From: an uncultured Acidimicrobiales bacterium
Lineage (GTDB): Bacteria > Actinomycetota > Acidimicrobiia > Acidimicrobiales > CAVXTF01
Assembly: GCA_963801315.1 (NCBI GenBank)
Contig: CAWDEI010000002.1
Coordinates: forward strand, 17,516 to 81,515
Direction of reading: 5' to 3'
Length of the DNA stretch: 64,000 bases
A program made the position numbers and the translations under genes. The notes below the pieces were generated by a model that searched no databases, was not told the DNA's origin, and saw only the letters and a list, made by a program, of their open reading frames with translations. Below are positions 1 to 64,000 of the stretch, one piece after another. Each line of letters begins with the position of its first letter. Positions within the stretch are counted from its first letter, which is position 1.

Positions 1-182
1 AGGGACTCGGCCCACTCGGTACGGACCTCGACAGGCGCGACGCACCTTCTGTCGGAAGGCGGGACCACGAGGCCTGGGCTCTGCACCACCTTCAATCATT
101 TGCAGGGACCATCGCCGGAGGAACGTCCGAGATCCAGCGCAACATCATCGCCGAGCGCGTCCTCGGCCTTCCCCGTCGATAG
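1..182 (+). CDS. acyl-CoA dehydrogenase, C-terminal fragment (5' end outside window)
   Basis: The frame ending at stop 180-182 reads ...FAGTIAGGTSEIQRNIIAERVLGLPRR*. GGTSEIQRNIIAERVLGLP is the conserved ACAD C-terminal helix. Confidence 0.6.
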   Translation, partial: GLGPLGTDLDRRDAPSVGRRDHEAWALHHLQSFAGTIAGGTSEIQRNIIAERVLGLPRR

Positions 183-219
183 CCACTCAGGAACACACGG
201 CCAAAGGTCAGGAGGAGAC

Positions 220-1548
220 ATGCCGAGCTACGGCCCCGAGATTCTGGGACCGCCGCAACGCGATCCCGAACAGCAGTTCTGGGACCCGGAGATCCAGACG
301 ATGGATCCGGAGAAGCTTGTGGACCTCCAGGAACAGCGACTTCGTGACCTGGTTCGGAAGATCCTCGACAACCCTGTACCTCTGTTCGCGCGCAAGCTCG
401 CCGAGGCCGGCGTCACTTCCGCGGACGACCTCAAGTCCTTGGACGACATCCGCCACATCCCGCTCACCGTCAAGCAGGACCTGCGCGACTCGGAGACCGA
501 GCACCCACCGTGGGGTGACTACCGCTTCACCGATCCCCACAGGGCGGTAAGGCTCGGCACGTCGACGGGGACGACCGGGACACCCACCATCTCGCTTTGG
601 ACCAGGCGCGATCTGTGGATCGAGTACGAGTCGGGCGCGCGGGTGTGGTGGCGCTACGGGCACCGGCCCGGGATGATCGTGACCCACGCGCACCCCGCCT
701 ACCTCTACAGCGGTGGCGCCATGCTGTCGGGCTGCTACGAGTACTTCGGCTTCTTGAACATCTGGGTCCCACCTCCGGATACCGACGAGCTCGCCGAGCA
801 GGGACTGCGCTTTTGGACCCGAGTCACTCCCGACATCCCGTTCATGGGCTTCTCGACGGGCCGGTTCTTCGAGGTGGCCGCCAAGCTCGGCATCGACCCT
901 GCCGACGCGGGCTTGGTGTTCAAGGGAATGCCCGGGTTCGGCCTCGGCAAAGGGATGCCGCTCATGACAGCCGGTGCCGAGTGCTTCGCCTACCTCGGTG
1001 GTGGATGCGGCAAGGCTCCGGGCGCACATCTCGCTCAGGACTGGGCGATCGTCCAGGCGGTCGACCCGGCGACTGGTGCAGAGGTGCCCGACGGCGAGTG
1101 GGGAAACCTCGTGGTGACCACGCTCGATCGCGACAACGGACTGCTGCGCTACGACCTCGAAGAGGCGTGCGCCATCATGCGCGACCCGTGCCCGTGCGGG
1201 GAGACGACCATCCGAGGCTTGTGGGGCGGCCGCTTCAAGGACTTCATCGGCTGCCAGGGCCACTTCTTCCAGGCGAACGAGCTCGAGTCGGCGCTGCGAT
1301 CCGTGCCAGACGTGTCGGAGCCGACCGTCGAGTGGCAGATGACGAGGCCCGTCGGTGAGCTCGAGCACCAGCCGCTGAGAGTCCGGGTGGAGCGCGGAGC
1401 GTCGGCGACGGCCGACGACGGCGAGATCGCGGGCCGCTGCCGGGCCGCCATAACGGAGGCTCTCGGCATCGAGACGAGCATCGAAGTGCTCGAGCGCGAG
1501 ACCTTGCCGCGCGCCGGGTACAAGGCCTCGCGGGTGGTGGACCCGTGA
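220..1548 (+). CDS. phenylacetate-CoA ligase-like adenylate-forming enzyme (PaaK / F390 synthetase family)
   Basis: ORF 100..1548. ATG at 220 follows AGGAGG (209-215). The N-terminus (EKLVDLQEQRLRDLVRKILDNPVPLFARKLAEAGV...IPLTVKQDLRDSE) is typical of PaaK-type ligases. About 443 aa in one uninterrupted frame. Confidence 0.7.
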   Translation: MPSYGPEILGPPQRDPEQQFWDPEIQTMDPEKLVDLQEQRLRDLVRKILDNPVPLFARKLAEAGVTSADDLKSLDDIRHIPLTVKQDLRDSETEHPPWGDYRFTDPHRAVRLGTSTGTTGTPTISLWTRRDLWIEYESGARVWWRYGHRPGMIVTHAHPAYLYSGGAMLSGCYEYFGFLNIWVPPPDTDELAEQGLRFWTRVTPDIPFMGFSTGRFFEVAAKLGIDPADAGLVFKGMPGFGLGKGMPLMTAGAECFAYLGGGCGKAPGAHLAQDWAIVQAVDPATGAEVPDGEWGNLVVTTLDRDNGLLRYDLEEACAIMRDPCPCGETTIRGLWGGRFKDFIGCQGHFFQANELESALRSVPDVSEPTVEWQMTRPVGELEHQPLRVRVERGASATADDGEIAGRCRAAITEALGIETSIEVLERETLPRAGYKASRVVDP

Positions 1549-3147
1549 CACCCGAGGCATCCGGGACACCTCCGAGGCCGGCGCACGACGCCAAACCGCC
1601 CGACCTGCTGCACCAGGTGACGATGGCGGACGTGCTCGCGCAGCACGCGGCCCACACCGTGCAGCCTGCCTGCGTCTGCGGCGAAGACAGGTACAGCTAC
1701 GCCGAATTCGACGACCGGACCAACCGCCTGGCGAACGCCCTGTCAGAGGTCGGAGTCAGGCACGGAGACCGGATCCTCTGGTTGGCGCAGAACTGCCATC
1801 GCCTGTTGGAGTCGCTGCTCGCGGCCGCGAAGCTCGGCGCGGTCATGTGCCCCGTCAACTGGCGTCAGAGTGCCGACGAGCTCGCCTTCGTCATCGAGGA
1901 CTGCTCTCCCGCCGTTGTCATATGGCAGCAGAACGAGATCGGCGAGAGTCTGGCCAAGGCACACCAGATGGCAGAGAGCTCGACGGCGTACTGGGTACAG
2001 CACGACGGTGACGGAGGCGGCGGTGACGGCGCCAGTGGTTACGAAGCGATGCTCGCGGCGGCGGACCCGGCCCCTCGTGCGGGGATCCCTGTCAGCGAGC
2101 CCGACGCCGTTCTCATGCTCTACACCGCGGCGTTCGCCGGCCGGCCGGCCGGCGCGCTGCTCTCGCATCGGGCGCTCGTCACCCAGGGTGCGCTCCTCGG
2201 CTCGCTCCAGGGGATCGGGGCGGACTACGTCTACCTGAACTGCGGACCGCTGTTCCACGTTGCAACGCTGATGACGACGCTCGCGACGTTCGTTGCGGGA
2301 GGGACGAACGTGTTCACCCCGAGGGTCGATGCCGAGGAGCTGTGCCGGCTGATCGAGTCCGAAAGATGCACCGGAGCATTCATCATGCCGCCGACGATCA
2401 ACCAGATCGTCGAGCTGAACTCTGAAGGGCAATACGACCTGCACACTCTCCGGACGTTCGCCGGCAAACGCGCAGTGGACGGCGATGATCACCCCTGACG
2501 ACTCGCCTTGGGGCCGCCATCCGGGCGGCTACGGACAGACAGAGGTGATGGGGCTCGTCAGCTTCGGCGCGCTCGGGCCTTCGACCGGAAGCCACGGCCG
2601 GCCTGCACCGTTCCTGCGCATCGGGATCCTCGACCCCGAGGGCCACGAGGTGGAGCAGGGCGAGACCGGTGAGATCTGCGTGCGGGGACCGACGGTCATG
2701 AACGGTTACTTCAACCGGCCCGAGCAGAACGCCGAGCGGCGCGCGGGTGGGTGGCACCACACGAACGATCTGGGCCGAATCGAGCCGGACGGGTCGCTGA
2801 CCTTCATCGGGCCCAAGTCGAGGCTCATAAAGTCGGCCGCCGAGAACATCTACCCGACCGAGGTCGAGGGCTGCCTGAAGACACATCCTGGCGTCGCCGA
2901 CGCCGCCGTGATCGGGGTACCCGACCGCACCTGGGGTCAGAACGTCGTCGCTGTCGTCGTGCTGGCCGAAGGGGCCGAGGCATCCGCGGACGAGATCATC
3001 GAGCACTGCCGGTCCCACATCGCCTCGTACAAGAAGCCGAAGGCGGTCGAGTTCGTCGACTCGCTGCCGCGGCAGGGGTTCATGGTCGACTACGACGCTC
3101 TCGACGAGACCTTCGGTGGAGGCGGCTACCCCGGCACCGGAGCGTGA
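1545..3147 (+). pseudogene. AMP-dependent acyl-CoA synthetase (FadD-like), frameshifted
   Basis: The N-terminal two thirds are in ORF 1545..2498. The C-terminal third (GYGQTEVMG, GEICVRGPTVMNGYF, SYKKPKAVEFVDSLP) is in ORF 2485..3147, a different frame. The junction is at about 2460-2498. GTG 1545 overlaps the upstream TGA (GTGA). Confidence 0.8.
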
Positions 3148-3171
3148 GAACCCGACCCTGAGCGCTCGGTG

Positions 3172-3943
3172 CTACATGTGCTTCAGCACCTGGCCCGCGG
3201 CTTTCCTTGCGAGCGATCGCGGCGCGATCCGGACCGACGCGGCGCCGACTTTGTTCACGAGCCCGGGAACGCACACCGCCTGATTGCGTTCCAGGGCACT
3301 GAGACCGGCCACGGCGACCGCCTCCGGCCCGGCCCACATCACGCCGGGCACGTTCGTCGCCTCCATGCCGGCGCGGCTCTGGAACGCGGTGCGCGTGAAG
3401 CCCGGGCACAGAGCGGTCACGTGGACTCCCGAAGAAAGGACCTCCTCGTGCAGGGCCTCGGTGAACGACCGGACGAAGGCCTTCGTCGCGGAGTAGGTCG
3501 CGTTCTTGGGCCCAGGCTGGAAGCTCGCGGTCGACGCGACGTTGAGCAGGTTGCCCGAGCGACGAGGAACCATGACCTCGAGGGCCGCGTGACTCAGCGC
3601 AACGAGCGCACTCACATTCAGCTGGATCTCACCGAGCTCTTCGGCGAGCGGAAGCTCGTGGAAGAAGCCGACGCTTCCGTAGCCGGCGTTGTTCACGACG
3701 GTCGTGACGGCCGGCTCGCGGATCCGGTGGGCCACCGCCTCGACTCCCGAAGGGTCCAAAAGATCCGCGACGAGCACTTCACATCTCACGGAATGACGGC
3801 CGGCGAGCTCGTCGGAGAGCTTCTTCAGCGCTCGTTCCCGTCGCGCCACGAGCACGACGTCGAAGCCTCGCGCCGCAAGAGCACGCGCTCAGAGCCTCTC
3901 CTATTCCCGACGATGCACCGGTGACGAGAGCCGACTCAGGCAT
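3172..3943 (-). pseudogene. short-chain dehydrogenase/reductase (SDR), frameshifted near N-terminus
   Basis: ORF 3172..3855 carries NNAG and the YSATK catalytic motif but lacks the Rossmann start. MPESALVTGASSGIGEAL (TGxxxGIG) is encoded at 3943-3890 in another frame. The shift is at about 3885-3890. Confidence 0.75.
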
Positions 3944-4016
3944 GGAGGCAGGCTACCCCTGAGCCGAGAGCGACGTCCGGGAGGATGTCCGGTCCGCCGT
4001 CAGACAGAATCAGCTC

Positions 4017-4786
4017 GTGAATTCGGCCACCGAATCCCCGATACTTGCGTTGCTTCGGCGGGACCTCGAATGCTTCGCGGAGGAAATGAAGCCCCTCGAG
4101 GGAGGCTGGTTGGTGCGTTCACTCGCCTTCGAGAAGGTTTACGAGCTCAACCAGGTGCGGTTGAAAGCCCCGATCGAGTTCGAGAAGTGCCTCGCTCTCA
4201 CCGAAGAGTGCATGTCCGAATTCGCGTTCCGTCACCTGGTGATCGAGGACGGCAGCGCTGCGGCCCATCTGGAAGGGCGATTCCTCGCCGCGGGGTGGAA
4301 CGTCGAACGCGACGTCATCATGGCATTGGACCGCCCACCGGATCGCGAGGTGGACACCAGTGCCGTGGTCGAACTCGAAGAAGACCAGATGGTAAAGCTG
4401 ATGAAGCTTTGGGCTCTGGAAGAGCACGTTGGCATTGCACCGGAGACAGTCGGCCAGCTGATGGAGTACAACCGTCTGGTGGGAAGAGCATGGAACGAAA
4501 GGTGCTTCGGCATCGTCGGAGACGACGGCGCACCGGTCGCGATAACCAAGCTGCGCATGAACGACACCGTCGCTTGGGTCGAAGATGTGTACACGGTGCC
4601 CGAGGCGCGGGGCGTGGCTACGCCCGAATGCTCGTGACCCATGCCACAGCGACTGCACGATCGGATAGAAAGGACCTGACCTTCATTCTCGCCGACGACG
4701 ACGACTGGCCCAAGAACCTCTATTCGCGGATCGGATTCGATCGCGTCGGCGAGATGCGGGTGTTTCGCTTGACTCCGTCTGCCTAG
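4017..4786 (+). pseudogene. GNAT-family N-acetyltransferase, frameshifted
   Basis: ORF 4017..4637 ends ...VEDVYTVPEARGVATPECS*. The expected continuation, RGRGYARMLVTHATA...DWPKNLYSRIGFDRVG (acetyl-CoA binding R/Q-x-x-G-x-G/A), is in ORF 4070..4786. The shift lies in a GGGG run at about 4610. Confidence 0.75.
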
Positions 4787-4884
4787 CTGCCCGTCTGCCT
4801 AGCTGCCCGTCCGCCTAGCTGCCCGTCCGCCTAGCTGCCCGTCCGCCTAGCTGCCCGTCTGCCTAGCTGCCCGTCTGCCTAGCT
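4775..4884. repeat. 16-bp tandem repeat, about 6.5 copies (gcctagctgcccgtc[t/c])
   Basis: gcctag recurs every 16 bp at 4781, 4797, 4813, 4829, 4845, 4861 and 4877. The first copy contains the GNAT stop codon TAG (4784-4786). Copies differ only by a t/c polymorphism. Confidence 0.9.
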
Positions 4885-4901
4885 ACCTCGCCTCGATCGG
4901 T

Positions 4902-6049
4902 TCAGAGGCCGATCAGGTCCGCCACCTTCGCCCGGTGCTGCGACGCCGTTCCGAGAAGCGCAGCCGCGGTCCTCACTCGCTTCACGTACAGGTGCATGTC
5001 GTGCTCCCACGTGTAGCCGATACCCCCGAGGCACTGGATGCCCTCGACACCGATCAGTCGCTCGCAGTCCCCCGCGGCCGACTTCGCCATCGACGCCGCG
5101 AGGGTCCGGCGTCCATCCTCCTCTGCGATGGCAGCCGCGGCGAAGCGCACCGTCGCACGGGTGGCCTCGAGTGCCACGTACATGTTGGCGAGCTTGTGCT
5201 TCATGGCTTGGAAAGAGCCGATCTTCACGCCGAACTGCTCACGCGTCTTGGCGTACGCGAGGAGGATGTCGACGATCCCCTGGCAAGTGCCGACCATCTC
5301 GGCAGCGAGTGCGGTCGTCGCCTCTTCGAGGATCCTCTGCAGGACGTCCGCGCACGATCCAGGCTCTCCCAGTGCGTCACCGGCTCCGACGGCCACAGAC
5401 GACAGGTTCACCGCAGCGAGCTCGCGGGTCGAGTCGAGCGACGCCATCGGCCGGATCTCGAGGCCTTCAGCGTCGGCCGGCACGACGAAGAGTCCGAGGC
5501 CGTCGGCTCCGGTCGAACCTTCGAGGCGGGCCACGACGACGAGGTTGCTCGCCCTCGACGCCTCGAGCACGAAGGCCTTCCTCCCGTCGATGACGATACC
5601 CGCCGTCGCGGGGCACGAAGACCGTACGCACCCCTTGCAGGTCGAAGCTCCCCGCCGCCTCTGCGAATGCGAGGGTCCCGGCGGCACCGCTCCCGGCTAT
5701 CGGGTCGAGAAACCGGCTCTGCTGTTCTGCCGATCCCGCTTCGCGGACAGCGGTCACGAACTGGGACGCCGTCGCGAGGAAACGGTCCCGGCGCGAGGGC
5801 GCGGCCGAGCTGCTCGGAGACGACCGCAAGCTCCACGGCACCGAGGCCGAGGCCGCCTTCCGCTTCGGGAACCGTCAGAGAAGGCCAGTCGAGCGCCACC
5901 ATCCGGGTCCAGAGGTCGTCGACCGCCTTCGCGGCGTCCTGCTGCTCTTCGACCACGCGCCTCGCCAGGTCGACTGACTGCTCGCGGTCCAGCACGTCTC
6001 GAACCGAGGTCTCGAGCTCGCGCTGCTCGTCGGAAAGGTCCAGATCCAT
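4902..6049 (-). pseudogene. acyl-CoA dehydrogenase, two frameshifts
   Basis: The family sequence runs through three frames: MDLDLSDEQRELE...SEQLGRALAPGPF (ORF 5408..6136), then LATASQFVTAVREAGSAEQQSRFL...FDLQGVRT (ORF 5467..5841), then ...GIVIDGRKAFVLEA...GGIGYTWEHDMHLYVKR (ORF 4902..5687). Shifts are at about 5778 and 5620. Confidence 0.8.
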
Positions 6050-6065
6050 CGTCGTCGTGCGCCCG

Positions 6066-8219
6066 TCAGCTTCCAGCGCTGTCCGTCGAGGAGCCTTGAA
6101 GCACCACGAGCGAGTCGACGGCGACCGCACCAGCACCTTGCTCGCGGACGACGACGGGATTCAGGTCGAGCTCGGCGAGCCTGTCACCACAGGCGGTGGC
6201 GAGCGACGCGACCGATAGGGCCACGTCGACGAGAGCCTTCGTGTCACCCTTCGGACGACCCCGCGCGCCGGCGAGAAGCGCGGCGCCGCGCAGGGACGCG
6301 ACCATCTCTTCGACGTCGCGCCTGTCGACCGGAAGCGGCCTCACCGCGACATCGCGGAGCACCTCGGCGAAGACACCGCCGGTTCCGACGAGCAGCACCG
6401 GGCCGAACACCGGGTCGGTGGACAGCCCGACGATCATCTCGGTGCCGCCTTCAGCTGTTGCTGGACCTGGATTCCCTCGATCCGTGGGCGCGGGCTTCAT
6501 GGCCTCCGCCCGGTCGGTCAGCTCGCGGTAAGTGGAGCGGACCTCGGCGGCCGAGCCGACATCGAGACGAACGAGCCCGGCATCGGACTTGTGCGCGATG
6601 TCGGGAGAGGCGACCTTCATCACGACCGGGTAGCCGAACGAGTCGGCCGCGCGGACCGCCGCGGCAGCCGAGGTTGCGACCGTGTCGCCGGCGAGGGGAA
6701 CGCCGAACGAATCGAGCAACCGGCGCGCGAGGTCGGTCCCGACGCCGACCGTCGCGGCCGCTCTGGCCGCCAGCGCGGTCGCCGATCGCTCGGACGACAA
6801 GCCCGGCAGCTCGAGATCGCGCGCCGGCGTTGAGCGTGCTCGCACGCGGGCGGAAGTGCTTCGCAGCGCGCTCGTACCCGGCGAACGAATGCAGAGCCGA
6901 GAAGCAGTTGCGGAACGACCTGAAGAGCGGCACTCCGGCGTCCACGAGCGTGCGGAACCCGGCCTCGTCGGTCTTGAAGGAGTTCCAGGTCACGACGACG
7001 GGCTTCGGGAGCTCGTCGATGAACGCGACGATGTCCTCGGCGAACCGGTCCGTCAGCCGTCCGAGCGCGCCAGTGAGGCCGACCACCACGACGTCGATGT
7101 TCTCGTCGGCACAGATGAGGTCGAACACGCGCCGACGGTCCTCGATCGGATTGGTGACGAGGAATTGCGCCCCGTTGTCGACCGGGTTGGCGACAGTCAG
7201 GTAGTCGGGGATCATCGACCTGAGTGCCTGCTGCGTCGAGGGCCCGAGCACGGGAACCGGCACGCCGTGAGATTCGGCGACCTCGGCCATGAGAGCTCCC
7301 GAACCGCCCGAGATCGAATAGAGACATGCGTTCGGACCGGTCCCGGCGGGAAGCTTGGCAAACAGCGCGGCCGTTTCGAGGAGCTCGTCGAGATCCCGCA
7401 CCCTCACCACGCCGTACTGCTGGAACAGCCCGTTCACGACGGCGTCGGAGCCGGCGAGGTGCCCGGTGTGCGAAGAGGCCATCCGGGTGCCCGCCTCGGT
7501 CGATCCCACCTTCAGGGCGACGACGGGTTTTCGCGCGGAGTTGGAGGCCTCGAGGGCCCGCCTCAGCTTCGGCGGGTCCTTGAAGCCCTCGAAGTAACCG
7601 GCGATCACCGCCGTGTCGTCGTCGTGTGCGAAGTACTCGATGAAGTCCGCCGCCTCGAGGTCGAGCTCGTTGCCGGTCGGAACCCAGCGGCTGAACGAGA
7701 CTCCGAACTCGGTTCCCTGGACGATGGGCCGGCCCTGGTGGCCGCTCTGGGTGACGAGACCGATCCTGCCGCCGCGTCTCGTTGGAGGCTCCGGCAGCTC
7801 CTCGAACGCGTTGGTGTTGGTGTTCGGCCCGAAGACCCGCATCGAGTACTTGCGCGCCATCTCGCCAACCGCGCTCCATGCGTGCGCCTTCGGGCCCTAC
7901 CTCGGAGAACCCGGCAGTGAAGATGAGGACGTAGTTGACGCCGTGCTCGCCGCACTCCTCCACGGTCTTGAGCACGTACCGGGTGCCGACGTTCACGACG
8001 GCCAAGCGGGACCTTCGCCGGGATGTCGGTCACGTGCTCGTAGATCGGGATGTCCCCGACCGAACCGCCCTTGGCGTTCACGAGGTACCAACGGTCGCCC
8101 CAGCGCTCGCCGTAGTGGGCGCGGAGCTTCTCGGGCTTCGAGTTCCGGTTGACCGAGCCCACGAGGGCGACCGCTGTCGGGTGGAAGAACTCCTCCAGGT
8201 CGGTTCGCTGCTGGGCCAC
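6066..8219 (-). pseudogene. NDP-forming acyl-CoA synthetase (CoA-binding + ATP-grasp; ADP-forming acetate-CoA ligase family), multiple frameshifts
   Basis: One protein is split over ORFs 7605..8219, 6620..8005, 6451..7860 and 6066..6845. The sequence runs FFHPTAVALVGS..., VNVGTRYVLKTVEECGEHGV..., GRIGLVTQSGHQG...SSHTGHLAG..., then ...YPVVMKVASPDIAHKSDAGLVRL...GGTEMIVG. Shifts are at about 8005, 7870 and 6830, plus a compensating pair at about 6445-6505. Confidence 0.8.
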
Positions 8220-8244
8220 TCGCCCCCTACCTCTCCACTTTCCT

Positions 8245-8312
8245 GCTCTGCCCAGTGACGCTCTGCCCAGTGACGCTCTGCCCAGTGACGCTCAGCCCAG
8301 TGACGCTCAGCC
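8245..8312. repeat. 15-bp tandem repeat, about 4.5 copies (cccagtgacgctc[t/a]g)
   Basis: Copies lie at 8251, 8266, 8281 and 8296. The stop codon of the SDR gene (tca at 8307-8309) lies in the last full copy. Plus-strand ORF 8149..8376 (SDALPSDALP...) is a translation artefact of this repeat. Confidence 0.9.
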
Positions 8313-9134
8313 GAACAGCGACGAGAGGTCGATGGTCCCCGTCGTCATCCCGCCGTTGAAGCCTCCGTCTGCGTAGACGTTGGCGCCCGTCACGTAACTG
8401 GCGGCGTCACTGTTCAAGAAGGTGAGAACGTGAGCCTGCTCCTCGGGAGTCGAGTTCCGGCCCCAGAGAGGCTTCGGGAACTTGTCCATGAAGTCCTTGC
8501 CCATCGCCTGTACGAACGAAGGCATCATCGGGGTGTCGGTGGGACCGGGGCTCGTGCAGTTGACCCGGATGCCCTTCGGTGCGTACTCGATCGCTGCACG
8601 CATCGTCCAGATGATGATGACCTGCTTGGAGAGCAGGTATCCCTCGCCGACGAGCTCCGGGGTGGCCTCGCACCAGGCCTTGGCCTCTTCGTACCCGGGG
8701 GTCTCGAAAAGAGGCGAGACCGCCTCGATCATGTGCTCCCAGCCCATGCCGCCGGCAGAAGAGATCGTGGCCACTGCACTGCCCGAAGGCATCATCTCGG
8801 CGGCCTTCGACGTCAGGTGCCTGGCGGCCACGAAGTTGACGAGCATGGTGTCGAGCCCCGAGAACGGCGGCCCGGGGAGTCCGGCGCAGTTGAACAGGGC
8901 GTCCAGACCCGAGCCGCCGAGATCGGCGACCGCTTCGTCGATCGCATCCGGTGAACGGAGGTCGACCTGACCTGTAGCTGGCGACATCGGACGTCGGCTC
9001 CTTCATGTCGAACACGTGCACCTCGGCACCGAGCTCGAGCAGGTCGCGGACCGTCGCTGCGCCCATCCCGCGCCGCCGCCGCCGCTGACGAGGACGCGCT
9101 TGTTCTCGTAGCTCCAGATGCTCGCCACAGCCAT
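8307..9134 (-). pseudogene. short-chain dehydrogenase/reductase (SDR), two frameshifts
   Basis: MAVASIWSYENKRVLVSGGGGAG is encoded at 9134-9066 in frame 1. MGAATVRDLLELGAEVHVFDMKEPTSDVASY is in ORF 8407..9213. QVDLRSPDAIDEAV...YLLSKQVIIIW...VNCTSPGPTDTPM...ADGGF is in ORF 8307..8987. Shifts are at about 9065 and 8970. Confidence 0.75.
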
Positions 9135-9289
9135 CCCTTTCCGATCGGATCCCTGTTCGGTACCCGTTCGTTGCGTGTTCGTTGCCTGTTCGAGTCCTAT
9201 CGCATCCGGTCACCGGAGGTCACGCCGGCACACACCACTGACCAATCTTCGTCCGGTGGCAGTCAGGGCCGTCTCAGCCCTGATCGCCT

Positions 9290-10442
9290 CTAGCCAAGGC
9301 GGTAGAGCTCGAGGGCGTTGTCACAGACCATGCGGCGTCGCTCGGCTTCGGGCACCCCACCCATCGAATCCTCGATGACCCGCCTGCTGTACGGCCAGTC
9401 GTGACGGTGGTGCGGGTAGTCGGTCGACCACATCATGTTGTCGACGCCGATCCAGTGCCTAGTGGCCACGGCGAACGGCTCGCGGATGAAGGTCGCCTTC
9501 CAGTTTCGCCGGAAGTACTCGCTCGGCAGTCGCTTGAGCGGCGACTTCGTCCAGGTCCTGTTCCGCCAGTAGTGGTCGTCCATGTGCTCCAAGAAGTGCG
9601 GGATCCAGCCCACTCCGCACTCGACAGCCACCATCTGCAGACCCGGGAAGCGGTCGTAGATGCCCGAGTAGATGAACTTCGACATGAACTGCGAAGCGTC
9701 ACCCACGGGTCCGCCCATCTCGGCGAGCCCGATCTGCTCGGCCGAACGAGGCCGCAGCCTTCTGGAACGAGCCCTCCGACTTGCGCTTTCCCGCCTGGCG
9801 CAGGCCGCTGTGGATGTGGATGGGCATCTGCTCTTCTTCGGCGGCCTCCCAGAACGGGTCGTCCTCCTCGGACAGTTCCGACCCGCCTGAGGGATAGGCG
9901 GAGATGATCACGCCCCGGTAGCCGGCCGCTTTCGCATCACGCAACCACTTGACGGCGGTGGACGTGTCGACGCCTGGCATCTGGGCAAGCCCGATCAGCC
10001 GATCCGGGTCCGCGGACATGAACTCGTCGTGCATCCAGGTGTTGTAGGCCTCGAGGCCGGCTAGGTGGTAGTCGTCGTCCTCCTGTGCCATGAAGGCACC
10101 CATCGTCCTCTGCGAAGGGAAGAGAACTTCGGCGTCGACCCCGTCGATGTCCTGCTCCTCGACCCGGGCCTTTCCCTCGTAGGCGCCTTTGCGCATCGAT
10201 TCGTAGGTGGACCCGTACCACTCGAGCTCCTCGTAGCGCTTGCCCCATCTACCGGCGTTGGTCACGAGACCGAGAGGCATCGGTGGCGTTCCGGGCACGA
10301 GCTCCCAGGCGTCGCCGCCTTTCTCGTCCTTCACGAGCTTCGGTGCGCGATCCGCGAATTTCTTCGGAAGGTACTTCGACCACATGTCGGGCGGCTCGAT
10401 CACGTGCCCATCGGCGGAGATCAGCCGGTATTCGCGCCCCAT
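9290..10442 (-). pseudogene. amidohydrolase-2 (ACMSD-like metal-dependent hydrolase) family, frameshifted
   Basis: The N-terminal part is ORF 9699..10442 (MGREYRLISADGHVIEPPDMW...). The C-terminal part is ORF 9290..9718 (...GWIPHFLEHMDDHYW...WSTDYPHHRHDWP). The junction ...KAAASF / AEQIGLAEMGGPV is at about 9745. It is a paralogue of the intact gene at 19158. Confidence 0.8.
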
Positions 10443-10553
10443 CCTTCCTCCCTGCGACTTTCCTGCGACCTTGGCCGTCGGGGCGAACCAAGTTGCCAGG
10501 TTGCCGTTGCCCGGCAGGAGACGTTTCGCGGCCTTTGACCAGCCCGAAGTTCC

Positions 10554-10569
10554 CTGACTCTCGTGTCAG
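10554..10569. promoter_or_regulatory. palindromic operator-like site CTGACTCTCGTGTCAG
   Basis: Exact CTGAC-N6-GTCAG, about 112 bp upstream of the amidohydrolase start (10442, minus strand). The same motif occurs at 19094, 27741 and 27774. Confidence 0.5.
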
Positions 10570-10588
10570 CTTACTTCGTGCCCATCCT

Positions 10589-10623
10589 GGTCGCCTTTGG
10601 GTCGCCTTTGGGTCGCCTTTGGG
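10589..10623. repeat. 11-bp tandem repeat x3 (tcgcctttggg)
   Basis: Three exact copies at 10591, 10602 and 10613, in the non-coding stretch upstream of the amidohydrolase gene. Confidence 0.85.
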
Positions 10624-10768
10624 CCGACGCCGCCTCCGAGGTCGACATGCCGTTTCTATTTTGGCGTTTTGTATACACATTGTTATATACACGCCCGTTC
10701 CATAAACGCCGATTTTGAATCCGCCGAGAGACTCTGACTCCGCAAGGCGGCAGCGCGGCTCAGGACGC

Positions 10769-11614
10769 TCAAAACCCCTTGAACTCCGGCTTCCGGCGCT
10801 CGGCGAAAGAACGCATCCCTTCGCCGGCATCCGCAGTCCCGATCGTGATCTCCTGGGCCCACGCTTCTTCGTCGAAAGCGGTCCGACGGTCCGATTCGAG
10901 AGACCGGTTGATCATCCATTTCGCCAGCCCCAATGCCTTGGTCGGCCCGGACGCCAGCCGTGCCGCCCACTCGCCTGCGGCCGACTCGAGATCGGCGCGA
11001 GGCACAACGCGGTTGACGAGACCCATCGCGCACGCGTCGGCGGCCGGCAGGTCGTCGCCGAAGAAGATCAGCTCCTTTGCCTTCTGCGGGCCGATGAGGC
11101 GGGCGAGGAGGTAGGCGCCACCACCGTCGGGCGCGATCCCCCTGCGGACGAAGACCTCTATGAACTTGGCGGAGTCCGCGGCGATCACCAGATCACATGC
11201 AAAGGCGAGATGAGCACCGATCCCCGCTGCCGTGCCGTTCACAGCGGCGATCACCGGCTTCTCGCAGTCGAGCACCGCGGAGATCAGGCGCTGCGCACCC
11301 AGCCTGATCATCCGCGAGGCGTCCCCGACGATCCGATCGGGAGCGCCCTCGGGCCGGGGCGGCGCAGGAGCACGGGCCGATCCACGGAGATCCGCGCCGG
11401 TGCAGAAGCCCTCGCCTGTCGCCGTGAGCACCACGGCTCTCGTCGCATGGTCCCGCGACGCCTGCTCGAGCAGGTCGATGACCCGGTCACGTTGGTCCGA
11501 CGTGATGGCATTGCGCACCTCGGGCCGGTTGAGGGTTATCCAGGACACCCCGCCCTCGATCCTGTGCTGAACCTGCTCTTCGAGCGGCGGTGCGGCAGCA
11601 GCGTCGTCGGGCAC
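10769..11614 (-). CDS. enoyl-CoA hydratase/isomerase (crotonase family)
   Basis: Intact 281-aa ORF with ITLNRPEVRNAI, FCTGADL and AAVNGTAAGIGAHLAFACDL (oxyanion-hole segments). Confidence 0.85.
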   Translation of the reverse strand: MPDDAAAAPPLEEQVQHRIEGGVSWITLNRPEVRNAITSDQRDRVIDLLEQASRDHATRAVVLTATGEGFCTGADLRGSARAPAPPRPEGAPDRIVGDASRMIRLGAQRLISAVLDCEKPVIAAVNGTAAGIGAHLAFACDLVIAADSAKFIEVFVRRGIAPDGGGAYLLARLIGPQKAKELIFFGDDLPAADACAMGLVNRVVPRADLESAAGEWAARLASGPTKALGLAKWMINRSLESDRRTAFDEEAWAQEITIGTADAGEGMRSFAERRKPEFKGF

Positions 11615-11714
11615 TTTTCGCCTCCTCAGGACCGAGCCGCCCGGGCGGCGGCGCGAAAGAGTGCTACCTGCTCCGAGTTGGTCACGTCAACGTCGCCGCT
11701 GGTGCCGCGTCAGC

Positions 11715-11754
11715 TTCGTTGCCTCTGGCACCGCGTCAGCTTCGCCGCCGCGAT
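11715..11754. promoter_or_regulatory. pair of 14-bp direct repeats (ccgcgtcagcttcg) in a divergent promoter region
   Basis: Identical 14-mers at 11715-11728 and 11741-11754, between the crotonase start (11614, -) and the CoA-transferase start (11805, +). Each contains a GTCAG half-site. Confidence 0.4.
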
Positions 11755-11804
11755 GAACGAGAGCGTCGTTGCCGGCGCAAGCGTCTCCCACGTAGTGTCC
11801 GCCC

Positions 11805-14192
11805 GTGACCGCAGCGGATCCTGGGACCGAATCGCTCCTCGAAGGCCTCCGGGTGGTCGACCTGGCGGGAGAGCCCGCCGCGATGACGGGCCGCATCCTC
11901 GCTGACCTGGGGGCCACTGTGATCAAGGTCGAGACGGCGGGCGGCGATCCCCTGCGAACGGTCCTCCCGCTCGCACCCGACGGAACGTCGTTGCGGTTCT
12001 CTGTCTGGAACACGGGCGAGACCGCGATCGAAGTGGACGGGCCCGACGATCCGCGCCTGGGCGAGCTTCTCGCGCGGGCCGACGCCGTGATCGACACCCC
12101 GGGGTGGCCGGGTGCGCTCGAGGTCGACCCGGCCAGAGCGCCCGGTGCGGTCTGGGTCTCGGTTACCCCGTTCGGGCTCGACGGCCCGCGATCGACCTGG
12201 ACGGCGTCGGACCTCGGGGTGATGGCGTCGACAGGCAACATGTACTGCACCGGGGACCCCGACAGGCCCCCGGTTCGATGTACCGAGCCCACGGCCTGGG
12301 CCCATGTCGGACCCGAGACCGCGATGGCGCTCTTGACTGCGATCGCTTCGGGAAGGCCTCAGCGCGTCGACGTCTCCGCCCAAGAGGTCGTCATGATCGC
12401 ATCAATGGGTCACCCCGCCCGCTTCCCCCGTACCGGGAACCGGGGCAGACGCTCGGGCGCCAACGTCGGGAACACGCGTGAGATCTGGCCCTGCGCCGAC
12501 GGTTACGTCTCGTTCGGGCTCCGCGGCGGCCGTGCTCGCGTCGCGAACCTCCAGACGATCACCCGGCTCGTCGACGAGGACGGTCTCGCCACGCCCGCGC
12601 TCACCGACCGCGACTGGACGACCTACGACCACACGAAGATGACGCCCGAGCAGCTCGAGGAGATATCTGCACCGATCGCGGCGTACTTCCTGCGCCACAA
12701 CATGGCGGAGCTCTACGAGATCGCGTGCGAGACCAACCTCATGCTCGCGCCCGCCAACTCGCCGCGCGAGCTCGTCGAGAGCAAGCAGCTCGCAGAGCGC
12801 GACTTCTTCTGCACGATCCGGGGGCTGGGCGGCGGCACGGGCAAGATCCCCCGCTCGTTCGTACACGTCACGAGCCCCGGCGACGCGGTCAGCCGGCCGG
12901 GACCGGCCGACGGTGACGAGAGCGCAATCAGTGCAGCAGGGGCGACAGGTCCGGGCAGGGCACGGGTGGCACCGGGCGAGGTAGGGAAGCGGGACCCTTC
13001 ATGGTCGGGCACCACGATCATCGAATTCGGGACTGGAGCCGCGGGCCCGATCGCAGTGCGCTACTTCGCGGAGCACGGGGCGAAGGTGATACGGATCGAG
13101 TCGCGGACACGACCCGATTTCTTGCGGACCTACGGGTCGAACGGGCCGTACGGGCTCGAGGGCTCCGACATGTTCGACTCTCTGAACGTCGGCAAGCTCG
13201 GGGTCACCCTCAACCTGAAGCACCCCGAAGGCAAGGACATCGCGCGCCGGCTCATCGATCTGGCGGACGCCGTCGCGGAGAACTTCGCACCGAGAGCGAT
13301 GCGCGGCTTCGGCCTCGACTACGCATCGCTCGCCGCCGACAAACCGAGCCTCGTGATGGTGAGCTCCTGCCTGCAGGGACAGACCGGCCCGCACCGCGAC
13401 TACCCGGGGTTCGGGGGCCAGGGCTCTGCGCTCGGCGGCTACAACATCTTGACGGGCTGGCCCGACCGCGAGCCGATCGGGCCGTTCGGCACCATCACGG
13501 ACTCGCTCGCTCCCCGCTTCGTCGCGACCGCTCTCGCCGCGGGGCTGCTCTACAACCGCCGCACCGGCAAGGGCGTCTACCTCGACGTGAGCCAGGCCGA
13601 GGCCGCGGTCTACAGCCTGTCGCCGTGGATCGCCGACTACACGGTGAACGGGCGCATCGGGACCCGCCAGGGCAACCGCTCGCAACGCTTCAGCCCGCAC
13701 GGAGTGTTCCCGTGCAAAGGGGACGACCGCTTCGTCGCGATCGCATGTCTCGACGACGAAGACTGGGTGAAACTGGCCGGTGTGCTCGGGATCGACGCGC
13801 GCGAGACCAGCCGGCTCGGCTCACTCGAATCGCGCGAACAGGAGCGCGAAGCGATCGAACAGACCATCGTGCGATAGACCTCGCAACGCGACGCGAGCGA
13901 CGTCGCAGAGACGCTCCAGGCATTGGGCGTGGAGGCGGTGCCCGTCGCCGACCTGGCCGACGCGTTCGAGGATCCGCAGCTCCGTCACCGCGGGCACTTC
14001 GTCGCGCTCGAGCATCCGCTCATGGGCGAGTGCTTCTACGAGCGCAACGGATTCAGGCTCTCCCAGGCGGATGCGGGCTACGACCGGACGAGCCCCTTGT
14101 TGGGGGAGCACAACGAGATGGTGCTCGGCGAGCTTCTCGGGATGTCGAGCGCGGAGATGGAACGGCTACGCGAAGAGGGCGTTCTCGAGTAG
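11805..14192 (+). pseudogene. tandem (double-domain) family III CoA-transferase (CaiB/BaiF-like) with in-frame TAG
   Basis: ORF 11805..13877 holds two CoA-transferase III modules (LEGLRVVDLAGEPAAMTGRILADLGA... and IIEFGTGAAGPIAVRYFAEHGA...). ORF 13923..14192 continues the second module in the same frame (VPVADLADAFEDPQLRHRGHF...). They are separated only by TAG at 13875-13877. Confidence 0.75.
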
Positions 14193-15227
14193 GCCTGCCA
14201 TCCCACCGATGTTCCGGAGCAGGTCGTTCAGGTGGGTACAGGAAGCCACACCGAAAAGAGCGACAGGTACGACTGCCGGCAGGTCCGCGAGCAGCGTTCC
14301 GCTGAGCGCATGGACCTCCGACGCGGCCGCAGGGCACTCCGTGAAAGGCAGGACCTTCGGGTCCGCCTCCACCGAGACGAGCGCCATCCCGCCGTCCGCC
14401 CTCTCGAGACGCCCGGTGAGCGCATACTCGTGTAGCACCAGCTCCGAACCGTCGGGCTCGCCGACCGTGTCGCGGAACATCGCCCACAGGGACGCGCCGC
14501 CATCCTCGTCGTCGAACGCGACGTCGACCAGCCGGCGCCGGCGCATGCAGTTCGCACCGAGCGGCGGGATCGCATGCCACGAACGCGGGTGGCCGCCAGT
14601 CAGGTCGGGAGCCTCGGGGCAGTCCTGGAACGGCACGCCCTTTCCCGCCGCGATGCTCTCCACCGCCACTCCGCCGGCGCGCCATCCGGAGCACATGTCG
14701 GTCATCCGCCCGAGCACGCCCGGAGGCGTGAGGTCGCCTGGATTGACGGCGAGGCGGCGCGCCAGACGGAGCGACGCGTAGCCCGAGATGAGTGCTGCCG
14801 CTGGCAGGTCTTCCATGAGCTGGCGCACGATGGTGGCGCCCGAACCGGGCGCGATCTCGGCGAGCTTCCGGCGGAAGCCGCCGCCTGCGCGCTCGCCCAC
14901 CATCGCGTCGGCCCACGACGTCACCGGGTCGGTCTCGAGATGGTCGAGGACTCGTTTGCGGTCGAATCGGGCGCTCACGCTTCCCGTGGCGAGAGTCTCG
15001 AATCCCCCATTGGCCCGCGAACGCCCGCGCACGTCGCGCGCCGCCCCGTCTATCTGGAGCTCTCCGCCGCCGAACCATTCGTTGGCCGGTCCGACGTCGA
15101 CATGCATGGTGCGCCGGAGCGTGGACACAGTGAGCGCAGGAACCGCCCGGAGAGGGTCGCGTACCCCAAAGATCCCCTGATCGTCAGCCGGTTCTCCGGT
15201 GATCGGACTGCCCGCGTCGTGTGCCAC
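14166..15227 (-). CDS. conserved hypothetical protein (possibly DUF2889-like)
   Basis: ORF 14166..15395. The upstream gene ends at 15257, so an in-frame GTG at about 15227 is the likely start. No catalytic motif recognised. The family assignment is from memory only. Confidence 0.45.
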   Translation of the reverse strand: MAHDAGSPITGEPADDQGIFGVRDPLRAVPALTVSTLRRTMHVDVGPANEWFGGGELQIDGAARDVRGRSRANGGFETLATGSVSARFDRKRVLDHLETDPVTSWADAMVGERAGGGFRRKLAEIAPGSGATIVRQLMEDLPAAALISGYASLRLARRLAVNPGDLTPPGVLGRMTDMCSGWRAGGVAVESIAAGKGVPFQDCPEAPDLTGGHPRSWHAIPPLGANCMRRRRLVDVAFDDEDGGASLWAMFRDTVGEPDGSELVLHEYALTGRLERADGGMALVSVEADPKVLPFTECPAAASEVHALSGTLLADLPAVVPVALFGVASCTHLNDLLRNIGGMAGLLENALFA

Positions 15228-15256
15228 AGGCTCGACGCTACCGGTGCGACGGCCGG

Positions 15257-16150
15257 TCAACCTCCCTGCAGGTACGTAAAGAGCATCATCTGCGTGGCAT
15301 AGGCGACGAGGTTGCCCTCCTCGTCCCAGATCGTCGACTCCCCAGACGCCCACCCGTCGTCGGCCCAGCGAGCCTTGTCGTGAGCGAGGAGCCAAGTGGT
15401 GCGGGCGGGCTCGAACTGGTGGAACGTAAGGTCGGCGCTCGGGGAGAACCAGGGCTCACCCTGACGACCGATCCGCTCGCCAACCGAGCCCGGCATCCGG
15501 TCCGCGAGAGTCAGCACCCCGAGAGGGTCGAGAGCTCCGTCGTCGTCGCGTGGAGGGTCGTCGAAGCGAACCCAGCTCGCCACCTCCGAGCTGACCGGTT
15601 CGTAGTCCTCCCAGGGCGCGTGCCCGAGAGCCGAACGGGCCTCGATGCGATTCCAGAACGGCCGGGGCGGAAACGGCTCCACCCCCGCCGGCGGCGGGTC
15701 GCGGTACGAGCGGCATTCGGAAGGCGGCGGGACCACGGGGGGCGTCAGGTCGACGAACGACGGTCCGCGCCGTGACGACCCGAACACGGCGACGGTGGTC
15801 GTACCGGATGCCTCGCCGGCGTTGCGGACCGTCGCGAGCACCTGCGTGGCGGAGCGTCCGCGGCGGAGCACCGAGACGTCCACCTCGAGCTCGCCGGCGG
15901 CCACCTGCCCGGCGAACACCGCAGTGCAGGTCCGCAGCTTCTGGGCCGGGTCTTCCACCTCCGCGCCTGACGCTCGCAGCGCGAACGAAGCCACGACTCC
16001 GCCCTGCGGCAGGGGCGCCAGGTCCCAGCTGTGGTCGAGGGTGGCTCTGTAACGACCGGGTCCCGACTTCTCGACGACGATGTCCTCGGCGAAGATCCCG
16101 CTCACCGTGCGAGAGGTTGTTCGCTCGCAGGCCGGGAGGTCAAACTCCAC
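15257..16150 (-). CDS. acyl-CoA thioesterase II (TesB-like double hotdog)
   Basis: Intact 297-aa ORF. The length and two-hotdog organisation (...GGVVASFALRA... / ...LADRMPGSV...SADLTFHQF...) are typical of TesB-type thioesterases. Confidence 0.65.
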   Translation of the reverse strand: MEFDLPACERTTSRTVSGIFAEDIVVEKSGPGRYRATLDHSWDLAPLPQGGVVASFALRASGAEVEDPAQKLRTCTAVFAGQVAAGELEVDVSVLRRGRSATQVLATVRNAGEASGTTTVAVFGSSRRGPSFVDLTPPVVPPPSECRSYRDPPPAGVEPFPPRPFWNRIEARSALGHAPWEDYEPVSSEVASWVRFDDPPRDDDGALDPLGVLTLADRMPGSVGERIGRQGEPWFSPSADLTFHQFEPARTTWLLAHDKARWADDGWASGESTIWDEEGNLVAYATQMMLFTYLQGG

Positions 16151-16278
16151 GATCGGGTACCGTCATGCGTCACTGCAACGGCCGGGACGGCCGACGAGAG
16201 ATCGCGGCCGGGACGGCCGGCCGAGAGCCCGGCCGCGGCAGCCGCAGAGATCGAACGCAAGAGCAAGGGGGAATCGGG

Positions 16279-17663
16279 ATGGGCCGGAAGGTAGCGATCG
16301 TCGGGGCAGCCCTGTCGGACTGCGGCCGCGTCGACGACAAGACGGCCTACCAGCTCCACCACCAGGCGACCACGAGGGCTCTCGCCGACGCGGGCATCTC
16401 GCGTGACGAGGTCGACGGCTTCATGTCCCACGGGACCGGGAACCTGCCGCCCATCGAGCTCGCCGAGTACCTGGGGCTCGCATCCCACGTCGAGTACATC
16501 GACTCGACCGGGGTCGGGCGGGTCGTGCTGGGAGATCTTCCTCGAGCACGCCGTCGCCGCCATCTCGCAGGGGCAGGTCGAGACCGTCGTCCTCTCCTAC
16601 GGCTCGACCTCGCGAGCGGACCTGAAGCGCCGGACGAGAAGCGCCAACCTCTACTTCGGAAACCGCGGTCCCGCTCAATTCGACGCTCCGTTCGGCCACA
16701 CCCTGATCGCGAAGCACGCGATGTCGGCGCGCCGGCACATGTACGAGTTCGGCACGACGATCGAACAGCTCGCCGAGATCGCCGTCTCCGCCAGGTACAA
16801 CGCCGGGCTCAACCCACTCGCCTACTACAGGGACCCGATCACCATCGAAGACGTCCAGTCGCTCGAGCATGATCGCCGACCCGTTCACCAAGCTCCACTG
16901 CTGCATCCGGTCCGACGGCGGCGGAGCGATAGTCCTCACGAGCGAGGAGCGCGCGCGCGACTGCGCCAGCACGCCGGTGTGGGTGCTCGGAGCGGGAGAG
17001 GCCATCTCGCACACCACGATGAGCGAATGGCCGGACTTCACCGAGTCGCCGTGCGTCAGGTCGGGCAAGAAGGCCTTCGGCCAGGCGGGCGTCAGCCCAG
17101 AGGACATCGACGTCGTCGAGGTCTACGACTCGTTCACCTTGACCGTGCTCCTCACGTTGGAAGGGCTCGGCTTCTGCAAGAAGGGCGAGGGCGGGCCCTT
17201 CGTCGAGGGTGGGACGCTTCGTGTCGGCGGCGCCCTCCCCACCAACACCGACGGCGGCGGGCTCAGCTCGTGCCAGCCGGGGATGAGGGGCATCTTCCTG
17301 CTCGTCGAGGCCACCAAACAGCTGCGCGGCGAATGCGGTGACCGCCAGGTCGACGACGCCCGCCTCGCCTGCGTCAACGCGACGGGCGGTTGGATCTCGT
17401 CGACCGGGACTGTGATCCTCGGCGCGTTACGCAGCGCGGCCGCGCCTTCGGCGCCTGACCCGGTCGAGCCGGCGGCCGGCCGCCGGGAAGGCGAGAGCCT
17501 TGGTCTCGAGGTACTCCTCGAATCCCTGACGTCCGTTCTCTCGACCCACGCCGCTCTGCCTGTAACCGCCGAACGGCACGTCGGGAGCGTTCCAGAATCC
17601 CCCGTTCACCATCACGGTGCCCGCGCGCAGGCGCCGGGCCACCGAGTCGGCGTGGTCGAGTGA
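16279..17663 (+). pseudogene. thiolase-like / SCP-x-type (lipid-transfer-protein-like) thiolase, frameshifted
   Basis: MGRKVAIVGAALSDCGRVDD...IDSTGVG is in ORF 15772..16872. GGSCWEIFLEHAVAAISQG...ITIEDVQS is in ORF 16403..17341. MIADPFTKLHCCIRSDGGGAIVL...NTDGGGLS...ATGGW is in ORF 16869..17663. Shifts are at about 16520 and 16862. The family sequence ends near 17430, so the last ~230 nt overlapping the convergent ALDH look like read-through after loss of the native stop. Confidence 0.7.
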
Positions 17664-19032
17664 GCCCCCGGTGACAACGGCCGACAGGCCGTACATGGTC
17701 CCGTTGGCGATCCTCACCGCCTCGTCGTCGCCTTCGTAAGGGATGACACACAGCACCGGGCCGAAGATCTCCTCCTGCGCGATGGTGCTCGCCGGATCGA
17801 CGTCCGCGAAGAGCGTGGGCTCGACGAAGAACCCCTTGGGGAGATGGGCCGGCCTGCCACCGCCCCGAACGAGCCTCGCTCCTTCGGAGCGCCCGCTCGC
17901 GATGTAGCCGAGCACCCGTTCGCGCTGGCGGCCGTTTATGAGCGGGCCCTGCAGGTTGGCCGGGTCCCAGGGGTCGCCGTAGGTGACGCTCCCCATCATC
18001 TGATCCGTCATCGCGAGCCATTCGTCGTAGCGGGAACGCGGCAGCAACAGGCGAGTCGCTATCGCACATCCCTGCCCGGAGTGCGTGCAGACCCCCACCG
18101 CGCTTATCCCGATCGCACCGCCCGGGTCCTCCACGTCGTCGAGGACGATGTTGGCGGACTTGCCGCCGAGCTCGAGGAACACCTTCTTCACCGTTCCCGA
18201 TGCGCTCGCCATTATCCGCCGGCCCGTGACCGTCGAACCCGTGAAGGTGATCATGTCGACCCTCGGGTCTGCGGTCAGCACCTCACCGACCAGGTGGTCC
18301 GACGAACAGCACGATGTTCACGACGCCGGCCGGTATGTCGGTCTCCTCGGCGATGATCCGGCCGAGCACCGTCGCCGACCACGGGGTGTCGGGTGCGGGC
18401 TTCAACACCACCGTGTTCCCCGCTGCGAGCGCGGGCCCGAGCTTGGCGAGGTTCAAGTTGAGCGGGAAGTTCCAAGGCGTGATCGCTCCCACGACCCCCA
18501 CCGCCTCGCGCACGACGACGCGGCGCTGGGCCTGCCCGAACACGTCGCGGTCCGGGAGCGTCTCTTCGTACTCGTAGCGCTCCGGCTTGTCGATCCAGTA
18601 GGCGAGGTCCTCTATGGGCAGGTCGACCTGGTTCATGTAGGTGAGCGAGATCGGCGAGCCGACCTCGGCGACGGTGACCTGCCGCAGCTCCTCTACGTGC
18701 TTGGCGAGGCCGGCATGCAGCTGCGCCAGGCACTTCGACCGGAACGCCCTGTTCGTCGACCAGTCGGTGTCGTCGAACGCCTTGCGAGCTGCCTCGATGG
18801 CGAGCTCCATGTCCTCGCCCGTCGCGTCCGCCGTCACGCCGAGGACCTCCTCGGTGGAGGGGTCGATGTTCTCGAACGTGCCTCCAGATCGCGAATCGGT
18901 CAGCTTGCCGCCGACCAGGAGCCGGGGCTCCCCGCCGACCTGCGGGTGACTCACTGGTGGAACGCTCAACGGCGGCTGGGAGTCGGTCCCGTCGGTGCCG
19001 TCACTCACTTGACCTCCCGGGCATATCGTCAT
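17427..19032 (-). pseudogene. NAD(P)-dependent aldehyde dehydrogenase, frameshifted
   Basis: The N-terminal half is ORF 18283..19032 (...ITPWNFPLNLNLAKLGPALAAGNTVVLKPA...IPAGVVNIV). The C-terminal half is ORF 17427..18281 (...ITFTGSTVTGRRI...LELGGKSANIV...GQGCIATRLL...EEIFGPV). The junction is at about 18310. Confidence 0.8.
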
Positions 19033-19093
19033 ATGGCGCGCCGGAGCCGGCTGCCTCGGCCGGCCATCCTAAGTGCGTGTCCGGCCCCTCTGC

Positions 19094-19109
19094 CTGACAC
19101 GGGTGTCAG
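19094..19109. promoter_or_regulatory. palindromic operator-like site CTGACACGGGTGTCAG, followed by a TATAAG -10-like hexamer
   Basis: Exact CTGAC-N6-GTCAG, with arms extending to cctgacac/gtgtcagg. It lies between the divergent ALDH (19032, -) and amidohydrolase (19158, +) genes. Confidence 0.5.
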
Positions 19110-19157
19110 GTATAAGATCGCCGCTGATCGTGGGCCATTTGGTCGAAGGAGGAGACG

Positions 19158-20435
19158 ATGCGAGCTGAGGACATGATCCTCGTGAGCGTCGACGACCATG
19201 TCGTCGAGCCCCCCGACCTGTTCGAGGGGCGGGTGCCCGCAAAGTGGGCTGACCAGGCCCCGAAGGTCGTCCATAGAGACGACGGGACCGACTACTGGGT
19301 CTACGAGGGCAACCAGATCCCCAACATCGGCCTGAACGCGGTCGCCGGCCGCCCGCCCGAGGAGTACGGGATCGAGCCGACCTCGTACTCAGAGATGCGC
19401 ACGGGTTGCTACGACATCCACGAGCGCGTGCGGGACATGAACGTGAACGGCGTGCTCGGTTCGATGTGCTTTCCTTCCTTCCCGCAGTTCTGCGGTCAGC
19501 TGTGGGCGAGGACCGAGGACAAAGAGCTCGGCCTCGCCATGCTGCAGGCGTACAACGACTGGCACATCGAGACGTGGTGCGGCACCTATCCGGGACGCTT
19601 CATCCCGCTGTGCCTACCCCCGCTCTGGGATCCCGAGCTGATGGCGGCCGAGGTCCGGCGCGTCGCCGCAAAGGGCTGCCACGCCATCACCTTCTCGGAG
19701 AACCCGTCGAAGCTCGGGTACGCGAGCTTCCACGACAAGCACTGGTATCCCTTCTTCAAGGCGTGCGAGGACGAGGGAACGGTCATCTGCCTGCACATCG
19801 GGTCGTCGTCCCAGCTCATGATCACCGCTCCCGACGCCCCGATAGACGTCCTCATAACCCTGTCACCCATGAACATCGTCCAGGCGGCCGCCGACCTCAT
19901 CTGGTCCCCGGTGCTCCGGGACTTCCCGACGCTCAGGTTCGCCCTCTCCGAGGGCGGCATCGGGTGGGTGCCCTACTTCTTGGAGCGCGTCGACTACGTC
20001 TACCAGCACCACAAGGCTTGGACCGGCCAGGACTTCGGCGACAAGTTGCCGAGCCAGGTCTTCTTGGAGCGCACGGTGCTCTGCTTCATAGACGACGCCT
20101 TCGGGGTCGAGAGCCGGCATCACATGAACATCGACAACATCACCTGGGAGTGCGACTACCCGCACTCGGACTCGACGTGGCCCACGGCGCCCGAGCTCGC
20201 GATGAAGTACCTCCACGACGTGCCCGATGCGGAGATCAACAAGATCACCCACGAGAACGCCATGCGCATATTCAGCTACGACCCGTTCGCTCACCGCCCG
20301 CGCGAGAAGTGCACGGTGGACGCGCTGCGCCTCGAGGCAGCGGACGTGGACACAAGCCTCCGCTCCGGAGGAAAACGTCGCACGTCGGCGACCAAGTCGA
20401 CAGACCTGGGCACGATCGCAGGCGTCAGGAACTGA
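19158..20435 (+). CDS. amidohydrolase-2 family metal-dependent hydrolase
   Basis: Intact 425-aa ORF with VSVDDHVVEPPDLF, GWVPYFLERVDYVY and WECDYPHSDSTWP. GGAGGAG RBS at about 19148-19154. Confidence 0.8.
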   Translation: MRAEDMILVSVDDHVVEPPDLFEGRVPAKWADQAPKVVHRDDGTDYWVYEGNQIPNIGLNAVAGRPPEEYGIEPTSYSEMRTGCYDIHERVRDMNVNGVLGSMCFPSFPQFCGQLWARTEDKELGLAMLQAYNDWHIETWCGTYPGRFIPLCLPPLWDPELMAAEVRRVAAKGCHAITFSENPSKLGYASFHDKHWYPFFKACEDEGTVICLHIGSSSQLMITAPDAPIDVLITLSPMNIVQAAADLIWSPVLRDFPTLRFALSEGGIGWVPYFLERVDYVYQHHKAWTGQDFGDKLPSQVFLERTVLCFIDDAFGVESRHHMNIDNITWECDYPHSDSTWPTAPELAMKYLHDVPDAEINKITHENAMRIFSYDPFAHRPREKCTVDALRLEAADVDTSLRSGGKRRTSATKSTDLGTIAGVRN

Positions 20436-20643
20436 CAGTGCCGGTCGACGGTCCCGGCGACGCTGGACCGCCACCGGTCCCGGTACCGACACCGACTGCG
20501 GCTCACAAGAAGCGGCCGGCGTGCATGGAGTGCCTGTCGGCCGTTCGCGTGGCGACGTGCCGACGATACGAGTCGGGCATGCCGTGAACGCCGGCGCAGT
20601 GGGCATCGGCCATGACCTCCAGGAGGAAGGCAAGTGACGGATC

Positions 20644-22138
20644 TTGACTCGAAAGGTGCCGGTCGTCGTCGGGGGCGGGCAGTTCACGAACAGGATCGAG
20701 GACCCGGGGTCCGCTCCCGACCCGTTCGAGCTGATGACCGAGGCTGCAGGCAGGGCGGCTGCGAGCGCCGGCTCGAAGGACTGGCTCGGCCGCCTGACTC
20801 ACTGCTGGATGGTCCACTCGATCTCCCTGCGCCACGCCGATCCGGCAGCCGAGGTCGCCGCACGCATCGGAGCGCCCGGCAGGCGCCGAACGTCGCTGCT
20901 CGGGGATGGGGGGCAACATCCCGCAATGGCTCGTCAACCGCGCCGCCGACCTCGTCCGCTCGGGATCGCGACCCGTCGTGCTCGTGGTCGGAGCAGAGGC
21001 GCTCGCGACGCGCAGGCGCGCCAAGAAGGCGGGGATCCGCTTGGACTGGCCGTCATCTGACGGCTGGCCGGACATGTGGCCCCCGCTCGAACCGGACATG
21101 GGGGTCTCCCCGCTCGAAGATGCGCACGGCCTGAGGCAGGCCACAACGATGTACGCGCTCATCGAGTCCGCGATCGCCCATGCAGCAGGTGAGGACCGGG
21201 TTGCTCACAACCGGGCGATCGGTGAGCTGATGGCGGGCCTGAACGAGGTTGCGGTCGCGAACCCGTACTCGTGGTTCCCCGAGCGGCGCGACGCTCGAGA
21301 GCTCGTGACGGTGACTCCGGACAACCGCATGATCGCGACCCCGTATCCCAAATACCTGAACGCGGTGATGGACGTCGACATGTCGGCTGCGGTCATCGTG
21401 ACCGACGCTGAGACGGCCCGGCAGGAGGGCCTCGCACCCGACGCTGTCGCGTACCTCAGGGGATGGGCCGACGCGAGCGAGGTCTGGTACCTGTCGGAGC
21501 GGACCGAGGTCCACAGATCCCCGGCGCTCGAGGGCTGCTTCAGCTCGGCGCTCGGCACGGCCGGCCTCTCTGCGGACGACATCTCTTCGTTCGACCTGTA
21601 CGCGTGCTTCCCGAGCTCGGTCGAGGTGTCGCGTGACGCGTTCGGGGTCCCGCGAGGCGATCCCCGCCGCCTCACCTTGACCGGCGGCCTGCCGTACCAC
21701 GGTGGGCCGGGAAGCAATTACGTCACTCATGCGGTGTGCAACGCGCTCGAGCACGTCCGTTCGGGCTCAGGCCCCGCAATCGTGCACGGCAACGGCTACT
21801 ACCTCACCAAGCACGCGGTGGGTGTGTACAGCGGCGAGGCCCCCGACTCCGCTCCGGAGCCCGGTGACACGCCGGATCTCGGTACGCCGACGCTCCCCGT
21901 CGAGCCCGACGCGAGCGGTCAGGCGAGCATCGTCGCGTGGACCGTTCCCTACGGCCGCGACGGAGATGCCGAGCCCGGGATCATCATCGCCGACACACCC
22001 CGAGGTACGAGGACGATCGCACGTGCCGACAGCGAGCTGACCGCGTTGCTCTCAGGATCGGACCGCGACCTCGTCGGCGAGACGGTTCAGATCAGGCAGG
22101 ATCAGGATGGCGGCTCGAGAACCATGACGGCGTTGTAG
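20644..22138 (+). pseudogene. thiolase-like protein (acetyl-CoA acetyltransferase family), frameshifted
   Basis: ORF 20644..21060 (VPVVVGGGQFTNR...AARIGAPG) continues in ORF 20906..22138 (MGGNIPQWLVNRAADLV...YPKYLNAVMDVDMSAAVIV...). The shift lies in GGGG/GGGGGG runs at about 20900. The start is ambiguous (see findings). Confidence 0.7.
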
Positions 22139-23278
22139 CCGCCCATCCCGAGCGACGACTTGACGACGGGTGCACGAACGGCCTTCGTGATCCCGTCGAG
22201 CAGGCGAGGGTGTCCGGGTGCGACACGTCGAGGCGCAGGTATCAAGCCGGTCTCGAACCCGTGGAGGGTCGCCACGAGCTCTACCGACCCGGCGGCCCCC
22301 TGGCAGTGACCGGCGAGGGGCTTGACCGAGAAGATGCCCTCGGCCTGCGGGAAGAGAGTGTCGAGGACCTCTGACTCGCACGTGTCGCACTGCTTCGTGC
22401 CGGGCCCGTGCGCGTTCACGTACGCGATCTCAGAAGCGTCCACGCCGGAGTTGTCGAGGGCACCCCGGAAAGCACGGAACACCTGCTTGTGGTCGGGGTT
22501 TATCGAGATGGCGTGGTACCCGTCATGCGACATGGACCCGCCTCGGATGGTCGCGTAAGAGCCCGAAGGCTGCTTGGACACGATCATTGCGATCGTCGCC
22601 TCGCCTCCGACGAAGCCTCGGCTCCCCTCTTGGAACGGGCGGCACGCATCGAAGGCTGGCGACGTCGACTATGAGCACGCCGAGGTCGCTGAACGCCCGG
22701 ATGTTCTCAGGAGTCCCGGACAGGTCTGTCGCGAGCACGAGAACATCGGTCGCCAGGCCGGCATCGATCCACATCTTCGCGGTGAGGAGGGATGCGACGC
22801 CCGACGCGCACATCGCGGTGACCATCATGTTCGGGCCGTGCATGTCGAACTCCTGCATGATCCCCGACAAGAGAGTCGAGGGCATGAGGTTGAGCCACTC
22901 CTTCTTCGAGGTGTGGTAGCCGTGCCTGCGGTGGAACCCGCGCCATGCGCCGACGTCGCCGAGCACCACCCCGTCGATCAGCCCGACGACCTCGCCCGGG
23001 CGCCAACCACGGTCGTACGCGTCGCCGAACGCTTCGCGAACAGCGTGACGGGTAGCCCTCGCGTAGCGGCTCTTGCCGTCGGCGGGGTCCCCGCCCTCCT
23101 CGATGAGAGCGACCCAGACCTCGTCGGTGTCGAAATGCGTCCCGAAACCCGGAGTCAGTCGCACAGCTGACTCGCCCGACACGAGACCCTGGCGGAGCAG
23201 CTTCTGGCCCCACCCGTAGCCCGTGACGGCTCCGACTCCACAAATAGACACCCCGGCTTGCTGCGAGCTGGTGCCCAT
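22102..23278 (-). pseudogene. beta-ketoacyl synthase (KAS I/II-like), frameshifted
   Basis: The N-terminal part is in ORF 22523..23422 from ATG 23278 (MGTSSQQAGVSICGVGAVTGYG..., active-site VTAMCASGVAS). The C-terminal part is ORF 22102..22587 (FQEGSRGFVGGEA..., NAHGPGTKQCD, LAGHCQGAAG). The junction is at about 22645. Confidence 0.75.
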
Positions 23279-23643
23279 GGCCCTGGATCTCCTCTGCCTC
23301 CGGCAACGCCGGTCTATTCGTCCGAGCGGCCAAGCTCTACGTTGTGCTTCCGTTGATAGTAAAGGCCGGAAGTCGCGAATTCCGACTTTGCACTGAGTCG
23401 GTTTCCAACAATAACGGCCCAAATTCTCGCCACGACCGAACTGTCTTCACGCACGGAACCTCACAGATCGTGATCGAGACTGCTCAGGTCACGACTACTT
23501 TGCTCCCTGCGTGAGGGAATCACATCCGCGTAATTCGCGTGGTGGTTCTTTGACGCGATGCGTGACAACACCAGCAACTCATTTTGGACACGAACCGCGT
23601 GCCACAAGGTAAAGCTGCAGTTGGCAACCTCCGATAAAGAGGC

Positions 23644-26209
23644 ATGGTGCAAGCGAATCCAGGCGTCGCTCCGTTCGACTCCGGGCTGCCATATCCGGAT
23701 TCCGGAGCGCTGAGCGACCCACATCAGCGCTTCGCACTGTTCGCGGATCTGATGCACGTGGTCACCTGGGAGCTCGAGATACCAGGAGACGGTGCCGTCT
23801 GGCACGCCCCTGCCTCCGATCTCTTCGGCGACGACCTGGCCGCCGGATCGTTCCTCGTGCGCAGAGCACGCGACTCGGAGGAGTCCGACCCGTTCGTGTC
23901 GGTCGCGCCCGAGGACCTCGGCGACGCCCTCTTGGAGCCACTCATCGCCGGCGCCAACACGGGGATCACCTGGGACAGCTACGAGCTGCTCCAGGAGGTC
24001 GAGAGTCCCGACGGCGAGACGCACCGGGTCCTCGTTAGAGCGGTGGCGATCCCCGTTCAGGGGATGCGCCGGTTCTTGGGGATCGTCGCCGACGTGACGC
24101 ATTCGGGCGAGGTTCCGTGGGTCACCGTGGACGTCACCAGACGTCTCGAGCTGCTCGTCGAGCACTCGCCCGACGCCATCGTGGTCCACCAGGACGGCCG
24201 GATCGTCTACGCCAACCCCGCTGCGGCGAAGATCGTCGGCGAGGACCTGATGAGCGACATGGGCAAGCCCATCTCGTCGTACCTCCACCCCGACTACGTG
24301 AGGCCGACTCTCGAGCGCCTCACCCAGCTCACCGAGCCCGGCGACGCAATGAAGGGTCACGAGGCGGTGATCATCCGCGCAGACGGCGCACAGATCCCCG
24401 TCGAGGTCGCGAGCGTCCGCACGAGCTGGGGTGGAAAGCCTGCGTTCCAGGTGATCATGCGCGACATGTCCGAGCGCAAGCTCGCCGAGGAGGCCGCTCG
24501 AGCGCGGCTCGCGCTGGAGCGGCGATACGCCGCGGCGGTCGCCGCACTCGAAGAGGGCGTCGTCGTGATGGACCGCAGCGGTGCGGTGCGCGCCGCCAAC
24601 GAGTCGGCCGTCCGAATGCTCGGGCGTCGGCTTCACGAGGCACGCGGCGATGCGATATTCACGGGCTCCGACGTCGCCAGGCACGATCCCGCCGGCACGT
24701 TCGCTCCCGACGAGCTGCCGATCGCGGCCGCGCTCGAGCGCAGCGAGGTGACCACGAACGTGGTGCTCGGGGTGCGCGACGACGAAGGCAGAGACCAGTG
24801 GCTGTCGGTCAGCGCCCGACCGTTGGAGGACCAGGACGACAACGAGGCCGCCGTCGTCTGCTCTGTATCCGACATCACAGAGCGCAAGCAGCTGATGGAC
24901 AGGCTCGCCTGGGAGGCGCGCCATGACCCTCTCACGGGTCTCGCCAACCGAACGAGCTTCGTGGCCGCCGCACAGCGCGCTCATGACCTGCGTCACCGCA
25001 CAGGTCAGACTCTTGCTCTCTTCTGCTTCGATCTCGACCGCTTCAAGCTCGTAAACGACTCGCTCGGCCACGCCGTCGGGAACGAGGTCCTTCTCACCGT
25101 CGCCGAACGGCTCCGCCAGGCGATGCCGTGCGCACTGGCTCTGTGCAGGTTGCACGGCGACGAGTTCGCTGCACTCGAGCCAGGTGTCGGCGATACCGAC
25201 ACCGCATTGCAGCGTGCAGAGGAGCTCTGCGCCCGCCTCACCCAGCCGATGCGACTGTCGACCGGTCGCACGCTCACGATCACGCCGAGCGTCGGGGTCG
25301 TGCTGTTCGAGGACGGGCCGGCCGACGCCGCAAGCCTTCTGCAGGATGCCGACATGGCGATGCTCCAGGCGAAGACGAGGGGCAGGGGCAGGGTCGCCGT
25401 GTTCGACGCCGGCCTGCGAGAAGAGGTGGGCCAACGCCTCGAGCTCGAGCACGACCTGCGATCCGCCATCGGAAACGGCGAGCTGCGTCTCGAGTACCAA
25501 CCGGTCGCGTCCTTGTCGAGCGGCAAGATCCTCGGCATGGAGGCGCTCGTGCGATGGGAGCACCCGGAGAAGGGCCTCCTGCTTCCTCTCAAATTCATCG
25601 GTCTGGCGGAGGAGTCCGACCTCATCGTCTCTCTGGGACGCTGGGTGCTCGAGACGGGCTGCACGCAGATGGCGCGGTGGAGGGCCGTGCATCCCCAGGC
25701 CGAGCATGCTTTCATCGCGGTGAACGTGTCTCCTCGCCAGCTCGAGAGCGCCGAGCTGCTGCCGGCGCTGCGCGAGGCGCTGCAGAAGAGCGAGCTCCCG
25801 GCGGGCGCTCTGATGCTCGAGATAACAGAGAGCGGGATCGTCGCCGACGACACTCGCATGCACAGGCTTGTTGAACGAGCTGCGCGAGTTCGGCGTGCGG
25901 CTCGCGATCGACGACTTCGGCACCGGCTACTCGTCTCTCAGCTATCTGAAGCGGCTCCCCGTGAGCCATCTCAAGATCGACCGCTCATTCGTCAACGGGC
26001 TCGGGACGGACACCGAGGACGAGCGGATCGTCGCCGCGGTCACTGAGCTCGGTCACGGGCTCGGGCTTCGGGTCGTGGCCGAGGGGATCGAGAACCGCCA
26101 GCAGCGTCAACGTGCGCGCGAGCTCGGGTGCGACCTCTATCAGGGGTTCCTGCTCGCAAAGCCGTGCCGGCCTCGCGACGTTCCCGCGCTGCTCCGCCTG
26201 AACGCCTGA
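23644..26209 (+). pseudogene. PAS-PAS-GGDEF-EAL c-di-GMP signalling protein, frameshifted within the EAL domain
   Basis: ORF 23644..26046 holds PAS modules, RHDPLTGLANR, a degenerate HGDEF and EALVRWEHP. The EAL continuation LLNELREFGVRLAIDDFGTGYSSLSYLKRLPVSHLKIDRSF...VAEGIE...QGF is in ORF 25868..26209. The junction is at about 25865. Confidence 0.8.
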
Positions 26210-26234
26210 GACGTCCCGGCGGTTTCCGGCGGGT

Positions 26235-26429
26235 TCAGTCTCTCTGGATCGTCAGAGCGAGCTCGGGGCAGTTGTCTACGCCGCTCGTCGCGGCAGCCTC
26301 ACGCCCCTCGGGAACAGTGTCCACGAGAAGCACGCAGTGGCCGCGATCGTCTGCGTCGAACAGATCGGGAGCGAGCGAGTAGCAGCGCCCGTGACCCTGA
26401 CAGCGCTCCTCGTCGAGGATTATCCGCAT
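26235..26429 (-). CDS. small ferredoxin (P450-associated, single-cluster type)
   Basis: 64-aa ORF MRIILDEERCQGHGRCYSLAPDLF...CPELAL, showing the CxxHxxC...CP pattern. It lies 5 bp downstream of the P450 gene on the same strand. Confidence 0.8.
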   Translation of the reverse strand: MRIILDEERCQGHGRCYSLAPDLFDADDRGHCVLLVDTVPEGREAAATSGVDNCPELALTIQRD

Positions 26430-26434
26430 CGGGC

Positions 26435-27640
26435 TCAGCAGGGGGTGAACACGATGGGCAGGTTCTCCACCGAGCGAAGGCCGGGCGTGTACTCGAGCAC
26501 GGTGCCCTCGACGAGTGAGTAATCGGGGATGCGCTTGTGAAATTCACGGAGAGCCACTCGCAGCTCGAGGCGCGCCAGGTGCGAGCCGAGGCAGCGGTGG
26601 ACGCCGCCGCCGAATGCGAGATGGGGGTTGGGGTCGCGGGCCAGGTCCACCGAGTCGACTCCCGGATGCGCCCCGTCGTCCGTGTTCGCCGAGGCGATCA
26701 GCAGCATGACCTGCTCGCCCGCATGGATCGGGCAGCCGCCCACGTCAACGTCCGTCGTCGCCACCCTGGCGACCGCGGGCACCGGGCTTTCCCAGCGCAG
26801 CAGCTCCTCGATGGCGGAGGGGATGATCTCGGGGTGCTCGACGAGCTGCCGGCGGTGCTCCGGCTCCTGCGCGAGGTAGGCGAACATGCAGTCGAGCGAG
26901 TCGGTCACCGTGTCGAGACCGGCGATCATGAAAAGGAAGCAGATGTCGAGGATCTCGTCGTCCGTGAGCTTCTCGCCGTCGAGCTCGGCGGCCATGATCC
27001 GACCGAGGAGGTCCGACAGACCGGGGGCCTTGCGTCGCTCGTCGATCACGGCCTGGAAGTACTCGTAGATGTCCTGGGCGGTCTTCTTGCGGACCGGCTC
27101 CTGCTCCTCCATGGAGTTCCCGGGAGGACGGATGATCCCGTCTTTCATCGCGAGGAACTGGTCGAGGTGCTCGAGCGGCAGTCCCATCAGCTTGAGGAAC
27201 ACCGTGCAAGGCATCGGGACCGACAGCTCGGCGTGCAGGTCTGCGGTTCCGCTGCCCGCGAACTCGTCCACGATGCTGTTGAAGAGCTCGACCACCTCGT
27301 CTTCGAGCGCCGCCATCGCACGAGGTGCGAAAAGGGGGTCCAGGATGCGCCGGTACTTGACGTGCTTCGGAGGGTCCACCTGCAGCGGGATGAGTGGCCT
27401 GATATTTCCGAGCTGGACTGCTTCTGCGCCCGACGAGAACACGCCCGGGGTGCGCAGGGCCGACTCGATGTGCTCGCGGCGGGTGACGATCGTGAATTCG
27501 TCGCCGATCCTCATCACCGGCTGCTCCCGCATCATCCTGGCTATCGCCCGCGGATCGTCCGAGGCCGAAAGGTCAGGGATCAGCTGATAATCGGGCTCGG
27601 CGGCCACCGGCTCACCGTCGATTGCCCTGTCGATTGCCAT
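26435..27640 (-). CDS. cytochrome P450
   Basis: ORF 26435..27727. ATG 27640 is preceded by AAGGGGG. It has the heme-binding loop FGGGVHRCLGSHLA, an EELLRWESP (ExxR) motif and the I-helix AGLDTVT. About 401 aa, intact. Confidence 0.9.
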   Translation of the reverse strand: MAIDRAIDGEPVAAEPDYQLIPDLSASDDPRAIARMMREQPVMRIGDEFTIVTRREHIESALRTPGVFSSGAEAVQLGNIRPLIPLQVDPPKHVKYRRILDPLFAPRAMAALEDEVVELFNSIVDEFAGSGTADLHAELSVPMPCTVFLKLMGLPLEHLDQFLAMKDGIIRPPGNSMEEQEPVRKKTAQDIYEYFQAVIDERRKAPGLSDLLGRIMAAELDGEKLTDDEILDICFLFMIAGLDTVTDSLDCMFAYLAQEPEHRRQLVEHPEIIPSAIEELLRWESPVPAVARVATTDVDVGGCPIHAGEQVMLLIASANTDDGAHPGVDSVDLARDPNPHLAFGGGVHRCLGSHLARLELRVALREFHKRIPDYSLVEGTVLEYTPGLRSVENLPIVFTPC

Positions 27641-27740
27641 CGGGCAACCCCCTTTTGGTCCAGCGATCCACGCGCCCACCGAATGACCGCGGTGCGGTCG
27701 CCTTCCGAGTGAGGCGCCCCAGGGCAAAGATTAGCGTTTC

Positions 27741-27789
27741 CTGACGCTGGTGTCAGCATGACGCCCGTGTCATCTGACAGATGCGTCAG
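27741..27789. promoter_or_regulatory. array of three adjacent 16-bp palindromes ([C/A]TGAC-N6-GTCA[G/T])
   Basis: CTGACGCTGGTGTCAG (27741-27756), ATGACGCCCGTGTCAT (27758-27773) and CTGACAGATGCGTCAG (27774-27789). They lie between the P450 start (27640, -) and the HTH gene start (27865, +). Confidence 0.55.
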
Positions 27790-27864
27790 GGCCCCGCAGG
27801 CAGGCGACTCAGAAGCCAGGTGGGCCCAAAGTAGGATCTAGGCGGCAAAGACGCAGGAGGATCG

Positions 27865-28921
27865 GTGGGCGCGAACGGCGACAGGTCAACGAGCCGCCGC
27901 AGCAAGCGCCGCGGGGACAAGCTGCTCACGCCCCCGGAGGCCGGAGAGATGCTCCGAAGTGCGCGCGCCAGCCTCGGGATCGAGTTGCCCGAGGTCCACG
28001 ACCGCACGGGCATCTCGTGGAGGAACCTCGAGGCCCTCGAGGCCGGGGATGTCCAGCGGTTCTCCGACCCTGCCGCAGCTGCCGTCGCAATGAGGCGGTA
28101 TGCCGAGCTCGTGTCGCTCGACCCCGAGCCGCTCGTCAGATCCGTCACCTCGCCGGTTCTCGCTCTGGCGGGGGCACCGGCTCCGGGAGTCAATGCGTCG
28201 TGGGCTCCGGGACCTGCCGAGACCGAGGCCTCAGGGCACTTACGGCGCTACTACGGCGATCATTCCCACCTGCGATCGTTCACCCAGACCGCCCAGGTAC
28301 CTTCGGTCGGCGGCTGGCCGTCGGGTCAGGTGACCGGCACCGTCCCCCCTTCCGGGCCGGCGGGGGGGTACCAGGCTCCCAGTCGAAGACGAAAGGCCCC
28401 TTGGCCGTTGCGATTCATGATCTGGTTCGTTCTTTTCCTCGTCCTCGTGGGGGTGGCGGGCATTTCCATCAACCACTACAAGCCTCAATGGCTTCGCGAC
28501 ATCCACGTGCTCAGGAACACACCGAAGAAGGCCGCTGCTCCGAGCTCGAACAGTCAAAGCCAGACCCCACCGACTTCGCACCCGCGCCCGACCACTCCGC
28601 CTCCCGCGCTTGTAACCACGACTCGCAGCGGGATCGGGACGGCCTCCGTGAAGGTCGGCGTCGTCGAACTACTCCATAAAGATCGCGACCTTCAATTACT
28701 GCTGGGTCGAAGCTCAGATCCCGGGAACCATCAACCCCATCTTCGACCGGACGTTGACCCCGGGCCAGACCGTCAGCATCCCTGTCACCGGCGGCCAGGT
28801 GAGCGTCGAGCTCGGAGCCTTGGCGGCCGGGATGTCGGTTCAGATAGCAGGAAAGTCGGTGCCGGGGTGGACCCTGCATCCGAATGCGGTTCCCTTCATC
28901 GCGACCTTCACGAGTAGTTGA
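27865..28921 (+). pseudogene. RodZ-like membrane protein (N-terminal HTH, TM, C-terminal DUF4115-like domain), frameshifted
   Basis: ORF 27865..28917 has an XRE-type HTH (LLTPPEAGEMLRSARASLGIELPEVHDRTGISWRNLEALE) and a TM segment (FMIWFVLFLVLVGVAGI). After ...SVKVGV, the plausible C-terminal domain SNYSIKIATFNYCWVEAQIPGTINPIFDRTLTPGQTVSIPVTGGQVSVELGA...FIATFTSS* is read in another frame ending at TGA 28921. The shift is at about 28665. Confidence 0.65.
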
Positions 28922-28952
28922 CCCGCAGCTCACCGGACGGTTGACTGCACCG

Positions 28953-30873
28953 GTGACTTTCCTGGTGGACCACCCCCTTGCATCACTGAGCGCCGAAGAG
29001 GTCGAACTGGCGGTCAAGTCCGTCCGTGCAACCGGTCGTCTGACCGACGATGCCCGCTTCGCTTACGTGGGCATTCACGAACCTGACAAGCAGAGCGTTC
29101 GGTCGTTCACCGCCGGCGACGCCGTCGAACGCGAGCTTCGCCTCGTGATCGTCACCGATCCTGTGAGCAACCTGGTCGAAGCGGTGGTCTCCGTTCCCGG
29201 CGGGGAGGTGCGCTCGTGGGAGGAGCTCGAAGACGTCCGGCCATGCCTTCTCTTCGAGGAGTCGATGCGGGCGATCGACGCAGTGCGCGCCGATCCGGCA
29301 TGGAGGGAGGCCATGCACAAGCGGGGGATCGACGACTTCGACAAGATCCAGATCGATCCCTGGCCCGCCGGGAGCTTCGGGCTCGCCATAGAAGCCCAGA
29401 GGCGCATCTGCCGCTGCCTGTCGTACGTGCGTGACTCCCCCGAGGACAACGGCTACGCGAAGCCGGTCGAGGGGGTCGTCGCCTTCGTCGACATGGCGCG
29501 CGGGGAGGTCCTCGAGGTCGTCGACCACGGCGTGATCCCGCTGCCCCCAGAGAACGGCAGCTACCTCCCCGAGGACAACGCCCCGTTGCGTGACGACCTC
29601 CGGCCTCTCGCTGTCGTCCAGCCCGAGGGGGCGAGCTTCACCGTCGAAGGCAACCACATCAGCTGGCAACACTGGTCGCTCAGGGCTTCGATGGACGCGA
29701 CGGAAGGACTCGTCCTGCACTCGGTCGGCCTCGAGGACCACGGAAGGCTCAGGACAGTTCTTCACCGAGCATCGGTAACCGAGATGGTCGTCCCGTACGG
29801 GGAGCCTGGTCCGATGCACGGATGGAAGAACGCCTTCGATGCGGGCGAGTGGGGTCTCGGCCGAATGGCGAACTCGCTCGTCCTCGGCTGCGACTGCCTC
29901 GGCGAGGTCAGGTACCTCGATGCCGTCGGTTGCACGGAGAAGGGAAAGCCTTTTGTCCTTCGAAACGCCATATGCATCCACGAGGAGGACTACGGGATCT
30001 TGTGGAAGCACGTCGACATGTTCTCGGGGCGCACCGAGGTACGGCGCTCGAGGCGACTGGTCGTCAGCTCGATCTCGACGGTGGGCAACTACGAGTACGG
30101 CTTTTACTGGTACTTCTATCTCGACGGGACCATGCAGCTCGAGGTGAAGCTGACTGGCATCCTCTCGACGATGGCGGTCGCCCCTGGGGCACCCGCTCCG
30201 CGATTCGCATCGATGATTGCACCTCAGCTCGCGGCCCCGTTCCACCAGCATCTGTTCAACGTGAGGTTGGACATGGAAGTCGACGGCCCCGAGAACTGCG
30301 TCGAGGAGGTCGACGTCGTCGCGAGCCCTCCAGGGCCCGAGAACCCGATGGACAACTCGTTCGAGACGGTGAGTACGTTTCTCGCCTCAGAGCTCTCCGC
30401 ATGCAGGCGCATAGACCCGTCGCGAAGCAGGACCTGGAGGATCGTCAATCGCAAGGCGACGAACGGACTCGGTTTGCCCGTCGCCTACAAGCTCCTTCCC
30501 GGAGCGACACCGACGCTGCTCGCCGGCGGCGCTTCAAGCGTCGCTCGGCGCGGCGGGGTTCGCGACGAACAACCTGTGGGTGACTCGGTTTCACCCGGCG
30601 GAGCGAAGGGCAGCCGGCGACCACCCGAACCAGCACGCGGGCGGCGACGGCCTTCCGCGCTTCGTGAGCCAGGACCGCCCGCTTCTGGATGAGGACGTGG
30701 TCGTCTGGTACACGTTCGGCGTGACGCACATCCCGCGGCCCGAGGACTGGCCCGTGATGCCGGTCGAGTACGCCGGTTTCTCGCTCGTTCCCTACGGCTT
30801 CTTCGATCGCAACCCTGCTCTCGACCTTCCCCCGTCCGACGCCTGCGAGAGCAGCGGTCACGCAGCCGGCTGA
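28953..30873 (+). pseudogene. copper-containing (TPQ) primary amine oxidase, frameshifted
   Basis: ORF 28884..30692 has the TPQ precursor motif TVGNYEYGFYWYF and the Cu ligands FHQHLF. The C-terminal part, AGFATNNLWVTRFHPAERRAAGDHPNQH...WYTFGVTHIPRPEDWPVMP, is in ORF 30580..30873. The shift is at about 30550 in a GGGG run. The start is uncertain (GTG 28953 or 28965). Confidence 0.8.
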
Positions 30874-30902
30874 TCAGGCTCCCCGGACCCCACCCGGGAT
30901 TC

Positions 30903-30918
30903 CGGCGCCATGGCGCCG
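30903..30918. promoter_or_regulatory. 16-bp perfect palindrome CGGCGCCATGGCGCCG upstream of the aldo/keto reductase
   Basis: Seen directly, 27 bp upstream of ATG 30945. Function unknown. Confidence 0.3.
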
Positions 30919-30944
30919 CGATCGATCCGGATAAGGTCGTCGGC

Positions 30945-31967
30945 ATGGAGTATCGCTTCCTCGGTCGTACCGGCGTCTCGGTGAGCTCGATATGCCTGGG
31001 TGCAATGATGTTCGGCTCGTGGGGCAACACGGATCACGACGACTGCGTACGCATCGTGCGTCGCGCAGTTGATGCGGGCGTCAACTTCATCGACACGGCC
31101 GACGTCTATTCATCGGGCGAGTCCGAGGTCATCGTAGGAAAGGCGCTCGCCGAGATCGGTCGCGACGACATCGTCCTTGCGACGAAGGCACACGGCCAGA
31201 TGGGTCGCGACCGAAATGCGCGCGGCAACTCGCGACGCTGGATCATCGCGGAATGCGAGAACAGTCTGAAGAGGCTCGGCACCGACTACATAGACCTGTA
31301 CCAGATCCACCGACCCGAGCCGGAGACCGACATCGACGAGACACTCGGGGCTCTTACCGACCTGGTGCATGCCGGAAAGATCCGCTACGCCGGGAGCTCC
31401 ACGTTCCCCGCGTACCAGGTGGTCGAGGCGCAGTGGGTGGCCGAGCGTCGAGGGCGCGAGCGGTTCGTCTCCGAGCAACCCCCGTACTCGATACTGACGC
31501 GGGCGATCGAGTCCGACCTGCTCCCCGTGTGCGGCAAGTACGGAATGGGTGTGCTCTCCTGGAGCCCGCTTGCCGGCGGATGGTTGTCGGGAAGGTTCGG
31601 CAAGGGCAAGGACAACACGAGCAGGCGGGCAGAGCGGATCCCGGCGAGATACGACTTGGCGCTGCCCGGCAACCAGCACAAGGTGGAGATCGTCTCGTCG
31701 CTCGCCGAGGTTGCCGACTCCGCGGGGTTGTCACTGGTGGACCTGGCACTCGGGTTCGTCCTCGCGCATCCTCAGGTCACGTGTCCGATCGTGGGACCGC
31801 GCACGATGGAACAGCTCGAGTCGCTGCTCCCTGCAGCCGACACCCGGCTCACCGCTCCGCTTCTCGACCGGATTGACGAGCTCGTTCCGCCCGGGACGAA
31901 CCTCAATGCCTCCGACGGCGGCTGGGACCCTCCCTCTCTGACGCAGGCCGACCTGCGCCGGCGCTGA
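30945..31967 (+). CDS. aldo/keto reductase
   Basis: Intact 340-aa ORF with FIDTADVYSSGESE, LATK and DYIDLYQIHRPE, the AKR catalytic-tetrad context. Confidence 0.85.
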   Translation: MEYRFLGRTGVSVSSICLGAMMFGSWGNTDHDDCVRIVRRAVDAGVNFIDTADVYSSGESEVIVGKALAEIGRDDIVLATKAHGQMGRDRNARGNSRRWIIAECENSLKRLGTDYIDLYQIHRPEPETDIDETLGALTDLVHAGKIRYAGSSTFPAYQVVEAQWVAERRGRERFVSEQPPYSILTRAIESDLLPVCGKYGMGVLSWSPLAGGWLSGRFGKGKDNTSRRAERIPARYDLALPGNQHKVEIVSSLAEVADSAGLSLVDLALGFVLAHPQVTCPIVGPRTMEQLESLLPAADTRLTAPLLDRIDELVPPGTNLNASDGGWDPPSLTQADLRRR

Positions 31968-31968
31968 C

Positions 31969-31991
31969 CTCGACCGGTCGGACCGGTCGAG
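31969..31991. terminator. GC-rich hairpin between convergent genes (bidirectional terminator candidate)
   Basis: ctcgaccggtc-g-gaccggtcgag has 11-nt perfectly complementary arms (effective stem about 9-10 bp). It fills the 24-bp gap between stop 31967 (+) and stop 31992 (-). There is no U-tract. Confidence 0.5.
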
Positions 31992-33143
31992 TCAGCGATC
32001 CATCCGCCAGTAGCGGTGAGTCGCGAACGAGCTGATCGCGAACAGAGCGACCACTACGCCGAGTGTCCATCGGAGAAGCACGTGATTCCCGGCGAGAGGA
32101 TCAGTGCCGAAACCTGCGGCGAACTGATACGCGCCGATCCCTGCTAAAACCGCCAGGAGCGACGCCCAGGAATAGGCCATCTTCAGGCGCCAGCGACGCT
32201 TGAGGTCCGGAACGGCGACATCGGAGCACGAAGCCGCAAAAAGGGAGAAGATCGCTTCGTTGACATCGCGCGCCGGCCAGTACCGGACCCCCGAGTGGTT
32301 CCCCGGCATCAGATGAGTTCTGAACGGGAGTACGAGGTGTGCCATCCCCGTGTTTAGAGCCGCCTCCCGCTTGTCCTCGATCAGACCGCTCCCCTGAATC
32401 TGATTGGTCGAAAGGTCCACGTCTCCTGTCGCAGCGACGGGTTGCGGAGCATGCATGCCGGTTATCGCGCACACGTTCCCCAACAGATATGCGAGGTCGT
32501 AGGTGTCTCCGTGACCCGGTCCCCAGATGAAGCGACGGGGCGGAATCTTGAACCGGGTCAGGTGAGCGCGCAAGACCCGGTGATCGTGCACATCGACGAC
32601 GGCATTGTGCTCGATCGCCCAGTTCAACCGCACCGGCCTGAACGGCAGGCGCGGGAACCGTCTCTCTGACACGACGACGGCCCCGTCTCCGAAGGTCCGG
32701 TCTCTGGTCTTAAGCGATGCTCCCGAACGGAGCCTCCGAACGTGATTGTCGACGAACTGAGTCGCCAGCGCATACATGCGGTCACGTTCAGGCAGATCGA
32801 ACGGGTCGAGTGCGTCACGGTTGGCCGGGAGGAGAAGAGCGGCCTCTGCGCCCGGGTGAAGTCGTTCGCGGCCCGGGGCAAGGACATAGATGTTGTCGTA
32901 CAGAGGGAATGCGGTCATTGCAGGCCCGAGGTCGACCGGCTCGAGGTCGACCGGCTCGAGGGTGTCGTCGTCCGGAGGCGATCCGGCGCTCGGCAGGTCG
33001 ACAGCGCTGTGCACGCCGGGCGCGCCCGCATGGACGGGAACGGCCGGGATCACAGGTAGGTCCAGACCGGTTACCGGATCGAACCTGACGTGAGCAGTCC
33101 GCTCACGTCGCTCGGGGCCGGGAGGTTCCGCTAGCACGCCCAC
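31992..33143 (-). CDS. hypothetical membrane-anchored protein with a weak Lon/S16-peptidase-like segment
   Basis: 383-aa ORF with C-terminal hydrophobic helices (YSWASLLAVLAGIGAYQFAAGF, TLGVVVALFAISSFA). The internal GPGHGDTYDLAYLLG...AATGDVDLSTNQIQGSGLIEDKREAALNTGMAHLVLP resembles the S16 fold pattern G-P-S-A-G...A-x-T-G-x-i...G-G-i-x-x-K-x-x-A-A. The start may instead be the MTAFPLYD Met at about 32918. Confidence 0.4.
   Translation of the reverse strand: MGVLAEPPGPERRERTAHVRFDPVTGLDLPVIPAVPVHAGAPGVHSAVDLPSAGSPPDDDTLEPVDLEPVDLGPAMTAFPLYDNIYVLAPGRERLHPGAEAALLLPANRDALDPFDLPERDRMYALATQFVDNHVRRLRSGASLKTRDRTFGDGAVVVSERRFPRLPFRPVRLNWAIEHNAVVDVHDHRVLRAHLTRFKIPPRRFIWGPGHGDTYDLAYLLGNVCAITGMHAPQPVAATGDVDLSTNQIQGSGLIEDKREAALNTGMAHLVLPFRTHLMPGNHSGVRYWPARDVNEAIFSLFAASCSDVAVPDLKRRWRLKMAYSWASLLAVLAGIGAYQFAAGFGTDPLAGNHVLLRWTLGVVVALFAISSFATHRYWRMDR
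32928..32961. repeat. 15-bp in-frame tandem duplication inside a CDS (gaggtcgaccggctc x2.3)
   Basis: It encodes LEPVDLEPVDL in the hypothetical protein. The unit is a multiple of three, so the frame is preserved. Confidence 0.8.
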
Positions 33144-33193
33144 ACCTCAGGAGAGAATAGTTGCCGGCGCGCCGGGAACCCCCGTGAGGGAGG

Positions 33194-34318
33194 ATGACGG
33201 ACGTGCCAGATCCGGACAGCGACTCGCGTGCCGCATTCGACGAATTACTCGACCTACTGCGGGAGGTAGTGGACCGGTTCGCCGGGGCGGAGTGGGGGAT
33301 CTCGACTCCCGAGGACGTCGCCGGCGCCATCCGACTGATCGCGAACCTGCTCGAAGGCGGGCTGGTCGGCCACTTCGAAGACGATCCGCGCGAGCCGGTC
33401 TTCCGCCAGATCGTGACCTCGACCCGAAAGAGTCTCGGCGACAACGCTGACGCCATCTACTTCGACGCTCTTGTTTCGTCCGAGCATGCCTACCGTGTCC
33501 GCGGACGTATGGCAGGCGCCGTCTACGTCTCGTTCACGATCGAGGCCGGCGGAGCAGGCGGAGGCTTTCCAAAACGAACCGCCGGCGTGCTGAACGACAC
33601 GCAATTCGACGTCGACCCCGAAGGACGTTTCGAGATATTCGTCGGAGGTCCTCCTCGCGACCGCAACTGGATTGCGCTAGCACCGGATGCCTCACGCGTC
33701 ACGAGCCGCCACTACTTCGAACAGAAGCGCACTCCGGCGGTTCCGCCGATGCCTGAGCTCGCCCTCGAGATCCAGCTCGTCGGACACCATGAGCCGCCGG
33801 CCCCCCCATCGGACGGCTCGGTAGCAGAAGGCCTTCGCCGGGTCGCCAACTATGTGCGTTCGCGCTCACTCGACCAGCCGAAGCTAGGTGAGGCCGAGCA
33901 GCCGGCTTTCGTCTCGCAGGAGCTCAACGTCTTTCCCAAGCCGGTATCGCCCGGCGACCATGCGCTGGCCGCCGCCGACGCCTCCTACAGCATGGCCGCA
34001 TACTTGCTCGGGCCCGACGATGCCCTCGTCATCGACGCCAGGTGGCCCGAGTGCCGATGCGCCAACGTGTCGTTGTGGAACCGGCATCTCCAGACCTACG
34101 ACTACGCCCACCGGCAGGTGTCGCTGAACCGCGCACAGACCGAAATCGACCCGGACGGAAGCTTCCGAGTCGTGATCGCTCATCGCGACCCAGGGGTGGC
34201 GAACTGGCTCGACACCGAGGGCCGGCCGTTCGGTCTGGTCTTCTGGCGGTATCTGCTGCCCGAAGGAGAGATCCAGACTCCGCAGGCGCGGGTAGTCGAC
34301 ATCGCGAACCTCGCCTGA
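33194..34318 (+). CDS. DUF1214-type conserved hypothetical protein
   Basis: Intact 374-aa ORF. The C-terminal ...NVSLWNRHLQTYDYAHRQVSLNRAQTEIDPDGSFRVVIAHRDPGVANWLDTEGRPFGLVFWRYLLP matches my memory of DUF1214 proteins. GGGAGGA RBS. Confidence 0.55.
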   Translation: MTDVPDPDSDSRAAFDELLDLLREVVDRFAGAEWGISTPEDVAGAIRLIANLLEGGLVGHFEDDPREPVFRQIVTSTRKSLGDNADAIYFDALVSSEHAYRVRGRMAGAVYVSFTIEAGGAGGGFPKRTAGVLNDTQFDVDPEGRFEIFVGGPPRDRNWIALAPDASRVTSRHYFEQKRTPAVPPMPELALEIQLVGHHEPPAPPSDGSVAEGLRRVANYVRSRSLDQPKLGEAEQPAFVSQELNVFPKPVSPGDHALAAADASYSMAAYLLGPDDALVIDARWPECRCANVSLWNRHLQTYDYAHRQVSLNRAQTEIDPDGSFRVVIAHRDPGVANWLDTEGRPFGLVFWRYLLPEGEIQTPQARVVDIANLA

Positions 34319-34322
34319 TCGG

Positions 34323-34700
34323 TCAGCTGTAGTCGACCTTTCCCGCGCCAGGGACGCCGATCGCGAATGCCAGACCACGCAGAGGTGCGTTCTCGCTCGC
34401 CGGCCAGATGCTGTGAGTCGTGTCGGGCGGCGTGTAGACGAGGTCGCCGGCATGCACTTCACGCTCCTCGTCGGCGATCTTCATGATCCCGCGGCCGGCG
34501 ATTATGTAATAGAACTCGTGCGTCGGATGAGAGTGCGGGTCGACCGCCCCTCCACCGGCGATCTCCCACTCGCTCACGAGCTCGAGAAAGCCTCCTTCGG
34601 TGGCGGCCCGCATCTGCTGGGGAGGCACCAGCCACCAGACCGGCGTGGTGCCGTTGTGCTCGATGACAGGTGCCATGTCCTCAATCGACCGGACGTCCAT
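34323..34700 (-). CDS. cupin domain protein
   Basis: 125-aa ORF with GGGAVDPHSHPTHEFYYIIAGRG...GDLVYTPPDTTHS, the two-motif cupin His pattern. Confidence 0.75.
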   Translation of the reverse strand: MDVRSIEDMAPVIEHNGTTPVWWLVPPQQMRAATEGGFLELVSEWEIAGGGAVDPHSHPTHEFYYIIAGRGIMKIADEEREVHAGDLVYTPPDTTHSIWPASENAPLRGLAFAIGVPGAGKVDYS

Positions 34701-34827
34701 GTGCGCTGTCTCCTTTGTCGACGATTACAGCGAAAAGGTAGGCGTTTTCACGCTGCTATGCCGACGCACCGGGACACCTTGAGATCGTGAGCACGGATCG
34801 GTACCTCACAGATCGTAAGCTGTTGCC

Positions 34828-35850
34828 ATGGTGAAGCTTCGGTTCAGCCGACGCGCACGATTGATGCGAACTGGAATCGCACTCGTGCTGATCGCCGCAC
34901 TCGTCTTCTTCGTTGTCTCGAAGCTCGACGCGAGCACGCCAAGCAAGGCAACCGGCGATCCGACCGGCGATCCCTCGAGCAAGACGACGGTTCGGACAAA
35001 GGACCACGGCCTTCCGCCGCGCGTTTCGTCGCCTGTCAGGACAACTTCGCTTCGTCCTCCCGCGTCCACGGCACCACCTGGTCCCGGTCCGTCAACGACA
35101 CTTGCACCCGACGAGCGGTCCGATCCGCTCGGCGCGGAGGTGTCGTCGTACGTGTCAGGTCGATCGGGAACCGTGACAGCGACCGTCTACGACGTTTACA
35201 CAGGTCAGATCTGGAGTCTCGGGAACGGCGTTGCGCAGGATGAGGCGAGCATAGTGAAGGTCGACATCCTCGAAGCACTTCTTGCGCAATCTGGAAAGCA
35301 CGGACTGTCCGCAGCAGATCAAGCTCTTGCGCAGAGCATGATCGAGTACAGCGACAATGACGCTGCGACGACGTTGTGGTCGGATGTCGGAGGCGCCGCG
35401 GGATTGTCCGCGTTTGATGACTCGGCCGGCCTCAGCCAGACGAGGCCGTCACCGTGCCTGCAATGTGCAGGTTTTCCCTGGCCCGGTTGGGGACTGACAA
35501 CCACCACGTCCTCGGACCAGATCCAGTTGTTGCGAAGGATCGTGGAGCCGAATCCGGTGCTCACCGATGCGGAGCGTAACTACGCGCTCCAATTGCTCGA
35601 GAATGTCACTCCGGACGAACGGTGGGGAGTGACCGGAGGAGTGCCACAGCAGGCGACCGTCGCCCTCAAGAACGGATGGTTGCCGTTGAACAGCTCCGAC
35701 ACCGATTGGCAGATCAACAGCATTGGCTGGGTCGCGGGAGCCGGTAGAAGCTACCTGATCGCCGCACTGACCACGGGTGATCCGAGCGAGCAATATGGCA
35801 TAGACACGATCGATCAGATATCGAGCCTGGTTTGGCAGGGTTTGGGGTAA
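34828..35850 (+). CDS. class A beta-lactamase-related serine hydrolase, secreted or membrane-anchored
   Basis: N-terminal TM/signal (TGIALVLIAALVFFVV) and a Pro/Thr-rich linker. The motifs SIVK (SxxK), YSDND (SDN) and LKNGW (K[T/S/N]G) appear in the correct order. Confidence 0.7.
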   Translation: MVKLRFSRRARLMRTGIALVLIAALVFFVVSKLDASTPSKATGDPTGDPSSKTTVRTKDHGLPPRVSSPVRTTSLRPPASTAPPGPGPSTTLAPDERSDPLGAEVSSYVSGRSGTVTATVYDVYTGQIWSLGNGVAQDEASIVKVDILEALLAQSGKHGLSAADQALAQSMIEYSDNDAATTLWSDVGGAAGLSAFDDSAGLSQTRPSPCLQCAGFPWPGWGLTTTTSSDQIQLLRRIVEPNPVLTDAERNYALQLLENVTPDERWGVTGGVPQQATVALKNGWLPLNSSDTDWQINSIGWVAGAGRSYLIAALTTGDPSEQYGIDTIDQISSLVWQGLG

Positions 35851-35856
35851 AGCTGC

Positions 35857-37071
35857 TCAGACCTGGTTCCATTGGTAGTTAGGGAGCCCGTAGCCAGTCG
35901 CTAGGGGATTCCATTGATTCGTGAATCCCATCTTGTAGAGCGTGGCCTGCTCGTTGGGCGTGACGGCAGCCTGCCAGTGTGCGTTCGCGGAGTAGTCGGT
36001 AGAGCAATTTCCGATCTCACTGTTGGCCCAGCCTGCATAGTCGCTATCGACAGTTTCGGATGTCTGCCAAGCATGTTGGAGGTTCTGGACCATCTTCTGA
36101 GGCAACGTCGACAGGCCGCGAAGAGCTTTCAGCATCGTCAGAAGATGCTGACGAGATTTTGCGGCACTCCCGAAGACCTGGGCGTCCCCGACAAGGTTCG
36201 GGCCGCAATTCTCGACATCGTTGTTGGCATTGACGATGGCATCGCGATCGATCGCGCTCTGACCGAGAAGTCCTGCGAGGGATGTCGCAGCTTGTCGTTG
36301 CGTAACCGGAGCTGCCGTCGGAGGTGGCGGAAAAGATGTGACCGGGGTCGTCACGGGGGTCGTCACGGGACTCGTGATCGGAGTCGTCACCGGAGAGGTC
36401 GAGGGCGTGACCGAAGTCGTCGTGGATATGCCCGTCTGGGGTTGGGTGGTAGTCGAGGCGGACGCCTTGTGCCCGTTGGATACGAGGACATACGCAAGGG
36501 CACCGGAGCCGAGCACGAGGAGCACGGCAACTACGGCAACAAGGGCGGCCCACGGCCTTCGGGGCTTCTTCTGACCGCCATAGTAGGGCCCGCCGCCCGA
36601 AGCCGGCGGGCCCGGGGCGCGCGGAGGCGGAACTCCCGGTGGTGGAGCTGGCGGCGGCGAAGCGACAGGGACCGCAGCGGCCGGGACCGGAGCGTTCCAA
36701 TCCCAAGCGCTCGGCGTCTCGGGGACCGCACCGGTCAAGTCCGGGGGACGTGTCAGCGTCTCTGTTGGGACGTCGATGGGTCCGGTTCCCGGAGGCGCTG
36801 GAGGTGCCGCACTCGGACCAGATACGGCGCCGGGAGCTACTGGCTCCGGTGCTCCGGCCAAGCGGGCACCACAGGTTTCGCAGAACGAACCGCGGGCGTT
36901 CGTCGGGTGCCCGTTCGGACACATGACCTGCAGCGGTGCACCACACTCGGTGCAGAACGCGCCGCTATGTCCTCCAGGGGGTGCGGGGTGCCGATTCGGA
37001 CAGATGAACTCGCCTGGTGCCACCGCCACATCCCACCCTGGTCGCCGGGGGGCCGATACTAGGTTCATCAA
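35857..37071 (-). CDS. double zinc-ribbon, proline-rich, single-pass membrane protein (unknown function)
   Basis: Two zinc ribbons (CPNRHPAPPGGHSGAFCTECGAPL and CPNGHPTNARGSFCETCGARL), a Pro-rich tract, a TM segment (WAALVAVVAVLLVLGSGALAYVLV) and an extracytoplasmic C-terminal domain. Confidence 0.6.
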   Translation of the reverse strand: MMNLVSAPRRPGWDVAVAPGEFICPNRHPAPPGGHSGAFCTECGAPLQVMCPNGHPTNARGSFCETCGARLAGAPEPVAPGAVSGPSAAPPAPPGTGPIDVPTETLTRPPDLTGAVPETPSAWDWNAPVPAAAVPVASPPPAPPPGVPPPRAPGPPASGGGPYYGGQKKPRRPWAALVAVVAVLLVLGSGALAYVLVSNGHKASASTTTQPQTGISTTTSVTPSTSPVTTPITSPVTTPVTTPVTSFPPPPTAAPVTQRQAATSLAGLLGQSAIDRDAIVNANNDVENCGPNLVGDAQVFGSAAKSRQHLLTMLKALRGLSTLPQKMVQNLQHAWQTSETVDSDYAGWANSEIGNCSTDYSANAHWQAAVTPNEQATLYKMGFTNQWNPLATGYGLPNYQWNQV

Positions 37072-37220
37072 CCCGTGAGCTCAACATGTGGATGCTTACG
37101 CGTAACACTCGTGCAGCCGGTATCAGGGCTTGCGGAGGACTCCCAGCTTCGTGCGCCGGATCAGCCAGTCGCGACGCCTCATCGGTCACACTCAAAATCT
37201 CTAGATCGATTTACGTGGCG

Positions 37221-37294
37221 TGGGGGTAGCAAGAATCGAACTTGCGACCTCAGCATTATCAGTGCTGCGCTCTAACCGACTGAGCTATACCCCC
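37221..37294 (-). tRNA. tRNA-Ile (anticodon GAU)
   Basis: The reverse complement GGGGGTATAGCTCAGTCGGTTAGAGCGCAGCACTGATAATGCTGAGGTCGCAAGTTCGATTCTTGCTACCCCCA folds as a cloverleaf. It has a 7-bp acceptor stem GGGGGTA/TACCCCC, anticodon loop CTGATAA and TTCGATT T-loop. CCA is not encoded. Confidence 0.9.
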
Positions 37295-37520
37295 GAGGGC
37301 CATGCCGACTTGACCCCGAGATCCTAGTCCCGGTCCCGGTTCGACCACCCCGGCTTTCCGTGCCGTAGCTGGAATCCCCCGTAAGAGCAGCACCACATGA
37401 CCTCGTTCTCATTAGGAACGATGCCGGCTGGCTCTTGCGGGAACGTACGAGATGGATGCCGCACCAGGTGTCCCCTGAACGTCATCGCCGTTTCGCGTCC
37501 GCGATTCTCACAATGGCGGG

Positions 37521-39210
37521 TTGTCCGATCCCGCGTCGACGCGACGCGCCCTACTAGCATCCGGGCGGATGAATGGCGGGCCGGCACGAAGCGGGCAGGC
37601 GCTTCGATTGGTCTGGTTCCTCGCTCCAGTTGCGGCACTGCTTGCGTTCATTCCGTCGCTCTGGGCTGGCTATCTCGCCGACGACTTCGTGATGCTTCGA
37701 ACGATCAATGTGCTACACCTTCCTCTGCAAGCATTTACGCACAATGACATCGGCGGCACTGTAGGTCATCCGTACAGACCGCTCTGGGTGCTCGCCAACG
37801 GTGCGATCAACAGGCTGACCTCGAGCTCCGTGGCGCATCACCTTTTCAATGTCGCGCTCTATGCCGTAGCAGCGGTTCTCGTTGTCGTCATCGCCGACCG
37901 CTTCGTCGAACGGCGTGTTGCCGTTCTCGCCGGTGTCCTCTTCGCGCTGTACCCGCGTCACGCCGAAGCTGTGGCGTGGATCGCCGGATCGACCGATCTC
38001 TTGGCAGGGTTCTTCACGCTGGCAGCGCTGGCAGCGCTGACGGCACGGGAGGCGCCGAAGTGGGCGCTTGCCGCCGGCGCGGCTCGCGGGGGTTGCGGCC
38101 CCGCTGGCCAAGGAATCGGCATACCCTCTCCCGACGCTGGCCATCTTGCTCGTGGCCGCACTTTGGTCGTCAGAAACCGCGCCCGTTCGTAAGCGGCGGG
38201 CGGTGGCGGTCGCAGTCCTTACGGTGGGCGTCGTGGGTGACCTTTTGGTGCGTACCCTGGTCATTCACGGTTTGGGCAACGACGTCACCGAGCCCTTTGG
38301 TCTCCACCGGCTCGCGGTCGTGCTTGCATCTCAGCTCTTGGCGACATTCACCACGTCGCAGATGCCCGTGCTGGAGCATCCGGCTCTGCTGGTGATACCG
38401 GTCGCGGTCGCGACGCTTGCCGTGTTTGCGTCGCTCCAAACGATCCGGAGTGGTGTCGGCTCGCGTCAGAGGCTGCTGATCGTCGGAGTCGTCTGGTATC
38501 TCGTCTCTCTTGTACCGATTTACAACAATGCTGTCGTTCTGAACGACGCCAATGGTGAGCGGCTCCTATATCTCCCGTCAGTAGGTTTCGCGCTGGCGAT
38601 CGCCGCTGTTGCAGCTCCGTTGCTCGAACTACGGTACGGACGAGCCTTGATGGCACTCGGCGCGATAGCCGCTCTGTTTGCCTGTCTTGCGGGCTCGATG
38701 GACTACGTCACGGCTGGCCAAATCCGCAATCGTGTCATTGCCGACACCATCCGGCTGGCACCCAAGAACGCCACGGTGGTCGTCCTCAACATCCCGGACT
38801 CCAACCGGTCGGCTCGACTACTTGGCGCCGGGTTCCCCGAAGCCATCGCGAGAGCCGGTCGAGCTGACCTGAAGTTCGTAACGTGCGCTCCAAGCATCGT
38901 CGAGACCGGCAGCCCCCAGCCACTTCATTTCACCATCCAGACGAACGGCGAGATCTTGGCGCAATCGACGGCAAGCCTGCCTTTCGAGACGCCGGAGAGC
39001 GGGCGGGCGATCGGGACAGGCGGTTGCGTCTACAGTCCGGATCCCGTTGGGAAGCTAGCACCGGGCCTCGAGACGGCTGTCCTGCTCCGCCTGGCTCCCA
39101 CTGGCGGGAACACCATCTACCTTTGGTTCGATGGGGTCAACATGCAGGCGTGCAATCCAACGGTCTGTCCGGGTTTGGACAACACGGACGCGTCTTCGGT
39201 GGCAAGCTGA
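37521..39210 (+). pseudogene. GT-C-type polytopic membrane glycosyltransferase (ArnT/PMT-like), frameshifted
   Basis: ORF 37521..38192 has multiple TM segments and a first-loop acidic motif (YLADDFVML). ORF 38068..39210 continues it (LAGVAAPLAKESAYPLPTLAILLVAAL... plus more TMs and a soluble C-terminal domain). The shift is at about 38070 in GGGGG/CCCC runs. The start may be the Met at about 37569. Confidence 0.6.
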
Positions 39211-39230
39211 GAAGCAGCCGGTCTGCCGCA

Positions 39231-40432
39231 ATGACAGCCTTGCTGTCGACTCCATTGCCTGAGGTGAACTCCAACGAGAGGGCGGCTGGCCGGCGAGCCT
39301 CGATCGCGGTGTCAGCCCGTGCGGCCGTCCTCCCGTTCATCGTCACGCGTGCGATCGTTCTCGGTGCCGTCGTTCTGGCTCGGTTCTTGGTCGACCAGTT
39401 GCACCCGTCAGTGAGGAGCCCAGCGGGAGCCAGAGCCGTCCAGACAGCCCACTCCGGGCTGCTGGCGTGGGACGCATCCTGGTACCGCCAGATCGCGGAG
39501 TTCGGCTATGCGAAATCGGGTGAGCCTGCATTGCGCTTCTTCCCCGCGTTCCCACTTCTCGGAAGGGCGCTCGGAACGCTGACGGGCATATCGGACGGCG
39601 TCGCGCTGATCGTGCTGGCCAATCTGTTCGGGTTCGGCGCTCTCGTCCTCTTGCATGCGCTGGTGTCGCGCGAATCGCTGGGCAGCTCGACCGCCGTTCG
39701 GACGATCTGGATCATCTCGCTCTGGCCGGCCGCGTTCGTTCTCGTCATGGGCTACGCGGAGTCGCTATTTCTTTGTCTGTCCATCGCCGCCTTCTTGTGC
39801 TGGCGTACCGGGCGCCCGTGGTGGTCACTCGCGCCCGCATTCCTGGCGGGACTGTGCCGTCCTGTCGGCGCCCTACTGGCACTACCGGCTCTCGTGGAGG
39901 CGATCAGATGGTGGCGCGCCGGTGGACGACACCCGTTGGGAATACTTACGGGACGCCTGCTCGCGATACGCGGCGGCCCCACTCGGGATGCTGACGTACC
40001 TTTCCTGGTCGGCGGTCGCTGCCGGAGGTTTCCTCGAGCCGCTTTCGCAGCAGACGTCGCGAGCGCACCGAGGTGGGATCTCCGACCCGTTCGTCAGCAA
40101 TTGCGCACGACACGGTCGACCTTGTACACGGCCAGCATCTCGGCAGTGCGCTCCACACGCCGTTCGCTGTCGTCTTCGTCATTCTTACGATCTACCTGTT
40201 CTTCAAGCTTCCTGCGGAGTACGGGTGGTACGCCGCAGGCTCGATGCTCGTGGCGAGCGCTTCACCGAACCTCGACTCACTCGAACGATACGGGCTCGCC
40301 TGCTTCCCGTTGGCGATCGCGGCAGCGTGTCTGACCGAACGTCGACTCGCACTGCGGGCAGTGCTGACCGGTATGGGAGCGCTCCTCACTACGTTCGCAC
40401 TGCTCGCATTCCTAGGGCTCTACGTCCCGTGA
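39231..40432 (+). pseudogene. GT-C mannosyltransferase-like membrane protein (PIG-V-like), two frameshifts
   Basis: ATG 39231 (MTALLSTPL...LLAWDASWYRQIAEFGY...) is in ORF 38883..40334. AAAPLGMLTYLSWSAVAAGGFLEPLSQQ...GGISDPFVS is in ORF 39655..40551. IAHDTVDLVHGQHLGSALHTPFAVVFVILTIYLFF...LERYGLACFPLAIAAA is in ORF 40073..40432. Shifts are at about 39965 and 40095. Confidence 0.6.
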
Positions 40433-40477
40433 TACAACGGGGCACCAGATGTCCCGTGATGCAGCGGGGGACCAGCA
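40424..40477. repeat. 27-bp imperfect tandem duplication (22/27 identical) spanning a stop codon
   Basis: gtcccgtgatacaacggggcaccagat followed by gtcccgtgatgcagcgggggaccagca. The first copy contains the TGA (40430-40432) of the upstream glycosyltransferase gene. Confidence 0.75.
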
Positions 40478-40534
40478 ACGGCGCTCCGCGCCAACACCCG
40501 ACGAGTTGTGGGAGGCTCGATCGGGAGGTGACAG

Positions 40535-41236
40535 ATGGAACCGATAAGTGAGGATTGGGAGCGTGCCGTCGCCATAGTCGCCCATCCCGACGACTTGGAA
40601 TACGGGGCGGCCAGTGCAGTCGCCAGGTGGACATCGCAAGGCAAGGAGATCTCCTACGTCCTTGCCACGAGCGGCGAAGCGGGGATCGCGGGGATGCCGC
40701 CCGACAAGACCCGACCGCTACGAGAAGAAGAGCAGGTCCGCAGTGCGGCTGTCGTCGGAGTGCACCATGTCGAGTTCCTCGGGCACGCCGATGGGGCGGT
40801 CGAGTACGGGCTCGATCTCCGTCGCGACCTGGCCGGTGCACTCCGGCGGCTACGCCCGGAGGTGGTGGTCGGGATGAACTTCGACCTCACGTGGGGAGAA
40901 GGCGGCTACGTGAACCACGCCGACCACCGAGCCGTCGGCTTGGCGGCTCTCGACGCGTGTCGAGATGCGGCCAACGAATGGGTGTTTCCGGACCTCGGGG
41001 CCCCTTGGGCCGGGATCAAGGCGACGTACATCGGCGGCACGGAGAAGGCGACCCACTACGTCGATGTCACCGACACAATTGACCTGGGGGTCGCCTCACT
41101 CCGTGAGCACAGGGCATATATCGAAGGCCTCGGTACGGACTTCGACCCGGACGAGTTCTTGCGCAACATTGCTGGTTACGGTGGCATGGCAGCGGGCTGC
41201 GAGTACGCCGTGCTGCTCCAAGCATTCAACGCCTGA
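40535..41236 (+). CDS. PIG-L / LmbE family N-acetylglucosaminyl deacetylase
   Basis: Intact 233-aa ORF with AIVAHPDDLEYG (AHPDD zinc motif) and HADHRAVG. Confidence 0.8.
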   Translation: MEPISEDWERAVAIVAHPDDLEYGAASAVARWTSQGKEISYVLATSGEAGIAGMPPDKTRPLREEEQVRSAAVVGVHHVEFLGHADGAVEYGLDLRRDLAGALRRLRPEVVVGMNFDLTWGEGGYVNHADHRAVGLAALDACRDAANEWVFPDLGAPWAGIKATYIGGTEKATHYVDVTDTIDLGVASLREHRAYIEGLGTDFDPDEFLRNIAGYGGMAAGCEYAVLLQAFNA

Positions 41237-41287
41237 CAGCCGCCGGCGCAGTTGTTCGCGGCGCCGGTTGCAGGAATGGCGGTATGC

Positions 41288-43819
41288 CTATGCCTCCACG
41301 AGATCGGTCTCCGCAGCGACGAGAGTCGCTGCAGCCGCAACGCTCTGGCCCTCGTCGAGGCTCATCAGCCGGACGCCGGTGGCATCGCGGCCCTGAGCCG
41401 CGATCTCGCGCACGCCGGTGCGGATCACGACTCCGCCCGAGGACACGAGCAGGATCTGATCGTCGAGAGCCGCCATGAAGGCCGCCACGACCCTTCCTCG
41501 CACCGCCGTCAGCTTGATCGCGCGCACTCCCTGTCCGCCTCTTCCCTGGCGGTGGAAGTGCTCCGATTTCGTCCGCTTCCCATAGCCCGCGTCCGTGACG
41601 ATGATGACGTCTGTGTCGGGGCTCACCACGTCGCAGGAAACGACCTCGTCCCCCTGCCTCAGCCGCATCCCACGGACCCCTGCGGCGTCGCGACCCATCG
41701 AGCGGACCTCTTCTTCTGTGAAACGGATCCCGCTGCCGTTGCGGGTGACCATCAGGATGTCGTCCTCGCCGGAGCTGAACACGGCCCTGACGAGCTCGTC
41801 GTTGTCACGAAGCGCGATCGCGATGAATCCTTCTCGTCGCGACTTGTCGTATTCCGCCAGCGCGGTCTTCTTCACCTGGCCGAACTTCGTCGCGAACATC
41901 AGGTACCCGCCAGACTCGAAGTCCTTCGTTGCCACCAGGGCCTGGATCGTCTCGTCGGGAGCCAGGGGAAGGAGGTTGACCACCGGAGTACCGCGGGCGG
42001 TTCGCTCCTTCATCGGGACCTCGTGAGCGCGAAGCCGGAAGACCCTGCCCTTGTTGGAGAACAGCAACAAGTGGGCGAGCGCCGTCGTATGGACGGCAAT
42101 GCTGATGAGGTCCTCTTCTTTGAGGCGCGCTCCCTGCACTCCCCTGCCGCCGCGTCCCTGTGTCCGGAACGCGTCCGAGGAGACGGACTTTATGTAACCG
42201 GCGCGCGTCATGGTGACGACGATCTCTTCGTCCTCGATCAGGTCCTCCACGCCGAGCTCGCCCGGGTCGTGGGTGATCTGCGTCCGCCGCGGATTCGCGA
42301 ACTTCTCACGGATCTTGCCCAACTCGTCCGCGATGACGCCCCGGAGCTTCGCAGGGTCGCCAAGTATCGACTCGAGCTCCGCGATCGTCGTGAGCAGTCG
42401 GGCGCGCTCTTCTTCGAGGTTGCTCCGACCGAGACGGGTCAGTCTCGCCAGGGTCATGTCCAAGATGTGATTGGCCTGGATCTCGGAGAACGAGAAGGGC
42501 TCCGCCATGAGCGCCGTCTTCGCCGCGGCGCGATCGTCGGAATTGCGGATCGCCTCGATGACGGCGTCGAGCATGTCGATCGCCCGCAGAAGGCCCTCGT
42601 TGATGTGCAGCTCCGCGCGAGCCTTCGCGAGACGGAACTCGGAACGGCGAGTGACGACCTCTATCTGATGGGCGATGTAGTGACCGACCAGTTGGGAGAG
42701 ATCGAGCGTCCGCGGAACACCGTCGACGAGGGCGACCGTGTTCACGGGGAAATTCACCTGCATCGGGGTGTGCTTGTACAGGTTGTTCAGGATCACGTTG
42801 GCATTGGCATCGCGCTTGAGCGTGATGACGAGCCGGGTCTCGCCGCCTGCCGACGCGTTGTCGGCTCCCGAGATACCTTCGATCACCCGCGAGCTCACCA
42901 GTTCGTGAATCTTCTGTTCGATCGCTTCCACCGAGGTCTGGAACGGCAGGTCCGTCACGATGATCCGGGTAGCGGAACCGGAGTCGTCGATCTCGGCGAC
43001 CGCCCTGAGCTTTATCGAACCGCGGCCTGTCCTGTACGCGTCGAGAATCCCCTGCCGGCCGAGAATCTGCGCACCCGTGGGGAAGTCCGGCCCTTTCACG
43101 AAGTGCATGAGATCGTCGGGGGTTGCCTCGGGATGCTCGAGCATGTACATCACCGCGTCCGAGACCTCGCCGAGGTTGTGCGGAGGGATGTTCGTCGCCA
43201 TCCCGACCGCTATCCCCTGCGACCCGTTCACGAGCAGGTTCGGAAAGCGCGACGGCAGGACCATCGGCTCTTCGGTCGACCCGTCGTAGTTGGGGGTGAA
43301 ATTGACCGTGTCCTCGTCGATCCCCGCCAGAAGCTCGAGTGCGAGGGGCGCAAGCCGGCACTCCGTGTACCGCATCGCCGCGGGGCTGTCGTCGGGCGCT
43401 CGGCCCCCGAAGCTCCCGTGACCGGCTATCAGCATGTGCCGCAAGCTGAAATCCTGAGCCATACGGGCGAGTGCGTCGTATATGGCGAGGTCGCCATGAG
43501 GGTGGTACGTACCCATCACCTCGCCTACGACCTTTGCGCACTTCGTGTACGGCCGGTCCGGCAGCAACCTCTGCTCCTCCATCGAGTAGAGGATCCGGCG
43601 GTGTACGGGCTTCAGGCCGTCGCGAACATCCGGCAGGGCGCGCGCGACGATGACTGACATGGAGTACTCGAGGAACGAGCGCTCCATCTCCTCTTGGATC
43701 TCGATCGGTTCGATGGAGCCCGAAAGCGGGCCGTCACCGTTGCCGGGACCACCGTTACCCGAACCCTGCGAGCCTGATCCGTCGCTCGACCCGGTGTTGC
43801 GAGCTCTACCTCGCGGCAT
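41288..43819 (-). CDS. gyrA: DNA gyrase subunit A
   Basis: Intact 843-aa ORF with RALPDVRDGLKPVHRR, the active-site AAMRYTE, and C-terminal beta-pinwheel repeats. Confidence 0.97.
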   Translation of the reverse strand: MPRGRARNTGSSDGSGSQGSGNGGPGNGDGPLSGSIEPIEIQEEMERSFLEYSMSVIVARALPDVRDGLKPVHRRILYSMEEQRLLPDRPYTKCAKVVGEVMGTYHPHGDLAIYDALARMAQDFSLRHMLIAGHGSFGGRAPDDSPAAMRYTECRLAPLALELLAGIDEDTVNFTPNYDGSTEEPMVLPSRFPNLLVNGSQGIAVGMATNIPPHNLGEVSDAVMYMLEHPEATPDDLMHFVKGPDFPTGAQILGRQGILDAYRTGRGSIKLRAVAEIDDSGSATRIIVTDLPFQTSVEAIEQKIHELVSSRVIEGISGADNASAGGETRLVITLKRDANANVILNNLYKHTPMQVNFPVNTVALVDGVPRTLDLSQLVGHYIAHQIEVVTRRSEFRLAKARAELHINEGLLRAIDMLDAVIEAIRNSDDRAAAKTALMAEPFSFSEIQANHILDMTLARLTRLGRSNLEEERARLLTTIAELESILGDPAKLRGVIADELGKIREKFANPRRTQITHDPGELGVEDLIEDEEIVVTMTRAGYIKSVSSDAFRTQGRGGRGVQGARLKEEDLISIAVHTTALAHLLLFSNKGRVFRLRAHEVPMKERTARGTPVVNLLPLAPDETIQALVATKDFESGGYLMFATKFGQVKKTALAEYDKSRREGFIAIALRDNDELVRAVFSSGEDDILMVTRNGSGIRFTEEEVRSMGRDAAGVRGMRLRQGDEVVSCDVVSPDTDVIIVTDAGYGKRTKSEHFHRQGRGGQGVRAIKLTAVRGRVVAAFMAALDDQILLVSSGGVVIRTGVREIAAQGRDATGVRLMSLDEGQSVAAAATLVAAETDLVEA

Positions 43820-43889
43820 CTCGCGTCATTCCTCCGTTCTGGTATCTCAATTCTCCTGATCCCTCTATGCCCGATCCGACAGAGGCCCG

Positions 43890-46454
<2,565 letters not shown>

Positions 46455-46458
<4 letters not shown>

Positions 46459-47669
46459 CCCATGCCACCACCTTCGGTCCCGGAGGACTTGTCGATCCCG
46501 GCAAAGTCGCCTGACTTGGCTGCGCGGCCGATCTCGAGAACGCTCACGACGCTTCCGGAAAGGGTGCTCGGAGGATCGACGGCCGTGGCGAGCAGGACCT
46601 GCCCCACCGGAAGGCATTCGGCAAGCAGAGCCGCCCGGTTGTCGTCCAACTCCGAGAAGACGTCGTCGAGCAGCAAGGTAGGCGCCTCACCGAATCTCGC
46701 GGTCGCCAGCTCGTGTGACGCGAGCCGCATCGCCAGAGCTATGCAACGTTGCTCCCCTTGCGAAGCATGGGTGCGCGCCGGCATGCCGTCGAGCAGTATC
46801 GAGAGCTCGTCGCGGTGCGGACCAGAGCCCGTCGTCTGGTGCTTCAGGTCCTCGGTGCGCCCGAGACGTAGGGCGTCGAGGAGCTCTCCCTGCCAGGATC
46901 TGCGATAACCGAACGAAAGATCGGTATCGCGACCCGACAGATGACGGTACGCCGCCGACGCGGGCCCGGTGAGATCTTCCACGAGATGCTCTCGCGCCTC
47001 TGCCAGCCGGGTACCGGCGCTCGCGAGGCGCTCGTCCCAGACGTCGAACGTATGATCCACGTCGCCACGGACGTCCCCACGAGGATCATCCGCCGACGAA
47101 CCCGCTCGACCTTCGTTGCCCGTCTCGCGCGCTCGGCCGTCGCGAGACGCTCGTGCACGTTGGCCGCTCTGGCGCAGCAACGCGCCCCGGTGACGCAGCA
47201 CGCGCTCTACTTCACTGACCAGTGCCTCGGTCTTCACATCACCTGCGACGAGGGAGGCGTCCAGGAACTCCCGCCTCGCAGAGGGTGACCCCTGAACGAT
47301 CTCGAGATCGTCAGGCGAGAACACCGAGACCCTGAGCGCCCCACCGAGATCGGTGAGACGCCTCGCAACCTGCCGGTTCGCCTGGAAACGCCAGGGCCTT
47401 CCGATCGGGAGCTCGGCCTCGATCAGAACCTGTCTTCCGGCCTGGTCGATCTCGGCGCGCACGATTGCACGTTCAGCTCCCCATCTGACGAGCGCTTCAC
47501 GCGCAGCGATCCGAAACGAGCGCATGGTGGCGAGAAGCCCGATTGCTTCGAGTAGCGACGTCTTGCCGGTCCCGTTCGGTCCCTGGATGACCGTGACGCC
47601 GGTGGCGGGGACCAGCTCAGCATGCTCGAAGCACCTGAAGTCGCTGATCCATAAGTGTTTCAGCGCCAT
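46455..47669 (-). CDS. recF: DNA replication and repair protein RecF
   Basis: Intact 404-aa ORF with Walker A GPNGTGKTSLLEAI, the signature SQGEQRCIAL and Walker B LLLDDVFSELD. Confidence 0.93.
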
Positions 47670-47749
47670 CTGGCCTTCACCGCAGAGTGCTTAGACCCTG
47701 CTGCATCACCGAGATGTCGGCGAGATCCGCTCCGGCACACCCCGCGCCG

Positions 47750-48889
47750 TCAGGAGACCCGAACCGGCATGAGCAGGTACCTGTAGTCATCGTGATCCGG
47801 CCCGCGCACGGTCGCGGGCTTCCCCGAATCGAGCGCTTCGAGGACGATCTCGTCACCGAGAACTGCCTCGACTCCTTCGATGAGGTAGGACGGGTTGAAC
47901 GCGACCGAATGCTCTTCGCCTTCGTAGTCTGCGTCCACGTCCTCACTCGCGTGACCGACCTCCTGCGACACCACCGTCAGCTCTACTCCCCCGGACCGCA
48001 TCGACAACCTGACGGGAGTCGTGTTGTCGCGCACGAGGAGCCTCACCCTCCGCAGCGCGTCGAGCAGAGACTCCTTGCCGACACGAAGCTGGTTCGGATA
48101 GCCGGGAGGGATGAGCTGCCGGTAATCGGGAAACTTTCCGTCGAGCAACCTCGTGCTCACCGTGACGCCCCCCACTGTGAACGTCGCGTCGAGCTCGCCG
48201 ACCGTGAATCCGACGCTCGGCCCTGCATCGGGCGATCCGTCCTTCGCGGACTCCTTCGACGGCAGCAACCTCTGCAACTCACCAAGAGCACGCGCCGGAA
48301 CCAGGATCTGGTCCGTGCCGGCAGGCAGAGGGCTCGCCGCTTTGAGGTCGCGCATCGCGAGCCGGTAGGAGTCCGTCGCCACCAGCCGGATTCCATCTCC
48401 CTCGGCTGCGATCAGCACACCGGTGAGAAGTGGCCGCGCATCGTCACTCGAGGCAGCCCTCACGACTTGCCGCAGCGCCTCTGCAAGGCCATGTGCAGGT
48501 AGCTGCGCAGGAGAAGCACTCGATCCCGGTGGTGAAGGGAAGTCCTCGAGGGGATAGGTCCGTACGACGAACCTGCTCCGCCCCGCCGATATCTCGACCT
48601 CGTTGTCGTTGGCCTCGACGGTCACCGCTCCGGGCTCGAGCGAACGGACGATGTCGGTGCTCAACCGCGCCGGCGTGACGCAGGCTCCGTCGTCGAGCCC
48701 TATCGCCTCCATCTCGACCTTGACGGTCAGATCGAGGTCGGTGCCGACGATCAGCAGCCTGTTCCCCTTCAGCTCCATCCGCACCCCGCCCAGGACCGCC
48801 ACCCCAGGACCGCGGCTCGTCGCTGCCCGACCCGCAGTCCCGAGGGCCTCGACCAACACATCGCGTTCAGAGCGGAACTTCACACGCAC
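47750..48889 (-). CDS. dnaN: DNA polymerase III beta sliding clamp
   Basis: Intact 379-aa ORF (MRVKFRSERDVLVEALGTAGRA...), three-domain length, located between dnaA and recF. Confidence 0.93.
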   Translation of the reverse strand: MRVKFRSERDVLVEALGTAGRAATSRGPGVAVLGGVRMELKGNRLLIVGTDLDLTVKVEMEAIGLDDGACVTPARLSTDIVRSLEPGAVTVEANDNEVEISAGRSRFVVRTYPLEDFPSPPGSSASPAQLPAHGLAEALRQVVRAASSDDARPLLTGVLIAAEGDGIRLVATDSYRLAMRDLKAASPLPAGTDQILVPARALGELQRLLPSKESAKDGSPDAGPSVGFTVGELDATFTVGGVTVSTRLLDGKFPDYRQLIPPGYPNQLRVGKESLLDALRRVRLLVRDNTTPVRLSMRSGGVELTVVSQEVGHASEDVDADYEGEEHSVAFNPSYLIEGVEAVLGDEIVLEALDSGKPATVRGPDHDDYRYLLMPVRVS

Positions 48890-48897
48890 AGCCCTTC

Positions 48898-49130
48898 TTC
48901 TAGAGAATGAATTTAATTAAGAGAGAGTAACGGTAGTAGGGGGTGTGGATTGTGGACGGAGGCACATACATCCAGCTCAAGGAGACATTCCGCGTCCACA
49001 CCAAACGAACTGTCGCCCACACCCGAACGGCATCGACAGGCGAAGTCACCCATGGGCTGTGGACGGCGGTGCAAGTACTCCACCGAGACGGCCCCGTTTC
49101 GCATCGTCGAGCAAGCGGATCTCCACAGGT
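48898..49130. other. oriC candidate: AT-rich unwinding element plus DnaA-box cluster in the dnaA-dnaN spacer
   Basis: AT-rich tctagagaatgaatttaattaagagagagtaa (48898-48930) stands out in an otherwise GC-rich context. TGTGGA[T/C] / [G/C]TCCACA cores lie at about 48944, 48952, 48994, 49058 and 49122, with a weaker cgcccaca at about 49014. Confidence 0.7.
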
Positions 49131-49216
49131 TTCCCCCGCCGGCTGCAACCGAGCTTGGTGCCCGGGTGTGACATCCCGTCACCGCCCGTACCGTCATCGT
49201 CTGTCCCGCCTGCGGA

Positions 49217-50725
49217 TCACTCGCCGGCACGTATCCGCCGCATGAGCTCCGTGGTCTGCTCGTAGACCGGAAGCCGCTTGTCCATCAGTCCCTTGATCTT
49301 CTTCACGGCGTGCATGACCGTCGTGTGGTCCCTGTCGCCGAACTCTCGTGCGATGGCGGGGAACGACGTGTCGGGAAGCATCTCGCGGACGACGTACATG
49401 CATATCTGTCGCGCCGCGACGAGCGGGCGCCTGCGACTGGGACCTACCAGCTCCTCGACGCTGATCCCGAAGGTCTCCGCCGTCACGTCCATGATCTCCT
49501 TGACCGTGATGGTCCGTGGCTTGGACGATCCGATGATGTCGGAAAGGACCCGTTCGGCCATCTCGCGGGTGACCTTCTCGCCGTACAGGTTGCCGTACGC
49601 CGCGACGCGGGTGAGTGCGCCCTCGAGCTCGCGGATGTTGTCCTTCACGTGCGTCGCGATCAACTCGAGCACGTCATGTTCGACGAAGAGTGATTCGTCC
49701 TCGACCCTCTTCAGCAAGATCGCCATCCGGGTCTCGAGCTCCGGCGGTTGGACGTCGGTGGTGAGACCGGATGCGAAGCGGCTTCTCAGCCGGTCTTCCA
49801 AGGTGGCGATGTTCTTCGGAGGCCTGTCGGAGGTGATCACGATCTGCTTCGATGCACTGAAAAGTTGGTTGAACGTATGGAAGAACTCCTCCTGGAGCTG
49901 TTCCTTTCCGGCCATGAACTGAACGTCGTCGATGAGAAGGACGTCACACTCCTCGCGGTAGCGGCGCTTGAATTCCATCGTTGAGTTCGAGCGGATCGCG
50001 TACACGAACTCGTTCATGAACGCTTCGGTGGTGATGTACTTCACACGATGGCGCGTGAAGTTGGAGCACACGTAGTTGCCGATCGCGTGCAGCAGGTGGG
50101 TCTTGCCGAGACCGGCGTGGCCATGGATGAACAGCGGGTTGTAGTTGTGCCCGGGGTCCTCTGCCACCGAAAGGGCGGCAGCGTGTGCGAAACGGTTGGA
50201 AGACCCGATCACGAAGGCGTCGAAGGTGTCGCGAGGGTCGATCCCGGGGACGGACTTGGCGCGGCCGTGCCCGCTCAGGTGCCCCCGCGACTCGGGGGCA
50301 ACGGGAGTGAGACGCCGCGGGTCCTCTGACGGCGCGGTAGATGTACGGGGTCGACCTCGTCCCGTGGACGCGACCCCAGGGAAACCCTGGTCGATGCGGG
50401 TGGTGCGACCCGTCTCTGACCCCGGCTCATCGGGCCCCGGCTCGTCGTCGGTCCAAAAAGAAGCATGCTCATGTTTCACGTCAGCGACCTCGAGTCGCAC
50501 TTCCACAGGGTGACCGGCAGCCTCGGCGACGGCAGCAGAGATGAGCGGCAGGTAGCGGGACTCGATCCGGTCTCTCAGCAATCGCCCAGGCACGGCGAGG
50601 ACCAGAGTGTCGTCGTCCGCTTCACATGGAGAGAGGTTCGCAAGCGACGTCTGCCATGCGGCACCGGGAATCTGTCCGCGCAGGGTCTCCGAGCAGCGTC
50701 GCCAAAGGTCGATCGAATCGTTCAC
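49217..50725 (-). CDS. dnaA: chromosomal replication initiator DnaA
   Basis: ORF 49217..50773 with Walker A GHAGLGKTHLLHAIGN, box VII and the C-terminal DNA-binding DHTTVMHAVKKI. GTG 50725 (VNDSIDLWRRC...) is favoured because 50726-50785 carries DnaA boxes. GTG 50773 is the alternative. Confidence 0.93.
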   Translation of the reverse strand: MNDSIDLWRRCSETLRGQIPGAAWQTSLANLSPCEADDDTLVLAVPGRLLRDRIESRYLPLISAAVAEAAGHPVEVRLEVADVKHEHASFWTDDEPGPDEPGSETGRTTRIDQGFPGVASTGRGRPRTSTAPSEDPRRLTPVAPESRGHLSGHGRAKSVPGIDPRDTFDAFVIGSSNRFAHAAALSVAEDPGHNYNPLFIHGHAGLGKTHLLHAIGNYVCSNFTRHRVKYITTEAFMNEFVYAIRSNSTMEFKRRYREECDVLLIDDVQFMAGKEQLQEEFFHTFNQLFSASKQIVITSDRPPKNIATLEDRLRSRFASGLTTDVQPPELETRMAILLKRVEDESLFVEHDVLELIATHVKDNIRELEGALTRVAAYGNLYGEKVTREMAERVLSDIIGSSKPRTITVKEIMDVTAETFGISVEELVGPSRRRPLVAARQICMYVVREMLPDTSFPAIAREFGDRDHTTVMHAVKKIKGLMDKRLPVYEQTTELMRRIRAGE

Positions 50726-50752
50726 CTGGGATCTTGGCCCTTCGTACCTCGA

Positions 50753-50785
50753 GTAGTCCACAAGGCAGTCCACAGGTGTGGATTG
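50753..50785. promoter_or_regulatory. three DnaA-box-like sites immediately upstream of dnaA
   Basis: The sequence gtagtccacaaggcagtccacaggtgtggattgcc contains GTCCACA at about 50756 and 50768 and TGTGGAT at about 50777. A further cgtgtggtt lies at about 51000 in the dnaA-rpmH spacer. Confidence 0.6.
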
Positions 50786-51113
50786 CCGACCGGAGCACCC
50801 CTGCCGACCGACGCGCCTCCGGCCCTGGAGGCCCCGGGCCTGGAGGGCCTCCGAATCCTGATCTGGTGAACGTCGCCGCCTGGCGGGGGAGCCCGGCGCC
50901 CGAACGGTACACCGGGGTCCGCATGGCTGCTAGTGGCCGAACGGACCTGGGACTCTTCGGTACCGAATCCCCGGCGGTCGGGCGTCGCATCGATCCCCCG
51001 TGTGGTTTCTGCTGATCCGACTCGCCTAGCATGGTGAAACCGTCGGGCCCGGACCGGGCTCGACCGATGCGACCGGGAATGCCGACCGATTTCGGAAGAA
51101 GGAAGCCCCGGAG

Positions 51114-51137
51114 CTCGAAAGACGACTCGAAAGACGA
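51114..51137. repeat. 12-bp exact tandem duplication (ctcgaaagacga x2) just upstream of the rpmH RBS
   Basis: Seen directly. It is followed by gagggag and then GTG 51144. Confidence 0.8.
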
Positions 51138-51143
51138 GAGGGA

Positions 51144-51278
51144 GTGAAGCGCACCTACCAGCCCAACACCAGGAAGCGGGCGAAGAATCACGGTTTCAGG
51201 CACCGGATGTCGACGCGCGCCGGAAGAGCGATCATCCGGGCACGGAGGCTCAGAGGTCGTCACAGGCTCACGGCCTGA
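51144..51278 (+). CDS. rpmH: 50S ribosomal protein L34
   Basis: Not in the ORF track because it is under 60 aa. GTG 51144 follows GAGGGAG. The translation is [44 protein letters not shown]. Confidence 0.92.
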
Positions 51279-51298
51279 GCCGCGAGCCGAGTCCCGGC

Positions 51299-51655
51299 GT
51301 GACCTGGCGCATAACCGACCGGGCAACGTTCGAGGCACTGAGGCGGTCCGGAAGGCGCGCCCGATGTGGCCCCGTGTCGGTCGTCTATCTGGGTGACGAC
51401 GGGGACCGGGCACGTGTCGGGTATGCCGTCGGCCGACGTGTCGGCGGCGCCGTGGAACGGAACCGGCTGCGCCGGCGTCTTCGTGCGGTTGTTCGCGAGA
51501 TCGAGACCGATGTGGGTCTCGATCCCGGGGCCTACCTGGTCGCCCCCGGTCGCGAGACCTCGGGACTTGTTCATGAAGAGCTGTCCAGGACACTGCGAGA
51601 AGCAATGAGAAGAGCACAGATGGCAGGAATCGCAGCCCGCGGGAGCGGAGAGTGA
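51299..51655 (+). CDS. rnpA: ribonuclease P protein component
   Basis: 118-aa basic ORF directly after rpmH, with [23 protein letters not shown] (RNR motif). Confidence 0.85.
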
Positions 51656-51924
51656 CTGACTCGCTACAGATGGAGCGCGAATTGCTCCTCCGAACCCAGA
51701 CGAAGGCGCCCGTGGCTCGCAGAGCCGCAATCGCTCTCGTGCGGGCGTACCAGCAGTCCCGCGGGACGAGGCTCTCGCCTTGCCGCTACGTCCCTTCGTG
51801 TTCGGAGTACGCGGTGGCGTCCCTGGAGCGCCACGGGCTCTTACGAGGTTCCTGGCTCGCCATCCGCCGCCTGGGTCGCTGCCAGCCGTTCGCCGGCTAC
51901 GGCTCTGATCCGGTGCCGGACTGA
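51652..51924 (+). CDS. yidD: membrane protein insertion efficiency factor YidD
   Basis: ...[48 protein letters not shown]. It overlaps the rnpA stop by 4 nt. Confidence 0.85.
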
Positions 51925-51936
51925 GAGGAGCGCGCC

Positions 51937-53241
51937 ATGCCCCATAACGCTGTCACGGCGAGCATCACGAGCGACATAGGGAGCATATTCCATCCCATCT
52001 TCTGGACCTTCGCGCAGGCCCTTGCGTTGTTCTATGCCTTAATACCGAACTACATAATTGCCATAACTCTCCTCACCGTCCTTGTCATGATCTTGACGGC
52101 TCCGCTGACCATCAAGAGCACAAAGTCGATGGTCGAGATGCAGCGCATCCAGCCCGAGTTCAGGAAGCTTCAGCAGAAATACAAGGGCGACCGCGAGAAG
52201 CTGAACGAAGAGGTCATGAAGCTCTACCGGGAGCACGGTGTCAGCCCGGTAGGAGGTTGTCTTCCCCTACTACTGCAGATGCCATTTTTTGTTTGTTTGT
52301 ATGGCGTAATCAAGGGTCTGACCAATACGAAGACCGTCAACCACATCAAGTCGCCGAGCCCGCGGTACCTGAGCAGCTCGACGCGCATGTACCACGACAT
52401 ATTGGCGGCCGGCGGGAAGATCAAGTCTTTCGGCATCGACCTATCCCAGACCCCGTTCACACATCACGGATCTCTGGGCGCCTCCATCCCTTATTACGTT
52501 CTTTTCTTCGCTGCTATCGGCCTCCAATATCTGCAAATGGCGCGTCTCAATAAGAGGAATGCCGCCAACATTCAAAACAACCCTCAGATGCAGACGATGC
52601 AGACGATGCAGAAGGTCACGCCGCTGATCTTCGGCGTCATCTACATCGCGTTCCCGATTGGGGTGACCGTCTACTTCATCGTGTCGAGCTTCTGCCGGAT
52701 CGTCATCCAGGAGATCCTTTTTCGCACGGGAGTGACGGCACCCAAGGCGGCTGGCGAGGGGGGTGCGCGCGACCTTCCTCCCCCGCGGCGACGGGGCCTG
52801 ATGGATCGGCTCGCGGACGCTCAGGCGGCCGCACAAGAGCAACGACGCCTCCAGGCGGAGCTGAACGGGACCATCAACGCGACATCCCAAGATGTGACAG
52901 AGGCGGACGGACAGCCAGGGACTGACGGAACTGACGGACCGAAGAAACCGGGACGACCGTCGAGCCAGGCCCGGCCCACTCCCCCGCTGAAGGCCGGCGC
53001 CCAGCCACCCGTCCAAAAGGGAGGTAATGGCAGCAATGGTGTAAACGGAGCGCAGAGTGGGCAGTCGGCCACTAGAGGTAATGCTCGGCCGACACGAACT
53101 CCCGGAGCGAACGGTGCCGGTCCAAACGGACGATCCAGAGTACGTCCGGACAGCGGCGGCGAATCCGGGGACGGGGATACATCCAAGCCGAAGCAGGCGC
53201 CGCCGCGGTCCAAGGACAAAAGGCCACGAAAGGCTCGTTGA
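51937..53241 (+). CDS. yidC: membrane protein insertase YidC with a long basic C-terminal tail
   Basis: 434-aa ORF with LTAPLTIKSTKSMVEMQRIQPEFRKLQQKYKGDREKLNEEVMKLYREHGVSPVGGCLPLLLQMP. The C-terminal ~170 aa are low-complexity and basic. Confidence 0.9.
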   Translation: MPHNAVTASITSDIGSIFHPIFWTFAQALALFYALIPNYIIAITLLTVLVMILTAPLTIKSTKSMVEMQRIQPEFRKLQQKYKGDREKLNEEVMKLYREHGVSPVGGCLPLLLQMPFFVCLYGVIKGLTNTKTVNHIKSPSPRYLSSSTRMYHDILAAGGKIKSFGIDLSQTPFTHHGSLGASIPYYVLFFAAIGLQYLQMARLNKRNAANIQNNPQMQTMQTMQKVTPLIFGVIYIAFPIGVTVYFIVSSFCRIVIQEILFRTGVTAPKAAGEGGARDLPPPRRRGLMDRLADAQAAAQEQRRLQAELNGTINATSQDVTEADGQPGTDGTDGPKKPGRPSSQARPTPPLKAGAQPPVQKGGNGSNGVNGAQSGQSATRGNARPTRTPGANGAGPNGRSRVRPDSGGESGDGDTSKPKQAPPRSKDKRPRKAR

Positions 53242-53245
53242 ATAG

Positions 53246-54352
53246 ATGGAGTGGGTCGAGACAACCGGTCGAACAATCGAAGAGGCGCGTGACGCCGCGC
53301 TGGACATGCTTGGAGTCGACGAGACGGACGCCGAGTTCGTCACACTGAGCGAACCGCGGCCCGGGCTCTTCGGAAGGTTGAGGGGTGAGGCTCGAGTCCG
53401 AGCCCGCGTGATGCCCACAACGCCTCCGCCCAAGAGGAATCGAAGCCGCCGTCCAGTGCAGCGAAGAGGCTCCACGAGCCAGCGGTCCGAGAGTGTCAAC
53501 ACGGAGTCCCCGGACTCGGCAGCAGGCAGTCGTCGAGCGGATGGCGAAACCGTCGCAGAACCGTCTCGAAGCGACGGGGCCTCAGGGTCCGGTGGAGGCA
53601 GATCCCGGTCTTCACGGCGCCGTCGCCGTCCGTCGGGAGGCGGGGGAGCCGGTGCCGCAACCCTCACTGTCGGCGAATCTGGAGCGAACGAGCCCGGTGA
53701 GGGCGACGACGGCTCGGTAGGCGACGACGGTACGGATGAGCCCACCCACCGGAGATCTCAACGCAGCAACCGGCCCCGCAGACAAGCGAGTTCGGACTCG
53801 AGGCCAGAGGAGGCCACCGTGACAGAGACCCTTTCGCTCGAAGAGCAGGGCGATATGGCGAAGCAATTCATCGAGGGTCTCGTAGCTGAGCTCGGACTGG
53901 AGGCTTCAGTCACGGCGCAACCCCTCGACGACGAAGCCGTGCAGGTCGCTGTGAACGGGGAGGAGCTCGGAGTGCTCGTCGGCCAGGGAGGCGCCACGCT
54001 GGCGGCGATCCAGGAGCTGACTCGCACGGTGGTGCAACGCAAGGCGGGCGGTCACACTGATCGGATCCTCGTGGACGTGGCTGGTTACCGTGCCAGACGG
54101 GCCGAGGCCCTCGGACGCTTCACCACGAAGGTGGTCGAGGAGGTGATCGCATCAGGTCGCGAGAAAGCCCTCGAGGCGATGTCGCCGGCGGACCGGAAGG
54201 TCGTCCACGACACCGTCAACGAGCTGGGCGGTGCGTCGACCCGCTCCGAAGGGGTGGAGCCTCGGCGTTACGTCGTGATCTCTCCGGTGGCTGGGAACTC
54301 CGACGTCGCCGAGGAAGCCGACTTGGAAGATCCTGAAGACGACGAGGGCTGA
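53246..54352 (+). CDS. jag: Jag/KhpB RNA-binding protein (Jag_N, KH, R3H) with a long disordered insert
   Basis: N-terminal MEWVETTGRTIEEARDAALDMLGV and C-terminal KH/R3H (LGVLVGQGGATLAAIQELT...MSPADRKVVHDTVNEL...STRSEGVEPRRYVVI), in the conserved position after yidC. Confidence 0.85.
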   Translation: MEWVETTGRTIEEARDAALDMLGVDETDAEFVTLSEPRPGLFGRLRGEARVRARVMPTTPPPKRNRSRRPVQRRGSTSQRSESVNTESPDSAAGSRRADGETVAEPSRSDGASGSGGGRSRSSRRRRRPSGGGGAGAATLTVGESGANEPGEGDDGSVGDDGTDEPTHRRSQRSNRPRRQASSDSRPEEATVTETLSLEEQGDMAKQFIEGLVAELGLEASVTAQPLDDEAVQVAVNGEELGVLVGQGGATLAAIQELTRTVVQRKAGGHTDRILVDVAGYRARRAEALGRFTTKVVEEVIASGREKALEAMSPADRKVVHDTVNELGGASTRSEGVEPRRYVVISPVAGNSDVAEEADLEDPEDDEG

Positions 54353-54387
54353 AGCCCTCCATCGGCATTTCTGCCTCGAGCAAGGTC

Positions 54388-55095
54388 GTGCCTCCGGCTT
54401 TTGAGTTCCTGGAGGAAGCCAAGAAGCTCGGATTACTCGGGCCGGCATCCCTGGACCTTCATCGACGGCACTCCCTTGCTTTCGCTGAGGCTCTCATCCA
54501 GGCGATCGGCCGCGACGAGGAAGCGTGGAGGATCGCGACGGGGTCCGCCGGCGGGCATGGTCTCCGAATCCTCGACCTCGGCTCAGGGGGTGGAGTGCCC
54601 GGTCTCATTCTTGCCGAACTCTGGCCTGACGCGTCGATCGGTCTTCTCGAAGGCTCAGACCGACGCTGTCGGCTGCTCGAGCGCTGGGTAGCTGAGGCCG
54701 GATGGACGACGAGGGTCTCGGTCCTGTGCGGCCGGGCCGAGGAACTTGGAAGGGACGATTCCTCGAGGGGAACATTCGACGCCGTCGTGGCGAGGCTGTT
54801 CGGCCGTCCGGCCGTGACGGCCGAGTGCGCCGCCCCCTTCTTGAGGGTTGGCGGTCTCCTGGTGGTATCTGATCCCCCAACAGGACAGCCTGAAGAGGAA
54901 GGCGTTGTTCCGGACAGAGTGTCGGAAGGATCATCCGATTCCCGTTGGCCGCCGCATGGTCTGGCTCAGCTAGGTCTCCAAAAGGCCGAAGTCATCACGA
55001 CACCCTTCCATTTCACCGTTCTGCGTCAGGTTGACCTCTGTCCCCTCCGCTATCCCCGGCGGACCGGTATTCCAGCAAAGCGGCCCTTGTTCTGA
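54388..55095 (+). CDS. rsmG: 16S rRNA (guanine527-N7)-methyltransferase RsmG
   Basis: 235-aa ORF with the SAM motif ILDLGSGGGVPGLILA, located before parA. Confidence 0.88.
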   Translation: MPPAFEFLEEAKKLGLLGPASLDLHRRHSLAFAEALIQAIGRDEEAWRIATGSAGGHGLRILDLGSGGGVPGLILAELWPDASIGLLEGSDRRCRLLERWVAEAGWTTRVSVLCGRAEELGRDDSSRGTFDAVVARLFGRPAVTAECAAPFLRVGGLLVVSDPPTGQPEEEGVVPDRVSEGSSDSRWPPHGLAQLGLQKAEVITTPFHFTVLRQVDLCPLRYPRRTGIPAKRPLF

Positions 55096-55097
55096 CT

Positions 55098-55130
55098 ATG
55101 TTTCACGTGAAACCATGCGGTGAAACAGCA
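55098..55130. promoter_or_regulatory. parS: parS site (TGTTTCACGTGAAACc, 15/16 to consensus) within the left arm of a 33-bp inverted repeat
   Basis: The arm is atgtttcacgtgaaaccatgcggtgaaacagca. The core at 55099-55114 matches the ParB-binding consensus TGTTTCACGTGAAACA, and an extra GTGAAACA half-site lies at 55121-55128. Confidence 0.8.
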
Positions 55131-55159
55131 ACCTAGAGGTTGCGGAGGGAGAGCTCGGG

Positions 55160-55555
55160 ATGGCCACGGAGTACGAGCTCGGCGTGTTGGTCGGTCTCCT
55201 GATCGGCGAAGGCCACTTCGGGGGTGATAACCGGCAGCCACAGATAACCCTCCGAAAGCACGTCCGGCACGTGGCCCTGTTCCGGTGGCTGGAACGAACC
55301 TTTCCGGGGGGCCGGGTCTACGGCCCCTATGACCACGGCGGCCGCCGCTACTACCAATGGATGCTCCGCGGCCCACACCTCCGCGATCTTTTCCCTCTGC
55401 TGAAGGCTCGGATCACGCCGGATCTCGATGCCTACGCGTACGAGCGGTTCGAACAGATGCAAATCCGGTACGCGGTGCAACTGGGATTGCCGGCTCCTGC
55501 GTCGGCTCCGACGGTCGAAGACAAAGGTGCTGTTTCACCGCATGGTTTCACGTGA
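55160..55555 (+). CDS. LAGLIDADG-type homing-endonuclease-like protein (single-motif, 131 aa)
   Basis: GGAGGGA RBS about 8 nt upstream of ATG. The N-terminus MATEYELGVLVGLLIGEGHFGG matches the LAGLIDADG helix (compare LAGFVDGDGSI). The downstream ITLRKHVRHVALFRWLERTFPGGRVYGPY...YYQWMLRG has a core-like pattern. GC-rich third positions support coding. The stop TGA lies inside the right parS. Confidence 0.6.
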   Translation: MATEYELGVLVGLLIGEGHFGGDNRQPQITLRKHVRHVALFRWLERTFPGGRVYGPYDHGGRRYYQWMLRGPHLRDLFPLLKARITPDLDAYAYERFEQMQIRYAVQLGLPAPASAPTVEDKGAVSPHGFT

Positions 55556-55560
55556 AACAT
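55528..55560. promoter_or_regulatory. parS: parS site (gGTTTCACGTGAAACA, 15/16) within the right arm of the 33-bp inverted repeat
   Basis: tgctgtttcaccgcatggtttcacgtgaaacat is the exact reverse complement (33/33) of 55098-55130. The core is at 55544-55559. Confidence 0.8.
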
Positions 55561-55667
55561 CCCAGAAGTCTCCTCCCGTAGCCCGAATATCGCCGGAAAC
55601 GCTTGACCGCAGGTTCACGGATGACCAGGATGGAGTCGTGCTCCTGGGCGAAGCTGTTTTATAAGCA

Positions 55668-56861
55668 GTGCGCGTTCCCTTTCGCAGTCGAGAGCAACGG
55701 CGCAGTAAACACTTCGACGAGTCGGACTCCGGTTCCGGAGCGGACGCTCATCGCTATGCCGAGCCCGGTCTTCGGGAGCCCGGCCTTCCCGGTTCCTCCG
55801 AGTTAGGCGATCTGTCTGGTCGGGAGGGAACCTCGACGGGAGTCGACCATCAGGTCGAAGGGATCGCTCCTGAGAACCCATTCGAAGCGTTGGAACCCTC
55901 CTCGCGCTCTGACGATCCGGTCATCGATCCCGGTCAGGTGAGCTCGGTTGCGGTCCTCGCCTCCGGGGACAGCTTGCGAGCGACTGCGACCGTCAGCGAA
56001 AACGGTGACGGGGGTGCCCGCGAAGACGCACCCGAATCTTCGGTCCGACCTGACGAATCAGCCGTACCCGATCACCCGAAGAGCGCCCCCATAAAGCTGC
56101 CACGGGTAGTAGCGGTCGCGAACCAGAAAGGCGGAGTCGGCAAGACGACGACGGCCGTGAACCTCGGCGCCGGTCTTGCAGAGCTCGGGTTCCGCGTGCT
56201 CGTAATCGACCTTGACCCCCAGGGGAACGCCACGACCGGGTTGGGGATCGATGCGCGTCACTTCGAGAACTCGATGTACGACGTCATCATGAAGGACATC
56301 GCCCTCGAGGATTGCATCGAACCTACAAGCCTCAAGAACTTGTTCGTGGCCCCGGCGACGATCGACCTTGCTGGTGCCGAGATAGAGCTGGTACCCGCGT
56401 TCAGCCGAGAGTTCAAGCTTCGGAAGGCCATCCAGACGGTGGTCGACGACTTCGACTATGTCCTGATCGACTGCCCGCCATCGCTGGGACTCATAACCAT
56501 CAACGGACTTGCCGCTGCCGGAGAGGTCCTCGTCCCGATCCAGTGCGAGTACTACGCACTCGAGGGCTTGGGACAGCTGCTCCGAAATGTCCAATTGGTG
56601 CAGAGCAACCTTAACGAGAAGCTCGAGGTGTCGACGATCGTCCTCACGATGTACGACGCCCGCACGAAGCTGGCCGAGCAGGTGGCGTCGGAGGTTCGAG
56701 CTCACTTCGGCCCCCGGGTCTGCCGGGTCGTGATACCGCGTACCGTACGGATATCGGAGGCCCCTTCTTTCGGGCAACCGATCACCGTGTTCGACCCGAC
56801 CTCGCGTGGCGCGATCGCGTACCGCGAACTGGCAAAGGAGGTGAGTGGTGTCGAGACGTAG
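55668..56861 (+). CDS. parA: chromosome partitioning ATPase ParA (Soj) with an N-terminal extension
   Basis: Deviant Walker A VANQKGGVGKTTTAVNLGA, then LVIDLDPQGNAT. The long ORF starts at GTG 55668, but the first ~140 codons are low-complexity with weaker GC3. The true start may be at about 55938 or 55974. Confidence 0.9.
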   Translation: MRVPFRSREQRRSKHFDESDSGSGADAHRYAEPGLREPGLPGSSELGDLSGREGTSTGVDHQVEGIAPENPFEALEPSSRSDDPVIDPGQVSSVAVLASGDSLRATATVSENGDGGAREDAPESSVRPDESAVPDHPKSAPIKLPRVVAVANQKGGVGKTTTAVNLGAGLAELGFRVLVIDLDPQGNATTGLGIDARHFENSMYDVIMKDIALEDCIEPTSLKNLFVAPATIDLAGAEIELVPAFSREFKLRKAIQTVVDDFDYVLIDCPPSLGLITINGLAAAGEVLVPIQCEYYALEGLGQLLRNVQLVQSNLNEKLEVSTIVLTMYDARTKLAEQVASEVRAHFGPRVCRVVIPRTVRISEAPSFGQPITVFDPTSRGAIAYRELAKEVSGVET

Positions 56862-57798
56862 CGGTCTCGGGAGGGGTCTCGGCTCACTGATCCCGACCGA
56901 ACCCATCGGACGTGAAGCGTCGGCATTCCGCGAGGTACCGGTTGCGGCGATCCGGCCGAATCCCCTCCAACCCCGTAGTCACTTCGACGAGGAGGCGATG
57001 TCTTCCTTGGCGGCGTCCATTCGCGAGGTGGGAGTGCTGCAACCGTTGCTCGTGAGGGACCTGGAAGACGGCGAGTACGAACTGGTCGCCGGCGAACGGC
57101 GTTGGAGAGCCGCGCGCCGCGCAGGGCTTCAGACCGTGCCGGTCATCGTGCAGTCGATCTCGGACTCGAACAGCCTCGAGCACGCGCTGGTCGAGAACCT
57201 GCATCGCGCAGACCTCAACCCTTTGGAAGAGGCCGCCGCCTTCCACCAGCTGATCGACGACTTCGGCTACACCCATGAGCAGGTTGCAACGCGTGTCGGA
57301 CGAAGCCGGACCGTCGTTACCAACACGCTCCGCCTTCTTCAGCTTCCGGCTGGTGTACAGCGAGCCATCGCCGACGGAGAGATAACGGCCGGGCACGCGA
57401 GGGCGCTTCTCGGCACTCCAGATCGAGGATTCCAAGAAGACCTCGCTAAGCGGGTGATCGTGGAAGGCCTGACAGTTCGAGCGGTAGAAGAAGAGATCCG
57501 GGCGCACGGCCAGCCGCAGCCCGAGACTGATACGGGCCGGTGGTCCGGAGACGGCCCCCAGGACGGCTATCGCGGCTCCGAGACAGTGGAACGAACACCG
57601 GCCAGCGGGCCCGGCCGCTCGAAGAGCAGGCTTCCCGCTCCAGGAGTGCTCGAACTCGAAGAGCTCTTGTCGTCGCATCTCAACACGCGTGTCAAGGTCG
57701 AGATGGGCGCCAAGCGGGGCCGTGTCATAGTCGACTTTGCAACTCTCGAGGATCTCGAGCGGATATATAGGCTCATGGTTACGAACGGTTCGATCTGA
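56845..57798 (+). CDS. parB: chromosome partitioning protein ParB (Spo0J)
   Basis: RGLGRGLGSLIP, the arginine patch GERRWRAARRAG, and the HTH EQVATRVGRSRTVVTNTLRLL. It overlaps the parA end by 17 nt. Confidence 0.92.
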   Translation: MVSRRSGLGRGLGSLIPTEPIGREASAFREVPVAAIRPNPLQPRSHFDEEAMSSLAASIREVGVLQPLLVRDLEDGEYELVAGERRWRAARRAGLQTVPVIVQSISDSNSLEHALVENLHRADLNPLEEAAAFHQLIDDFGYTHEQVATRVGRSRTVVTNTLRLLQLPAGVQRAIADGEITAGHARALLGTPDRGFQEDLAKRVIVEGLTVRAVEEEIRAHGQPQPETDTGRWSGDGPQDGYRGSETVERTPASGPGRSKSRLPAPGVLELEELLSSHLNTRVKVEMGAKRGRVIVDFATLEDLERIYRLMVTNGSI

Positions 57799-57928
57799 GG
57801 CCCGTTCCAGGCGCGTTCGGGTAGGTATCACGCAAGCGCGGTGCGGAATTGGCGCATGTGCATGAGCCGCAAAGCACGTTCAGTGAGATCCTGCCGGGGA
57901 CGATACCGCTGAGCAGGGATTTCTTACT

Positions 57929-57997
57929 CTGTGTGGTCGAATCAACGTCCACCGCAAGTGGAGAGTATCCACATCCTGTGCATGAAGCTGTGGATTA
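57929..57997. promoter_or_regulatory. DnaA-box-like cluster in the lower-GC spacer downstream of parB
   Basis: gTATCCACA (57966-57973) and TGTGGATTA (57989-57997, reverse complement TAATCCACA) face each other. Weaker tgtggtc (about 57932) and gtccacc (about 57947) are also present. The 286-bp spacer 57799-58084 has no convincing ORF. Confidence 0.45.
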
Positions 57998-58084
57998 GGC
58001 GAAACGTTCACCATGGCTTCACCCTTGCTTTACCCTTATGTCACGTGCCCTTCACCGGGGCTTCACGCGACGCGGAGGGCTCCC

Positions 58085-59090
58085 TCAGTCGACAGAGGTG
58101 GTCGCCCACTCGGTGAGAGCCTCGGCGAGTGCCACGGCAATTCGGGGCGTGCGCTCGACCACCAACCCAGCCGGGCCGAGCTCACAGACGACGGCCGGCA
58201 TACGCGTCTCCCTCAGGACAGGTAGAGACATGCCCTCGGGCTCGCAAGGAGGCAGGTCGAGCTCCGCGGGCACGCGACTCTGAACCAGTTCGGCCAGGCG
58301 CTTGCCGCCGGCCGACTCGTACCGGTATCCCGCGTAGTGAGACGTGGTGCACCGGTGCGAAGACGGATCGAGTCGCAGTCCGAGGAAGACCTCTGCGTTG
58401 GCTGCGTTCGCCGCAGTTGCTTGGGCGAAGCCGTCGGGGTGAAGGACAGGTACAGCGTTGGCTCCGGCTCTGTGCAGGGCCCGTCGGACAGCGGACGCCA
58501 GGGCGTCGAGGCCCCCCTCTTCTCCGACGGCTATGCAGCGTCGGAGGAGGGTCTTCGGCAGGTGCCGAAGCCGGTCGCGGTCGCGGAACCGAGCTGACCA
58601 GTTCGGGCAGCTCGCGGCGGGGCATCACTCGTCGGAGCTCGCTCAGGGTGTCGGCTCCTAGGATCGCGTCGACGGGTAGCCCGAGGTTGCGCTGGAAGTC
58701 GGCCAGTGCCATCGCGGTTCTCCGCCCGAAAATGCCGTCCACCCGGCCGGTGTCGAAGCCGAGGGCCGAGAGACGACGTTGCAGGTCCGCAACGTCGTCA
58801 CCGCGCAGCATCGCTCGACGGTGGTACAAGAACCGGTCCCCGAGCCTGAACCCGGCCTCCACCAACGCCGCCCAGGTTTGGGGCCCGCACGTCCCGTCCA
58901 CGCGAAGGCCCCTCAGGTGCTGGAAAGCCTCTACGGCGGCTCGAGTCCCGGGCCCATAGGAGCCGCCGGCGTCCGGAAGGACGTCGATGCCGAGCGCCGA
59001 CAGGCGCGTCTGGAGATCCGAGACCGCAGGTCCTTCGTGTCCCGGCCCGAGCGGCAGGGCGGTGCCGGGCGACTTCTCTACGACTCCAGA
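58085..59090 (-). pseudogene. CwlM-like N-acetylmuramoyl-L-alanine amidase (two PG-binding repeats + amidase_3), frameshifted
   Basis: The PG_binding_1 repeats (GPAVSDLQTRLSALG...TRAAVEAFQ and GDDVADLQRRLSALGFDTG...TAMALADFQ) are in ORF 58182..59363. The amidase domain (FRDRDRLRHLPKTLLRRCIAVGEEGG...GYRYESAGGKRLAELV...LPVLRETRMPAVVCELG...) reads in another frame ending at 58085. The shift is at about 58595. I found no in-frame ATG/GTG/TTG between the trxA stop and the first repeat, so the 5' end is unresolved. Confidence 0.7.
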
Positions 59091-59125
59091 GCTGAAATTG
59101 ACACGCTCCGGCGCCGGGCGCCCAC

Positions 59126-59455
59126 TCAGGCGAGGAACGGAGCGATCTCCTGGAGGAGCTGGGCCTTGCCCCTTGCCCCCGTTATGCGGACCTTTGGCTC
59201 CCCGTCCTTGAAGAGGATCAGGGTCGGGATGCTCATTACCTCGAATCGTCTCGTCACGTCGAGGTTCTCGTCGATGTTGATCTTCGCCACCTGTACCTTG
59301 CCGACGTTCTCGCCTGCGATCTGCTCGAGCACCGGAGCGATCATCTTGCACGGGCCGCACCACTCCGCCCAGAAGTCCACCAGAACAGGTGTGTCGGCCA
59401 GCTTGACATGTTCGTCAAAGCTAGCGTCGCTCAGCGTCGTGATCTCGTTGCTCAT
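59126..59455 (-). CDS. trxA: thioredoxin
   Basis: MSNEITTLSDASFDEHV...VDFWAEWCGPCKMIAP. ATG 59455 is preceded by GAAGGGA. The ORF track extends to 59473. Confidence 0.92.
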   Translation of the reverse strand: MSNEITTLSDASFDEHVKLADTPVLVDFWAEWCGPCKMIAPVLEQIAGENVGKVQVAKINIDENLDVTRRFEVMSIPTLILFKDGEPKVRITGARGKAQLLQEIAPFLA

Positions 59456-59555
59456 GATCGTCCCTTCGTCCACCGCTGCCTGAGAGAGCCACTCTCGACA
59501 GCGAGCTCGTGTTTCGCACGGCAGACAGAGAACACCTGTCAGCCCGATCTATTCC

Positions 59556-59583
59556 GGGTCCGTTGCCTAGGGTCCGTTGCCTA
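59556..59583. repeat. 14-bp exact tandem duplication (gggtccgttgccta x2) spanning the trxB stop codon
   Basis: Copies lie at 59556-59569 and 59570-59583. The trxB TAG (cta at 59581-59583) is in the second copy, and a second TAG follows 14 nt downstream on the coding strand. Confidence 0.85.
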
Positions 59584-60567
59584 GGGCCGCGTCTGCTTGG
59601 TGGCTTCCAGCCACCGTTCGACGTCGATCGCCGCCATGCAGCCCGAACCGGCGGCCGTCACCGCCTGACGGTAGTAATGGTCCTGGACGTCGCCGCAGGC
59701 GAAGACCCCTTCCACGTTCGTGGCGGTGCCGACGTTCGTGCCGGGGCCACCTTTCGTGCGGATGTAGCCGTTTTCGTCGAGGTCGATCTGCCCGGTGAAC
59801 ACAGTCGTGTTCGGTATGTGGCCGATCGCGACGAAGACGCCTGCGGCTGGAAGGTCTTCGGTCGCGCCGGTCTCGACGTCGCGTACCCGTACTGCGCTCA
59901 CCTTCGAGTCGCCGAGCACCTCTTCTACGACCGAGTTCCAACGGAATGCGATGCGATCGTTGGCGAACGCGCGGTCCTGCATGATCTTGGAGGCCCGGAG
60001 CTCCTTGCGTCTGTGGACGAGCGTCACGGTGTCGCCGAAACGCGAGAGGAAAAGCGCCTCCTCGACGGCTGAGTCGCCGCCGCCGACGACGATAATTTCC
60101 TTTTCTTTAAAGAAGAATCCGTCACATGTGGCACAGGTCGACACTCCGTGGCCGAGAAGTCGCGCCTCGCCCGGGACTCCGAGCATGAGCGATCTCGCGC
60201 CGGTCGCGACGATGAGCGCCGTAGCGCGGAGGTCAGGTTCCGGCGCGTGTTCGTCATCGGTCCACACGCCGAAGGGACTTTGCGACAGATCGACTCGCGT
60301 GGCTCTTCCCGTCATGAACTTCGCCCCGAACCGCTCGGCCTGAGCGCGGAAGCGCTGCATCAACTCGGGACCGAGGATCCCGTCGACGAAACCGGGGTAG
60401 TTCTCCACCTCTGTCGTCACCATGAGCTGCCCGCCGGGCTGGTCGCTCGTGGAGGAGATCTCGCCCTCGATCACGAGCGGCTGCAGGTTGGCCCGCGCTG
60501 TGTAGATGGCGGCCGTGACGCCGGCGGGGCCGGAGCCGAGGATCACCACCTGGTGCGTGTCGGTCAC
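59581..60567 (-). CDS. trxB: thioredoxin-disulfide reductase
   Basis: 328-aa ORF with FAD motif ILGSGPAGVTAAIY, the redox centre CATCDG and NADPH motif VVGGGDSAVEEA. Confidence 0.94.
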   Translation of the reverse strand: MTDTHQVVILGSGPAGVTAAIYTARANLQPLVIEGEISSTSDQPGGQLMVTTEVENYPGFVDGILGPELMQRFRAQAERFGAKFMTGRATRVDLSQSPFGVWTDDEHAPEPDLRATALIVATGARSLMLGVPGEARLLGHGVSTCATCDGFFFKEKEIIVVGGGDSAVEEALFLSRFGDTVTLVHRRKELRASKIMQDRAFANDRIAFRWNSVVEEVLGDSKVSAVRVRDVETGATEDLPAAGVFVAIGHIPNTTVFTGQIDLDENGYIRTKGGPGTNVGTATNVEGVFACGDVQDHYYRQAVTAAGSGCMAAIDVERWLEATKQTRP

Positions 60568-60568
60568 C

Positions 60569-60970
60569 TCAGGCGTCCTTTGCCTGCGCGGGACTTCGCT
60601 TCGTCCATGCGAGAGCGCCGGCCACGACCATCAGAGCTCCGACGAGCGCGTCCGCCGGCCAGACGCGGTGCCCGAACGCATAGACATCGAGCAGACGGAT
60701 CAGGGCAATGGCGAGAAGTACGCAAAGGACGAGCGCCATGGAGGCCACGACGATGCCGAACACGACGGCGCGTGCAGCGAGAATGATCGGCCGGATGGCA
60801 CGATCCTGGACCGCCCCGACGACGTCCTCGACGGTCTGGGCGACCTTGGAGGGCCACTCAGATCCCGCGATTCCTCTTCCGAGCGACCCCGAGCCCGCCG
60901 CGGGAGCCCGCGCCGGCTCCGCCTCGGGTGCTCGTACCGCGGGCCCATTTGCCGCCTGACCGTCGACCAT
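60569..60970 (-). CDS. small hypothetical membrane protein
   Basis: ORF 60569..60994 has two hydrophobic helices (AVVFGIVVASMALVLCVLLAIALI and ALVGALMVVAGALAW). The Met at 60970 avoids overlap with the degV end. Confidence 0.45.
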   Translation of the reverse strand: MVDGQAANGPAVRAPEAEPARAPAAGSGSLGRGIAGSEWPSKVAQTVEDVVGAVQDRAIRPIILAARAVVFGIVVASMALVLCVLLAIALIRLLDVYAFGHRVWPADALVGALMVVAGALAWTKRSPAQAKDA

Positions 60971-60980
60971 TCCGACGAGG

Positions 60981-61825
60981 CTAGCTGCGGGCAACCAAGA
61001 AGCAGACGCCGATTGTTCCCGGGCCTGTGTGGCTACCTACGACCGGCCCGAGCGAGGACACCTCGAGCGGATGAGCGCTCTTCGCATTCCGGAGCATGTC
61101 GGCGACCTCGTCGGCATCCGTCGCCCGGCCATCGGCGAGCGCGATGCGCTCGAGAGGGCCTGCATCGAGGGCTTTCGAGGCCAGGTACTTCACCGCGCGG
61201 GTACGCTCCGCTGCTTCGAATCGACCTCCACGACACCGTCTCGGACCTCGAGAACTGGCTTGATCGAAAGCAGCGATCCCACGAGATGAGACGCTCCTCC
61301 GATGCGACCGCCCTTGCGTAAGAAGTCGAGGCTGTCGACCACTCCGAACACGTGGACGCGTGCAGCGGCGTCTTCGACGCCCGCCAACACCTCGTCGAGG
61401 CTGTTCGAAGAAGCGGCGAGATCGACTGCTTCGATGACGAGCAAGCCGAGTCCCATGGTGAGGGTGAGCGAGTCCACCACGGCCACCTGGATGCGGTCTG
61501 CCACAGCATCCGCGGCAGTCCGGGCCGCCTGAAACGTCGCGGACACCTTCGAGGAGAGGTTTATGCAGATCACACCGTCCATGCCGGCGTCGGCCGCGTC
61601 GCTGAAAACGGCCTGGAACGCACCAGGAGACGGAGCGGCGGTCTGCGGCATGTGCGGGCCGGCGACGACGCGGTCCCAGAACTCCTTGTCCGACAGCTCG
61701 ACCTTGTCGATCAGCTCCTCTTCACCGAATCTGATCGTGAGAGGAACGACCCGGATACCGAGCTTGTCGACCAGATCCGAGGGGAGGTCGCACGCGCTGT
61801 CGGTCACCACCTGGATGCCGGGCAT
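60981..61825 (-). pseudogene. DegV family fatty-acid-binding protein, frameshifted
   Basis: ORF 61190..61825 (MPGIQVVTDSACDLP...TAAPSPGAFQ...VVDSLTLTMGLG...) continues in ORF 60981..61193 (RTRARAVKYLASKAL...GPVVGSHTGPGTIGVCF). The shift is at about 61205. AAGGAGG RBS before ATG 61825. Confidence 0.75.
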
Positions 61826-61837
61826 CCGCCCTCCTTA

Positions 61838-61875
61838 TTGCTTCAGATCTCACGGGTTGCTTCAGATCTCACGGG
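61838..61875. repeat. 19-bp exact tandem duplication (ttgcttcagatctcacggg x2) spanning the murJ stop codon
   Basis: Copies lie at 61838-61856 and 61857-61875. The murJ TGA (tca at 61869-61871) is in the second copy. The duplication makes up most of the 43-bp murJ-degV spacer. Confidence 0.85.
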
Positions 61876-63635
61876 TCCGGGTCGAGTCTGCCACGGCCGG
61901 AGTCGGCCGGGGCCTGCGTCGGGGGATTTCCTCGGGGGCCGTTCCCGCGACGCTCTCGGCGGTTGTGCTGCTCGAGCGCGCCGACGGCGAAGACGACCAC
62001 CAGATAGGCGATCGATCCGAGTGCGGCGCCGGCGAGGACGCGTCCCGCGAGACCGGCGGGTGTCTCGGAGCCCGACAGGTTGGAGCCGATAGCGGCGGCC
62101 GCTACGAGAGCGACCGTCGCGAGAAGCACGCGCCCGAATGGGCGCGCGACTATCGCCCAGTCGAGGCCGCCGAGGCGTGGTCTGAGCAGGAGCAGGCCGG
62201 CCACCGCCGCGATCGTGTAGGCGGCGCTTATCGAAAGAGCGACACCTCGCACACCGAGCGGGCCGACGAGAACGACCGCCAGGGCGATGTTCACCCCGTT
62301 CTCGACGACGTAGAGCCAGAACGCCGTCCGCATGTCCTGCATCGCCTGGAAGGCCCGGACGGTGTAGAGGAAGACGCAGAAGCCGGGCAACCCCAACGCG
62401 AGCATGGCCAGGGCCTGAGCCGTGGGAGTCGTCGCGGCGGGGCTGCTCGCGTGGTAGCCGAGAAGCACGGCCACCAGGGGCTTGGCGAGGATCAGAAGGC
62501 CGGCGGCGGCCGGCAGGACTATTGCGAGGATCCCACGCAGGCCCCCCGCCCAACGTCTACGGAAGCCAGCGGGATCGCCGCGCGCCCATCGCGCCGCGAG
62601 CTCGGGCGTGACTGCGCTCATGACCGAGATGGCGACCACCCCGTAGGGCAGCTGGAAGAACGTGTAGGCGTATGTGTACGCGGAGATTCCGCCCGGGATC
62701 TTGTTGAACAGCGCCAGCACGACGAGAAGGGCCACCTGGTTCGCGACCACGAGCCCGAAGGTCCATCCGGAGAGCCTGAGAATCGTGCGGACGGCCTCGT
62801 GGCGCCAGTCGAGCCGGAACCTGAGGCGGAGCCCGGCGCGCCGGAGCGACGGCAACAACAAAAGCGCCTGCGCGGCGACGCCGGCCGTCGTCCCGAGGCC
62901 GAGCAGGATCAGCTCGGGACGGTCGGCCTCGAGCCCTCCGAGAGTGGGGCGGCGCGCCACGACCGAGAACGTGATCAGGACGCCGATCGTGATGACGTTG
63001 TTGGCGATCGGTACGAAGGTCGGTGGTCCGAAGCGACCTCGGGCGTTCAGAAGGGCTGCGCCGAGGGCGGCGAACGTGTAGCAGGCGAGTTGCGGAACGA
63101 AGAGTATGAGGAGGTCGGTTGCGACCTTTCGTTCAGCCGCCGAGTGGCGGAGCACGGTGAGCCCGTCGACGATCAGCGGAGCTGCAGCGAGGAAGACGAC
63201 AGAGGCCACGCCGAGGACGGCGAGCGTGACCGACACGACCGCCGAGATCGCCTCCCAGGCATCGTCCTCGTCGCGCGTCGCGAGGCGCGCCACGAACACC
63301 GGTATGAAGGTCGCCGACAGGATCCCGCCGAGCACGAGGTCCTGGACGATGTTGGGGATGGTGTTCGCCAGGTTGTAGGCGTCCGCGGGCGAGCCCACCG
63401 AGACACCGGTGCCGAGCGCGTAGCCGAGAGCGATGATCCGGCCGACACCCGTGATCCGCGACAAGAGCGTGCCCACCGCCATCGTGGCCGTGGCGCGCCG
63501 CAGTGTCACCGGGGGGGCGGCGCTCGACGTCGCGGTCACCGTCGGGACCCCCGAGCGCCTAGCGATGTCACGGTCCTGCGCCTGGTGCCCCCGCTTCTGC
63601 TCCCGCAGGGGCGGGCTCCTCGCGCCGTGGGGCAC
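61869..63635 (-). CDS. murJ: lipid II flippase MurJ (MviN)
   Basis: 588-aa polytopic ORF with ...MAVGTLLSRITGVGRIIALGYALG...ADAYNLANTIPNIV..., typical of the MurJ N-terminus. The exact start is uncertain (several in-frame GTGs). Confidence 0.88.
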   Translation of the reverse strand: MPHGARSPPLREQKRGHQAQDRDIARRSGVPTVTATSSAAPPVTLRRATATMAVGTLLSRITGVGRIIALGYALGTGVSVGSPADAYNLANTIPNIVQDLVLGGILSATFIPVFVARLATRDEDDAWEAISAVVSVTLAVLGVASVVFLAAAPLIVDGLTVLRHSAAERKVATDLLILFVPQLACYTFAALGAALLNARGRFGPPTFVPIANNVITIGVLITFSVVARRPTLGGLEADRPELILLGLGTTAGVAAQALLLLPSLRRAGLRLRFRLDWRHEAVRTILRLSGWTFGLVVANQVALLVVLALFNKIPGGISAYTYAYTFFQLPYGVVAISVMSAVTPELAARWARGDPAGFRRRWAGGLRGILAIVLPAAAGLLILAKPLVAVLLGYHASSPAATTPTAQALAMLALGLPGFCVFLYTVRAFQAMQDMRTAFWLYVVENGVNIALAVVLVGPLGVRGVALSISAAYTIAAVAGLLLLRPRLGGLDWAIVARPFGRVLLATVALVAAAAIGSNLSGSETPAGLAGRVLAGAALGSIAYLVVVFAVGALEQHNRRERRGNGPRGNPPTQAPADSGRGRLDPDP

Positions 63636-64000
63636 TGTGAGCGCCGTGGTTGCGTCGTGCTCGGCGCCCGCGCCTTCCGGCCAAGAGAGTCCGGGCCCAC
63701 CACATGAGAAGCACAGCCGCAGCTACCACGGTGAGAACGATCGCTACGACCGATGTCGAAAGCGAGCGGACCGTGAACTTGGCGGACGCAATCAACAGGC
63801 CGCCTGTTGGGCTCCTGACCGACACGACGACAGGGAAGTCCCCCGATGTCCGTGCAGAAACGTCCACGTCGACGGACTGGATGTGCTGAGTGAGCCTTAC
63901 TTTCTGCGGGTTGGTCCCGTGAAGGAACGCGAGCTTGTCGCTCGACAGGTCGAGGACCACGGTCACCGGAAACGGCACCTGGCGCACGAGGGTTATTGGG
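63568..64000 (-). CDS. C-terminal part of a large membrane-anchored conserved protein (5' end outside window; possibly the family found upstream of murJ in mycobacteria)
   Basis: The frame stays open to the window edge. It ends with the TM anchor VVAIVLTVVAAAVLLMWWA and a basic tail. The family assignment rests on synteny and memory only. Confidence 0.45.
   Translation of the reverse strand, partial: PITLVRQVPFPVTVVLDLSSDKLAFLHGTNPQKVRLTQHIQSVDVDVSARTSGDFPVVVSVRSPTGGLLIASAKFTVRSLSTSVVAIVLTVVAAAVLLMWWARTLLAGRRGRRARRNHGAHSAPRREEPAPAGAEAGAPGAGP

Follow-up and report, generated by a model that had tools for sequence, protein, structure and literature searches.

Why do short tandem duplications repeatedly straddle the stop codons at the 3' ends of genes in this stretch of DNA? 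The window, by which we denote the whole analysed stretch of 64,000 nucleotides, is a part of an Acidimicrobiales chromosome (65% GC) around dnaA/rpmH. The original prediction listed eight short repeats, five of them containing a stop codon, and proposed either a lineage-specific duplication process or selection. Our preferred reading, to which we assign a probability of roughly 75%, is that the five repeats are young, local tandem duplications that were kept where they are harmless, and hence that the pattern reflects survivorship and not function. This makes it an ordinary pattern and not a new system.

Tandem repeats in the window

All eight repeats listed in the original prediction were recovered by Tandem Repeats Finder (TRF) at the same positions. 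The count of five repeats with a stop codon stands, the denominator of eight does not: TRF reports 17 tandem repeats in the window (score of at least 45, period of at least 7), 10-12 of which touch non-coding DNA, and the stop-straddling share is therefore five of 10-12. As located by TRF, the five stop-straddling repeats are:

4775-4884, plus strand: 16-bp array of 6.9 copies, unit CCGTCYGCCTAGCTGC, at the end of a GNAT gene
8245-8312, minus strand: 15-bp array of 4.5 copies, between the SDR stop (TGA 8307-8309) and the CoA-ligase GTG start (8219)
40424-40477, plus strand: imperfect 27-bp repeat of 1.9 copies (40424-40475 according to TRF, 88% matches)
59556-59586, minus strand: exact 14-bp repeat of 2.2 copies, on the gene strand twice CCCTAGGCAACGGA
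61838-61876, minus strand: exact 19-bp repeat of 2.1 copies, on the gene strand twice CCCGTGAGATCTGAAGCAA

The terminating stop lies within the first unit in all five cases, based on reading of the sequence, GC3 frame assignment and a frame-aware Viterbi segmentation. That the repeats begin inside the last codons is indeed seen, but it is unavoidable for any duplication that includes a stop and leaves the protein unaltered. All five are arranged head-to-tail with 88-100% matches and 0% indels (TRF); two of them have imperfect units (97-98% and 88%). The microhomology at the junctions amounts to 0-3 nt, as seen from the repeat lengths given by TRF (31 = 2 x 14 + 3, 39 = 2 x 19 + 1, 24 = 2 x 12).

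Further repeats reported by TRF are located in spacers, leaders and one coding sequence:

9152-9192, minus strand: degenerate 11-bp repeat of 3.7 copies in the spacer of two co-directional genes, overlapping neither stop nor start
10589-10623, minus strand: exact 11-bp repeat of 3.2 copies in the leader or promoter region of an amidohydrolase gene
11691-11751, no strand assigned: imperfect 26-bp repeat of 2.3 copies in a divergent spacer, absent from the original list
32923-32961, minus strand: in-frame 15-bp repeat of 2.6 copies inside a coding sequence (LEPVDLEPVDLGP)
46407-46432, minus strand: 12-bp repeat of 2.2 copies in a co-directional spacer, 23 nt downstream of a stop, absent from the original list
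51114-51137, plus strand: 12-bp repeat of 2.0 copies directly upstream of the rpmH ribosome-binding site and GTG start

The repeat upstream of rpmH had been pooled with the others, wrongly so: it is identical in three further species of the clade (L094, L101 and L102) and hence constitutes an old, conserved element of a different class. The repeat at 10589-10623 precedes a conserved TAAGCT...CTGACACGAGAGTCAG element (amidohydrolase promoter or leader) by 16 nt, and the repeat unit is present as a single copy in the relative L089. The same relative harbors other repeats (GCGACAA x 4, GGTTCAGA) in the spacer orthologous to 9152-9192.

Stop-straddling repeats and their orthologous sites

The first unit of the 16-bp array consists of the last three codons and the TAG (4784-4786, plus strand) of a frameshifted GNAT frame, and the array fills the convergent spacer up to the stop of an acyl-CoA dehydrogenase at 4902. 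The TAG is present in the repeat as predicted, but a 1-nt deletion near 4612 disrupts the GNAT frame, so that the TAG terminates the ancestral frame and not an intact protein. In the relatives L098-L100 the unit occurs once (TCGTCCGCCTAGCTGCAG) in a convergent spacer of 20 nt, compared to ~7 copies and 115 nt in the window. An independent Logan contig (L107, run ERR11523672) contains at least 2.3 copies of the array, within which the contig ends, and also reproduces the GNAT frameshift.

The 15-bp array is absent in L081 (92% amino acid identity) and in L082. Read on the gene strand, its first two copies contain CTGAGC and the others CAGAGC, contrary to the claim that each repeat copy carries another stop. 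In L098 the repeats of the corresponding spacer are unrelated (22 bp x 2.1), as are those in L099 and L100 (8 bp x 9.5 and x 6.5, respectively); at least three lineages gained repeats here independently. Orthologous SDR/CoA-ligase spacers range from ~37 to 100 nt and are of low complexity (GACAG/CAGAC-rich) in all relatives, a property that by itself favours slippage.

A small hairpin and the sequence GTCCCGTGA are present in each copy of the 27-bp repeat, whose first TGA (40430-40432, plus strand) terminates the final fragment of a glycosyltransferase-like gene with several frameshifts. Homologues of the adjoining PIG-L gene were also found. The 14-bp duplication includes the stop of trxB (TAG 59581-59583, minus strand), has 3 nt of junction microhomology and is absent in L094-L097, whose TrxB proteins are 88-89% identical. 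The 19-bp duplication includes the stop of murJ (TGA 61869-61871, minus strand) and lies ahead of the ribosome-binding site TAAGGAGG and the ATG at 61825; with it, the murJ-degV spacer measures 43 instead of 24 nt. The duplication is absent in L094, L096 and L097; the position of the stop is conserved with L094.

Age of the repeats and slippage in the clade

Four of the five loci (the 16-, 15-, 14- and 19-bp repeats) were compared with relatives at 78-92% protein identity, which in each case carry the unit once. Since the units are single-copy at the orthologous sites, these four repeats are local and recent duplications of the last codons, the stop and a few following bases. Copy numbers also differ between conspecific genomes, a comparison that the original prediction had proposed: of the six indels found within two pairs of conspecific assemblies, three alter the copy number of an intergenic tandem repeat. 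Within the pair L099 and L100 (99.8% identical) this applies to two of three indels, namely 24 nt corresponding to three 8-bp units (9.5 versus 6.5 copies) in the spacer orthologous to window positions 8220-8306, and 6 nt (ACGCGC, 7.8 versus 6.8 copies). Within the second pair, L102 has one extra 24-nt unit relative to L103, close to the stop of a poly(A) polymerase; by TRF scoring, the repeat region overlaps this stop. Slippage is thus directly seen to be active in this Acidimicrobiales clade, and the proposed lineage-specific signature of slippage or duplication is supported by the absence of the four repeats from orthologous sites as well as by the differences between conspecifics.

Placement relative to stop and start codons

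Under a null model of randomly placed intervals, the five stop overlaps in the window compare to 2.1-2.3 expected (P = 0.04-0.05, a value that ignores that the stop pattern was picked by eye); these and all following expected counts are approximate, as the gene maps derive from our own codon-usage caller and a frameshift-tolerant Viterbi segmentation and not from curated annotation. A simple GC3-threshold gene caller missed many genes and was dropped. In relatives the same null model yields 7 observed versus 7.5 expected overlaps (near relatives) and 13 versus 17.5 (distant relatives), so that the claimed enrichment at stops is weakly present in the window and absent in both sets of relatives. 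A unit-based null model that treats all non-coding DNA as neutral gives a larger excess: 5 versus 1.0-1.2 in the window (4-5-fold, P ~0.002), and about 2-fold for the stop-containing repeats of relatives (13 versus 6.8-7.7 and 7 versus 3.0-3.4).

Start codons are avoided. The 1.27 Mb of distant relatives contain 6 repeats overlapping a start versus 18.0 expected (P = 3e-4), near relatives 3 versus 8.1, and the window 0 versus 2.5, amounting to 9 observed versus ~29 expected when pooled. Placement at stops is weak evidence, the avoidance of start codons is a robust signal. Convergent spacers have the highest repeat density (0.89 per kb of spacer), followed by co-directional (0.44) and divergent spacers (0.28), and within co-directional spacers the repeat midpoints are found in the stop-proximal versus the start-proximal half in 16 versus 11 cases (distant relatives), 7 versus 1 (window) and 4 versus 1 (near relatives). 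Within genes, the period is divisible by three for all repeats in coding sequences of the window and for 197 of 226 such repeats in relatives, compared to 37 of 86 outside of coding sequences. The suggestion that survivors are those duplications that are translationally neutral is supported by both the periods in coding sequences and the fact that starts, not stops, are avoided. The density of non-coding repeats is about three times higher in the window than in distant Acidimicrobiales (0.19 versus 0.06 per kb).

Alternative explanations

The repeats might be under selection, serving either to halt read-through by means of back-up stops or to adjust, as spacers, how far apart adjacent genes lie or how they are coupled. 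Such a role is suggested by the stop triplet in most copies, by the murJ-degV spacer, most of which is made up by the duplication, by the independent gains in the SDR/CoA-ligase spacer and by a spacer VNTR of M. tuberculosis whose length was found to correlate with expression of the downstream gene (PMC2734929). The frames, however, differ among the units: the next stop is immediately in frame only where the unit has 15 bp (+5 codons) or 27 bp (+9 codons), the 16-bp unit returns to frame only at its fourth copy, the 14- and 19-bp duplications never do, and three copies of the 15-bp array lost or never had the stop. Coupling is irrelevant for the 16-bp array, which lies between convergent genes and follows a frameshifted one, and the wide variation of the orthologous SDR/CoA-ligase spacer argues against tuning, as does the low complexity of this recurrently hit spacer in all relatives. 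All four repeats compared are missing in close relatives, and none of the five has an unusual RNA structure (fold z = +3.4, +1.3, -1.9, -0.9 and +0.9). We therefore regard selection for stops or spacers as quite improbable. A role as terminator or structured RNA was rejected on the basis of the same z-scores and of a scan of window positions 4000-11000, in which no terminator-like site was found at 4775-4884 or 8245-8312; an Rfam scan gave a tRNA-Ile as sole match in the window and none in the leader at 10400-10800. A different possibility is that sites of translation or transcription termination are mutational hotspots at which stalling, conflict or end-joining repair seeds duplications, in a clade with unusually active tandem duplication whose seeding is biased to the bases around stops; termination-linked replication stalling or end-joining are example causes. 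The excess under the unit-based null model in all three data sets points in this direction, as do the threefold density of non-coding repeats in the window and the stop-straddling repeats of near relatives (L098 14160-14204, L099 2826-2864 and 14990-15036, L101 1741-1792, L102 2396-2481). An unusually active duplication process in the clade would also fit the copy-number changes that make up half of the conspecific indels and the independent hits on one spacer in at least three lineages. Across 1.4 Mb of relatives, in contrast, the interval null model gives no excess, many repeats of the clade are far from stops, and the excess under the unit-based null model vanishes if about half of the non-coding DNA is constrained, a proportion that is indicated by the depletion at starts and by the density gradient from convergent to co-directional to divergent spacers. 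Both a hotspot at termination sites and a clade-wide bias of seeding towards 3' ends are unlikely. If the residual ~2-fold excess under the strict null model were mutational, it would suggest a termination-linked genome instability of wider interest, which the present evidence does not require.

Membership of the units in a single dispersed and mobile repeat family directed at gene ends, similar to MIRU, REP or MITE elements, is hardly credible. Units 1 and 4 do share CCGT(C)TGCCTAG, units 1 and 2 share TCTGCCYAG, and a 15-bp array of L098 (CTCTGTGCCAGCTGA) resembles unit 2. But the best pairwise similarity between units (score 10.5) is matched by 19% of control sets drawn from non-coding DNA of the window, the mean similarity has P = 0.057, and TGCCTAG occurs only once outside the arrays in 64 kb. 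For each compared unit, relatives furthermore have a homologous single-copy sequence at that site, and the repeats are therefore duplications in place, not insertions. The shared motif (TGCCTAG, TCTGCC or CTAG) was rejected as a chance similarity. CTAG itself is strongly depleted in the window, with 24 sites outside the arrays versus ~207 expected from base composition. Repeats and frameshifts could also be spurious and stem from a long-read metagenome assembly with a high error rate. In favour of this, the source contig has a length of 640 kb, sister assemblies with contigs named contig_N are heavily fragmented (L098, L105 and L106), a gene is split in L099 by an indel of 1 nt relative to the conspecific L100, and conserved genes of the window contain at least seven frameshifts of 1-2 nt. 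Single-base indel errors, however, cannot generate exact duplications of 14-19 bp or an array of seven 16-bp units (the copy number in long arrays may still be mis-estimated), and the Logan contig, which is k-mer-based, reproduces both the start of the 16-bp array and the GNAT frameshift. A technology bias in repeat detection is ruled out by equal repeat densities in long-read and short-read relatives (0.067 versus 0.056 per kb), and we consider an artefactual origin very unlikely.

For the frameshifts, the original prediction had assumed a contribution of out-of-frame duplications within genes. The alignments to relatives do not support this: all seven junctions that could be aligned are indels of 1-2 nt and not duplications. 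The frameshifts of the window, at 4612, 5595, 5780, 7873, 8005, 58585 and 61205, should hence not be read as products of duplication; they may be real or sequencing errors.

Proposed origin by local duplication and survival

We infer that the duplications arose by slippage or by end-joining fill-in and that the resulting repeats are neutral. In each case replication slippage, or another low-homology process of this kind active in the clade, would have duplicated a segment of 14-27 bp that comprises the last one to three codons, the stop and some bases beyond it; two of the five duplications would later have expanded into VNTR-like arrays. Duplications presumably arise everywhere, and selection would purge most of those in genes, except for units divisible by three, as well as those over start codons, ribosome-binding sites and promoters. 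Survivors would then gather in 3' flanks, where compact spacers bring them into frequent contact with the stop. Because the first copy still terminates at the original stop, the protein is unaltered and the 3' flank merely becomes longer; stop-straddling at 3' ends would thus be found mainly because duplications do no harm there. The analysis provides a worked null model, according to which stop-straddling repeats may arise largely from compact spacers together with purifying selection on coding sequences and 5' regulatory DNA.

Comparison with known repeat systems

Simple-sequence contingency loci have units of 1-9 nt, are located in promoters or 5' parts of coding regions, and serve as on/off switches of genes. 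The class of mechanism is alike, as slippage alters copy number in both cases, but the repeats described here occupy 3' flanks, and no effect on proteins is predicted for them. Judged by their sequence, they appear VNTR-like, with head-to-tail units that were duplicated in place at four of the five loci. The intergenic VNTR/ETR loci of M. tuberculosis are likewise lineage-specific head-to-tail repeats that fill gene spacers on an actinobacterial chromosome. The ETR-F/VNTR3239 spacer (rnc-fpg) comprises 279-358 bp in the M. tuberculosis complex, compared to 20-54 bp in M. avium subsp. paratuberculosis and M. leprae (PMC2734929), a contrast that parallels the GNAT end (115 versus 20 nt). Units in M. 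tuberculosis are ~50-80 bp long and polymorphic between strains, whereas the units found here have 14-27 bp, are each unique to their locus, and copy-number polymorphism is known from sister species and not from the window's own loci. The repeats are candidate VNTR loci for strain typing in this uncultured soil or peat lineage of Acidimicrobiales.

Tandem repeats of Borg extrachromosomal elements are recent, of independent origin and fast evolving (Schoelmerich et al. 2023, PMC9879509), and their units are always multiples of three within ORFs and mostly not in intergenic regions (PMC9879509). The recent independent origin and the rule of three inside ORFs are shared with the repeats described here. 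Borg repeats are, however, A-rich, perfect and pervasive on archaeal extrachromosomal elements, whereas those of the window are GC-rich, sparse (~0.2 per kb), in part imperfect and located on a bacterial chromosome. MIRUs are found at gene junctions within operons, where their frame boundaries overlap the flanking genes with little disturbance of expression (PMC12548453). The position at gene junctions is the common feature. MIRUs, with units of 40-100 bp, all belong to a single dispersed and apparently mobile family that inserts at start codons; the repeats described here, in contrast, have no family sequence (14-27 bp, similarity P = 0.19), are local duplications and avoid starts. None of the window repeats shows a MIRU-type overlap with a start codon; their units hold the stop of the upstream gene instead.

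Tandem repeats at gene ends

The window has a GC content of 63-70% and a gene set (dnaA, rpmH, parAB, trxA, trxB, a DegV-family gene, murJ) whose order is typical of actinobacterial origin surroundings. Among species-representative genomes, the best TrxB matches are Acidimicrobiales MAGs with at most 74% identity. Closer relatives (contigs L081-L089 and L094-L107) share 86-89% identity for TrxB, 75-79% for GNAT and 85-92% for SDR. Coding frames were assigned by third-position GC and by a frameshift-tolerant Viterbi segmentation based on codon usage. All eight tandem repeats listed in the original prediction were recovered by Tandem Repeats Finder (TRF), but the total at equal stringency is 17, of which 10-12 touch non-coding DNA. 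According to the sequence and the assigned frames, all five flagged repeats hold in their first unit the stop codon at which a coding segment terminates:

4775-4884, + strand, stop TAG 4784-86, GNAT frame
8245-8312, - strand, stop TGA 8307-09, SDR
40424-40477 (27-bp unit), + strand, stop TGA 40430-32, glycosyltransferase-like gene
59556-59586, - strand, stop TAG 59581-83, trxB
61838-61876, - strand, stop TGA 61869-71, murJ

Every copy had been supposed to carry a stop, but the SDR array has a gene-strand TGA in its first two copies only. The TAG assigned to GNAT does end that frame, although the frame is already disrupted by a 1-nt deletion near 4612. We note that a start within the last codons adds no information, since an array that includes the stop and leaves the protein unchanged must begin there.

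Origin and ongoing change

The unduplicated state is seen in relatives at 4 of the 5 loci, the 27-bp repeat lying outside the comparison. In the conspecific contigs L099 and L100 the GNAT end reads TCG TCC GCC TAG CTGCAG, with a convergent spacer of 20 nt; in the window CCGTCYGCCTAGCTGC is found in about seven copies and the spacer measures 115 nt. At the SDR stop, the spacers of L081 (92% amino acid identity) and L082 are non-repetitive and unrelated to that of the window. The trxB and murJ duplications are missing from L094-L097, and the murJ stop codon has the same position in L094 and the window. L089 likewise lacks the non-stop repeats found at 9152 and 10589 or has their unit only once, and carries different repeats in the 9152 spacer. 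Together with a junction microhomology of 0-3 nt (TRF), the unduplicated state in relatives indicates that the repeats are recent duplications of local sequence and not insertions. A dispersed repeat family is unlikely, as the similarity between units does not exceed that of controls. An assembly artefact is also unlikely: a k-mer-based Logan contig (L107, run ERR11523672) shows the GNAT frameshift as well as the start of the 16-bp array, and ends inside that array, as expected where a repeat exceeds k.

Comparison within the clade shows that the duplication process is active there. L099 and L100 are 99.8% identical across 20.7 kb. Of the three indels between them, two are changes in repeat copy number: one amounts to three 8-bp units and lies in the orthologue of the window's 8220-8306 spacer, the other is a single ACGCGC unit. 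L102 and L103 also differ by three indels, including one 24-nt tandem duplication near a stop, whose repeat region (L102 2396-2481) overlaps the stop by TRF scoring. At least three lineages have each independently gained their own, unrelated tandem repeats in the spacer between SDR and the CoA-ligase, which is low-complexity and rich in GACAG and CAGAC in all relatives:

window 8220-8306, 15-bp unit
L098 14113-14204, 22-bp unit, straddling the stop
L099 14010-14106, also in L100, 8-bp unit, copy-number polymorphic between the two

Elsewhere, L098 999-1090 holds a 15-bp x 6.1 array of CTCTGTGCCAGCTGA, within or beside an SDR-family gene, that looks like the window's 15-bp unit GCTCTGCCCAGTGAC. 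Non-coding repeats occur at 0.24 per kb in near relatives and at 0.16-0.19 per kb in the window itself, compared to about 0.06 per kb in distant Acidimicrobiales, where long-read and short-read assemblies agree. The highest single distant loci reach 7 repeats per 21 kb, hence density varies considerably from lineage to lineage.

Placement relative to stop codons

Two null models were considered. Null (a) places intervals of the observed lengths randomly over all positions touching non-coding DNA.

Repeats overlapping stops and starts under null (a), observed vs expected
Window: stop 5 vs 2.1-2.3 (P = 0.04-0.05); start 0 vs 2.4-2.5
Near relatives (141 kb): stop 7 vs 7.5; start 3 vs 8.1 (P = 0.02)
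Distant relatives (1.27 Mb): stop 13 vs 17.5; start 6 vs 18.0 (P = 3e-4)

Null (b) places one unit over wholly non-coding or stop-containing positions, taking all non-coding DNA as neutral; it yields 5 stop-containing repeats observed vs 1.0-1.2 expected in the window (P about 0.002), 7 vs 3.0-3.4 in near and 13 vs 6.8-7.7 in distant relatives, and takes too much DNA as neutral, since repeats clearly keep away from 5' regulatory regions. In distant relatives, spacers hold 0.89 repeats per kb between convergent, 0.44 between co-directional and 0.28 between divergent genes, and 27 of 40 repeat midpoints in co-directional spacers (pooled) lie in the stop-proximal half. Within coding sequence the period is divisible by three for 197 of 226 repeats in relatives and for every repeat in the window, compared to 37 of 86 repeats outside coding sequence. 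Avoidance of starts, the spacer density gradient and this rule of three show that a selection filter acts on repeat placement. The 5 of 10 stop-containing repeats in the window are at the upper end of what the filter yields, in a pattern picked by eye.

The repeats might instead be selected as back-up stops, or as devices that set spacing or coupling between genes; both proposals are unsupported. A following stop is directly in frame for the 15- and 27-bp units, but for these only. As to spacing, one array lies between convergent genes and behind a broken gene, and orthologous spacer lengths spread from about 37 to 100 nt. Apart from a weak hairpin in the 27-bp unit, no RNA structure was found at the repeats. 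By sequence comparison, the stop-containing repeats are real, recent and lineage-specific; the mechanism is probably ordinary slippage or tandem duplication, whose products are kept where harmless. Slippage with neutral survivors, as originally predicted, is largely right, given the unduplicated relatives, the copy-number indels and the selection filter.

The closest parallels are the actinobacterial intergenic VNTR/ETR loci, such as the rnc-fpg spacer, whose length is 20-54 bp in M. leprae and M. avium subsp. paratuberculosis but 279-358 bp in the M. tuberculosis complex (PMC2734929). Borg elements also carry similar tandem repeats: some arrays have their first unit inside gene ends, and those within ORFs obey the rule of three, as the window repeats do (PMC9879509). 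MIRUs, in contrast, are a single mobile family inserting at start codons (PMC12548453).

Frameshifts

Frame breaks at about 4612, 5595, 5780, 7873, 8005, 58585 and 61205 were confirmed against relatives. Duplications had been suggested as a source of frameshifts, but each of the seven breaks is an indel of 1-2 nt, with no tandem duplication among them. The load is dense, and the conserved genes affected are GNAT, acyl-CoA dehydrogenase, CoA ligase, an amidase-like gene and DegV; the glycosyltransferase-like gene shows two frame changes in the region 39760-40100. Sister long-read assemblies (L098, L105, L106) are comparably fragmented, and L099 is distinguished from L100 by a 1-nt indel that splits a gene, which suggests that many of the window's frameshifts are sequencing (indel) errors. 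The GNAT break, found again in the independent contig L107, may be real.

Conserved upstream elements and further observations

A 12-bp x 2 repeat, CTCGAAAGACGA, lies directly upstream of the RBS and GTG of rpmH (window 51114-51137; L094 19694-19716; L101 19790-19813; L102 19766-19789). It is identical in four clade species while its upstream flank diverges, and is probably a conserved rpmH leader or regulatory element, not a recent duplication. Upstream of the amidohydrolase gene lies AGTAAGCTGACACGAGAGTCAGGGAACT (window 10553-10581, - strand; also L089, L082, L083), which does not vary among the four relatives aligned. It contains both a TAAGCT -10-like hexamer and a CTGAC...GTCAG hairpin, and its region has no match in Rfam. 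Farther upstream, at about 10672-10693, lies the AT-rich palindrome TGTATATAACAATGTGTATACA. A tRNA-Ile(GAT) gene (37220-37294, - strand) stands by itself between 36575 and 37781, an interval of about 1.2 kb that lacks coding signal. Finally, CTAG is strongly depleted throughout the window: base composition predicts about 207 sites, but 24 are present outside the two arrays. A further 9 sites lie in the 16-bp and 14-bp repeats.

Follow-up and report, generated by a model that had tools for sequence, protein, structure and literature searches.

Palindromic sites in three promoter regions of a catabolic cluster

The window, that is, the whole stretch of 64 kb analysed here, belongs to a member of the Acidimicrobiia rather than to a Mycobacterium-like bacterium and contains a catabolic gene cluster in which five closely similar palindromic sequences are found in three promoter regions. 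The genes and sites are listed below in the order of their coordinates.

9290-10442, minus strand: second Amidohydro_2 paralogue, frameshifted near 9730-9753, downstream of the 10554 site
10554-10569: putative operator CTGACTCTCGTGTCAG, reading CTGACACGAGAGTCAG on the gene strand, 5' of the frameshifted Amidohydro_2 paralogue
Upstream edge of the 10554 site, overlapping it, minus strand: possible -10 element TAAGCT
17427-19032, minus strand: aldehyde dehydrogenase (ALDH), divergent from the DitZ-like gene, with one frameshift near 18310
19093-19110 (core 19094-19109): best putative operator, CCTGACAC-GG-GTGTCAGG, PWM score 29.6, in the ALDH/DitZ-like divergent promoter region
19113-19118, plus strand: probable -10 element TAAGAT (TANNNT), 3 bp past the operator, deduced from alignment A1
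19158-20435, plus strand: intact DitZ-like diiron oxygenase gene (Pfam Amidohydro_2), downstream of the 19094 site
26235-26429, minus strand: ferredoxin of 64 aa, 3Fe-4S type by its cysteine pattern as judged by eye (MRIILDEERCQGHGRCYSLAPD...NCPELAL), directly downstream of the P450 gene
26435-27640, minus strand: cytochrome P450, probable start ATG 27640, preceded by AAAGGGGG
27728-27733, minus strand: probable -10 element TAATCT of the P450 promoter, 7 bp past the proximal operator, deduced from alignment A2
27741-27756: proximal putative P450 operator CTGACGCTGGTGTCAG, on the P450 strand CTGACACCAGCGTCAG, followed by GAAACGC and then TAATCT
27758-27773: middle site, variant ATGACGCCCGTGTCAT with altered outer bases, score 13.3
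27774-27789: third site, CTGACAGATGCGTCAG, score 16.3, found only in the window in alignment A2
27865-28917, plus strand: gene for an HTH_25/RodZ-like membrane protein, frameshifted near 28656-28661, neighbouring the array

The palindrome CTGACNNNNNNGTCAG occurs in its exact form at 10554, 19094, 27741 and 27774, compared to 0.16 copies expected by chance, and none of 100 dinucleotide-preserving shuffles of the window contained 4 or more copies, which bears out the claim of an earlier note on this DNA that four exact copies are far above expectation. The variant reported in that note at 27758 and the extension of the arms to 8 bp at 19094 are present as well. The core TGAC-N6-GTCA has 7 matches in the window versus 1.19 expected, 5 of these being the putative operators and 2 lying inside coding sequences. 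The pattern with two mismatches allowed is not enriched in the window (47 matches versus 43.6 expected), so that the signal is confined to exact and near-exact sites. The full motif spans about 20 bp and can be written as wa(C)CTGAC-RY-N2-RY-GTCAG(G)tw, with the perfect form CTGACACGCGTGTCAG.

All five sites are intergenic, as had been claimed along with their proximity to promoters. The 10554 site is located 112 bp upstream of the frameshifted minus-strand Amidohydro_2 gene, the 19094 site falls between the divergent starts of ALDH (19032) and the intact Amidohydro_2 gene (19158), and the triple array (27741-27789) is placed between the P450 gene and the HTH_25 gene (27865). In the other intergenic regions of the catabolic half of the window, outside the three promoter regions, no weaker sites with a PWM score of 9 or greater were detected. 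An odd pair of half-site repeats was observed at 11705 and 11731.

Each of the five sites likely overlaps or abuts a core promoter, that is, either the spacer and the -35 region or the -10 hexamer TANNNT. The TATAAG hexamer pointed out previously beside the 19094 site is indeed there (19111-19116), but the functional -10 element is more likely TAAGAT, the counterpart of which in alignment A1 is TATGAT in L001-L006 and L008. The TAATCT hexamer of the P450 promoter corresponds to TAACGT in most of the relatives in alignment A2, and the alternative TTG start of P450, at 27727, falls within this promoter. Simple sigma-70 and terminator scans near 10554 produced no match. Rfam detected nothing at the sites, the sole match in the window being a tRNA (37221-37294).

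The product of the intact Amidohydro_2 gene aligns over its full length with the DitZ structure (PDB 8UYR; E=2.5e-108, ~50% identity, residues 1-405 to 1-412) and also matches PtmU3 (E=2e-36). These matches assign the protein, labelled an amidohydrolase in the earlier note, to the DitZ/PtmU3 group of diiron oxygenases. In the window and its relatives, the genes downstream of the sites represent one pathway type, the putative regulon also including CoA-transferases, CoA ligases, acyl-CoA dehydrogenases, hydratases, and SCP-x/ChsH2-type thiolases. A gene set of this kind suggests that a terpenoid or alicyclic acid is broken down by way of CoA esters; a diterpenoid substrate would be suggested by the ~50% identity to one characterised enzyme.

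Conservation of the sites in related loci

We collected 80 related loci (1.34 Mb), retrieved only by homology to the hydroxylase. These contain 50 copies of the exact motif, 29 of which (58%) are in the non-coding 8.7% of the DNA (p=2e-18). Overall, 101 sites with a score of 18 or greater were identified in 1.57 Mb.

The sites are conserved 5' of orthologous genes, which supports the proposal that an operator-type palindrome is common to several catabolic promoters; the sites overlap likely core promoter elements. The 19094 operator is kept in place in L001-L008, the eight loci most closely related to the window (alignment A1), and sites 55-60 bp upstream of the hydroxylase orthologue are present in these eight loci as well as in L027, L036, L056, and L063. 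Upstream of orthologues of the first Amidohydro_2 paralogue, counterparts of the 10554 site were found in L011, L016, L081, L083, L205, and L209. In alignment A2, the proximal P450 site and its GAAAC flank are unchanged in L001-L006 and L008, and the middle site of the window (27758) is the distal site of L001, L002, L006, and L008. In both alignments, the arms of the operator are conserved while the flanks diverge, among orthologous loci that are ~70% identical. Neither the operator string nor its variants are described in the literature searched.

A candidate TetR-type regulator

No regulator emerged when all six frames of the window were searched with a TetR HMM and seeds of MarR, GntR, LacI, NarL, CRP, and IclR, in agreement with the earlier reading. 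In relatives at a somewhat greater distance, a single TetR subfamily (FadR/FasR-like) supplies the one transcription factor found repeatedly in clusters rich in the motif; no other transcription factor family is recurrent near the sites in ~100 loci. This TetR is encoded at 7 hydroxylase-anchored loci (L011, L012, L016, L020, L038, L039, and L045), all 7 of which carry 2-5 strong sites, versus 14 with at least 2 strong sites among the 73 loci lacking it; this split is a hand tally of six-frame TetR detection and PWM scores. In L012, the hydroxylase orthologue is 72% identical. A first test of the link between TetR and the sites, based on exact matches and a crude clustering, gave no significant association (p=0.10).

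All 7 independent look-ups that started from TetR homology only led to loci with 2-8 sites. In L210/L211, the TetR gene is the last one in a P450-ACAD-TetR operon with two sites upstream, a context without the hydroxylase. The loci with other TetR types beside the hydroxylase (L042, L053, L054, L065, and others) have no sites. The co-localisation of this TetR with the sites could simply reflect membership in the same cluster. In the commonest arrangement, where the TetR gene is divergent from an AMP-ligase gene, there is no site upstream of TetR, so that this arrangement lacks the customary support from autoregulation, a frequent but not obligatory feature of the family. In L031, the sites are upstream of an ECH-TetR operon. 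Of the 120 loci produced by a metagenome scan for CTGACACNNGTGTCAG, most were low-GC DNA of no relation to the cluster that matched by chance, and about a dozen were true cluster members; only L182 and L105 are informative, each with a site in a TetR promoter. On the unrelated metagenome contig L182, a FadR-like TetR gene is preceded by the perfect palindrome at a distance of 25 bp.

The model of the TetR protein (pLDDT 86.6) has its nearest matches in the acyl-CoA-binding FadR, FasR, and EthR, and the best match of its HTH domain is Bacillus FadR (E=6e-8). The candidate recognition helix contains ...SHGTFYLYF..., and the C-terminal domain matches no Pfam family. The score against the NCBIfam FadR equivalog is 41.7-48.7 bits, below the cut-off of 200.

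We consider it probable that a dimeric TetR-type repressor of the FadR/FasR-like subfamily recognises the palindrome as its operator and acts on a catabolic regulon. Under this scenario, the helix-turn-helix dimer would hold down genes for the breakdown of a terpenoid, alicyclic or branched acid via CoA thioesters. The sites overlap or abut the core promoter, so that the bound repressor would exclude RNA polymerase. The single site in the ALDH/DitZ-like region would serve both divergent promoters, whereas the two or three abutting sites at the P450 promoter would admit several dimers. By analogy with acyl-CoA-responsive relatives, an acyl-CoA of the pathway may release the repressor from its operator. 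The TetR of this subfamily, as the most likely regulator, would be encoded outside the 64 kb window or would have been lost from the genome: it is absent near the sites within -19/+44 kb in the window and within +/-10 kb in L001-L008. The cluster in the window, with at least 10 frameshifted genes, appears to be decaying, the operators and the two oxygenases being intact and the regulator no longer linked. In a homopolymer check, most of the frameshifts were away from homopolymer runs, so that simple long-read error is no obvious cause.

Among the alternatives, the one that fares best is that the operator is real but is bound by a different transcription factor encoded elsewhere, the cluster TetR controlling, for example, only the adjacent AMP-ligase gene. 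This possibility, which we regard as rather unlikely, would account for the lack of a site in the upstream region of TetR in the main arrangement, for the sites without a TetR nearby in the window and in L001-L008, and for the weak crude association; it is, however, at odds with the recurrence of a single transcription factor family near the sites and with the TetR-anchored look-ups, which always return sites, even where the hydroxylase is missing.

The HTH_25/RodZ-like protein is the sole HTH protein beside a site in the window, and the order P450-sites-HTH_25 is kept in the seven closest relatives, so that it might be thought to bind the array and regulate P450 and other promoters. This gene adjoins sites in the closest relatives only, dozens of site-bearing loci have no HTH_25, and the gene is frameshifted in the window. 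Moreover, the protein matches Pfam HTH_25 and, weakly, the NCBIfam RodZ model, and its layout is RodZ-like: in the L002 translation, inspected by eye, the N-terminal HTH is separated from the C-terminal domain by a hydrophobic segment that probably spans the membrane. The array is oriented and spaced to the -10 element of P450 and not to the HTH_25 gene start. Given the domain layout and the distribution, we reject this candidate as highly improbable.

Much the same applies to 'cl25', a small ORF (~110-135 aa, winged-helix-like by eye) that could be the regulator of this lineage, lost from the window. It is located downstream of ALDH in L001-L006 and L008, where read-through from the operator-bearing promoter is possible, but its own upstream region carries a different AT-rich palindrome, GAACTACAA-N3-TTGTAGTTC (ACTACAA palindrome). 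With seven loci, this ORF has a much narrower range than the motif, which extends across the class; the window has no copy of the ORF, and neither Pfam nor NCBIfam gives a match for it. With its own palindrome and narrow distribution, cl25 is rejected, the chance that it is the regulator being very slight. Finally, that the copies are chance matches, a dispersed repeat or an RNA hairpin is hardly credible: the arms are short (5 bp) and the two-mismatch pattern shows no excess, but four copies never arose in the shuffles, orthologous loci share the arms amid unrelated flanks, a stem of 5 bp would not hold a hairpin stably, Rfam gives no match, sites are seen facing either way with respect to genes, as palindromes should be, and the conservation analysis as a whole disfavours this explanation.

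Significance and comparison with known systems

The genetics of Acidimicrobiia, common inhabitants of soil, freshwater and activated sludge, has hardly been studied. The TetR-operator system, if correctly identified, is an ordinary gene switch, newly described here in this poorly studied class. A palindromic operator overlapping a promoter is a textbook mechanism, so that the value of the finding lies in annotation and pathway discovery rather than in new biology. A defined, conserved motif allows the members of one catabolic regulon to be listed across uncultured genomes, the candidate TetR regulator is named and open to in vitro test, and the recently recognised DitZ-type diiron hydroxylases are tied to a wider pathway that includes P450 and CoA-dependent beta-oxidation-like steps. 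More tentatively, and with somewhat less than even confidence, we propose that a TetR subfamily not described so far acts, through its operator, on a regulon that spans the Acidimicrobiia and is centred on the DitZ-type diiron hydroxylase and P450. If so, these bacteria, abundant in soil and freshwater, would be degraders of diterpenoid acids from plants (resin-acid-like) or of similar alicyclic acids.

The TetR repressors KstR and KstR2 control cholesterol and lipid catabolism in Mycobacterium and Rhodococcus, with operators TnnAACnnGTTnnA and AnCAAGnnCTTGnT, respectively (PMC1995591, PMC3068626). The resemblance consists in a 14-16 bp palindromic operator repeated at numerous promoters that drive P450, acyl-CoA dehydrogenase, hydratase and thiolase genes, together with a TetR-type candidate; furthermore, the inner 14 bp, TGACACGCGTGTCA, has the T..AC..GT..A frame of the KstR pattern (6 of the 8 specified positions). 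The differences are the bacterial class and the presence of a DitZ-like diiron hydroxylase instead of steroid ring-degrading genes. Membership in the KstR/KstR2 regulon is rejected: each of the two patterns has 0 matches in the window, which upholds the view that this operator is unlike either, and with the KstR model the candidate TetR reaches 19 bits, the cut-off being 280.

The comparison with the dinuclear oxygenases DitZ and PtmU3 (PMC13154177; PDB 8UYR, 6OMP) concerns the regulated enzyme, encoded behind the best operator and ~50% identical to Rhodococcus DitZ, and not the switch; for DitZ clusters, no regulator or operator is given in the literature searched (PMC13154177).

Mce3R, a tandem double-TetR repressor of lipid genes in M. 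tuberculosis (PDB 9B7Y), is brought to mind by a second group of loci with long TetR ORFs of 396-437 aa (L024, L031, L040, and L044). Those of L024, L031, and L044 can be aligned to TetR queries at two places along the protein, suggesting tandem double TetRs; in L031, L040, and L044, the operon with the long TetR gene runs divergently from the hydroxylase, beside an asymmetric variant, xTGACAC-N5-GTTAG. Similarity to Mce3R is weak, with E=5e-4 for a group-A TetR, and the tandem type is absent from the window.

The closest parallel for the candidate regulator itself is the acyl-CoA-responsive repressor FadR of Bacillus (B. subtilis YsiA, B. halodurans FadR), its best HTH and fold match. The FadR box reported for B. 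halodurans (GATGAATGAATACTCATTCAT) is unrelated in sequence to the operator and the candidate TetR is far below the equivalog cut-off, but two dimers of the TetR-type FadR occupy each operator, recognising inverted repeats of 16 bp (PMC5397183), an arrangement that resembles the abutting sites described here.

Probable operator sites in the window

Four exact copies of the palindrome CTGAC-N6-GTCAG were located by a pattern search of the 64-kb window, at 10554, 19094, 27741 and 27774, against 0.16 expected from 100 dinucleotide-preserving shuffles of the window, none of which gave four, so that the number is indeed far above chance, as the earlier note had held. Its further description also stood: the variant ATGACGCCCGTGTCAT is present at 27758, and the arms at 19094 extend to 8 bp (CCTGACAC-GG-GTGTCAGG). 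The core TGAC-N6-GTCA has 7 matches in the window vs 1.19 expected, 5 of which are the operator sites, the other 2 lying within coding sequence. Enrichment is absent from the window when two mismatches are tolerated in CTGAC-N6-GTCAG, so that the signal resides in the exact copies. Assignment of the window genes by Pfam and homology searches bore out the reported placement of the sites, namely, at an Amidohydro_2 gene (10554), between diverging aldehyde dehydrogenase (ALDH) and Amidohydro_2 genes (19094), and between the P450-ferredoxin pair and an HTH_25 gene (the triple array).

Genes flanking the palindrome sites
9290-10442, minus: Amidohydro_2 gene, frameshifted, behind site 10554
17427-19032, minus: ALDH, frameshifted, diverging from site 19094
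19158-20435, plus: Amidohydro_2 gene, intact, diverging from site 19094
26235-26429, minus: ferredoxin (64 aa), with the P450
26435-27640, minus: P450, on one side of the triple array
27865, plus: HTH_25/RodZ-like gene, divergent from the P450 across the triple array

Genes for an enoyl-CoA hydratase, a double family-III CoA-transferase, a DUF2889 protein, an acyl-CoA thioesterase, an SCP-x-type thiolase, a TLP1 thiolase-like protein, an NDP-forming acyl-CoA synthetase, an AMP-ligase, SDRs and an acyl-CoA dehydrogenase are found nearby, and the chromosome origin region (dnaA, dnaN, recF, gyrB, gyrA, yidC, jag, parAB, trxB) occupies the right half of the window. The closest relatives of the 19158 gene come from metagenome-assembled Acidimicrobiales/Acidimicrobiia genomes (at most 77% identity), with cultured Mycobacteriales matching only at about 64%.

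Just upstream (minus sense) of the 10554 operator lie 3.2 copies of an 11-nt unit, GGTCGCCTTTG (10589-10623), and next to them a patch (10640-10700, including TTGTATACACATTGTTATATACA) that is unusually AT-rich, in a genome of 66% GC. The divergent enoyl-CoA hydratase/CoA-transferase region contains two direct copies of CCGCGTCAGCTTCG, 26 bp apart (11705-11744), each readable as CTGGY-N5-GTCAG, that is, operator-like with a spacer one base shorter; perhaps they are degenerate sites or half sites. Between the TLP1 gene and the P450, which are adjacent in three of the closest relatives (L002, L004, L008), the window carries ketosynthase-like fragments (22102-23422, minus) and a PAS-GGDEF-EAL gene (23644-26209) with a frameshift close to its end. 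At least 10 genes in the catabolic half (1-31 kb) are frameshifted or truncated, mostly away from homopolymer runs, including ALDH, the thiolase (twice), TLP1, HTH_25, the second Amidohydro_2 gene, the NDP-forming acyl-CoA synthetase, the AMP-ligase, and the C-termini of a copper amine oxidase and the GGDEF-EAL protein. Both oxygenase genes and all operators are intact, as is the origin-proximal half (31000-64000; gyrA, gyrB, recF, dnaN, dnaA, yidC, parAB, trxB). The breaks could be true cluster decay or a local assembly problem.

Conservation and promoter layout in relatives

The 80 loci (1.34 Mb) chosen solely for their homology to the 19158 protein contain 50 exact copies of the pattern, and 29 of these sites fall in non-coding DNA, which by conservative gene calls makes up 8.7% of the total (p = 2e-18); the uniform spread, including inside genes, that the earlier note had considered is not what these loci contain. 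Conservation upstream of orthologous genes, also raised there, holds for all three window promoters, and a site lies 55-60 bp upstream of the 19158 orthologue in the eight closest loci (L001-L008) and several more distant ones.

Counterparts of the window sites in loci of relatives
Site 19094: L001-L008, in the alignment of the ALDH/DitZ-like promoter region
P450 array: L001-L006 and L008, in the alignment of the P450 promoter region
Site 10554: upstream of the first Amidohydro_2 paralogue in L011, L016, L081, L083, L205 and L209

With a softened weight matrix, the count over 1.57 Mb of related loci is 101 sites, 89 of them distinct; their consensus is wa(C)CTGAC-RY-N2-RY-GTCAG(G)tw, the commonest centre of which gives the perfect palindrome CTGACACGCGTGTCAG. 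Genes that directly follow sites in the loci of relatives are those for P450 (12), Amidohydro_2 (8), SDR, FGGY kinase, 2-hydroxyacid dehydrogenase, acyl-CoA dehydrogenase and MaoC hydratase, among others.

In the first alignment, TATGAT (relatives) or TAAGAT (window) comes 3 bp after the operator and fits the actinobacterial -10 element TANNNT, with a Shine-Dalgarno sequence and ATG about 40 bp beyond. On the opposite strand, ALDH has a TANNNT hexamer at a distance of about 25 bp from the operator; because -10 hexamers thus flank it on both strands, the single 19094 site covers the spacer/-35 region of both divergent promoters. In the P450 alignment, the proximal operator and the adjoining GAAAC are invariant, and after them comes TAACGT (most of these relatives) or TAATCT (window). 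L001, L002, L006, L008 and the window have a second site 2 bp upstream, and the third is confined to the window. At 10554, a possible -10 (TAAGCT, by eye) overlaps the operator edge. Relative to the transcription starts that we infer, these operator positions are those of a repressor, and the palindrome is very probably a repressor operator. The sites have no match in Rfam.

The longest P450 reading frame begins with a TTG (27725-27727) that directly follows the predicted -10 hexamer and is therefore unlikely to be the true start; the ATG at 27640, with the ribosome-binding site AAAGGGGG, is more plausible. A one-mismatch variant, CCGACGCCGG(C/T)GTCAG, is kept between the DUF2889 and SCP-x-type thiolase genes in L001-L004 and L008 (about 3454-5078). 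At this position the window has an inserted thioesterase gene (15257-16150), and no site is detectable at 16100-16320.

A candidate TetR regulator

The window encodes no regulator, as first noted: its six-frame translation was negative for a TetR HMM built from the relatives' proteins and for MarR, GntR, LacI, NarL, CRP and IclR seeds, and tblastn of the candidate regulator proteins against it gave no match. Within the motif-rich clusters of relatives, one TetR subfamily (Pfam TetR_N only; recognition helix SHGTFYLYF) is the sole recurring transcription factor. All 7 hydroxylase-anchored loci with this TetR have 2-5 strong sites, vs 14 of the 73 without it that have at least 2, a split counted by hand; loci with other TetR types beside the hydroxylase have zero sites. 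Look-ups by TetR homology alone led in 7/7 cases to loci with 2-8 sites, among them L210/L211, in which two sites precede a P450-ACAD-TetR operon, the TetR gene is the last of that operon, and the hydroxylase is not nearby. In its predicted structure (pLDDT 86.6) the TetR most resembles the acyl-CoA-binding FadR, FasR and EthR, and its HTH is closest to that of Bacillus FadR, of which two dimers bind to 16-bp inverted repeats (PMC5397183). Against this assignment count the commonest arrangement, with no site upstream of the TetR gene itself, and the window and L001-L008, where sites are present and the TetR gene is not within reach. On balance, we lean modestly towards this subfamily as the regulator of the operator.

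Other TetR genes were seen along the way. A metagenome contig from the pattern scan (L182:337-1100, 62% GC) encodes a FadR-like TetR (helix GTFYLYF, TetR_C_24) with the perfect palindrome AACTGACACGCGTGTCAGTT 25 bp upstream and a shorter CTGAC-GC-GTCAG about 100 bp from it. TetR reading frames of 396-437 aa occur in L024, L031, L040 and L044 (e.g. L031:7635-8897); TetR queries align to those of L024, L031 and L044 at two places along each, pointing to a tandem double TetR like Mce3R. The long TetR of L031, L040 and L044 belongs to an ECH-TetR operon that diverges from the hydroxylase, with an asymmetric operator variant, xTGACAC-N5-GTTAG, beside it.

Two further candidates were set aside. A conserved small ORF downstream of ALDH (110-135 aa; L001-L006 and L008, about 6300-6960), winged-helix-like by eye and with no match in Pfam or NCBIfam, is absent from the window and has its own, differing AT-rich palindrome upstream, GAACTACAA-N3-TTGTAGTTC, together with an invariant CTCACTACAAACTAG; the ORF may encode a small, autoregulated regulator in its own right. 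The layout of the HTH_25 protein is RodZ-like (N-terminal HTH, then a hydrophobic stretch that probably spans the membrane, judged by eye in the L002 orthologue); the gene is frameshifted in the window and adjoins sites only in the closest relatives.

Pathway and comparison with known systems

The 19158 protein aligns over its full length with DitZ (PDB 8UYR; about 50% identity, E = 2.5e-108), described as a diterpenoid hydroxylase of Pseudomonas and Rhodococcus (PMC13154177), and more distantly with PtmU3; both enzymes belong to the amidohydrolase-related diiron oxygenases. For the P450, the nearest enzymes are of the CYP143, CYP125 and CYP142 types. Because these two oxygenases are accompanied by CoA ligases/transferases, dehydrogenases, hydratases and ChsH2/SCP-x-type thiolases, the regulon looks like one that would oxidise the CoA ester of a terpenoid or alicyclic acid, with the substrate predicted from gene content.

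The operator is not a KstR or KstR2 box, neither pattern matching in the window, in agreement with the first reading of the window, although the KstR pattern has the T..AC..GT..A frame in common with its inner 14 bp. The candidate TetR scores far under the NCBIfam cut-offs for KstR, FadR and FasR, and the operator string was not found in the literature searched. The operator, with its probable regulator, is thus a so far undescribed example of a familiar type of switch.
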